Shown here: piece by piece, positions 1-27,882 of the stretch
How positions within the stretch are numbered: position 1 is the stretch's first letter
How the letters are laid out: every line of letters begins with the position of its first letter
From: Candidatus Micrarchaeota archaeon
Lineage (GTDB): Archaea > Micrarchaeota > Micrarchaeia > Norongarragalinales > Norongarragalinaceae
Reading direction: 5' to 3'
Assembly (NCBI GenBank): GCA_043800965.1
Contig: JAZDMM010000109.1
Location: 1-27,882, forward strand
Length of the DNA stretch: 27,882 nt
Position numbers and translations under genes: made by a program
Notes under the pieces: model-generated
The model's input: the letters and a program-made list of their open reading frames with translations, nothing else
What the model was told of the DNA's origin: nothing
Databases searched by the model: none

Positions 1-64
1 CTGGTTTTGAGATACGCCGCGCAATTCCGCGCAAGCGGCCAATGCTGATTCTAGAAAAAGAAAG

Positions 65-137
65 AGCCACGAGCGGGAATCGAACCCTCGACCTTTCCCT
101 TACCAAGGGAACGCTCTACCAACTGAGCTATCGTGGC
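65..137 (-). tRNA. tRNA-Thr(GGT)
   Basis: The reverse complement folds as a cloverleaf: acceptor GCCACGA/TCGTGGC, anticodon arm TTCCC-TTGGTAA-GGGAA, T arm GAGGG-TTCGATT-CCCGC. CCA is not encoded. Confidence 0.97.
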
Positions 138-247
138 GTAAGCCTTACTAATTAATTAGTAATGCATTTTTTTGCAAGCACAAGGTTATTATATTTTGGT
201 TTGAAAAAGAGTTGTACTGGTTTTAATCAGTTCAATGGTGTTTATCG

Positions 248-400
248 ATGGGTAAGTTCAAGGAAGCGGACAAGGCGATTGCGGCAGTCAAAATCTGCTT
301 GAAATGCAAGACGCGAAACGACAAGAACGCTAGAATTTGCCGCAAGTGCATGTACACTAAGTTTAGGCCGAAGAAAGTCAAGAGAAAGGAAACAAAGTAA
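248..400 (+). CDS. rpl40e: 50S ribosomal protein eL40 (not in ORF track)
   Basis: Manual translation MGKFKEADKAIAAVKICLKCKTRNDKNARICRKCMYTKFRPKK...; matches the eL40 pattern KIC..C..RN...A..CRKC....RPK. Confidence 0.93.
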   Translation: MGKFKEADKAIAAVKICLKCKTRNDKNARICRKCMYTKFRPKKVKRKETK

Positions 401-450
401 GCCGGCCTTGAGAGAAAATAAAAAGCGCTCTAGCCATTAGTATAACACTT

Positions 451-534
451 GCAGGGGTGGCAGAGCCTGGAAAATGCGGAGGACTTAAGATCCTCTCCCT
501 TAGGGGTTCGAGAGTTCAAATCTCTCCCCCTGCA
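451..534 (+). tRNA. tRNA-Leu(TAA)
   Basis: Acceptor GCAGGGG/CCCCTGC, anticodon arm GAGGA-CTTAAGA-TCCTC, long variable arm CCCTTAGGGG, T loop TTCAAAT. Confidence 0.97.
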
Positions 535-570
535 TAGTTAAGACTCTAGATTTATCCTAGAATCTCCAGC

Positions 571-605
571 AATAGACTTATATATCTATTAGGGCATAGA
601 CTTAT
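571..605 (+). promoter_or_regulatory. TATA box overlapped by a putative operator
   Basis: TTATATAT at 578-585 lies inside the inverted repeat AATAGA-N8-TCTATT (571-590). ATAGACTTAT is directly repeated at 572-581 and 596-605. Confidence 0.5.
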
Positions 606-618
606 TAGGTGTTTAAGG

Positions 619-885
619 ATGCAAGCTCAAATTGAAGTGGTTCACTACCCGACTTTGAAGACGGTAATGGCTATCGAGGACGCGGTAAAAAATGCGGACA
701 CGGCGGTTAGCCGCAACCAGATTATTGCCAAGATGCCTACGAAAGTAATGCGTTCAACACTAAACGTTGCTTTAGGCTACTTGGAAAAACGGGGAATGGT
801 TTTGGAAACCAAGAAAGGCTTTATTTGGACTTTTAACCAAAGCAAGAAACTAGCTAAAGCCGAGGAAGACGGGCTGGAAGTGTAA
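619..885 (+). CDS. Small winged-HTH protein, putative antitoxin/regulator
   Basis: 88 aa with a helix-helix-helix-wing pattern (TLNVALGYLEKRGMV...KGFIW); lies directly upstream of a RelE-like gene. Confidence 0.6.
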   Translation: MQAQIEVVHYPTLKTVMAIEDAVKNADTAVSRNQIIAKMPTKVMRSTLNVALGYLEKRGMVLETKKGFIWTFNQSKKLAKAEEDGLEV

Positions 886-890
886 ACGCA

Positions 891-1286
891 ATGAAAAGAC
901 GCGCGAGCATTAAACTGTTAGGCGAAGCCAAGGAAGAATATTTGAAACTGCAGGAAACGGTTCGCAAGGAAATCGAAAAAGGAATTGCAAGCTCTTTTCA
1001 CCAAACGCTGCTTAAGTCGATAGACTCTAAAATAGAATTGCTTAAAGCAAATTACGATTACGGAATACAGATTCCCAAGAAACAAATTCCACGAAAATAC
1101 CAGATTGAATACGAAGTCACTAACTTATGGAAAGTCGACTTGTCCGGCTATTGGCGGATGATTTACACGCTCAAACAACCACAAAGAGAACAAACCGAAG
1201 TGGAAATAATTACAATCTGGCTAGACGTACTCGATGTCATAGACCACCCGAAATACGATAAAATCTTCGGCTACAAGAAAAAGTAA
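891..1286 (+). CDS. RelE/ParE-superfamily-like protein, putative toxin
   Basis: Basic 131-aa protein with a RelE-like C-terminal sheet signature (NLWKVDLSGYWRMIYTL...LDVLDVIDHPKY). Confidence 0.6.
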   Translation: MKRRASIKLLGEAKEEYLKLQETVRKEIEKGIASSFHQTLLKSIDSKIELLKANYDYGIQIPKKQIPRKYQIEYEVTNLWKVDLSGYWRMIYTLKQPQREQTEVEIITIWLDVLDVIDHPKYDKIFGYKKK

Positions 1287-1321
1287 GACTCTAGTTTTGT
1301 TCTCTGGTTACTCCCCCTGCA

Positions 1322-1368
1322 CCTCTTTTCTTTTAGTAAAAGAAAAGAGCTGCACCAGAAAAGAAAAC
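1322..1368 (+). repeat. tRNA-associated palindromic element, copy A
   Basis: Perfect 12-bp hairpin CTCTTTTCTTTT-AGT-AAAAGAAAAGAG (1323-1349), then ACCAGAAAAGAAAA. Confidence 0.75.
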
Positions 1369-1376
1369 GCGCGCGC

Positions 1377-1868
1377 TTACTTGACGTAGTGCTTGTCGTA
1401 CTGCCTCAAGTCGCCCCATTCCTCTAACGGGAAAAAGTCGTAACGCGGCGGCTTACGGCTTTGCTTGCCGCCTGGTTTTTTCTTTTGTTTAGTTTCTTGC
1501 GGCTGTGCCTTTTGTTCTTGCTTTTCCTTTTCTATTTTTTCGGGTTGCGTTTTTTGCCTGGTTTTCTCCTCGTCTTTCCGCACTTCCTTGACGAGTTGCT
1601 TCGCGTCTGTTTTGACTTTTTTCGCTTGCTGCGGCTGAGTTTTCGGGGCGGGAGGGAGTTCCGGAACGATTTCGCCGCCTTTGCTGGTGTGCTTGAACGC
1701 GTCGTACAAGCCCCAGCCGAGCACTCCCACGACGCCGAGGTAAACGAAAATGCACGGGCCTTGCAGTTCGCGGAATAAAAAGCTCAAGACTATGCAGCTG
1801 AAAACCATCATTAACAGCGCTATGATCGCTAATGCGAATTTCTGTTTTTTCGGGTCCCCTTCAAACAA
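1377..1868 (-). CDS. Hypothetical membrane protein (2 N-terminal TM helices, K/E/Q-rich tail)
   Basis: Two hydrophobic segments followed by a charged low-complexity region; tandem with the ORF at 1875-2132. Confidence 0.65.
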   Translation of the reverse strand: MFEGDPKKQKFALAIIALLMMVFSCIVLSFLFRELQGPCIFVYLGVVGVLGWGLYDAFKHTSKGGEIVPELPPAPKTQPQQAKKVKTDAKQLVKEVRKDEEKTRQKTQPEKIEKEKQEQKAQPQETKQKKKPGGKQSRKPPRYDFFPLEEWGDLRQYDKHYVK

Positions 1869-1874
1869 AACAAG

Positions 1875-2132
1875 TCACCGTTTCCGCGAGTTGAACTCGA
1901 TTGCGAGAAGGTATTGCAGTATGATCGTGACTGACAACGCGAGGAAGGAAAACAAAGCAATGAACGCGAATCGAATCAACGCAAAAGCGTTGTCTGCCAG
2001 CAATCCCGCTATGAAAAACGCGATGAATACGACGGAGACGACGATTGAACCGAGCTCGAGCAAGTACAGCCAGTCGTTAAGCTGTTTCTTGTCCTTTGGC
2101 AAAACCCATTTCAACAGGAAGTCGCGGCACAT
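1875..2132 (-). CDS. Small hypothetical membrane protein (2 TM)
   Basis: 85 aa with two long hydrophobic stretches; AT-rich divergent promoter region at about 2140-2175. Confidence 0.6.
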   Translation of the reverse strand: MCRDFLLKWVLPKDKKQLNDWLYLLELGSIVVSVVFIAFFIAGLLADNAFALIRFAFIALFSFLALSVTIILQYLLAIEFNSRKR

Positions 2133-2177
2133 GCCTTGATTACGCTATTATTAATTAAATACGTTACAATTAACTTC

Positions 2178-2543
2178 GTGAGAAAGTCCCTGGTCGACTA
2201 CAAAAACGAGTTTCACAAGATAGTGGGCGTTCCGCTCGACCACCCTGAAGCAGGGGAAAAGCTCGCGGACAGGCTGACGGAGCTCCATACCGCCTGCGAC
2301 GACTGGTTTTCTACGGGCTTAATGTTCAGGTTCCAGCGCGGCAAGGGCTCGGACCGCGTTCACGGAGTCGGCGGGAAAAAAGAGGTTCGGGTTTCAACGT
2401 CGTTAAACAAGGTCGAACGCAATTTCAACAACCGCGTTACGGATCTCCGCCGGCTTATGCAAGCGATCCGCGCGTTGAAGAAGCAAGGGCATTTCACGGA
2501 CGTTGATTTAACGCCGTTTTTCAAGTATGGAAAGGCTAATTGA
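2178..2543 (+). CDS. Hypothetical protein
   Basis: Start moved from 2136 to GTG 2178 because 2136-2177 is AT-rich promoter-like sequence; the stop overlaps the NUDIX start region. Confidence 0.55.
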   Translation: MRKSLVDYKNEFHKIVGVPLDHPEAGEKLADRLTELHTACDDWFSTGLMFRFQRGKGSDRVHGVGGKKEVRVSTSLNKVERNFNNRVTDLRRLMQAIRALKKQGHFTDVDLTPFFKYGKAN

Positions 2544-2545
2544 AA

Positions 2546-2953
2546 ATGGTAGCTTACGGAGCATTGGTGGTTGCGTACAGGATTACGGCTCGCGGGCGCG
2601 AGTTTTTGCTAGTCAAGAACACGCGCAGCAAGAGGTGGAGTTTCCCCGCAGGCCACGTGGATGAAGGCGAAGAGCATTCGGTTGCAGCGCTGCGCGAATT
2701 GCAAGAGGAAACTACGTTAAAGCGGGAAGACCTCGTGGAATTCAAGAACACCGGCCAGTGGAATGTTTTTTACGATGACGAATGCGTTCAAGTGCGGCAG
2801 AAAGTATTCGTCGCTTTAGTTAATTCGGAAGCGCACGTTCAAGCCGGTGACATGATTGACGAATTCAAGTGGGTTGCGGAAGCCGACGTGCCGAAAGTTT
2901 TAACCGAACTCAGCTTGCGCGAGCTCTACGCAAAGATAAAATCAACTCTTTAA
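2546..2953 (+). CDS. NUDIX hydrolase
   Basis: Nudix box GHVDEGEEHSVAALRELQEETTL (GX5EX7REUXEE); alternative TTG start at 2540. Confidence 0.92.
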   Translation: MVAYGALVVAYRITARGREFLLVKNTRSKRWSFPAGHVDEGEEHSVAALRELQEETTLKREDLVEFKNTGQWNVFYDDECVQVRQKVFVALVNSEAHVQAGDMIDEFKWVAEADVPKVLTELSLRELYAKIKSTL

Positions 2954-3012
2954 ATCCTTTAAATCGAAATCGGAGTTGTTAGCGGGCTTGTTTGGTTGCC
3001 GAGCGGGTTGGG

Positions 3013-3026
3013 GAAAGGTTTAATAA
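3013..3026 (+). promoter_or_regulatory. BRE/TATA promoter of the rpoP-rpl3 operon
   Basis: GAAAGG followed by TTTAATAA (3019-3026), upstream of the operon. Confidence 0.55.
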
Positions 3027-3117
3027 ATCAAATACGGCATATATCGTAACTCTGTTGCGAGTGTTTTTTATTCGCGTTTTTTAGAGTGTGAGTTTCATCA
3101 TTTAGACTGTGGTTGTT

Positions 3118-3255
3118 ATGGCTACGTACGTTTGTTCGAACTGCGGAAAGGAATTGGATTCAAGCGAGCTAGAGTTTATTCGCTGTCCGTACTGCGGTAA
3201 CAAGGTTTTGTTCAAGAAAACTCCTCCTGTTTTGAAGAAGTTTTCGAGCGATTGA
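3118..3255 (+). CDS. rpoP: DNA-directed RNA polymerase subunit P (Rpo12) (not in ORF track)
   Basis: Manual translation MATYVCSNCGKELDSSELEFIRCPYCGNKVLFKKTPPVLKKFSSD; zinc ribbon Y.C..CG...IRCPYCG.K.L.K is typical of Rpo12. Confidence 0.92.
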   Translation: MATYVCSNCGKELDSSELEFIRCPYCGNKVLFKKTPPVLKKFSSD

Positions 3256-3260
3256 TTTGA

Positions 3261-4226
3261 ATGGGTATTAAGCGAAAGCCTCCGGGCAGGGGGTCGCGTA
3301 GTTTTTGGCACAGACGCCGTGCGAGCAGAATTGTTCCGAGAATCAGGTCGTGGGGAGACCACGGCAAAGGCCTCGAGGCATTCGGCGGAATCAAGGCTGG
3401 AATGATTCACGTTGTCATGGTTGAAGACAGCGAGGCGCCGACTAAAGGCCAGGAAGTTGCGAAGGCCGCGACTGTTGTTGTTACCCCTCCGTTGTTCGTT
3501 TATTCAGTTATCGCGTTCAAGAAAACGATTGAGGGTTTGAAGCCGTTCGCCGAGGTTCCGGCTACGATCGGGATTCCGAAGGAAGCAAAGCGCGTTTTGA
3601 CTCCGGCAAAGAAAGCAAAGCATTCTATTGACGATTTGAAAAAGCAAGTCAGTGAAATCGCTGACGTGCGCATTATCGCTTTATCGCTGTCGTCTAAATC
3701 CGGCATTTCCAAGAACCCGTTCGTTATTGAAATGGCCGTAGGCGGCGCGAACGCGGCGGAAAAACTTGATTTTGCAGCAAGCGTTTTAGGCAAGGAAGTT
3801 TCGGTTTCCGATGTTTTCAACGAAGGCGATGTGGTAGATACTATTGCGGTTACCAAGGGAAAAGGATGGCAAGGAGTTGTCAAGCGTTACGGCGTTGCCT
3901 TGAACATCAGGAAAGCCACGCAGAAGCGCAGGCACGGAGGCTCCCTTGGAGCGGAACGCCAAGCCAAGGTCATGTACACCATCCCGCGCGCGGGTCAAAT
4001 GGGTTTCCACAGGAGAACCGACTGGAACAAGAGAATCATGGCTGTTTCCAAGGACTCCGGCAAGTTCACGCCCGCAGGCGGGTTCAAGCGTTTCGGTATT
4101 CCGAAGACTGATTTCGTCTTGATTGAAGGCAGTATTCCCGGCCCGTCAAAGCGTTTCGTTTTATTGAGGAAAAGCTTGCGCAACAAGAAGAGCGCGAAGC
4201 CGGAAATAAAGAAGATTGTCAAGTGA
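3261..4226 (+). CDS. rpl3: 50S ribosomal protein uL3
   Basis: PRGSRSF, VTKGKGWQGVVKRYG, PRAGQMGFH, GSIPGP motifs. Confidence 0.98.
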   Translation: MGIKRKPPGRGSRSFWHRRRASRIVPRIRSWGDHGKGLEAFGGIKAGMIHVVMVEDSEAPTKGQEVAKAATVVVTPPLFVYSVIAFKKTIEGLKPFAEVPATIGIPKEAKRVLTPAKKAKHSIDDLKKQVSEIADVRIIALSLSSKSGISKNPFVIEMAVGGANAAEKLDFAASVLGKEVSVSDVFNEGDVVDTIAVTKGKGWQGVVKRYGVALNIRKATQKRRHGGSLGAERQAKVMYTIPRAGQMGFHRRTDWNKRIMAVSKDSGKFTPAGGFKRFGIPKTDFVLIEGSIPGPSKRFVLLRKSLRNKKSAKPEIKKIVK

Positions 4227-4230
4227 TTTT

Positions 4231-5031
4231 TTGAAAGCTACTGTACTCGGTTTGAACGGCTCGAAGTCGAGCGAGGTAGAGTTGCCTCACCACTTCGAGG
4301 AAGAGTTCAGGCCGGATTTGATCAAGCGCGCGTTTCACGCATTCCGTTCCTTAAGCTGGCAGCCGAAAGGCGCTTTCCCGATGGCGGGAATGCAGACTAC
4401 GGCGGAATACTACGGCCGTAGGCACGAGCCGCGCCAGACCATTAACACCGGGCGCTCGCGTTTGCCGCGTGAAAAGATTGCGCCCGACCGCTTGGGCCAA
4501 GTGCGCCAGGTTCCGCAAGCAGTAGGCGGCCGCAGGGCTCACCCGCCGAAGCCGTGGACGGTTTTGCGCGAGAAAATTAACATTAAGGAAAAGAACAAGG
4601 CGATTCGCAGTGCAATAGCCGCGTCCGCAAGCGAGAAAATTGTGAAGAACCGCGGCCACAAGTTTTCTTGCAAGTTACCGCTTGTCGTTTCAAAGGATTT
4701 CGAGGGCGTGAAGAAAGTCAAGGAAGCCGCGAAAGTCTTGATTGACTTTGGCGTTGGCGATGACTTGAAGCGCGCGAAAGACGGCCGCAAGATGCGCAGC
4801 GGTAGGGCGCGCTTGAGGAAAGGCGGTTACAAGGTGCCGGTTAGTGCTTTGATTGTTTTCGCGGAAGACCATGGAATCAGGAAGGCGGCGAGGAATTTGC
4901 CGGGTGTTGACGTGGTTAAGGTGCAGGATTTGAATGCGGAATTGCTTGCTCCCGGCGGAGTCGCGGGGCGCTTGGTGGTTTGGACGCAGGACGCAGTTGA
5001 GAAGCTGGACAAGGAGAGGTTATTCGAGTGA
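4231..5031 (+). CDS. rpl4: 50S ribosomal protein uL4
   Basis: VPQAVGGRRAHPPK, LNAELLAPGG motifs; start set at TTG 4231 after the SD-like GTGAT. Confidence 0.97.
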   Translation: MKATVLGLNGSKSSEVELPHHFEEEFRPDLIKRAFHAFRSLSWQPKGAFPMAGMQTTAEYYGRRHEPRQTINTGRSRLPREKIAPDRLGQVRQVPQAVGGRRAHPPKPWTVLREKINIKEKNKAIRSAIAASASEKIVKNRGHKFSCKLPLVVSKDFEGVKKVKEAAKVLIDFGVGDDLKRAKDGRKMRSGRARLRKGGYKVPVSALIVFAEDHGIRKAARNLPGVDVVKVQDLNAELLAPGGVAGRLVVWTQDAVEKLDKERLFE

Positions 5032-5279
5032 CGATTATCATTAATGCATTGACTACCGAGAAAGCAGTTGCAGGCATCGAGCGCGAGAACAAGATTACGT
5101 TCGTTGTAGACGGCAAGGCGACGAAAGCCGATGTAAAGACGGAGGTCGAGCGGTTGTACGGCGAGAAAGTCGTTAAAGTCAATGTTTTGGTTTCTTCCCA
5201 CGGGGTTAAGAAAGCGATGGTCAAGTTCAAGCGCGAGGGCGCGGCTTCGGATTTGGCTGCCAGGTTGAAAGTGATTTAA
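5028..5279 (+). CDS. rpl23: 50S ribosomal protein uL23
   Basis: TEKA...ENKITFVV...KKAMVK pattern and operon position. Confidence 0.97.
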   Translation: MTIIINALTTEKAVAGIERENKITFVVDGKATKADVKTEVERLYGEKVVKVNVLVSSHGVKKAMVKFKREGAASDLAARLKVI

Positions 5280-6013
5280 TGGGTAAAATGCTGAAGCACC
5301 AGAGGCGCGGTAAAGGCTCTAGCGTTTATCGTACTCCTAGCCACAGGTATTACTCTAAAGTAAAGTACCCGCGTTTCCAGAAATCGTTCGACGGCGAGGT
5401 TTTGGGTTTCGTCGACGATCCGGGTCACGGTGTTTTAATCGCGTTAATCGAGCTGGATGACGGCTCCGAGTTTTTGAATTTAGCGTCTGAAGGATTGGCG
5501 ATGGGGGCGCGCGTCAAGGTTTTGAAGAACGACAAGCCGAGAGTCGGCGATGTTTCTAAATTGCGCAATTTGCCGGAAGGCACTCCCGTGTTCAACGTGG
5601 AAGCGAATCCCGGCGACGGCGGCCAGTTCGCGAGGGCAACGGGCGCGAGCGCGATGCTGCTTGCGCAAGACGAGGACACCGGATTGTACAACGTGCGCCT
5701 TGCGAGCAAGGCCATTAAGAAATTGTCTCCCGATTGTTTTGCGACAGTGGGCGTTGCTTGCGGCGGCGGCAGAACAGAGAAGCCGTTCAAGAAAGCGAGC
5801 GCTAGGCGTTTTGCAATGAAGGCGACTCACCGCATTTACCCGCGCGTTCGCGGCACGGCAATGAACGCCAACAACCACCCGCACGGTGGAAAGAGTATGG
5901 GCAAGCCGTCTACGGTGTCCAGGCACGCGCCGCCGGGCCAGAAGGTCGGCCACATCGCGGCTCGCAGGACCGGCAGGAGAAAAGGAAAGAAGAGTAGTGA
6001 TATGAATGGCTAG
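5279..6013 (+). CDS. rpl2: 50S ribosomal protein uL2
   Basis: QRRGKGS, RVRGTAMNANNHPHGG, PPGQKVGHIAARRTG. Confidence 0.98.
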   Translation: MGKMLKHQRRGKGSSVYRTPSHRYYSKVKYPRFQKSFDGEVLGFVDDPGHGVLIALIELDDGSEFLNLASEGLAMGARVKVLKNDKPRVGDVSKLRNLPEGTPVFNVEANPGDGGQFARATGASAMLLAQDEDTGLYNVRLASKAIKKLSPDCFATVGVACGGGRTEKPFKKASARRFAMKATHRIYPRVRGTAMNANNHPHGGKSMGKPSTVSRHAPPGQKVGHIAARRTGRRKGKKSSDMNG

Positions 6014-6398
6014 AAAATTTGTTTACCGCGGAATCAACGTCGAGGAATTGCAGAAATTGCCTTTAGACGAGTTCATCAAGATGCTGCCGGCTACGCAGCG
6101 CAGGACTATGAAGCGGTCGAACAAGCACATCAAGGTTTTTCTCGCGAAGTTCCGCGACCACCAGAAAAAGCACAAGGACAAGCCCGTGAAAACGCATTTC
6201 AGGGACATGATTGTTTTCCCGGAGATGCTTGGCGCCAGGATTCAGATTTACGCGGGCAAGGACTGGGCGGACATCACGATTACTCCGGAAATGCTGGGCC
6301 ACCGCTTGGGCGAGTACTCGCACACGACTAAAATGGTTAAGCACAGCGGCCCGGGTATCGGGGCAACTCGCGGAAGCAAGTCAGTGGAGTTGAAGTAG
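6006..6398 (+). CDS. rps19: 30S ribosomal protein uS19
   Basis: KTHFRDMIVFPEMLG, MLGHRLGEYSHT. Confidence 0.98.
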   Translation: MARKFVYRGINVEELQKLPLDEFIKMLPATQRRTMKRSNKHIKVFLAKFRDHQKKHKDKPVKTHFRDMIVFPEMLGARIQIYAGKDWADITITPEMLGHRLGEYSHTTKMVKHSGPGIGATRGSKSVELK

Positions 6399-6403
6399 GC
6401 AAA

Positions 6404-7111
6404 ATGGGTTTACACAAGTACGCATTCAAGGGAAAGAAGCAGTCGGGCAAGGCGCAGGCTCACGACGTTGACGCTTCTTTCAAGGACTTCAGCCAGGTTT
6501 GCTTGGCTATCAAGCGCAAGCCCGTTACCAAAGCGCGCGTCATATTAGACGAGTGCATTTCAATGAAGAAAGCGATTCCTTACCACAAGTTCGCGAAAGG
6601 CACGGGCCACCGCAGCGAGCTCGGAGGCAGGCGCGGCAAGTACCCGATTAAGGAAGCAAAGCTCACGCTGAAACTATTGAATAACGCGGTTGCAAACGCT
6701 GTTAACCAGGGATTAGACGAGGAAAAGCTCGTTGTGGCGCACGCACTCGCGAACAAGCAAGTCACTTACAAGCGTTACCGCAGGACTTGGGTGGGCAGCC
6801 ACACGCTCGGTTACGGCCGTTTCGCCATGTGGGGTAATTACGTTACTTGCATGGTTCAGATAGTTGTCGAAGAATCCGACAAGATTAAGCCGGATAAGGA
6901 AAAGAAAACGGAATCGAAAGCCAAGCAGAGGCCGAGAAAGCGAACCGAAGCTCAAACAAAAAAACAAGAAACGAAGCCGGTTGAAGTGAAGACGGAAGAG
7001 CTCAAGAAAGAGGAAGTGAAGCAGGAAGAAGAGAAGAGCACGGAAGCAAGGGAGAAAGTTCACGCTGAAAAGGAAGAGAAAAAGAAAAACGAGATTATGG
7101 TTGTTGGCTAG
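6404..7111 (+). CDS. rpl22: 50S ribosomal protein uL22 with K/E-rich C-terminal extension
   Basis: GKYPIKEAK...LLNNAVANA; operon position. Confidence 0.95.
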   Translation: MGLHKYAFKGKKQSGKAQAHDVDASFKDFSQVCLAIKRKPVTKARVILDECISMKKAIPYHKFAKGTGHRSELGGRRGKYPIKEAKLTLKLLNNAVANAVNQGLDEEKLVVAHALANKQVTYKRYRRTWVGSHTLGYGRFAMWGNYVTCMVQIVVEESDKIKPDKEKKTESKAKQRPRKRTEAQTKKQETKPVEVKTEELKKEEVKQEEEKSTEAREKVHAEKEEKKKNEIMVVG

Positions 7112-7121
7112 GAGTGATTGA

Positions 7122-7982
7122 ATGGCAGTAGAGAGGAAATTCATTAAAACCGCGTTGCATGATTTAGAGCTCAAGCGGTTCCTGCGCAAGGAATTAGAAA
7201 AGGCGGGAGTGTCGAGCATAGTCATTCAAAAGACTCCGATTGCGACTAGAATTACGATTACGGTTAAGAAGCCCGGCATGGTAGTCGGGAAAAAAGGAAA
7301 AGCCATTAAAGAGCTTTACACGCTTTTGCAGGAGAAGTACGGGGTTGAAAACCCGCAGCTCGAGATTCTCGAGGTGCAGCATCCTAATTTGGATGCGCAA
7401 TTGGTCGCGGAGCGAATCGGCAGGCAAGTTGAAATGCGTCCCCGCGTAAAGCCCATTATACGCTTTGCGTTGAACGACGTCATGGCTGCGGGAGCCATCG
7501 GAGCTGAAATCCGCGTTGCCGGAAAAATCGTGGGTAAAGGCGGCAAGGCTAAGACGTTGTCGGTTCGCGCTGGTTTCTTGAAGAAGTCCGGTGACATGAT
7601 GAAAAAAGTTCACGTAGGCCGGTTCACCGCTTTCCTTAAGGCGGGCACGATCGGAATCACGGTTAAAATAGTTCCCCCGGGCACGGTCTTCCCCGACAAG
7701 ATCACGGTTAAGAAGCCGGAAGCGGAAGTAACGCCGGAACAACAGGCTGTAGTTGAAACGGCAGAGGAAAAACCGGTTGAGGAAAAGAAGGAAGAAAAGA
7801 AAGAGGAAAAGAAGAAAGCGCCGAAGCCGAAGAAGAAGCGCGCAATCAAGAAGAAAACCGAGGATGGAAAAGAAGTTGCTACTGATGCGGCGGGCGAGGA
7901 AATCGCGGTTAGCGACGGGGAAAAGCAGGTTGACAAGGAAATAATCAAGGAAGCAAAGGAAGAATTGAAGAAGGACGATTGA
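7122..7982 (+). CDS. rps3: 30S ribosomal protein uS3 with K/E-rich C-terminal extension
   Basis: KH domain (KPGMVVGKKGKAIK), GAIGAEIRVAGK, GTIGITVKI. Confidence 0.97.
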   Translation: MAVERKFIKTALHDLELKRFLRKELEKAGVSSIVIQKTPIATRITITVKKPGMVVGKKGKAIKELYTLLQEKYGVENPQLEILEVQHPNLDAQLVAERIGRQVEMRPRVKPIIRFALNDVMAAGAIGAEIRVAGKIVGKGGKAKTLSVRAGFLKKSGDMMKKVHVGRFTAFLKAGTIGITVKIVPPGTVFPDKITVKKPEAEVTPEQQAVVETAEEKPVEEKKEEKKEEKKKAPKPKKKRAIKKKTEDGKEVATDAAGEEIAVSDGEKQVDKEIIKEAKEELKKDD

Positions 7983-7983
7983 A

Positions 7984-8190
7984 ATGGCTGTTTACCGAAA
8001 GAAGGATTTGAAGTCAATGCCTGAAGCAGAGCTCAAGGCAAAGCTCGCGGACGTGGAAAAGGAAGTTGACCAGGAGCGCGCTTCCACGAAAGCAACCGGC
8101 AAGCCAAAGAACGCGGGCCGCTTCAAGGAATTGCGGAAAGTCAAGGCAAGGATACTAACTATTTTAAAACAACGCGAAATAAAGAAATAG
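7984..8190 (+). CDS. rpl29: 50S ribosomal protein uL29
   Basis: N.GRFKELRKVKARILT motif; operon position. Confidence 0.93.
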   Translation: MAVYRKKDLKSMPEAELKAKLADVEKEVDQERASTKATGKPKNAGRFKELRKVKARILTILKQREIKK

Positions 8191-8205
8191 AGGTTTTAAT
8201 TCAAC

Positions 8206-8532
8206 GTGTCTGAAAATTGTCCGAACTGCGGCTTGCCAAAGGAAATTTGCGCGTGCCAGACTATCGAAAAAGAAACGACCGGCAAGCTGAAGATTTACTC
8301 CACTAAAAAGCGGTTTAACAAGCTCGTTACCATTGTCGAGGGATTGGACGAGAAGGAGTTGAAGCCGGTTACCAAGGAGCTCAAGCGCAAGCTCGCTTGC
8401 GGCGGGAACACGAAGGAAGGCATAGTTGTTTTGCAAGGCGACCACGTCAGGAAAGTCGCGGATTACCTCGTGAAACTTGGTTACCCGCGCGACATGATTA
8501 ACGTTACCGAGTATTCTTTCTCCAGGCGTTGA
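8206..8532 (+). CDS. sui1: Translation initiation factor aIF1/SUI1
   Basis: CPNCGLPKEICAC, ELKRKLACGGNTKEG..VLQGDH. Confidence 0.96.
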   Translation: MSENCPNCGLPKEICACQTIEKETTGKLKIYSTKKRFNKLVTIVEGLDEKELKPVTKELKRKLACGGNTKEGIVVLQGDHVRKVADYLVKLGYPRDMINVTEYSFSRR

Positions 8533-8552
8533 TTTTCAACGTTTTTCAGAGC

Positions 8553-8566
8553 GAATGGTTTAAATA
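8553..8566 (+). promoter_or_regulatory. Internal BRE/TATA promoter upstream of rnp1
   Basis: GAATGG-TTTAAATA (TATA 8559-8566) in the only long intergenic gap of the S10 part. Confidence 0.45.
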
Positions 8567-8622
8567 GTGTTGGAGTTACGATTATTAAATCGCCTTATCA
8601 TCGGTAAGGCGGCTTCGTGTTT

Positions 8623-8964
8623 ATGAAGAAAGCTTCGTCCCGCAGCGGTCGAAAGCAGCCCGACGAATTTTTTCTCGGCGAATTAATCGGCGAGAAAACG
8701 CGCGTCGCGTCAAGCAGCTGCAAAGACTCGCAGGGTATCGAAGGAACAGTCCAAGACGAATCTTTGAATTCGTTTCTCGTGGAGACCGAGGACGGCGTCA
8801 AGCGCATTCCGAAGAAGGGGAGCGTTTTCGCTTTCGGCGGTTTCGAAATACCGGGGGACGTTTTGATTATTCGCCCCGAAGACAGGACGAAAAAATTGAC
8901 TAAGACAAAAGGTTGGAAGCAATGGATTGCACGGACAAAAACTGCCCGGTTCACGGGACTTTGA
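8623..8964 (+). CDS. rnp1: RNase P protein subunit Rpp29/POP4
   Basis: ELIG....V....GIEGTVQDES.N...IPKKGSVF.F...G..L..RPEDR; canonical position between sui1 and rps17. Confidence 0.9.
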   Translation: MKKASSRSGRKQPDEFFLGELIGEKTRVASSSCKDSQGIEGTVQDESLNSFLVETEDGVKRIPKKGSVFAFGGFEIPGDVLIIRPEDRTKKLTKTKGWKQWIARTKTARFTGL

Positions 8965-9212
8965 AAACGCGCGGCGCCGTAAAGACGGGTTTGGTAGTCA
9001 GTGCCAAGGCCAAGAATACCGTCGTTGTTGTTATCGGTTACTTCAGGAAAGCTACGAAGTACGAGCGCTTGGAAAAGCGCACGAGCCGAATCAAGGCGCA
9101 CGTTCCCCCTTGCATGAACGTCGAGGAAGGACAGCTGGTTAAGATTGCGGAGTGCAGGAAAATCAGCAAGACCAAGGCGCACGTTGTAGTAAAGATTGTT
9201 AAGAAAAAGTGA
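8922..9212 (+). CDS. rps17: 30S ribosomal protein uS17
   Basis: C.DKNCPVHG.LKTRG, KYERLEKRTS, ECRKISKTK. Confidence 0.97.
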   Translation: MDCTDKNCPVHGTLKTRGAVKTGLVVSAKAKNTVVVVIGYFRKATKYERLEKRTSRIKAHVPPCMNVEEGQLVKIAECRKISKTKAHVVVKIVKKK

Positions 9213-9218
9213 TTTTGA

Positions 9219-9614
9219 TTGAAAGGACTCGCCGCTAGAATAACGAAACCGCTCACGATCGGCACGCGATTGATCTGCGATGACAACAGCGGAGCGAAAA
9301 TAGTTGAAATCATAGGCGTCAAGGGCGCGAAGGCGCGCCTGCGCAGGTACCCAAGCGCGGGAATCGGGGACGTCGTTATTGTTGCGGTTAAGAAAGGAAA
9401 GCCGGAGATGGTGAAGCGCAAGGAAAAAGCGCTCATCGTAAGGCAGAAGGTTTCCATAAGGCGCGGAAAGCAGAGGGTCGCGTGGGAAGACAACGCGTGC
9501 GTTTTGGTTGACGACCAAAAGCTTCCGAAGGGAACCGAAATCAAGGGTTGCGTTGCAAGGGAAATCGCGGACCGTTTCCCGAAAGTTGTTGCAATCGCGT
9601 CTTCAGTAGTGTGA
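9219..9614 (+). CDS. rpl14: 50S ribosomal protein uL14
   Basis: CDDNSGAK, AGIGDVVIVAVKKG, EDNACVLVD. Confidence 0.98.
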   Translation: MKGLAARITKPLTIGTRLICDDNSGAKIVEIIGVKGAKARLRRYPSAGIGDVVIVAVKKGKPEMVKRKEKALIVRQKVSIRRGKQRVAWEDNACVLVDDQKLPKGTEIKGCVAREIADRFPKVVAIASSVV

Positions 9615-9620
9615 TATTTC

Positions 9621-10109
9621 ATGTCGAGCAAACCCGGTAAGCAAAGGAAAGCACGTGCGCAAGCGAAGCTGCATGAGCGGCAGAAGTTCGTTACCGCCAG
9701 GCTCGGCAAGGAGTTGCGCGCGAAATCCAAGAAAAAGAAGATGCCGGTGAGGAAAGGGGATTCGGTCAAGGTCGTGCGCGGCAAGTTCAAGAAGAAAACG
9801 GGTAAAGTGACTCGCGTTAATTTGAAGAATTCGATTGTGTTTGTTGAAGGCTGTTTGATTAGCAAGCAAGGCGGCAAGGAAGTTCAGGCGCCGCTGCAGC
9901 CTAGTAATTTGATTATCACGGCTTTGGTTGACCGCAGAAAGGCTTTTGTCGAGAAAAAGGAAGAGCCTAAGAAGGAACCGGTTAAGAAAGAGGAAGCAAA
10001 AACGGAAGAGAGGGAAATCGAAGCCAAGACTGAAGTAAAGAAGGACGAAGAGAAGCCGAAGCCTGTTGACAAAAAGGCTAAAGCGGCTATCGTCAACGGG
10101 GTTGTTTGA
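9621..10109 (+). CDS. rpl24: 50S ribosomal protein uL24 with K/E-rich C-terminal extension
   Basis: SSKPGKQRK, PVRKGDSVKVVRGKFK, PLQPSNLIIT. Confidence 0.96.
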   Translation: MSSKPGKQRKARAQAKLHERQKFVTARLGKELRAKSKKKKMPVRKGDSVKVVRGKFKKKTGKVTRVNLKNSIVFVEGCLISKQGGKEVQAPLQPSNLIITALVDRRKAFVEKKEEPKKEPVKKEEAKTEEREIEAKTEVKKDEEKPKPVDKKAKAAIVNGVV

Positions 10110-10114
10110 TTATT

Positions 10115-10813
10115 ATGGGTGGCCACGGCAGTTCCAAACACTTGAAGAGGCCGGCGTCAGGCAAGTTCGCCGGGTTGCACCGAAAAGGCAGCGTGTGGAT
10201 TGAAAAGCCGCTTCCCGGGCCGCACTCGAAGAAAGCCTGCATTCCTTTGTCTACGTTAGTCAGGGATTTGCTGAAGCTCGCGGACTCGTCTTCGCAATCC
10301 GGAAAGCTGGTTCGCAGCGGAAAGATTCTCGTTGACGGAAGGCGCGTTTCGAAAGTAAAGCTTCCGGTCGGCTTGATGGATTTGATTTCGATTCCCGACA
10401 ACCAGCAGAATTACTTGGTTGGCGTTCACAAAGGCGTTTTGAAATTGTATTCGGTAAAGGATGTTTCTGTCAAGCACTGCAAGGTCGTGGGCAAGAAAAT
10501 CGCGGGCAAGGACAAGATTCAGCTCGCTTTGCACGACGGCCGCGTTGTATTGACTTCCGACAAGGGAATCAAGGTGGGCGACACGCTCAAGCTAGCGGTT
10601 CCCAAGCAGGAAGTCAAGGGAGTTTTAAAGCTCGATAAAGGCGCTTTGTGTTTGGTTTACCTCGGAAGGCACTCGGGTGAAGTCGGCGTGCTGCAGGAAG
10701 TGATTGCTTTGGAAGGCAGCAGGCACAAGGATGCGCGCTTGAAAGTCGGGGATTCGGAATTGGTTACGAGAAAGGATTACTTGTTCGTTATTGAAACGGG
10801 GTTATTTGATTGA
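10115..10813 (+). CDS. rps4e: 30S ribosomal protein eS4
   Basis: HLKRPAS, PGPHSK, PVGLMDLI, QLALHDGR. Confidence 0.96.
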   Translation: MGGHGSSKHLKRPASGKFAGLHRKGSVWIEKPLPGPHSKKACIPLSTLVRDLLKLADSSSQSGKLVRSGKILVDGRRVSKVKLPVGLMDLISIPDNQQNYLVGVHKGVLKLYSVKDVSVKHCKVVGKKIAGKDKIQLALHDGRVVLTSDKGIKVGDTLKLAVPKQEVKGVLKLDKGALCLVYLGRHSGEVGVLQEVIALEGSRHKDARLKVGDSELVTRKDYLFVIETGLFD

Positions 10814-11307
10814 ATTTAGTCAAGCTTGAGAAAGTCACGCTCAACATTGGCTCGGGCGAAGGCGGCGAGCGCTTGGATAAAGCGAGAGCCTTGCTTGAAA
10901 AGCTCTCGGGCCGCAAGGCGGTTTTGACTCTTGCGCGCACGAGAAACCCGACTTTTCACTTGCGCAAGGGACAGCCGATTGGCGTGAAAGTGACTTTGCG
11001 CGGGATTCAAGCCAAGGAGTTTTTGAAGAGGGCGCTCGAGTCGGTTGACAATGTTTTAAACCAGAAAAAGTTTTTCAACGGCGGATTCGCTTTCGGAGTC
11101 CGCGAGTACATTGATTTTCCCGGAGTGAAGTACGACCCGAAGATCGGAATGTTCGGGTTCGACGTTTGCGTTACTTTAACGAAGCCGGGCGCGAGAGTTG
11201 CCCGCAGGCGCATTGCGCCGAAGCGCTTGCCGAGGAAGCAGAGGGTTTCCCAGCAAGAGGCGCTTGAGTTCGCCAAGTCTTTTGGCGTGAAAATTGAAGA
11301 GGAGTGA
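10810..11307 (+). CDS. rpl5: 50S ribosomal protein uL5
   Basis: KVTLNIG.GE, PIGVKVTLRG, YDPKIGMFGFDVCV. Confidence 0.97.
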   Translation: MNLVKLEKVTLNIGSGEGGERLDKARALLEKLSGRKAVLTLARTRNPTFHLRKGQPIGVKVTLRGIQAKEFLKRALESVDNVLNQKKFFNGGFAFGVREYIDFPGVKYDPKIGMFGFDVCVTLTKPGARVARRRIAPKRLPRKQRVSQQEALEFAKSFGVKIEEE

Positions 11308-11311
11308 TTAA

Positions 11312-11467
11312 GTGCAGTCTCACGATTTCAAACACAAGAAGCGCGCCGGTAGAAAGTGCCGCATTTGCCAGTCTTCGAAAGGGCTGATCCGCAAGTACGG
11401 CTTGTACGTGTGCCGCAAGTGTTTCAGGGAAGTTGCCGAGGAACTCGGTTTTAAGAAATATATGTGA
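11312..11467 (+). CDS. rps14: 30S ribosomal protein uS14, Zn-finger type (not in ORF track)
   Basis: Manual translation from GTG: [51 protein letters not shown]. Confidence 0.96.
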
Positions 11468-11471
11468 TTTT

Positions 11472-11855
11472 ATGGACTCGCTTGCTAACGCAATGAATTC
11501 TTTGAAAACGAACGAATCCCGCGGTAATGCGAAGGCGCGCATCAAGCCGGCTTCGAAAGTAATTCGCGGGGTGTTGATGATTCTCCAGAAGCAGGGCTTT
11601 ATCGGGGAATTCGAGTTCATCGACGACGGTAAGAGCGGCGAGTTCGAAGTCAAGCTCGTGGGTAAGATCAACAACTGCGGCGTAGTCAAGCCGCGTTTTC
11701 CGGTTTCAGTGAGCGCTTGGGAGCGTTTCGAGACGCGTTTCCTGCCTGCCCGCGGTTACGGATTACTGCTGGTTTCGACTTCGCAAGGTTTGATGACTCA
11801 CGAGGAAGCCAAGGAAAAGGGAATTGGCGGAAGATTGTTGTGTTTCGTTTATTGA
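11472..11855 (+). CDS. rps8: 30S ribosomal protein uS8
   Basis: MDSLANAM, INNCGVVKPRF, LVSTSQGLMTHEEAK..GIGGRLL; true start is ATG 11472. Confidence 0.97.
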   Translation: MDSLANAMNSLKTNESRGNAKARIKPASKVIRGVLMILQKQGFIGEFEFIDDGKSGEFEVKLVGKINNCGVVKPRFPVSVSAWERFETRFLPARGYGLLLVSTSQGLMTHEEAKEKGIGGRLLCFVY

Positions 11856-11865
11856 AGTGGTTTGA

Positions 11866-12372
11866 TTGAAAGTAAAAATTCCTGAAGGCGTGTCGGTTTC
11901 CATTGACGGAAGCAAGTTCATCGTTAAAGGCAAGTCGGTTTCGCTAGAGAAGCCGTTCAACCCGTTGATGACTACGCTCAAGGTCGAGGGGAATGAAGTC
12001 GACGTTTCAATAGTCGGCAAGCCGAACAAGAAGAAGAACGCGATTGCGAACGCGGTTGTTTCGCATTTGAAGAACATGATTCACGGCACGTCGCACGAGT
12101 TCGAGAAGAAACTCAAGCTCGTGTTCGCTCACTTTCCGGTTACGCTCGAAGTCAAGGGCAACCAGATGTTGATTAAGAATTTTCTTGGCGAGAAAACGCC
12201 GCGAACCGCTGTAATCAGCGCAGGCGTGAAAGTGCAGGCTAAAGGAGCGGACGTAACCGTTTCCGGCCACGACAAGGAATTGGTTGGCCAGACTGCAGCG
12301 AACATAATCAAAGCTACCCGAGTTACGAACCGCGACGAGCGGATTTTTCAAGATGGAATTTATCACGCGTGA
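11866..12372 (+). CDS. rpl6: 50S ribosomal protein uL6
   Basis: HFPVT, NFLGEK.PR, GQTAANI, RD.RIFQDGIY. Confidence 0.97.
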   Translation: MKVKIPEGVSVSIDGSKFIVKGKSVSLEKPFNPLMTTLKVEGNEVDVSIVGKPNKKKNAIANAVVSHLKNMIHGTSHEFEKKLKLVFAHFPVTLEVKGNQMLIKNFLGEKTPRTAVISAGVKVQAKGADVTVSGHDKELVGQTAANIIKATRVTNRDERIFQDGIYHA

Positions 12373-12378
12373 TTGATT

Positions 12379-12786
12379 ATGGCTAGAGTAAAACACCCGA
12401 AGTTCAACATGCAAAACATCACGAGCCGCGGAGGCCGCATTCGCAGCCGCCGCAAGGGCGGCCGCTGGAGAAAGCCCACCGGAATCGACAACAAGCTGCG
12501 CATCAAGCGCAAGGGTTACGGCGCGCTACCGAAAATCGGTTTCCAGGGCCCGAGAGCGGGAAGGCACTCGCACCCGTCGGGCTTGAAGGAAGCGCTGGTG
12601 TTTACCGTCAACAGCTTAGCCGGTTTGAAGAACGTGGTTGTCCGCATCGGCGGCTCCGTAGGAACGAAAAAGAGAATAGCGATTGTTGCCGAGGCGAAGA
12701 AACTCGGCTTAAGGGTTTTGAATCCCGGAATCAAGGTAAGGCTGCACGAGAAAAAGCTCGCAGCCAAGAAGGAAGAGAAAAAGTGA
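12379..12786 (+). CDS. rpl32e: 50S ribosomal protein eL32
   Basis: WRKPTGIDNKLR, HPSGLKE.LV, RIGGSVG.KKR. Confidence 0.95.
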   Translation: MARVKHPKFNMQNITSRGGRIRSRRKGGRWRKPTGIDNKLRIKRKGYGALPKIGFQGPRAGRHSHPSGLKEALVFTVNSLAGLKNVVVRIGGSVGTKKRIAIVAEAKKLGLRVLNPGIKVRLHEKKLAAKKEEKK

Positions 12787-12790
12787 TTGA

Positions 12791-13219
12791 ATGGGCTTGA
12801 AGACGATTAAGAGAATTGCTTCCCGCGCTTTCAAGGTCGGCGCGTCTAGAATAAAGATTACCGACCAGGTTGCGGCCAAGGAGGCTTTGACTGCCGACGA
12901 CGTGCGCGGCTTGGTTAAAAGCGGCGTCATTCGCATCGAAAGCAAGAAAGGAGTCGGCCGCGGCAAGGCAGAGAAGAAAGCCAAGAGGAAAAGGGCTGGC
13001 CGCAGGCGCGGGGAAGGCAGCAAGAAAGGCTCGGTTTCGCGCGCAAGCAAGACTAGGTGGATAGAGACTGTGCGCGCGCAGCGCAAGCTGCTTGCTTCCT
13101 TAAAGGGAAAAATGGCTTCTTCTAATTACCGCATGCTTTACCGCCGCATCAAGGGCGGCGCGTTCAAGAGCAAGCGCGCTTTGCTTGGCTTCGTAAAGGA
13201 GAACAAGCTGTTGGAGTGA
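12791..13219 (+). CDS. rpl19e: 50S ribosomal protein eL19
   Basis: KRIASR..KVG.SRI, GRRRGEGSKKG, WIETVRAQRK, LYRRIKGG.F. Confidence 0.96.
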   Translation: MGLKTIKRIASRAFKVGASRIKITDQVAAKEALTADDVRGLVKSGVIRIESKKGVGRGKAEKKAKRKRAGRRRGEGSKKGSVSRASKTRWIETVRAQRKLLASLKGKMASSNYRMLYRRIKGGAFKSKRALLGFVKENKLLE

Positions 13220-13220
13220 G

Positions 13221-13715
13221 TTGGAATTGACTAAGGCTACTGGACCGTTGTACGTTACGCATTTCCGCCGCAGGCGCGACGGGAAGACGGATTACGCGAA
13301 GCGCTTGGCTTTGCTTAAGTCCGGAAAGCCGCGTTTGGTTGTTCGCAAGAGCAACAAGTTCATTTTGGTTCAAATCGTTGACTTTTCGTTTGAAGGCGAT
13401 AAGACGATTGCGAGCGCTAGCTCGCGCGAGTTGAAGAAATTCGCTTTTGCCGGTAAAGCAAATGCTGCTTCGGCTTTTTTGGCCGGGTTGCTTGCTGGCA
13501 AGAGGGCGTTGGCTAAGGGAGTCAAGGAAGTTGTTTTGGACATAGGCTTGCACCCGCCGTCGAAAGGCGCGGTTGTTTTCGCGGCCCAGCTGGGCGCGGC
13601 GGAAGCGGGTTTGAAGAGCCCGTTTTCGCAAGACAAGATGCCTTCCGAAGAAAAGTTGAAAGGCAAGGACGCCATGGCTTTCGAGGAAGCAAAGAAAAAA
13701 TTATTGAACGGTTGA
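13221..13715 (+). CDS. rpl18: 50S ribosomal protein uL18
   Basis: RRRRDGKTDY.KRL.LLKSGKPRLVVRKSN. Confidence 0.97.
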   Translation: MELTKATGPLYVTHFRRRRDGKTDYAKRLALLKSGKPRLVVRKSNKFILVQIVDFSFEGDKTIASASSRELKKFAFAGKANAASAFLAGLLAGKRALAKGVKEVVLDIGLHPPSKGAVVFAAQLGAAEAGLKSPFSQDKMPSEEKLKGKDAMAFEEAKKKLLNG

Positions 13716-13722
13716 TGTTTTT

Positions 13723-14394
13723 ATGGCTAGACGACAAAGGCGCGATAACGAAAAACAAAGAAGGGAAGCACGCGAGAAATCGCTTCAGGACTGGACTCCC
13801 AGGACTGACTTGGGTAGGAAAGTGGTTTCCGGTGAAATTTCCAGCATTCAGCAAGTAATCGAGTCCGGGAAAAAGATTCTCGAGCCCGAAATCATTGATT
13901 TCCTGATTCCGGATTTGCAAGAGGAAGTTCTTGCTGTTTCCAGCACTCAGAGAATGACCGCGTCAGGCAGGAAAATGGCCATGCGCGTAGTGCTTATTGT
14001 CGGTAACAAGAACGGCGTGGTTGGCGTGGGCGTTGGCAAAGCCCCTGAAACTCGTGACGCGATTGCGGAAGCGCTTAAGGACGGAAAAAAGCATTTGGCG
14101 TTTATTACCTTGGGCTGCGGTTCGTGGGAGTGCGGTTGCGGAACGCAGCACTCGCTTGTGATGAAAGTCAGCGGTAAGAACAGCAGCACTGAAGTCGTGA
14201 TTAAGCCGGCTCCGCGCGGAGTCGGGTTGGTTGCGGGTGAAGTTGCCAAGAAAGTGCTTGAGGCCGCGGGCGTGAAAGACGCTTGGGTTTTCACTAAGGG
14301 TAGGACGAGGAACGTTTTGAACATGGCTACGGCTACTGTCTCGGCTTTAGAGTCGTTGAACAGGTTAAAGCCCGCGCCTGAGAAGAGTGGTTGA
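13723..14394 (+). CDS. rps5: 30S ribosomal protein uS5
   Basis: TQRMT.SGRK, GCGSWECGCG..HS, PAPRGVGLVAG. Confidence 0.98.
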   Translation: MARRQRRDNEKQRREAREKSLQDWTPRTDLGRKVVSGEISSIQQVIESGKKILEPEIIDFLIPDLQEEVLAVSSTQRMTASGRKMAMRVVLIVGNKNGVVGVGVGKAPETRDAIAEALKDGKKHLAFITLGCGSWECGCGTQHSLVMKVSGKNSSTEVVIKPAPRGVGLVAGEVAKKVLEAAGVKDAWVFTKGRTRNVLNMATATVSALESLNRLKPAPEKSG

Positions 14395-14848
14395 AGTGGG
14401 TAAAATCATTGCGGTTGTAAGGATTCGCGGGGTTCAACGCATCAGGCCTAATGCCAGGTATTCGATGAAGCACTTGGGTTTGACTCGAAAGCATCATTGC
14501 GTTTTAATTGACGAAAAACAAAGGCAGATGGCTGTTGCTTGCAAGGATTACGTTGCTTGGGGCGAGCCTACTGTTGAAACGATTGCCGAATTGCTTGAGA
14601 AAAGGGGCCGTGTTACCGGCGACAAGCTGTTGAAGGACAATTTGCCTAAGGGCTTTGCGTCGATTCAGGATTTGGCTAAAGCTGTTTTTGAAGGCACTGC
14701 ATTTCTTTCGAAACTCAAGGGCGTTAAGAGGGTTTTCCGCTTGCACCCGCCGAAGAAGGGTTTCGGTGCAATAAAGAGGGCGTATCCTAAAGGCGCTTTG
14801 GGTTACTGGAAGCAGGACATTAACGGCTTGCTTGAGAGAATGATGTGA
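14387..14848 (+). CDS. rpl30: 50S ribosomal protein uL30 (archaeal long form)
   Basis: AVVRIRG, KDYVAWGE, FRLHPPKKGF, INGLLERM. Confidence 0.96.
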   Translation: MVEVGKIIAVVRIRGVQRIRPNARYSMKHLGLTRKHHCVLIDEKQRQMAVACKDYVAWGEPTVETIAELLEKRGRVTGDKLLKDNLPKGFASIQDLAKAVFEGTAFLSKLKGVKRVFRLHPPKKGFGAIKRAYPKGALGYWKQDINGLLERMM

Positions 14849-14853
14849 TTTTA

Positions 14854-15270
14854 ATGGTTCGCAGGATTGTAAGCAGGAAGAGAAAGCACTTAGGCAACCG
14901 CACTTTCGGAGGCGGTAACACCAAGAACCGCCGCGGCAAAGGCAATAAAGGCGGTAAAGGGAGAGCCGGGGCTTACAAGCACAATTGGCTGCGCACAATC
15001 GTCGTTGAAGGCGGTAGGAAAGGCAAACGCGGTTTCAGGAATCCAACGCGCAAGTCGTTCAAGGAAATTTCATTAGACAAATTGACTGCTCTTATTTCGA
15101 AAGGCAAGATTGAAAAGAACAAGGACGGAGTTTTCGAAGCCGATTTCAAGGGCTTCAAGATTCTGGGTTCCGGCAAACTGGATTCGAAGTGCATAGTCAA
15201 GGCATCGCGTTTCTCTAAAAAAGCGAAAGAGAAAATAGAAGCCGCGGGCGGCGAAGCAAAAGACGCTTAG
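14854..15270 (+). CDS. rpl15: 50S ribosomal protein uL15
   Basis: G.RT.GGG..KNRRGKGNKGGKGRAG, KILGSG, AKEKIEAAGG. Confidence 0.97.
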   Translation: MVRRIVSRKRKHLGNRTFGGGNTKNRRGKGNKGGKGRAGAYKHNWLRTIVVEGGRKGKRGFRNPTRKSFKEISLDKLTALISKGKIEKNKDGVFEADFKGFKILGSGKLDSKCIVKASRFSKKAKEKIEAAGGEAKDA

Positions 15271-15327
15271 TTCCAGCCAAAGGCTTTTATCTATCGCAAT
15301 AGTTTGCTTTCTAGAAGGTTGTATTCG

Positions 15328-16737
15328 ATGAGTATCGTCACTGCTTTAAAGCCGATTTATAGCTTGCTCCCGGAAGTAAAAAGGCCAGAGCGCGCGCCTG
15401 CTTTGAAGCAAAAGCTGTTGTGGACCGGCGTTGCACTTCTTATTTTCTTTGTTCTCGGACAAATTTACCCGATCGGAGTCGACCCCACGCGCATTCAGTC
15501 TTTCGTGCGTTTGGATATTTTGCTCGGCAGCCAGACGGGTTCGTTGATCAGCGCCGGAATCGGACCCATTGTCTTGGCTAGCATTTTCCTGCAGTTGGCA
15601 GTTGGCTCCAAACTCATCAAGCTTGACACAAGCGACCCGGAGCAGAAAAAAGGATTTCAAGGCTTGCAGAAAATGCTCGCGATTTTACTGAGTTTTCTCG
15701 AAGGCGGTGTCTTTGCTTTCTCGGGTTACATCACGCCTATTGACAACGCGTTTTCAACCATGTTTCTAGTCATGCTCCAGCTTGCAATAGGCTCGATTAT
15801 CCTGCTTTACCTTGATGAAGTTGTGCAGAAATACGGAATCGGCTCCGGCATTTCACTGTTCATCGCAGCCGGCGTGAGCAGGTCGGTTTTCGTCGGCGCA
15901 TTAAGCTTTGTTTCAACAGCTGGTGGCGTTCCTTCCGGCTTGATTCCGCAAGCGATTTACTGGATTACGCAAGGCTCGATCGCTACCGCGCTTTGGACTC
16001 TCATGCCTATAGTGTTCACGATACTCGTTTTCCTTGTCGTGGTTTACATCGAGGGAATGAAAATAGAACTGCCTTTGGCTTACGGCCGCGCTCGCGGCTT
16101 GGGTGCGCGTTACCCGATAAAATTCCTTTACGTTTCCAATATTCCGGTTATTCTCGCGTCAGCGGTATTGCTTAACATTCAATTGATGGGTGCGTTCACC
16201 TCTGCCCCGCTCCCCGATAACCCGGATATCAAAGTCGGCTTTCTCGGGCAGTACCAAGACAACCAGCCGATTTCCGGGCCCGCGTATCACTTGACCGCGC
16301 TTCCATCGCCGCTGTTGATCGGCGGCTACGAAACCTACCTGCAGTTTTTGATGCAGCCGCGCGAGATAATGCACGCCTTTTTTTACGGGATAGCGCTTGT
16401 TGTTCTTTGCATGATTTTCGGTTGGTTCTGGATCGAGAGTACGGGAATGGGTGCTAAAGACGTGGCTGCCCAGCTTCAGAAATCGGGTTTGCTTATTCCC
16501 GGATTCAGGCAGGATCCTCGAATTACTGAAAAAATTCTCGAGCGGTATATTCCGATTATTACGATTCTCGGTAGTTTCTTCGTGGGAGTGCTCGCTTGGT
16601 TCGCGGACGTTACCGGCGCTTTAGGCACCGGAACCGGTATTCTATTGACTGTCGGAATCCTATACCGCTTTTACGAGGACTTGGCCCGGCAGCAATTGTT
16701 TGAAATGTACCCCGTGCTGAGGACGATTGTAAGGTAG
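15328..16737 (+). CDS. secY: Preprotein translocase subunit SecY/Sec61-alpha
   Basis: About 10 TM segments; GIGPIV.ASI, GIGSGISLFIAAGV, YPIKFLYVSNIPVIL, IPGFR.D, GTGILLTVGI. Start ATG 15328 follows a TATA-like AAAGGCTTTTAT at about 15279-15290. Confidence 0.98.
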   Translation: MSIVTALKPIYSLLPEVKRPERAPALKQKLLWTGVALLIFFVLGQIYPIGVDPTRIQSFVRLDILLGSQTGSLISAGIGPIVLASIFLQLAVGSKLIKLDTSDPEQKKGFQGLQKMLAILLSFLEGGVFAFSGYITPIDNAFSTMFLVMLQLAIGSIILLYLDEVVQKYGIGSGISLFIAAGVSRSVFVGALSFVSTAGGVPSGLIPQAIYWITQGSIATALWTLMPIVFTILVFLVVVYIEGMKIELPLAYGRARGLGARYPIKFLYVSNIPVILASAVLLNIQLMGAFTSAPLPDNPDIKVGFLGQYQDNQPISGPAYHLTALPSPLLIGGYETYLQFLMQPREIMHAFFYGIALVVLCMIFGWFWIESTGMGAKDVAAQLQKSGLLIPGFRQDPRITEKILERYIPIITILGSFFVGVLAWFADVTGALGTGTGILLTVGILYRFYEDLARQQLFEMYPVLRTIVR

Positions 16738-16747
16738 GTGTTTGCTA

Positions 16748-17278
16748 ATGGCTTTTTTAGGTTTAGGTGATATCGAGGCGGTAATGGCGGTTGCATTCGT
16801 TTTCGCTTGCTTTACTTTTTACCTTAACTTGACTCTAGGCAAGAAGGACGAGGTCAAGAAGATTCAGAAAAAGATTCAAGACCATCAGAAAGAGCTGCAG
16901 AAGGCGATTAAGGAAAACGACCAGGAGCGCTTGAAGCAGCTGCAGAAAAAAGACGCGGAAGTTTCGCAGTGGCTCAAGGACAGCATGTTCATGCCCATGC
17001 GTGCCATGATAGTAATTCTCCCCGCGTTTTGGATAATGTTCGCGTTCGTTATTCCCGCATTAATCACTCAGGAATTCGTGGTTCGCATGCCGTTTCACTT
17101 GCCGCATGCGTACACTGTTTGGGACGGTTCGACTTGGCGAGATTACGTCGGGAGCAAGGGCTTGTTCATTTGGTCGCTCGTGCTTTACGGGCTGGTATTC
17201 GAATTGATTTACTCTCAGCTTCTCCCGAGGATTCGCGGGGAAAAAAAGCTTAATAACAATGCTCGTCACGAACAGTAA
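16748..17278 (+). CDS. EMC3/TMCO1 (DUF106) Oxa1-superfamily membrane insertase
   Basis: TM1, cytoplasmic coiled coil (KKIQKKIQDHQKELQKA...), further TMs; conserved position after secY. Confidence 0.85.
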   Translation: MAFLGLGDIEAVMAVAFVFACFTFYLNLTLGKKDEVKKIQKKIQDHQKELQKAIKENDQERLKQLQKKDAEVSQWLKDSMFMPMRAMIVILPAFWIMFAFVIPALITQEFVVRMPFHLPHAYTVWDGSTWRDYVGSKGLFIWSLVLYGLVFELIYSQLLPRIRGEKKLNNNARHEQ

Positions 17279-17294
17279 GAAAGGTGTTTTTGAA

Positions 17295-17588
17295 ATGGTT
17301 AAACCGTCTTTAAGAAAAGCAAAGAAAACAAAGAGAGCAGGCGGAATAGTAAAGTACAAGCCGAAAAAGCCGGCGAAAGCGTCTTGCGGATTGTGCGGCG
17401 CCCAGTTGCACGCCGTTCCCCACAGGTCTACTGCGGGAATGCGCGCGCTCGCGAAAACCAAGAAGAGGCCCGAGCGGCCGTTCGGCGGAGTTTTATGCTC
17501 GAAGTGCTCTACTTCGCTTTACAAAACCAAGGCGCGCGGCGGGCAGCCCCGCATTTCGCAACAGCGCTTTTTCAAGCAGTTGAAGTGA
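17295..17588 (+). CDS. rpl34e: 50S ribosomal protein eL34
   Basis: CGLCGAQLHAVP, KRPERPFGGVLCSKC; start moved to ATG 17295. Confidence 0.93.
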   Translation: MVKPSLRKAKKTKRAGGIVKYKPKKPAKASCGLCGAQLHAVPHRSTAGMRALAKTKKRPERPFGGVLCSKCSTSLYKTKARGGQPRISQQRFFKQLK

Positions 17589-17594
17589 TTCGAA

Positions 17595-18146
17595 TTGCGA
17601 GTAGCAATATCGGGTTTAAGCGGCTGCGGCAATTCCACTGTATCGAAACTGGTTGCCGAGAAGACGGGTTTCCCGCGTTTTAATTACACGTTTCACGACT
17701 TGGCCCGCGACTTGGGCGAGGAGTTCATGGACTTTCACGCAAAAGCCGCATCGAATCCGGGAATCGATCTCGAGCTCGACCGCAAGCAGCAGGCGTTCAT
17801 TAACGAAAACAAGCACTGCGTCGTGGGCACGCGGCTCGCGGTGTGGATGGATGACGCGAAACTGCTTGAGAAAATCGGGGGCGAGCGCGTGAAACTGGAT
17901 TTCAAGGTTTGGCTCGACGCTCCGCTCGAGGAACGCGCGCGCCGAGTTGCCGAACGCGAAGGCGGTTCGCAAGACGAGGCGCAAGCTGAAGTGATTGCAA
18001 GGGATTTGGATAACGCGTTGCGTTACAAGAAATTGTACGGCATCGACGTTTCAAAACACGGCTTCGTGGATTTGGCGATTAATTCCGAGGAACTGACTGC
18101 AGAGGAAGTTTCCCAGAGAATCGTTATTGAATTGGATAAAAGGTGA
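17595..18146 (+). CDS. cmk: Cytidylate kinase (archaeal type)
   Basis: P-loop [42 protein letters not shown]. Confidence 0.92.
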
Positions 18147-18154
18147 ATTCGATT

Positions 18155-18322
18155 ATGGCAGCTATTGAAGTAGGCAGGAAAGCGGTTTTGCTGAAAGGCA
18201 GGCGCGCGGGACAACAGGTAAAGATTACGAAGGTTATCGACAAGAACTTTGTCGAAGTAACCGGCGAGAAAGGCAAGGCGCGCAAGTGCAACGTGCTTCA
18301 CTTAGAGCCGTTAGCGAAGTAA
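18155..18322 (+). CDS. rpl14e: 50S ribosomal protein eL14, minimal 55-aa form (not in ORF track)
   Basis: Manual translation [55 protein letters not shown]; KOW motif and R.CNV.HLEP. Confidence 0.93.
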
Positions 18323-18355
18323 AGCCCTTTATTTGCAGTGATCTAATATATTTTC

Positions 18356-18649
18356 ATGCAACGAAGCCAGCTTGAGCCCCGAAAAGAGCCGCTTAATAAA
18401 GAAGGTGCGGAGGAAGAGCGCATCAAAAGCATTCTAAGCCAGTGCTCGAATGAAGAGTTGGCTAAAACGCATAATTCAGGCGCTAAGAGCGAGCGCAACC
18501 TCAATATTTTGAGGGCGAACATGGGCGCTCACCCTTTCAAGCGGGCTTACACCCACGCCGAATTAGCTGAATTGCACGAGCTTGCAGCTACTAGAATCCA
18601 GCATATTCTAACGGCTGAAAAGCTTCGTCTTTTGCGGGAAAAGGAGTAG
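18356..18649 (+). CDS. Hypothetical helical protein
   Basis: 97-aa ORF filling the gap between rpl14e and cbf5; AT-rich AATATATTTT just upstream; no recognised motif. Confidence 0.6.
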   Translation: MQRSQLEPRKEPLNKEGAEEERIKSILSQCSNEELAKTHNSGAKSERNLNILRANMGAHPFKRAYTHAELAELHELAATRIQHILTAEKLRLLREKE

Positions 18650-18657
18650 AAGTCGCC

Positions 18658-19578
18658 TTGATTACTTTGCAACGCGAGGAATTCACAAAAGGCAAGAAGC
18701 CGAGCGAGCGCAGCGTAGAAGAGCGCTTGAGCTTCGGCGTCGTGTTAATCGACAAGCCGTGCGGCCCCTCGTCTCACGAGGTATCCGCTTTCGCGCGCAA
18801 GATCGCGCACTCGGTTAAAAGCGGCCATTCCGGAACTTTGGATCCCGATGTCTCGGGCGTGCTCCCTGTTTTTCTCAATAACGCGTGCAAAGCGGTTACG
18901 GTTTTCATCGGTGCGCCAAAGGAATACGTTTGCGTCATGCTCATGGGTTGCGAAAAGCCGTTCGCGGAAGTGAATGAAACATTCGATAATTTCCGGGGCG
19001 CGATTTACCAGACTCCGCCGTTGAAGAGCGCGGTTGCGAAAAAACTGCGCGTGCGCGAGGTTTACTCGCTTGACGTGCTTGAGGTTGCGGGCCGAAAGGT
19101 TTTGTTTAAGGCGAGCGTTCAAGGCGGTACTTACATTCGCACGATTTGCGACCATTTCGGTGAAGTAATCGGTTGCGGCGCTTCAATGCACGAGTTACGG
19201 CGCACTAAAGCCGCTGGTTTTGACGAGGCGGATTGCGTTACTTTACAGGACTTGAGCGACGCGTTTTGGCTATGGCACGAGAAGAAGGATTCGAAGCTGG
19301 TTGAAAAATTCGTGCACAATCTAGAGGACGTTTTATCGTTGAAGAAAGTCGTTGTTTCAGACGGCGCGTTAAAACCGATTACTACTGGCGCGAACCTTGC
19401 GATTCCCGGAATCATCTCGCTCGACCAGGGGATTAAGGAAGGCGACCGCGTTCAACTGTTGAGCGGCAAGGGAGAGATCGCTTGCCTTGCGCGAGCTTTA
19501 ATGCCGAGTGAAAAGATAGCGAGCCAGAGGCAAGGTATTGCGTTTGACGTCGAGCGCGTGATTCAGCAATTCAGTTAG
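18658..19578 (+). CDS. cbf5: H/ACA pseudouridine synthase Cbf5 (TruB family) with PUA domain
   Basis: DKPCGPSSHEV, GHSGTLDP (catalytic Asp), IYQTPPLKSAV, GTYIR, M.ELRRT. Confidence 0.96.
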   Translation: MITLQREEFTKGKKPSERSVEERLSFGVVLIDKPCGPSSHEVSAFARKIAHSVKSGHSGTLDPDVSGVLPVFLNNACKAVTVFIGAPKEYVCVMLMGCEKPFAEVNETFDNFRGAIYQTPPLKSAVAKKLRVREVYSLDVLEVAGRKVLFKASVQGGTYIRTICDHFGEVIGCGASMHELRRTKAAGFDEADCVTLQDLSDAFWLWHEKKDSKLVEKFVHNLEDVLSLKKVVVSDGALKPITTGANLAIPGIISLDQGIKEGDRVQLLSGKGEIACLARALMPSEKIASQRQGIAFDVERVIQQFS

Positions 19579-19692
19579 GTTTTTAAAGCAATTCGGCAAC
19601 AATAATAGAGTCGGGATTTGGCCCGCGAGGGGCTGGATTCAGAGAGCGCGTTCTGCAGGTTTTTATAGTCCCGAGCGCAAAATATTTTTCAC

Positions 19693-19953
19693 GCTGGGAT
19701 GGCAGAGCGGTAATGCGCACGCCTGGAAAAGCTTTTTCTTGGTTGCTCGGTTTTGAGCGTACCAGAAGAAAAATCCGTAAAGCGTGTGGGCGCGAGCCCT
19801 CCTGAGTTCGAGACCACCCCTTTCTTTTCATAAAGAAAGGTGCGGTCGTCCGCCAAAGAAACGCACGCAAACCGTTCGGGTTTGCGGCGCACGACAAATC
19901 TGTGGATTTGACGTGACATGGACGACATTGGTGAACAAATCTCAGTCCCAGCG
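19693..19953 (+). tRNA. tRNA-Ser(GGA) with two introns (19729-19780 at 37/38; 19812-19938 at 58/59)
   Basis: Acceptor GCTGGGA/TCCCAGC with G73, anticodon stem CACGC/GCGTG, variable arm GGGC-GCGA-GCCC, T stem CTGAG/CTCAG. Intron 2 has a clean BHB: GTTC/GAAC helix, bulges GA|G and AA|A, ACCA/TGGT helix. TATA-like TTTTTATA lies about 30 nt upstream. Confidence 0.9.
19817..19861 (+). repeat. tRNA-associated palindromic element, copy B (in tRNA-Ser intron 2)
   Basis: CCTTTCTTT-TCAT-AAAGAAAGG-T then CGCCAAAGAAA. Confidence 0.75.
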
Positions 19954-19982
19954 TTTTAATTTTATTTGAAACGGATGTTGAA

Positions 19983-20591
19983 ATGGCTAAGGAAGACAGA
20001 TCAAAGACGGAAAAGCCGAAGGAAGCTCCGAAGCACCGCGAGGTTCGCGTGAGCGAGAAAGCCAAGGCCAAGGAAGCAGCTGATTTTCGCGGAGTCATTC
20101 GTTTCATCGGCTGTGATTTGGATGGTCACTTGCCTGTGGGGGGCGCGTTGCGCAAGATCAAGGGAGTTGGCCACAACATTTGCGGTTTTATTTTGAGATT
20201 AGTAAAGAAGGAACTTAACATTAACGCCGACGAGTTAGTCGGTAACTTGACGGAAGAGCAGGTTGACGCGATTGAGGAAATCGTGACGAATTTGAACAAG
20301 CGGAAAGCTCCTTCGTTTTTGTTGAATCGCCAGCGTGACATGGATTCCGGTTCAGACAAGCACTTGATTTCCAGTGATTTGACTTTTCAAATCAGGCAAG
20401 ACATTGAGCGCGAGAAGAATTCGCGTTCGTGGAAGGGCTGGAGGCACCAGTTGGGCCAGCCGGTTCGCGGCCAGCGCAACAGGACTACGGGCCGCAAGGG
20501 CTTGACTGTGGGAGTCTTGAAGAAGGCTTTGAAGCAGCAGAAGACCGCGGCTGCGGGCGCTGCGCAGAAAGACAAGGCAGATAAAAAGTGA
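19983..20591 (+). CDS. rps13: 30S ribosomal protein uS13
   Basis: IKGVG, LLNRQRD..SG.D.HL, SWKGWRHQLGQPVRGQRNRTTGR. Confidence 0.97.
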   Translation: MAKEDRSKTEKPKEAPKHREVRVSEKAKAKEAADFRGVIRFIGCDLDGHLPVGGALRKIKGVGHNICGFILRLVKKELNINADELVGNLTEEQVDAIEEIVTNLNKRKAPSFLLNRQRDMDSGSDKHLISSDLTFQIRQDIEREKNSRSWKGWRHQLGQPVRGQRNRTTGRKGLTVGVLKKALKQQKTAAAGAAQKDKADKK

Positions 20592-20597
20592 TAATTA

Positions 20598-21191
20598 ATG
20601 GGTCATCCTCCGAGACGCACTAAACGATACGAAAAGCCGAAGAAGCTGTGGGACGCAACCCGCATTAAAGAGGAGAAGGCGTTCAAGCTGGAGTACGGTT
20701 TGAAGAACATGCGCGAGCTTTGGAAGATGCAGACTATTTTGAGGAAGGTCAGGCGCGAGGCTCGTCGTTTGCTGTCGAGGAAGGGCTCTGGCTTGGAGAA
20801 GCGCACCGAACAATTGTTGAACCGCGTCAAGAGCTTTTTGGTTTCCGGCGAGGTTTCACTCGATGACATTCTTACGTTAACCGAGCGCGATATTCTAAAC
20901 CGGCGCCTTCAGACGATTGTAGTCAAGCGCGGTTTGGCTAAGACGCCGGGCCAGGCTAGGCAGTTCATTGTTCACGGCCATATTGCGGTTGCTGGCCAGA
21001 AAGTAAACGCTCCTTCTTACTTGGTTAAGTTCGACGAGGAAAAGCGCGTTGACTGGTTCAAGCACCCGATTAAGTTCGCGTCTGCTCCGGCTTCTGCAGA
21101 GGAAGATGAGGCTGTTGAAGAAAACGGAGTTGAGACGTCGGCTGCTGAAAAGAGGGAGAAACGGCAGTTGAAGAAGGAAGAAAAAGAGTGA
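20598..21191 (+). CDS. rps4: 30S ribosomal protein uS4
   Basis: EYGLKNMRELWK, RRLQTIV.KRGLAKT..QARQFIVHGHI. Confidence 0.97.
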   Translation: MGHPPRRTKRYEKPKKLWDATRIKEEKAFKLEYGLKNMRELWKMQTILRKVRREARRLLSRKGSGLEKRTEQLLNRVKSFLVSGEVSLDDILTLTERDILNRRLQTIVVKRGLAKTPGQARQFIVHGHIAVAGQKVNAPSYLVKFDEEKRVDWFKHPIKFASAPASAEEDEAVEENGVETSAAEKREKRQLKKEEKE

Positions 21192-21197
21192 TTTTGA

Positions 21198-21674
21198 ATG
21201 GCTGACGATTCACGCGATTTCAGGGGAGGGCAAAGGCCCATGCACCGCGGGCCCAGAAGGGACTTTGGCCCGCGCACGGTTTTGCCTAAGGAAGGCAAAT
21301 GGGGCGTTGCGCACGTTTTCTCGAGCAAGAACAATACGGTTGTTACGATTACTGATTTGAGCGGTGCTGAAACCATTTCCGTCGGAAGCGGCGGCATGGT
21401 TGTAAAGAGCGACCGCGAGCAAGGCAGTCCTTACGCAGCCATGCAAGCCTCGTTCAAGGCTGCCGAACAGGCGAAAGAGCGCGGCATTGTCGCGATTCAC
21501 GTTCGCGTGCGCGCCCCGGGCGGGCACAAGACTAAGACGCCGGGGAGCGGTGCTCAAGCGGCGATTCGCGCGTTGGCGCGTTCGGGCTTGAAGATTGGTA
21601 AAATCGAGGATGTTACTCCTATTCCGACCGATACTACGAAGAGGAAAGGCGGTAAGAGGGGCAGGCGCGTTTAG
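21198..21674 (+). CDS. rps11: 30S ribosomal protein uS11
   Basis: [40 protein letters not shown]. Confidence 0.98.
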
Positions 21675-21687
21675 AGTTGGTGTGATT

Positions 21688-22314
21688 ATGGCTTCGTCTT
21701 TAAAGGTTTTGAAGGAAGAGGAAAACAGGCTTACGCTGCACGCGAGCGGTTGGGATTCTTCTTTACTGAATGCGCTGCGCCGCACGGTAATCAGCGATTT
21801 ACCCGCGTTTGCAATTGACGAAGTTGATTTTTACGAGAACTCGAGCGTTTTGTTTAACGATTACTTGGCTCACCGCATTGGTTTGATTCCGTTGTCGTTC
21901 GAGGAAGGCTTGAAGGATGATGCAACTGTTTCGTTTGCGTTGGATGCGGAAGCGATTGACGAGGACCGCTTCGTTTACAGCAAGGAATTGACGAGCACGG
22001 ACGACAAGATTAAGGTTCAATTCCCGAATATTCCGATTGCGAAATTGGTTAAAGGCCAGAAGCTGAGGCTCGAGGCTACTGCGGTGATCGGCACCGGTAA
22101 AAAACACGCGAAGTTTCAAAGCGCGTTAGCGAGCTTTGGTTCCGCCGAAGACTACAAAGAGCGCAAGGACGATGCGTTGAAGCCGCAGTTGAAGCAAGGC
22201 GATTTCGTTTTTTTCGTAGAGTCGTTCAACAACTTGAGCGCTAGGCAGCAACTCAACCGCGCGCTTGAAACGGTTGAAAGCGAATTAACGGTTTTAGAGA
22301 AAGAGTTGAAATGA
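21688..22314 (+). CDS. rpoD: DNA-directed RNA polymerase subunit D (Rpo3), short form
   Basis: NALRRT, NSSVLFNDYLAHRIGLIPL, G.GKKHAKFQ; true start is ATG 21688 after GTGATT. Confidence 0.95.
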   Translation: MASSLKVLKEEENRLTLHASGWDSSLLNALRRTVISDLPAFAIDEVDFYENSSVLFNDYLAHRIGLIPLSFEEGLKDDATVSFALDAEAIDEDRFVYSKELTSTDDKIKVQFPNIPIAKLVKGQKLRLEATAVIGTGKKHAKFQSALASFGSAEDYKERKDDALKPQLKQGDFVFFVESFNNLSARQQLNRALETVESELTVLEKELK

Positions 22315-22580
22315 AGATACGGGTTCAAGCGAACTCGAAGCAGGAATCGTGTTTATTGCGCGACGGCGTTGTCGTTGTTCGCGTGAAAGCCAAGCCCGTC
22401 GAAGGCAAGGCAAACAAGGAAGTCGAAAAAATCCTCTCGGCTTTCTTCAAGACGAAAGTATTAATCGTCAAGGGCTCGAAGTCCCGTGACAAAGAAGTCA
22501 AGATTGACGGCTTGTCTGATGAAGACGCCCTTGATTTCGTTCGCGGGGGTGGCAGAGCCTGGTCAAATGCGCAGGATTGA
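22311..22580 (+). CDS. DUF167/UPF0235 (YggU-like) protein
   Basis: V.V.ANSK, VRVKAKPVEGKANKE, I.KG.KSRDK; the 3' end overlaps tRNA-Leu. Confidence 0.88.
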   Translation: MKIRVQANSKQESCLLRDGVVVVRVKAKPVEGKANKEVEKILSAFFKTKVLIVKGSKSRDKEVKIDGLSDEDALDFVRGGGRAWSNAQD

Positions 22581-22627
22581 GGTTCCTGTCCCTTAGGGGT
22601 CCGAGGGTTCAAATCCCTTCCCCCGCA
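22543..22627 (+). tRNA. tRNA-Leu(GAG)
   Basis: Acceptor GCGGGGG/CCCCCGC, anticodon arm CAGGA-TTGAGGT-TCCTG, long variable arm, T loop TTCAAAT. Confidence 0.97.
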
Positions 22628-22651
22628 TACGCAAAAAATAGTTGATTGAAA

Positions 22652-23011
22652 ATGAAGAGAGGTCCGGAAAGCATTGCAACAAGGCGCATGGTCGCGCTGC
22701 TCGAGAACGCGGGCCGCAAAAACAAGGCGGCTGTGTGGCTCAAGGTAGCGGAGCGCTTGCAGAAACCGCGCCGCAAAATGCCGGAAGTCAACTTATTCAA
22801 GCTCGATAAAGTCGCTAACGAAGGCGACGTAATCGTTTTACCCGGCAAGTTGTTGGGCATTGGCGTTTTAACTAAGAAAGTGACTGTTGCCGCGTTCAAG
22901 GCGAGCAAGGAAGCCAAGGCTAAAGTATCGAAGTCCGGCGGTAAACTCTTGACTGTCGCGGACTTAGTCAAGCAAAACCCGTCAGGCAAGGGAATCAGGA
23001 TTATAGTGTGA
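22652..23011 (+). CDS. rpl18e: 50S ribosomal protein eL18
   Basis: W.KVAE.L.KPRR...EVNL.KL, PGKLLG.G, FKAS..A. Confidence 0.95.
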   Translation: MKRGPESIATRRMVALLENAGRKNKAAVWLKVAERLQKPRRKMPEVNLFKLDKVANEGDVIVLPGKLLGIGVLTKKVTVAAFKASKEAKAKVSKSGGKLLTVADLVKQNPSGKGIRIIV

Positions 23012-23017
23012 TTTGAA

Positions 23018-23440
23018 ATGATTGTTTTCGATGCAAAGGATTGCGTTGCGGGCAGGCTCGCTTCTTACACTGCGAAGACGCTTTTGAAAGGCGAGCAAGT
23101 GGTTATCGTTAACGCCGAGCTCGCGATTCTCTCGGGTAATGCCGTGAAAATCGTTTCGAAATACAGCGACAGGCGCGGCATCCAGCAAAAAGCGGATCCC
23201 GAGCACAGCCCGAAGTGGCCGCGCAGGCCAGACTTTTTGCTGAAGCGTATTATTCGCGGCATGCTTCCTCCTCACACCGCTAGGCGCTCGAATGCAATGA
23301 AGAATTTGAGAGTGTTCATGGGAGTGCCTAAGGAGTACGAAGGCAAGGGAAAGCCGGTTGCGGCGCGCAAGAAGCAAGACTTTACGCGCAAGGTAATTAC
23401 TTTAGGTTTCATTTGCAAGAAACTCGGTTGGAAGAGTTGA
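23018..23440 (+). CDS. rpl13: 50S ribosomal protein uL13
   Basis: GRLAS..AK.LL.GE.V.IVNAE, PRRPD..LKRIIRGMLP. Confidence 0.97.
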   Translation: MIVFDAKDCVAGRLASYTAKTLLKGEQVVIVNAELAILSGNAVKIVSKYSDRRGIQQKADPEHSPKWPRRPDFLLKRIIRGMLPPHTARRSNAMKNLRVFMGVPKEYEGKGKPVAARKKQDFTRKVITLGFICKKLGWKS

Positions 23441-23446
23441 TTTTAA

Positions 23447-23869
23447 ATGGCTGTTAAGAAAACGAGCAGGAAAAAGAAAGCGCAAGTCGTTACTCGAGGC
23501 AAGCGCAAGCGCGCTATTGCGCGCGCTTCGATTAAGCCGGGTTCGGGCTTGGTTCGCGTCAACAGCCAGTTGCTTTCATCCATTCAAAACCCGTTCTTCA
23601 AGGCTATTGCGGGCGAAGCTTTGAACTTCGTTGACTGCAAGGGCGTTGACATTTCGGTTTCCGTTAACGGCGGTGGCGTAATGGGCCAGGCCCAGGCGGT
23701 TCGAACCGCTATTGCGCGCGCTTTAGTAGACCATTTTAAGGACGAGAAGCTTAAGGAAGAAATGATTGCGTTTGACCGTTCATTACTCGTTGAAGACTCG
23801 CGTAGAGTCGAGCCCAAGAAGTTCTTGGGACCCAAGGCGCGCGCTCGCTTCACGAAGTCGTACAGGTAA
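23447..23869 (+). CDS. rps9: 30S ribosomal protein uS9
   Basis: GKRKRAIARA, GGGVMGQAQAVRTAIAR, DSRRVEPKKF.GPKARARF.KSYR. Confidence 0.98.
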   Translation: MAVKKTSRKKKAQVVTRGKRKRAIARASIKPGSGLVRVNSQLLSSIQNPFFKAIAGEALNFVDCKGVDISVSVNGGGVMGQAQAVRTAIARALVDHFKDEKLKEEMIAFDRSLLVEDSRRVEPKKFLGPKARARFTKSYR

Positions 23870-23885
23870 AGGAGATTGATGCAGA

Positions 23886-24083
23886 ATGTTGATTCCGGTT
23901 CGTTGTTTCACGTGCGGTAAACCCGTTTCCGAGCACTACGACGAGTTCAAGAAGCGCGTTAAAGACGGGGAAGACCCGGCGAAGGCACTCACCGAGCTGG
24001 GAGTTACTCGCTACTGCTGCAGGCGCATGTTCGTTGCGACCGTGGACTTAATCGAGGAAATCATTCCTTACCCGCGCTTCTAG
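23886..24083 (+). CDS. rpoN: DNA-directed RNA polymerase subunit N (Rpo10)
   Basis: MLIPVRCFTCGKPV, RYCCRRM. Confidence 0.98.
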   Translation: MLIPVRCFTCGKPVSEHYDEFKKRVKDGEDPAKALTELGVTRYCCRRMFVATVDLIEEIIPYPRF

Positions 24084-24086
24084 AGA

Positions 24087-24120
24087 AGCCCTTTTTATTC
24101 CTCTTTCTTTCTATTTACCT
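24087..24120 (+). terminator. Oligo-T/pyrimidine tract after rpoN
   Basis: CCCTTTTTATTCCTCTTTCTTTCTATTT immediately after the last CDS of the operon. Confidence 0.4.
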
Positions 24121-24192
24121 AATTGCATTTCTCTCGCAGGAGGGGGATGCTTCCAAGGGTAGCGGGGGAACCTGGGTTCCCCCAAGACGCTT

Positions 24193-24265
24193 GGGGGGTT
24201 AGTGTAACCTGGCATCACGCGGCCTTGGGGTGGCCGTAATCCGAGTTCAAATCTCGGACCTCCCA
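24193..24265 (+). tRNA. tRNA-Pro(GGG)
   Basis: Acceptor GGGGGGT/ACCTCCC (one G-U pair), anticodon arm CGGCC-TTGGGGT-GGCCG, T arm CCGAG-TTCAAAT-CTCGG. Confidence 0.95.
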
Positions 24266-24266
24266 C

Positions 24267-24317
24267 TGAAGCCCCTTTTCTTTGAAAAAGCAAAAGGTGC
24301 TTCATCGCCAAAAGAAA
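24267..24317 (+). repeat. tRNA-associated palindromic element, copy D (3' of tRNA-Pro)
   Basis: TGAAGC-CCCTTTTCTTT-GAA-AAAGCAAAAGG-T-GCTTCA then TCGCCAAAAGAAA. Confidence 0.72.
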
Positions 24318-24369
24318 GAGTTTTGTTGAAAAGAAAGCTTTAACTTTCAATGTTGGCTAAAATTGTTTC

Positions 24370-24942
24370 ATGGCTCAGAGAGAAGAAAGGGAGTTGAAAC
24401 CTACTCCAGCGGAAAAGGAACGGATTAAGCGAGGCCGGCAACAGGCGGTTAAAAAGAACATCGCCAAACTGCTTTTAGCTACTCATCTAGCTGCTTTTAC
24501 GGCAGGCGCTTTTGCGACTGAAAAGCTTCTGGTTCCTTTTCAGAAAAAACAAGCTGCTAACGCCGAGTATTACCGCCAAGTACAGCGCTTGAGTTTTGCC
24601 GACGAATGGGGCCGCGTTAGCCCGTTGTTCGCTTCACGGCCTTCTCCTACTGTTTTACGCGGAGTAGAATCATTGGGGCTGCCTATTCACGATGTAATAA
24701 ACACGTTGAACATTTACATGCGCAACAACAAGCTAAACCAGCGAGAGATTACTCGCCTAGAAGGCCAGAGGCAGAACGAACCCGAACGCGTAGGCAACAT
24801 CATAAAAATATTGACTTTCGGGCTCCAAAATCCTGAGGCGGCTGAAGCCTTGCGTTTGCACGGCGCTAATTTCTACGTTCATTCCGCTTTATTCGACATG
24901 CCCGCGGATTTCTACGAGTTTAAAGAAGCTCTGAAGAAGTGA
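24370..24942 (+). CDS. Hypothetical protein with one predicted TM segment
   Basis: 190-aa ORF with a hydrophobic stretch LLLATHLAAFTAGAFA; promoter-like AAAGCTTTAACT at 24334-24345. Confidence 0.65.
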   Translation: MAQREERELKPTPAEKERIKRGRQQAVKKNIAKLLLATHLAAFTAGAFATEKLLVPFQKKQAANAEYYRQVQRLSFADEWGRVSPLFASRPSPTVLRGVESLGLPIHDVINTLNIYMRNNKLNQREITRLEGQRQNEPERVGNIIKILTFGLQNPEAAEALRLHGANFYVHSALFDMPADFYEFKEALKK

Positions 24943-25358
24943 CTGCGTTAATGCCCGAGGAACAAAAACAACTAGCCAAGCCCAAGCAGCTTCAGGAAGA
25001 GGAAGCGCGTTTAAGGCACAATCTGCGCAACCGAGTTTTCCTGGCAATGGGCGTAGTTGTTATAATGTGGCTGCTTGGTTCGTTGCTGTTTCACAACATC
25101 GAGGACTGGAGCTTTACTGACTCGATGTACTTTTCCGCATCCACTCTGACAACGGTAGGCTACGGGGATCTTGTTCCGCGGACTCAACTCGGGAAACTCG
25201 TTTCAATCCCGTTCATGTTCTTCGGAGTAGGCGTCATTTTATACAGCATTTCGATAGTCGGTGCGTATTACGCCGAAAGGCAGTTTGAAGCCTTGACTTC
25301 TTACGGTTTCCACCGACTCCGCCGCCTCCCTAAATTCGCTCGAAGAAAGCGCGAGTAA
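24939..25358 (+). CDS. Two-TM potassium channel (KcsA-like, Ion_trans_2)
   Basis: Selectivity filter STLTTVGYGD between two TM helices; no RCK domain. Confidence 0.92.
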   Translation: MTALMPEEQKQLAKPKQLQEEEARLRHNLRNRVFLAMGVVVIMWLLGSLLFHNIEDWSFTDSMYFSASTLTTVGYGDLVPRTQLGKLVSIPFMFFGVGVILYSISIVGAYYAERQFEALTSYGFHRLRRLPKFARRKRE

Positions 25359-25370
25359 AAGCTTTAACTA
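25358..25370 (+). promoter_or_regulatory. BRE/TATA promoter of tRNA-Gly
   Basis: AAAGCTTTAACTA about 30 nt upstream of the tRNA; the same 12-mer occurs at 24334-24345. Confidence 0.55.
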
Positions 25371-25399
25371 CGTTTTCCGCCACTATTCTTTATTCAATT

Positions 25400-25642
25400 G
25401 CGCCGATGGTCTAATGGTATGATCCAAGCCCTCCATTGCCCACCCCTTTCTTTTTAGAAAAAAGAAAGGTCTGGGCGAGCGCCAAAGAAAAACGAACGAT
25501 GGCGGCCGCCAAAAAGAAAACCCGTTACGCTTCAAACGCGGAAGGGGTCGGAGGACTAAGCTCCGGGGAAACCAACGCTTTGGTTGCCCCTTCGGCTTAG
25601 AGAGGCAAGCTTGAGGCCCGGGTTCGATTCCCGGTCGGCGCA
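25400..25642 (+). tRNA. tRNA-Gly(TCC) with a 172-nt intron at 37/38 (25436-25607)
   Basis: Acceptor GCGCCGA/TCGGCGC with A73, anticodon stem CAAGC/GCTTG, T arm CCGGG-TTCGATT-CCCGG. Splice motif: CCTC/GAGG central helix with a CA|A bulge. Confidence 0.85.
25438..25492 (+). repeat. tRNA-associated palindromic element, copy C (in tRNA-Gly intron)
   Basis: GCCCA-CC-CCTTTCTTTTT-AGA-AAAAAGAAAGG-TC-TGGGC then CGCCAAAGAAAAA. Confidence 0.78.
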
Positions 25643-25712
25643 CTCTGTTTGTTCACTGGAAACTAGGTTTCAGCTGGCTTATAACGCAAAAAAACCAGGT
25701 AAGCTAAGCCCA

Positions 25713-25746
25713 AAACGTTATATATAACCGATTATATATTGGTTAT
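25713..25746 (+). promoter_or_regulatory. TATA box and putative operator of the mazEF-like pair
   Basis: AAAACG-TTATATAT followed by the inverted repeat ATAACC-N11-GGTTAT (25724-25746). Confidence 0.5.
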
Positions 25747-25755
25747 TGGTGAGTT

Positions 25756-25986
25756 ATGGTGAGTGACGTGACTACGGTTCAGTTGAACAAGTCGGTTTTG
25801 GGTTCTCTCAAGCAAGTCAAGGAATACCCGCGGCAGACTTACAACGAATTGATTTCGCGCATGATAGTTGTTTTCAAGGGAGCGAAGCAGAGCAACCAGT
25901 ACGACGAGTTCTTGCATAAGATTCAGCAAGAGAAAATGACCGAATTGTGGGATAATAAGGCAGACGAGGCTTGGGAGAATGCTTAA
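25756..25986 (+). CDS. Putative antitoxin (RHH-like N-terminus, acidic tail)
   Basis: TTVQL...L..LK....QTYNELI.R RHH-like pattern, acidic tail WDNKADEAWE; overlaps the downstream PemK/MazF gene by 8 nt. Confidence 0.75.
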   Translation: MVSDVTTVQLNKSVLGSLKQVKEYPRQTYNELISRMIVVFKGAKQSNQYDEFLHKIQQEKMTELWDNKADEAWENA

Positions 25987-26293
25987 GTCCGGAGACGTTG
26001 TTTTGGCTAAAATTCAATTTACCGACACTTTCGAGGTTAAGACCCGCCCTGCATTGGTGTTGTTTGAAGAAATGGGTAATGTAGTGATAGCCGGTATAAC
26101 CAGTAATCTGCAAATGAAGGGAATCCCGCTTTCTAAACGAGAGGGCGCGGTAAAAGAGAGTGTCATAAAATTAAACTACGTTTTTACTGTTTCGAGCGCA
26201 ATGGTTTCTAGAGTGCTTTTTCACTTGAATAAGGAAAAGAAAGAGCTGGTGTTTAAGGAGCTTAGCAAGCGCTTGAACGCTTTAAATCATTAG
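25979..26293 (+). CDS. PemK/MazF-family toxin (mRNA interferase)
   Basis: GDVVLA.I.FTD..E.K.RPALVL, IAGITSN motifs. Confidence 0.88.
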   Translation: MLKSGDVVLAKIQFTDTFEVKTRPALVLFEEMGNVVIAGITSNLQMKGIPLSKREGAVKESVIKLNYVFTVSSAMVSRVLFHLNKEKKELVFKELSKRLNALNH

Positions 26294-26302
26294 TCGATTC
26301 AC

Positions 26303-26944
26303 ATGGTAACCAAAGCAATTGCATTCGATATAGACGGAACCATACTGGATTCCTTGACTGCGGTTGAACGCGCGTTCTCGCACGCCATGAGCGTTTACGG
26401 CTTTAACCCGCAACTACCGCCTGAAGCAAAGGAATTGCACGGCTCGCGCGCAATCAAATGGCTTAAAGCCCTAGTGCCCAAAGAGAAACAAACTCCGGAA
26501 TTACTGGAGGAAATGCTTAGTTACTTTCGCTCGCGTTACTACGGTTTTTACTTGCCTTCGCTTGGCCGCACGCGCTTGGACTTGTCCGGCGTCTTGCCTC
26601 GCTTGGCTGAGAAATACAAGCTCGGAATCTGCACGAACAACGACGCAGAGCACATATACGGCATTCTCGAGGAATTCAATTTAAAGCCGTTTTTCAGCGC
26701 TTGGGTCGGCGTAGGCGACGCGCCTCACGCCAAGCCTGCGCCGGATTTAATGCTTGAACTACTCGATCGCTTGAAGGTGGATAAGAGCGAACTCGTTTTC
26801 GTGGGTGATACCGCCGCAGACCAGGGTTGCGCGTCGGCAGCGGGCGTGCGCTTTTTCTTCATCAAGCACGCGAATAACGAGGGCTTGCAAGGCGAGAAAG
26901 TCGATTCCTTCGCTGAACTCGAGCAAATACTCGCAACTCTTTAG
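26303..26944 (+). CDS. HAD-superfamily hydrolase (Gph/phosphoglycolate-phosphatase-like)
   Basis: Motif I FDIDGTILDS, motif II CTNN, KPAPD, motif IV VGDT..D...A..AG. Confidence 0.92.
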   Translation: MVTKAIAFDIDGTILDSLTAVERAFSHAMSVYGFNPQLPPEAKELHGSRAIKWLKALVPKEKQTPELLEEMLSYFRSRYYGFYLPSLGRTRLDLSGVLPRLAEKYKLGICTNNDAEHIYGILEEFNLKPFFSAWVGVGDAPHAKPAPDLMLELLDRLKVDKSELVFVGDTAADQGCASAAGVRFFFIKHANNEGLQGEKVDSFAELEQILATL

Positions 26945-27079
26945 CTTACTCCCGCCCGCGCCGCCCCCAACCTGCCGCCTTTTGAAACGCCGCAAGTCAA
27001 CGTTTCTGTCCTTTGCCGTTACTCTCGTCTAACTCCGCGCCAGAATAACGTTTTTATTAAGCGGTCAAGTAACGAATTC

Positions 27080-27882
27080 ATGTTAGCGCGTCGCTTGGTT
27101 TTACTACTCGGTTTGCTCGTTCTCTTCTCCGGATTCGCTTCCGCTGACTATGGCCCGGCGGTATGCAATGCTGGCAATACTATTTACTATCACGGGGATT
27201 GTCCTGGTCCGCTGAATAATCTTCATGACATTTGCATTAAGCTTGACGGGCCTCTGGTTCATACTAGCGCTACTGCTTCCTGTTTTTCTACTGAAAATTC
27301 GTATAACCTTCTCCTTGACTGCCAGAACAGTGCGAATATAATAAATGGCATTTCCGCGGATTATAACGAAGCGCAATGGGTTAACAGTTTTAGCTTCAAT
27401 AATTCCCATCACATAACCCTGAAGAACTGCGTTTTTGACGGCGGTAAAAATTTTTTCGATCAGTTTGAGACCAAAATTACCACTCAGGTAAACTACGTGT
27501 GGGTCGTCAACGTGGAGAATTCGCATCATATTGAAATCAAAGACAACACAATCCAAAATTTCGTGTTGCACCCGCGAACACAGCCTAATGATGTCATTCA
27601 TCAGATGACGGCTGGAATTAGGGTCTTAAACAGCAAGCAGGTCTTGGTTCAGCACAATACTTTGCAGGGCTTAAAAACCGGTGCCAAACTATCGGGAATA
27701 GAAGTTCTAACCAGTTCGAGTTACTATTCTGAAGACGTTAACGTTATCGATAACACCCTCAGACAGATGTTCGCGGTTACCCGTGTTTGGGGGATATACG
27801 TAACTACCAGCCAGAGTAATCAATACAATCATAACGTCGATATTCTAAAAAATAAAATCTATACTTTCCGGATGCAAGGGAG
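27080..27882 (+). CDS. Secreted/surface right-handed beta-helix (PbH1/NosD-like) protein, truncated by window end (not in ORF track)
   Basis: Open frame from ATG 27080 to the end: signal peptide MLARRLVLLLGLLVLFSGFASA, then repeated I.N..I motifs (ITLKNCVF, IEIKDNTI, VLVQHNTL, VNVIDNTL, VDILKNKI). TATA-like TTTTTATTAA at 27051-27060. Confidence 0.82.
   Translation, partial: MLARRLVLLLGLLVLFSGFASADYGPAVCNAGNTIYYHGDCPGPLNNLHDICIKLDGPLVHTSATASCFSTENSYNLLLDCQNSANIINGISADYNEAQWVNSFSFNNSHHITLKNCVFDGGKNFFDQFETKITTQVNYVWVVNVENSHHIEIKDNTIQNFVLHPRTQPNDVIHQMTAGIRVLNSKQVLVQHNTLQGLKTGAKLSGIEVLTSSSYYSEDVNVIDNTLRQMFAVTRVWGIYVTTSQSNQYNHNVDILKNKIYTFRMQG

Follow-up and report, generated by a model that had tools for sequence, protein, structure and literature searches.

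The window, by which we mean the whole 27,882-nucleotide stretch of DNA analysed here, contains four copies (A to D) of a small palindromic element associated with four tRNA genes. Each copy consists of a pyrimidine (Y) arm, a purine (R) arm and a third, purine tract (the tail) on a single strand, and all four copies have the orientation of the tRNAs:

450..535, + strand: tRNA-Leu(TAA); its final 11 nt, CTCCCCCTGCA, are repeated at 1311-1321, before copy A
1317..1369, + strand: copy A, directly preceded by the repeated last 11 nt of tRNA-Leu; outer stem TGCA/TGCA (1318-1321 / 1351-1354), Y arm CTCTTTTCTTTT (1323-1334), R arm (1338-1349), third tract AGAAAAGAAAA (1357-1367), the parallel complement of TCTTTTCTTTT
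19693..19953, + strand: tRNA-Ser(GGA) with two introns, host of copy B; the T-loop intron (intron 2) spans 19812-19938 (127 nt; expected splice junction 19811/19939)
19812..19862, + strand: copy B, the first bases of the T-loop intron; Y arm 19819-19827, R arm 19832-19840, linker mini-hairpin GCGG-TCGT-CCGC (19842-19853), third tract AAAGAAA (19855-19861)
24193..24266, + strand: tRNA-Pro(GGG), host of trailer copy D
24267..24319, + strand: copy D, beginning one base past tRNA-Pro (ARAGORN end 24266); outer stem TGAAGC/GCTTCA, Y arm 24274-24283, R arm 24287-24297 with one bulged C, third tract CCAAAAGAAA (24308-24317; arm 4-C-3, tail 4-G-3)
25400..25643, + strand: tRNA-Gly(TCC) with a long intron (expected splice junction 25435/25608), host of copy C
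25438..25493, + strand: copy C, located two bases inside the intron of tRNA-Gly; outer stem GCCCA/TGGGC, Y arm 25445-25455 (3-C-5), R arm 25458-25469, third tract CCAAAGAAAAA (25482-25492; 3-G-5)
25509..25520, + strand: additional purine stretch CCAAAAAGAAAA within the Gly intron, which repeats the R arm directly and not as a mirror

The four copies had been proposed in a sequence-only reading of the window; they were refolded here and found again with a covariance model trained on 26 copies. This model has just four full-length matches in the window, copies A–D, and one partial match on the opposite strand that falls on the palindrome of copy A. As single strands, copies A–D fold far better than shuffled sequences (z of -3.0 to -5.0), and no Rfam family accounts for the element, either in the window or at 15 bacterial loci. 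The palindrome in the first intron of tRNA-Ser (19733-19775), which had been considered related, lacks a tail, has no model match and is not a member of the family. Copy A is the trailer element of tRNA-Leu(TAA), moved away from its tRNA by a 0.8-kb insert; in three relatives (L028, L030 and L032) the same subtype lies 3′ of a tRNA that likewise ends in CCCTGCA.

A profile search of the 835-kb Micrarchaeota-type genome (79% complete) recovered 38 copies. Twenty of these lie within 100 nt of a tRNA, a zone that makes up 1.37% of the genome (P ~ 1e-27), and all 20 share the orientation of their tRNA, with the 5′ edge at the tRNA 3′ end or at a 5′ splice site; at least 13 copies are located within tRNA genes. 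The strict co-orientation and the position of the 5′ edge at RNA processing sites are also compatible with a role at the RNA level. Among about 41 Y/R hairpin loci in the genome, the tail is downstream in 36 and upstream in 2. Near-identical subtypes occur at loci that are unrelated to each other. All 5 outer-stem pairs show compensatory changes, and the covariation score was matched by none of 500 shuffles: the family is not a chance product. The absence of copies among protein genes, claimed from the window, holds there (its protein-gene block has no covariance-model match) but not elsewhere in the genome, where the 3′ flanks of protein genes also host copies. Similarly, the proposed homing to tRNA genes agrees with the enrichment in this genome but not with other genomes, in which most copies lie away from tRNAs. 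The architecture is also present across DPANN archaea and in several bacterial metagenome-assembled genomes, with Verrucomicrobia GWC2_42_7 and rumen Clostridia among the bacterial carriers.

On the sense strand, the Y arm follows the pattern C(1-4)T(3-7)CT(3-7). Loop 1 has 0–8 nt, mostly 2–4, and loop 2 has 5–20 nt and usually holds an outer-stem strand or a mini-hairpin. Because the C is not at the same position in every copy, a MAFFT/RNAalifold alignment shows too little of the inner helix, and run-length parsing was used in its place. The tail had been described as a conserved motif; it is conserved, and it is more than that, since it complements the 5′ arm in parallel orientation and so mirrors the 3′ arm. 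In 32/34 copies of this genome and in 33/41 copies of relatives, the first A-run of the tail is as long as the first T-run of the arm. Informative copies obey the mirror rule in 24 of 25 cases (own genome) and 26 of 32 cases (relatives), compared with 0/25 and 1/32 for a direct-repeat rule (permutation P < 1e-5). A switch model, with the tail as an alternative pairing partner, was rejected because the tail obeys the mirror and not the direct-repeat rule. The extra tract CCAAAAAGAAAA in the Gly intron is a direct copy of the R arm and is therefore a possible alternative partner for the Y arm; additional or tandem tails also occur in relatives. In bacterial families the mirror rule extends into a mixed-sequence outer stem with compensatory changes (GCGAGAGGG/GCTCTCCC versus GCGGGAGGG/ACCCTCCC, for example), where it is obeyed at 82/136 positions (control maximum of 78 in 1,000). 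Together, the outer-pair covariation and the mirror rule bear out the earlier suggestion that the repeat family is under structural selection.

By its sequence signature, the element has a class II intrastrand-triplex architecture: the pyrimidine arm pairs with a purine arm in the hairpin, and the third tract is a purine mirror of that second arm. As a result of this mirroring, every base of the third tract could sit on the purine of a matching pair (A·A-T and G·G-C). We infer that such a triplex would form in single-stranded DNA and not in sense RNA. The complementary strand constitutes a pyrimidine-motif (class IV) version of the element, and the stem mismatches (38 of G.T type and 41 of A.C type) show no RNA-strand signal in their wobble asymmetry. 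Counting against the triplex reading, loop 2 exceeds the length known from PIT motifs, and the outer stem competes with fold-back of the tail in copies A, C and D.

Removal of the T-loop inserts restores canonical tRNAs, in keeping with the earlier view of the element as the core of long introns. Of eleven inserts taken out in this way, nine gave one clear isotype call (Ala, Asp, His, Arg, Met, Lys, Gly, one labelled Ile(AAT) and the Ser of the window, which ARAGORN mislabels as Tyr); C23 was ambiguous and C34 gave no call. At the splice sites of Ser intron 2, a helix, a 3-nt bulge, a 4-bp GUUC/GAAC helix and a 5-nt bulge can be drawn by hand, but the minimum-free-energy fold has an internal loop in this region; within the Gly intron, a GGAGG is paired with the anticodon loop. 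We infer that element-containing introns are actually spliced. The T5–T7 runs within the introns are expected to hinder archaeal transcription. The candidate splicing endonuclease (EndA) is a single 383-amino-acid open reading frame on contig C117 with two tRNA_int_endo-type catalytic domains. Its sequence places it with the broad-specificity, ARMAN-2 epsilon2-like type (387 amino acids in ARMAN-2; PMC3239211), predicted to be able to cut non-canonical sites.

The age of these introns differs between tRNAs. Introns built on the element are found in the tRNA-His, tRNA-Asp, tRNA-Arg(TCG) and tRNA-Lys(TTT) genes of this genome or of individual lineages; the orthologues of these genes in relatives are without introns, and the element introns therefore look like gains. 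The same tRNA can also carry element-made introns at different positions in different lineages. The tRNA-Ser T-loop intron, by contrast, is present in all 27 relatives in which the site was assembled, with or without the element, so it is, judged by this distribution, order-wide and older than its element copy; its content turns over quickly among orthologues. De novo intron gain, as originally put forward, thus fits the first four tRNAs but not tRNA-Ser.

Target duplications of 11–42 nt flank six or seven of the non-tRNA copies, with scores of 11–32 compared with a control 99th percentile of 10. Duplications at the ends of the T-loop introns had been suggested by eye; in this genome they do not rise above shuffled controls (nine scored, C96 left out), and the tRNA-Lys of genome G002 provides the only convincing intron-end duplication. 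The earlier idea of a REP/MITE-like element gained no support from a search for mobilising enzymes: no HUH/RAYT, TnpB, reverse transcriptase, tyrosine integrase or Cas1 gene and no PF01797 (Y1/HUH transposase) match was found in the 79%-complete genome. A viral carrier was likewise rejected, with only 2 exact-pattern matches in viral contigs. In a look at replication-strand bias, a 1.30-Mb contig of the relative G030 showed only 8 strict copies and a noisy GC skew. Overall, the interpretation in the sequence-only reading is partly supported.

We lean, with some reserve, towards the explanation that the element is a DNA-triplex insertional repeat that accumulates at gene ends, at tRNA ends and in tRNA loops. 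It would be a small repeat without a detectable enzyme of its own, copies of which build up where inserts are tolerated: past genes, past tRNA 3′ ends and within tRNA loops. In a tRNA loop, the ends of the element and the flanking bases would form a relaxed bulge–helix–bulge, and the broad-specificity splicing endonuclease would therefore take the insert out as an intron. The empty search for a mobilising gene counts against this explanation, as do the T-loop introns of this genome, whose ends show no target duplication, the T5–T7 runs within introns and the tRNA-Ser intron that is older than its element.

The spread of the element may be tied to replication stalling and template switching. 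The hairpin or triplex would stall replication, and the stalled strand would copy an element located elsewhere and then return upstream, leaving templated insertions with variable flanking duplications. Transfer RNA genes are natural fork-pausing sites and would therefore be preferred targets, and insertions in their loops would persist as bulge–helix–bulge introns. The full proposal, of a protein-independent mobile DNA that moves by stalling, gives rise to non-canonical archaeal tRNA introns and has bacterial relatives, is speculative and in our estimate unlikely.

An equally doubtful alternative is a functional sense-RNA module, in which the third tract makes tertiary contacts with the hairpin. 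RNase Z or the splicing endonuclease would cut this module out of pre-tRNAs and give it a precise 5′ end, and the module would then serve as a stable RNA, small or circular, or as a signal for processing or stability. The uniform orientation of the tRNA-linked copies and their start at tRNA 3′ ends or 5′ splice sites favour such a module, as do the bacterial copies, which occupy 3′ UTR positions 23–49 nt past stop codons and are mostly sense, and the subtypes, which are kept across genera together with their linkers. However, the third tract of the archaeal copies fits the purine motif alone, and this motif reportedly does not form in RNA (PMC4666352). The stem mismatches have no sense-strand G.U excess, and among the non-tRNA copies four or five run antisense to neighbouring genes. 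Approximately half of the intron-less tRNAs have no element, and the fast turnover of content in the orthologous Ser intron also speaks against a conserved RNA function.

A bidirectional transcription terminator or insulator is less probable still. T-runs on both strands would stop the archaeal RNA polymerase, and a hairpin or triplex on the non-template strand would strengthen the block 3′ of highly transcribed genes. The element lies at the 3′ ends of genes and tRNAs, in several cases between two convergent genes, and this placement would suit such a role, as would its T-rich sense-strand start, C(2-4)T(3-7)CT(3-7), and the two T-rich tracts on the opposite strand. Against it stand the copies inside tRNA genes, where termination would be lethal, the ordinary T-runs at the ends of element-less tRNAs and a mirror-coded third tract that termination does not need; bacterial copies lack a hairpin-plus-U-tract arrangement, and BoxC/PIT elements showed no terminator activity in Escherichia coli (PMC4666352). 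A selected structure on antisense RNA, an ENE/MALAT1-like U·A-U triple helix that could protect the 3′ ends of transcripts entering tRNA genes, is very improbable: the complementary strand is a perfect pyrimidine motif with a single C+·G-C, and the A-rich strand adjoins the tRNA end in trailer copies, but the copies in introns and 3′ UTRs do not fit and the wobble test shows no antisense bias.

These findings bear on how archaeal protein-spliced tRNA introns arise, because they provide a concrete, recognisable unit that forms newly gained introns, has free copies with target duplications and bears a testable structural code. The bacterial intrastrand-triplex repeats, which are poorly understood, also gain an archaeal counterpart, with hundreds of covarying copies and clear positional and orientation biases that could help to work out the role of triplex-coded repeats. 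If stalling-driven mobility were true, the family would be a long-sought source of non-canonical archaeal tRNA introns.

Like ENE/MALAT1, the element encodes a potential fold-back triple helix beside a tRNA-type processing site. In ENE/MALAT1 the sense RNA supplies all three strands of the helix, two of them U-rich and one A-rich, whereas the element has this arrangement on the antisense strand only. Like REP/BIME sequences and MITEs, copies are short palindromic extragenic repeats directly 3′ of genes and form mosaics with other small modules and nested insertions. Unlike REP, they have no detected Y1/HUH gene and no conserved GTAG-type foot, and they carry a third tract that REP lacks; unlike MITEs, they have long and variable duplications (11–42 nt) without a fixed target-site duplication, and no related autonomous insertion sequence was found. 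The triplex code in the tail ties the element to BoxC/PIT and not to REP.

Intron transposition in Thermoproteales (Fujishima et al. 2010, as described in PMC3239211 and PMC4090602) is similar, as far as those accounts go, in that related introns occur at differing positions of differing tRNAs alongside a broad-specificity EndA, and in that the non-canonical introns are apparently recent gains. By the same accounts the present case differs in that the unit is a defined triplex-coded hairpin that is also found outside tRNAs (at gene ends and in bacteria), with target duplications at non-tRNA sites.

The closest resemblance in architecture is to BoxC/PIT/TMECO, the bacterial intrastrand triplex motifs of ITxF class II (Hoyne et al. 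2000; Holder et al. 2015, PMC4666352). Both have the class II order of three successive blocks on one strand (pyrimidine, complementary purine, mirror purine), are multi-copy, intergenic and very similar within a genome without an associated transposase, and are accompanied by local rearrangements, which for this element are flanking duplications and assembly breaks. The element is A/T-rich with a single C/G, in contrast to the G/C-rich consensus CCCTCNCCC...GGGNGAGGG, and its arms do not match the full TMECO/BoxC form, CCCTCNCCC N3-6 GGGNGAGGG N3 GGGNGAGGG. Its second loop is structured and longer than in described PIT motifs (loop limits of 1–6 nt in ITxF and 0–10 nt in Hoyne et al.), while loop 1 is as short as in such motifs, and it has a strong orientation bias, whereas TMECO has none. 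Unlike the bacterial PIT repeats, it occurs in archaea, at tRNA ends and as the core of tRNA introns; tRNA is not mentioned by Holder et al. (2015; PMC4666352). By sequence, the element and TMECO/BoxC thus have a common architecture and belong to separate sequence families.

The element that recurs beside and inside tRNA genes in the window is a hairpin, formed by a pyrimidine arm and a purine arm, that is followed by a purine tail. Its four copies (A–D) lie at the positions, and in the tRNA orientation, that the sequence-only reading had given. ARAGORN and Rfam identify four uninterrupted tRNAs in the window; two other tRNA genes carry long inserts.

1317-1369, copy A, after an 11-nt repeat of the tRNA-Leu 3′ end
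19693-19953, tRNA-Ser(GGA), interrupted by long inserts
19812-19862, copy B, at the start of the 127-nt T-loop intron of tRNA-Ser
24267-24319, copy D, beginning one base past tRNA-Pro
25400-25643, tRNA-Gly(TCC), interrupted by a long insert
25438-25493, copy C, 2 bases inside the tRNA-Gly intron

Each of the four hairpins is much more stable than shuffled sequences (z from −3.0 to −5.0). The minimum-energy fold of copy B consists of the inner hairpin and a linker mini-hairpin (GCGG-TCGT-CCGC), which places the tail beside the hairpin base. Within the Gly intron, a second purine tract (25509-25520) is a direct, not a mirror, repeat of the hairpin 3′ arm; tandem extra tails are frequent in relatives (L028, L030, L040, L042 and the Ser intron of G007). 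The anticodon loop of this tRNA-Gly (25430-25436) has C at position 33, where U is almost universal. A 0.8-kb insert (524-1321) with two small open reading frames (ORFs; 619-885 and 891-1286) separates tRNA-Leu from copy A; it is delimited by an 11-nt repeat, CTCCCCCTGCA, at 525-535 and 1311-1321, a second 11-mer, TAAGACTCTAG, lies just within both ends, and we found no integrase in it.

These copies belong to a repeat family and are not isolated lookalikes. Searches with an nhmmer profile together with a covariance model (R1, built from 26 copies) found 38 non-redundant, oriented copies in the genome under study (G000; 835 kb, 79% complete). Within the order, the covariance model also matches 27 of 40 relatives (28 of 41 when G000 is counted), among them 20 of the 24 genomes from its own family, and several subtypes, set by the outer stem and linker, recur in different genera. 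The sequence of the relative G007 is identical to that of a public Micrarchaeota MAG contig (L050 = L084), which makes the genome under study a Micrarchaeota-type DPANN archaeon. Rfam searches of the window and of 15 bacterial loci gave no family for the element. Scanning 185,579 species genomes for the exact pattern gave at least 114 stretches; the archaeal matches listed include many from Micrarchaeota and others from Aenigmatarchaeota, Altiarchaeota, Pacearchaeota, Nanoarchaeota and Iainarchaeota MAGs, and the bacterial matches listed come from Verrucomicrobia GWC2_42_7, rumen Clostridia, and Hydrogenedentota, Desulfarculaceae and Nitrospiraceae MAGs. Verrucomicrobia GWC2_42_7 has at least 12 copies, one of which shares a contig with a tmRNA gene; at L111:3589-4255, a locus of this genome, a copy of the same architecture lies approximately 255 nt downstream of a tmRNA gene. 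In the Verrucomicrobia copies, a terminator-like hairpin of an A-run and a T-run comes next.

The first A-run of the tail matches the first T-run of the 5′ arm. If the 5′ arm is C(n) T^x C T^y and the tail is CC A^p G A^q, p equals x in 32 of 34 parsed copies of G000, in which x spans 3 to 6, and in 33 of 41 parsed copies of relatives. Where x differs from y, the mirror rule is obeyed in 24/25 copies of G000 and 26/32 of relatives (permutation P < 1e-5), and longer arms conform as well (TC-TTTT-C-TTT-C-TTT with AG-AAAA-G-AAA-G-AAA). The tail is thus the parallel complement of the 5′ arm and the mirror of the 3′ arm; judged by these run lengths, it codes for a predicted triple helix of the purine motif (A*A-T, G*G-C) whose third strand would run antiparallel to the purine arm. 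The direct-repeat rule that an alternative-pairing switch would need holds in only 0/25 and 1/32 copies, respectively. The tail is one-sided, downstream at 36 loci and upstream at 2. In bacterial families the third-strand rule also reaches the outer stem, which is of mixed sequence, with compensatory changes (GCGAGAGGG with GCTCTCCC, GCGGGAGGG with ACCCTCCC, CCGGGGGGA with CCCCCT), and is obeyed at 82 of 136 positions (control maximum of 78 in 1,000 permutations). There, a purine-rich 5′ strand is matched by a pyrimidine third strand, fitting the pyrimidine motif (T*A-T, C+*G-C), and a pyrimidine-rich one by a purine third strand, so that one rule gives a canonical triplet at every base pair. 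This extension is absent from the archaeal copies (25% of positions, as in random sequence). We are confident of the family and its triplex code.

The zone reaching 100 nt from tRNA genes accounts for 1.37% of the G000 genome and holds 20 of the 38 copies (binomial P of about 1e-27), all 20 co-oriented with the tRNA; inspection links three more to tRNAs (C1:189, C96 and the displaced copy A). The element starts 0–2 nt past the tRNA 3′ end at Pro, Tyr, Arg, Val, Gly-GCC and Leu, and the other tRNA-linked copies begin at an intron 5′ splice site. The remaining copies are found at gene 3′ ends, 7–8 in sense and 4–5 in antisense orientation. The concentration at tRNA loci that had been proposed is borne out in G000, but in other genomes most copies lie elsewhere: in three better-assembled relatives only about 20–30% of copies are at tRNAs, and bacterial copies lie 23–49 nt past stop codons, chiefly in sense orientation.

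That the element forms the core of long tRNA introns was borne out. T-loop inserts open with it in at least 10 tRNAs, and in silico removal of 11 inserts restored a single clear tRNA call in 9 (Ala, Asp, His, Arg(TCG), Met, Lys, Gly, one labelled Ile(AAT) and the window Ser, which ARAGORN mislabels as Tyr); one was ambiguous and one gave no call. A predicted 383-aa endonuclease has two catalytic-type domains and corresponds to the epsilon2 type of ARMAN-2, which is of broad specificity.

Several tRNAs point to de novo intron gain, as the sequence-only reading had suggested. tRNA-His is uninterrupted in four relatives (G018, G009, G005 and G037), and has a T-loop intron built on the element (an element-intron) in G000; in G006 its element-intron is at 37/38, and in G016 it has a D-arm intron. 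tRNA-Asp has no intron in at least 15 genomes spread over the order, and a T-loop element-intron in G000 and G007 only; for tRNA-Arg(TCG), G014 and G034 have the uninterrupted gene. Two genomes of one genus differ at tRNA-Lys(TTT), which is uninterrupted in G011 and holds a T-loop element-intron in G002, the end of which (GGGTTGCGAAA) is a near copy of exon GGGTTCGAA. As intron positions differ between lineages, the comparison argues for independent gains over many losses. The orthologous tRNA-Ser upstream of rps13 is the exception: among 30 loci, of which three are on contigs that begin downstream of the T-loop region, the T-loop intron is present in 27/27 relatives with that region assembled, and the anticodon intron in 25/25 in which that part is also assembled. 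The content of the T-loop intron is highly variable, and the element occurs in about eight lineages, with differing run lengths and matching tails, and is missing or decayed elsewhere; this intron is therefore older than its element copy. In about seven relatives (L166-L170, L181 and L190) the contig begins inside or beside this tRNA-Ser, which suggests that the repeats break short-read assemblies.

Direct target duplications flank six or seven non-tRNA copies, scoring 10–32 against a 99th percentile of 10 and a maximum of 14 at 400 random control sites.

C23:1777, duplication of 32-42 nt, 5′ end of a gene
C115, duplication of 30 nt
C86:10904, duplication of 21-39 nt
C110, duplication of 22-35 nt
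C64, duplication of 14-20 nt
C98:1094, duplication of 11 nt, tRNA 5′ end
C29, duplication of 22 nt, imperfect

The upstream repeat ends 3–9 nt before the element and the downstream repeat begins about 15–22 nt past it (52–60 nt at C98 and C29). Nine scored T-loop introns of G000 show no such duplication. In two archaeal MAGs (L094 and L116), flank and element are duplicated in tandem as 97–98-nt units, a further type of local duplication at the element. Mobility and intron seeding by the element are probable in our view. Mobility of the REP/MITE type, as originally envisaged, was not supported: searches of G000 (79% complete) for an HUH/RAYT (Y1) transposase, TnpB, reverse transcriptase, tyrosine integrase or Cas1 detected none, and no tyrosine recombinase (PF00589), not even a XerA-type gene, was found in this 79%-complete genome. 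The variable duplications, the absent enzyme and the bias towards tRNA genes would all be explained by replication stalling with template switching, a route that we regard as rather unlikely.

Other repeat modules occur nearby. One (window 19863-19922; seven copies, including C96:2849-2905, C105:44-100 and C70:840-881) has two small hairpins framed by CGCAC...CGTG and is nested within the loop or 3′ arm of the element hairpin at C70 and C96. A 52-nt G-rich structured module (24141-24192; eight copies in G000) abuts the tRNA-Pro 5′ end; at least one copy (C39) lies upstream of another tRNA gene and another (C6:6853-6904) adjoins a weak tRNA-like match, and it is possibly a tRNA leader element. 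The 3′ part of the tRNA-Gly intron (25537-25612) is a third module with six copies, one of which (C29:13700-13755) comes after a triplex element behind a protein gene.

An RNA-level role for the element is a plausible alternative. Its strict co-orientation with tRNAs and the coincidence of its 5′ edge with processing sites speak for such a role, but stem mismatches (38 of G.T type versus 41 of A.C type) show no excess on either strand, and hence give no hint that one strand is selected as RNA. Furthermore, the sense strand of the archaeal copies holds only triplets of the purine motif, which reportedly does not form in RNA (PMC4666352); single-stranded DNA is thus the likelier folding molecule, a preference to which we give about an even chance. 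In single-stranded DNA, the non-template strand would fold as a class II and the template strand as a class IV intrastrand triplex.

The architecture is that of the class II intrastrand triplex of the BoxC/PIT/TMECO repeats of E. coli and other bacteria, described by Holder et al. 2015 (PMC4666352), citing Hoyne et al. 2000 and 2002, in a paper that nowhere mentions tRNA. Where one strand carries a class II motif, the opposite strand carries a class IV motif of the pyrimidine type; the bacterial repeats block DNA polymerase in vitro, have neither promoter nor terminator activity and are associated with local genome instability (PMC4666352). On balance, we lean towards a triplex-coded insertional repeat, kin in kind to BoxC/PIT, that is tolerated at transcript ends and becomes a spliceable intron in tRNA loops.

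What the first reader, a model, noticed from the sequence alone, without database searches (positions are those of the whole stretch)
25436..25607. 172-nt multi-hairpin intron in tRNA-Gly with modular internal duplications
The intron is unusually long for a non-coding archaeal tRNA intron. It contains element copy C and a tandem repeat of its tail (CGCCAAAGAAAAA at about 25480; CGCCAAAAAGAAAA at about 25507). It also has a T-loop-like hairpin CGC-TTCAAAC-GCG and a terminal hairpin CTAAG...CTTAG. A second GGAGG at about 25549 can also pair with the exon CCTCC, suggesting nested or sequential insertion (seen). No C/D boxes or ORF were found, unlike the known guide-RNA-carrying tRNA-Trp intron. 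A new class of intron-derived RNA is possible (inference).
Basis: partly seen in the sequence, partly recalled or inferred. Interest (0 to 1): 0.7.

Follow-up and report, generated by a model that had tools for sequence, protein, structure and literature searches.

The report
tRNA-Gly intron filled by mobile repeats
The 172-base intron in this archaeal glycine tRNA gene is real, and it is long because a 161-base composite of two dispersed, structured repeat elements sits inside what a close relative carries as an ordinary 42-base intron; one of the repeats shows an unusual three-strand (mirror-repeat) covariation.

Summary
Window 25400-25642 encodes tRNA-Gly(UCC) with a 172-nt intron (25436-25607) at the canonical 37/38 site.

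The intron is not a one-off. Positions 25440-25600 are one copy of a composite of two repeat families.
- M1 is a pyrimidine/purine hairpin plus a purine tail. It has about 32-38 copies in this 835-kb Micrarchaeota MAG and occurs in 31 of 41 genomes searched.
- M2 is a roughly 60-nt pseudoknot-like element. It has about 22 copies here and occurs in 13 of 41 genomes.

The same M1+M2 composite lies outside any tRNA gene on contig C29. Contigs from two groundwater metagenomes carry the orthologous locus with 31 other bases in place of the 161. That gives a 42-nt intron with a canonical bulge-helix-bulge motif.

The second GGAGG belongs to a covarying M2 helix, so it is not a relic splice helix. 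The genome encodes an epsilon2-type splicing endonuclease of broad specificity, and RtcB.

The surprising result concerns M1. Its tail is a mirror image of the hairpin's purine strand in 77 of 78 copies. This fits a triple helix, but that structure is not proven.

No RNA data exist, so splicing and the fate of the intron are inferred.

The parts
25400..25435 (+). tRNA-Gly(UCC) exon 1. Acceptor GCGCCGA, D arm, anticodon stem CAAGC, loop C32 C33 U34 C35 C36 A37.
   Evidence: Manual cloverleaf. ARAGORN on the spliced sequence. C33 also occurs in an intronless orthologue, L089.
25436..25607 (+). 172-nt intron at the canonical 37/38 position.
25608..25642 (+). tRNA-Gly exon 2. A38, GCTTG, 4-nt variable loop, T arm, TCGGCGC, A73. 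CCA is not encoded.
25430..25433 (+). Exon strand (CCTC, positions 32-35) of the 4-bp central splice helix.
   Evidence: It pairs with GAGG at 25602-25605. The fold with this helix enforced is -99.9 kcal/mol against an MFE of -100.3.
25602..25608 (+). Intron strand GAGG (25602-25605) of the central helix, followed by the canonical 3-nt bulge C-A|A that holds the 3' splice site (25607/25608).
   Evidence: The same AGAGGCA end is kept in the short-intron allele.
25440..25600 (+). 161-nt composite repeat element (M1 + insert + M2) that makes up the intron body.
   Evidence: It is replaced by 31 other letters in contigs of runs X1 and X2 that carry the same locus. It is collinear with C29:13635-13753.
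25436..25478 (+). M1 hairpin. P1 is TTGCCCA (25436-25442) paired with TGGGCGA (25472-25478). Pyrimidine strand Y is 25445-25455, the loop is 25456-25458, and purine strand R is 25459-25469.
   Evidence: CM R1 scores 71.4 bits, E = 1e-14.
25484..25492 (+). M1 purine tail R'1 (AAAGAAAAA), the mirror image of R. It is preceded by CC, as Y is.
   Evidence: Mirror match 9/9 against 7/9 for a direct repeat. The rule holds in 77 of 78 copies.
25496..25540 (+). Insert absent from the C29 composite copy. It holds the palindrome GGCGGCCGCC, a second purine tail R'2 (25511-25520, a direct copy of R) and the 3-bp hairpin CGC/TTCAAAC/GCG (25528-25540).
   Evidence: Pairwise alignment. Sequence.
25540..25600 (+). 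M2 element. Helix Ha is CGGAG (25549-25553) with CTCCG (25561-25565). Helix Hb is CTAAG (25556-25560, inside the Ha loop) with CTTAG (25596-25600). Helix Hc is 25566-25573 with 25582-25590.
   Evidence: CM R2 scores 91.5 bits. Covariation of Ha and Hb in 24 of 24 copies.

Best explanation
The locus is the functional tRNA-Gly(UCC) gene of a Micrarchaeota (DPANN) archaeon. No other tRNA with anticodon UCC was found in the 79%-complete assembly.

Its ancestral short canonical intron has been invaded by, or had its interior replaced with, a 161-nt composite of two dispersed non-coding repeat families, M1 and M2. These families colonise tRNA introns, tRNA 3' trailers and the ends of protein genes across this archaeal order.

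The pre-tRNA most likely folds as independent modules that radiate from a junction. The junction is closed by the 4-bp helix CCUC/GAGG next to the anticodon stem. The modules are the M1 hairpin, two purine tails, a small hairpin and M2.

The 3' splice site sits in a textbook 3-nt bulge. The 5' site sits in an unpaired CA just before the M1 P1 helix. This is a relaxed motif in which a junction takes the place of helix h'.

The organism's epsilon2-type endonuclease cuts both sites. RtcB then joins the exons and probably circularises the intron.

Shown here: the gene structure, repeat membership, covariation, the enzymes encoded, and the short-intron allele. Inferred: that splicing actually occurs, how the elements move, and what happens to the excised RNA.
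For: 1. The spliced sequence is a clean 71-nt tRNA-Gly(tcc). ARAGORN lists one other 'Gly(tcc)', on C39. I read it as Arg(UCU) from its CTTC/GAAG splice helix and G73. The tRNA model scan reports no anticodons.
2. A splice-competent fold is within 0.4 kcal/mol of the MFE.
3. EndA is a single 375-aa protein that matches ARMAN-2 epsilon2 EndA (4fz2) end to end, E = 1e-123. That enzyme cleaves relaxed motifs in vitro (PMC3239211). RtcB is present.
4. M1 has 32-38 copies in this genome, about half of them tRNA-associated:
   - ten sit at the 5' end of T-loop (58/59) introns;
   - three sit in anticodon-loop introns;
   - about seven start at or within about 45 nt of a tRNA 3' end;
   - the rest mostly lie just after stop codons.
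5. M1 is found in 31 of 41 genomes searched, including 22 of 24 other genomes of the family. One exact variant occurs in 71 metagenome contigs.
6. M2 has about 22 copies here and occurs in 13 of 41 genomes. Its helices covary.
7. The intron is collinear with a non-tRNA M1+M2 composite on C29.
8. Contigs from two studies carry the same locus, including the upstream channel gene. They read exon 1 plus TTGC, then 31 other letters, then AGAGGCA plus exon 2. That is a 42-nt intron with a regular h' helix.
9. Orthologous or closely related tRNA-Gly genes in relatives have introns of 0, 42, 50, 52 and 60 nt. A tRNA-Gly(CCC) in G009 has one of 148 nt.
Against: - No RNA data exist, so splicing is not shown.
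- The 5' splice site lacks a simple h' helix.
- U33 is replaced by C33, which is unusual for an elongator tRNA. An intronless orthologue (L089) has the same C33.
- No reverse transcriptase, Y1 transposase or tyrosine integrase was found in the assembly, so no mobilising enzyme can be named.
- The order-wide conservation of the M1 architecture could instead reflect a host function rather than selfish spread.
- The short allele comes from a related organism (about 92% identical flank), not the same strain. Gain here versus loss there is inferred from the orthologues.
Confidence: 0.75

Rival explanations
1. The intron, or its M1 module, is a host-selected functional RNA element rather than a passenger. 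It would be a structured cap or handle placed at tRNA processing sites and transcript 3' ends. For example, it could protect RNA ends, stabilise the excised or circular intron, or steer folding so that the splice motif forms.
For: - The M1 architecture is conserved across an order, with three-strand covariation.
- The 5' end of M1 abuts the cleavage site in introns, within 0-3 nt of the 5' splice site, and in several trailers, at position 74.
- In T-loop introns the P1a strand pairs with the intron's 3' end to form helix h'.
- First or sole copies in tRNA genes are co-oriented with the tRNA.
Against: - Copy number varies from 0 to 34 among close relatives.
- Presence varies at orthologous sites.
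- Nested, tandem and inverted copies occur.
- Intronless orthologues function without it.
- No guide-like variable region is present.
Confidence: 0.2
2. Nested or two-step splicing. An inner intron would first be removed using the second GGAGG (25550-25554) as splice helix with exon CCUCC, followed by a second cut.
For: The MFE structure does pair CCUCC with GGAGG at 25550-25554.
Against: - That GGAGG is the 5' strand of M2 helix Ha and covaries with CTCC at 25561-25564 in all 24 M2 copies.
- When it pairs with the exon, the 3' splice site is left in an 8-nt unstructured loop with no bulge-helix-bulge motif.
- The alternative fold with GAGG at 25602-25605 is isoenergetic and gives a canonical 3' bulge.
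- The short allele lacks the inner GGAGG altogether.
Confidence: 0.03
3. The gene is a decaying pseudogene, disabled by element insertion and by C33.
For: - C33 replaces the near-universal U33.
- The 5' splice site context is non-canonical.
- The assembly is only 79% complete, so another Gly(UCC) gene could be unassembled.
Against: - All four stems and the conserved D- and T-loop residues are intact.
- No other tRNA with anticodon UCC was found.
- At least 13 other tRNA genes of the genome carry the same element in introns, so they cannot all be dead.
- C33 occurs in an intronless orthologue.
Confidence: 0.05

Closest known systems
Transposed tRNA intron families of Thermoproteales (Fujishima et al. 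2010, cited in PMC4033280 and PMC3239211)
   Same: Related intron sequences recur in many different tRNA species and at several positions (37/38 and 58/59; the D loop too in metagenome contigs). The organism has a broad-specificity splicing endonuclease.
   Different: - The lineage is Micrarchaeota with an epsilon2 EndA, not Crenarchaeota with an (alpha-beta)2 enzyme.
- The shared sequence is a discrete structured module that also occurs outside tRNA genes, in trailers and at gene ends.
- The introns reach 130-170 nt.
ARMAN-2 (Ca. Micrarchaeum acidiphilum) disrupted tRNA genes (PMC3239211)
   Same: Same phylum and same EndA type. Many tRNA genes are interrupted, including in the T loop.
   Different: The introns described there are short (13 and 25 nt in the assays) and lie at 59/60 and 53/54. 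No repeated intron module was reported in the passages read.
tRNA-Trp intron carrying a C/D box guide RNA (Haloferax and other Euryarchaeota)
   Same: A long, non-coding intron at 37/38 that could give a stable excised RNA.
   Different: There are no C, D, C' or D' boxes and no guide region. Rfam gives no match.
MITEs and REP-like dispersed palindromic repeats
   Same: Short, non-coding, structured and multi-copy. They lie at gene ends and vary in copy number among relatives. Many M2 copies are flanked by direct repeats of the target.
   Different: - The M2 flanking repeats are long and variable (11-49 nt), not a fixed short target-site duplication.
- M1 has no terminal inverted repeats of its own.
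- No transposase was found.
- Insertion into tRNA loops that is then tolerated through RNA splicing is not a feature of MITEs or REPs.
ENE/MALAT1-type RNA triple helices and H-DNA mirror repeats (PMC7583470, PMC11667243)
   Same: M1 has a homopurine/homopyrimidine helix plus a third homopurine tract in mirror symmetry. This is the sequence requirement for an intramolecular triplex. The antisense strand would have the U-rich / stem-loop / U-rich / A-rich order of an ENE-like U.A-U triplex.
   Different: On the transcribed (tRNA-sense) strand the third strand is purine-rich, i.e. the anti-parallel purine motif. Evidence that RNA forms this motif is mixed (PMC7583470). No structure has been measured here.

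Membership tests
Archaeal BHB tRNA intron, canonical position | The intervening sequence lies between positions 37 and 38, and its removal restores a cloverleaf. | tested here: met
   Exons 25400-25435 and 25608-25642 give a 71-nt tRNA-Gly(tcc).
Archaeal BHB tRNA intron, canonical position | A strict hBHBh' motif: two 3-nt bulges around a 4-bp helix, flanked by two helices. | tested here: inconclusive
   - h (the anticodon stem), the 3' bulge C-A|A and the 4-bp helix CCUC/GAGG are present.
- The 5' site lies in an unpaired CA before the M1 P1 helix.
- h' is replaced by a multi-branch junction.
- The short allele does have a regular h'.
Archaeal BHB tRNA intron, canonical position | The genome encodes a splicing endonuclease able to cut relaxed motifs, and a ligase. 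| tested here: met
   An epsilon2-type EndA matches 4fz2 at E = 1e-123 over its full length. RtcB scores 585 bits.
Archaeal BHB tRNA intron, canonical position | The intron is actually excised in vivo. | not testable with these tools
   No RNA run holds the locus.
Transposed tRNA intron family | The same intron sequence occurs in different tRNA species and positions within one genome. | tested here: met
   M1 lies in 13 tRNA introns: anticodon-loop introns (Ser, Arg, Gly) and T-loop introns. ARAGORN's tentative labels for the latter include Ala, Ser, Arg, Asp, Met, Ile, Lys and His.
C/D box sRNA-bearing intron | C (RUGAUGA) and D (CUGA) boxes with a guide sequence. | tested here: not met
   None is present in 25436-25607. 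No Rfam match.
MITE | Terminal inverted repeats, a short target-site duplication of fixed length, and a related autonomous transposon. | tested here: not met
   - The M2 flanking repeats vary from 11 to 49 nt.
- M1 has no terminal inverted repeats.
- No transposase, integrase or reverse transcriptase was found in the 79%-complete assembly.
Intramolecular triple helix (H-type mirror repeat) | A homopurine/homopyrimidine duplex plus a third strand in mirror symmetry, with covariation of all three strands. | tested here: met
   - 77 of 78 copies obey the mirror rule. The direct-repeat expectation holds in only 16 of 78.
- 47 of 49 asymmetric cores fit the mirror better and none fit the direct repeat better.
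Intramolecular triple helix (H-type mirror repeat) | Physical formation of base triples. | not testable with these tools
   This needs probing, melting studies or a solved structure. In the TGCA subfamily the linker is only 2 nt, so P1 and a triplex cannot coexist (my geometric reasoning).

The most novel reading that the evidence does not exclude
M1 is a naturally selected three-stranded nucleic-acid element. Its purine tail would dock on its own pyrimidine/purine hairpin as an anti-parallel purine-motif triplex in the tRNA-sense RNA or in single-stranded DNA. On the antisense strand it would form a canonical U.A-U / C+.G-C triplex. The fold would mark, protect or help to create tRNA processing sites across Micrarchaeota and related DPANN archaea. 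If so, it would be the first natural purine-motif RNA triplex and a new family of tRNA-associated structured elements.
Probability: 0.3. Interest if true: 0.85.

Novelty: new variant of a known kind. Interest (0 to 1): 0.62.

Why it matters
This locus shows how an archaeal tRNA intron grows. A dispersed structured repeat has lodged in a short canonical intron. A relative's short-intron version of the same locus is on record, and the organism has a permissive endonuclease that would tolerate the loss of a strict splice motif. This extends the 'intron transposition' picture from Thermoproteales to DPANN archaea. It also links tRNA introns to repeats that occur outside tRNA genes.

Separately, M1 is a rare natural case in which three strands covary in mirror symmetry. 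That makes the long-debated existence of purine-motif RNA triplexes testable on a defined sequence of about 60 nt.

Tried and rejected
- Rfam: nothing at the gathering threshold for this locus. Nothing meaningful at E up to 10 over 25350-25700.
- ARAGORN: default settings miss the gene. With introns allowed it places the intron wrongly and calls the gene Ala(tgc), so I rejected that call.
- RNA evidence: no RNA holder is listed for the window, so expression, splicing and circular introns could not be examined.
- Mobilising enzymes: searches of the own genome for RVT_1, Y1_Tnp and Phage_integrase found nothing. The assembly is 79% complete, so this does not show absence.
- Viral contigs: no exact M1 match.
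- tRNA association in metagenome contigs: a crude D-loop/T-loop motif count was inconclusive (11 of 56 upstream in sense against 5-8 in the controls). Reading the flanks by eye shows D-loop, anticodon-loop, T-loop and trailer contexts, which I did not count.
- Chromosome orientation: M1 strand along the 1.3-Mb contig of G030 shows no replichore pattern (coordinates).
- K-turn reading of the P1/P2 internal loop: rejected, because there are no G.A pairs.
- Islet and neighbouring ORFs: no informative Pfam match for the ORFs beside the M1 copy at 1315. The minus-strand ORF across the tRNA has none either.
- First constrained fold: the acceptor stem was mispaired by one base. Corrected.

Full report
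**The gene**

The sequence at 25400-25642 reads as a tRNA. It has acceptor GCGCCGA/TCGGCGC with A73, a D arm with A14, G18, G19 and A21, anticodon stem CAAGC/GCTTG, and T arm CCGGG-TTCGATT-CCCGG.

Between A37 (25435) and A38 (25608) lie 172 nt. Default ARAGORN and Rfam miss the gene. ARAGORN with introns allowed finds it but misplaces the intron. Joining the two exons gives a 71-nt sequence that ARAGORN folds as tRNA-Gly(tcc).

ARAGORN lists one other 'Gly(tcc)', on C39. I read it as Arg(UCU) from its CTTC/GAAG splice helix and G73. The tRNA model scan reports no anticodons. The assembly is 835 kb in 135 contigs and 79% complete.

The anticodon loop has C33 instead of U33. An intronless orthologue in another family of the order (L089) has the same CCTCCAA loop. 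C33 is therefore a lineage trait and not an annotation error.

**The organism and its enzymes**

The best relative of the window's uL3 is a Candidatus Micrarchaeota MAG at 53% identity. The DNA recurs in groundwater metagenomes.

The genome encodes one 375-aa splicing endonuclease. It aligns end to end with ARMAN-2 epsilon2 EndA (4fz2), E = 1e-123. It also encodes RtcB. The ARMAN-2 enzyme cuts both strict and relaxed (hBH) motifs in vitro, and 56% of ARMAN-2 tRNA genes are interrupted (PMC3239211).

**The splice motif**

Exon CCUC (25430-25433) pairs with GAGG (25602-25605). Between that helix and the anticodon stem lies the 3-nt bulge C-A|A, which holds the 3' site.

The 5' site lies in an unpaired CA directly before the 7-bp P1 helix of M1. 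On the other strand the helix is preceded by the terminal helix of M2. Helix h' is thus replaced by a junction.

This fold is -99.9 kcal/mol against an MFE of -100.3. The MFE instead pairs CCUCC with the inner GGAGG.

**Repeat family M1**

The first third of the intron is one copy of a repeat that I call M1. It consists of:
- a short outer stem, P1;
- a perfect homopyrimidine/homopurine hairpin (Y, a 2-4-nt loop, R);
- a GC-rich linker of 11-18 nt;
- a purine tail R' preceded by CC.

A hairpin scan finds 32 clean copies in this genome. A covariance model (R1) finds the same copies and a few more.

Copies found in the own genome, about half of them tRNA-associated:
- Ten sit at the 5' end of introns in the T loop (58/59). 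There P1a pairs with the intron's 3' end as h', and the universal TTCR pairs with YGAA as the central helix.
- Three sit at the 5' end of anticodon-loop introns: this gene, a Ser(CGA) gene on C20 and the Arg(UCU) gene on C39.
- About seven start at or within about 45 nt of a tRNA 3' end. These include 24266 after tRNA-Pro in the window, and 1315, which follows an 11-nt duplicate of the tRNA-Leu 3' end.
- The rest mostly lie 10-70 nt after the stop codon of a same-strand ORF.

R1 matches 31 of 41 genomes searched, including 22 of 24 other genomes of the family. Copy numbers range from 0 to 34. One exact variant occurs in 71 metagenome contigs and in no viral contig.

**The mirror rule**

The tail R' is not a direct copy of R. 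It is its mirror image: read 5' to 3', it is the base-by-base complement of Y.
- In 78 copies from this genome and a dozen relatives, the number of Ts 5' of the C in Y equals the number of As 5' of the G in the tail in 77. The values are 3, 4, 5 and 6. The direct-repeat expectation holds in only 16.
- Of 49 copies with an asymmetric core, 47 fit the mirror better and none fit the direct repeat better.
- Copies with two or three Cs keep the order of the spacings (C74; L095 and L102).

Polymerases make direct or inverted repeats, not mirror repeats. Mirror symmetry kept through about 20 core variants therefore points to selection on a three-stranded interaction.

On the tRNA-sense strand this would be an anti-parallel purine-motif triplex. 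For RNA the evidence on that motif is mixed (PMC7583470). On the antisense strand it would be a canonical U.A-U triplex with one C+.G-C.

Two cautions apply.
- In the TGCA subfamily the linker is too short for P1 and a triplex to coexist.
- Some introns in relatives carry a sense copy next to exon 1 and an antisense copy next to exon 2, and their tails could simply pair with each other.

I therefore hold the triplex as the novel case, not as the main claim.

**Repeat family M2**

The last third of the intron (25540-25600) matches other places in the genome. A model (R2) finds about 22 copies here and matches in 13 of 41 genomes.

In 24 copies, helix Ha occurs as CGGCG/CGCCG, CGGAG/CTCCG, CGGTG/CACCG and CGGAA/TTCCG. 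Helix Hb occurs as GTAAG/CTTAC, CTAAG/CTTAG and GCAAG/CTTGC. Every copy is fully paired.

The 5' strand of Hb lies in the loop of Ha, so the two helices form a pseudoknot.

**The intron as a whole**

From 25440 to 25600 the intron is collinear with an M1+M2 composite at C29:13635-13753. That composite lies between two convergent ORFs and is flanked by an imperfect 14-nt direct repeat.

The intron differs from it by a 37-nt insert. The insert brings a GC palindrome, a second purine tail (25511-25520, a direct copy of R that could pair with Y) and the small hairpin at 25528-25540.

**The short allele**

Contigs from two groundwater runs in different studies cover the same locus. One also covers the 3' end of the upstream ion-channel gene, with 11 differences in 146 nt.

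They read exon 1 plus TTGC, then 31 unrelated letters, then AGAGGCA plus exon 2. That is a 42-nt intron in which UGCGCG pairs with CGC-U-GCA as a regular h' helix (my reading of the letters given).

Orthologous or closely related tRNA-Gly genes in relatives have introns of 0, 42, 50, 52 and 60 nt, and some of these consist of little more than a minimal M1. A tRNA-Gly(CCC) in G009 has a 148-nt intron. The 161-nt composite is thus a recent gain in, or replacement of the interior of, an older short intron.

**What remains open**

There is no RNA evidence. No reverse transcriptase, Y1 transposase or tyrosine integrase was found. How M1 and M2 move, and whether the excised RNA has any role, are therefore unknown.

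I tested both here.

Noticed in passing
window 19694-19955: This is a tRNA with a long variable arm, read as Ser(GGA), that carries two introns. The first is about 52 nt in the anticodon loop. The second is about 127 nt at 58/59 in the T loop, starts with an M1 copy (19809-19866) and restores a TTCGAAT loop when removed. Default ARAGORN and Rfam miss the gene.
   Followed up: partly
own genome: C76:3542-3617, C77:1993-2069, C37:1884-2009, C8:4381-4451 and others: Ten of 24 M2 copies are flanked by direct repeats of the target, 11-49 nt long. In C76 the repeat duplicates the last 16 codons and the stop of a gene, and all differences between the two copies are synonymous. In C77 both copies also keep the frame and the stop, with one amino-acid change. 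In C8 it duplicates a gene start. I know of no transposition mechanism that gives such long, variable duplications.
   Followed up: partly
window 19867-19915; C18:1340-1420(-); inside the M2 loops of C85:7207-7321 and C37:1884-2009: A third repeated module has two hairpins (CACAAAG..CTTTGTG, then GACAAA..TTTGAC). It recurs in the tRNA-Ser T-loop intron and next to M2, and it is nested inside the Hc loop of two M2 copies.
   Followed up: no
window 24266-24321 and 1315-1368: Two further M1 copies. One starts at the first base after tRNA-Pro(GGG). The other follows an 11-nt duplicate (1311-1321) of the tRNA-Leu(TAA) 3' end, beyond a 0.8-kb two-ORF insert. The M1 copy was probably the original trailer of that tRNA.
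   Followed up: partly
L089 (G039:C1:24770-24890, minus strand): An intronless tRNA-Gly(UCC) in another family of the order has the same C32-C33 anticodon loop (CCTCCAA). C33 is therefore not tied to the intron.
   Followed up: partly
L087 (G009), L141 and L146 (G006); metagenome contigs L160, L175, L205: Some tRNA introns carry two M1 copies in opposite orientation, each with its hairpin end next to an exon and its tail pointing inwards. The purine tail of one and the pyrimidine complement of the other could pair.
   Followed up: no
window 25756-26293: Directly downstream of the tRNA lies a small ORF (weak match to DUF7557) followed by a MazF/PemK-like toxin ORF, probably a type II toxin-antitoxin pair. 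Upstream (24939-25358) is a two-TM potassium-channel-like gene.
   Followed up: partly
L026 and L028 (G022, G006); L177, L189, L196: An M1 copy follows a conserved stretch of about 40 nt (…GGGGTACGAGAGTTGCACTCGTCTATTCCGATTGCTG…) in several genomes and metagenome contigs. This could be the 3' end of another structured RNA gene.
   Followed up: no
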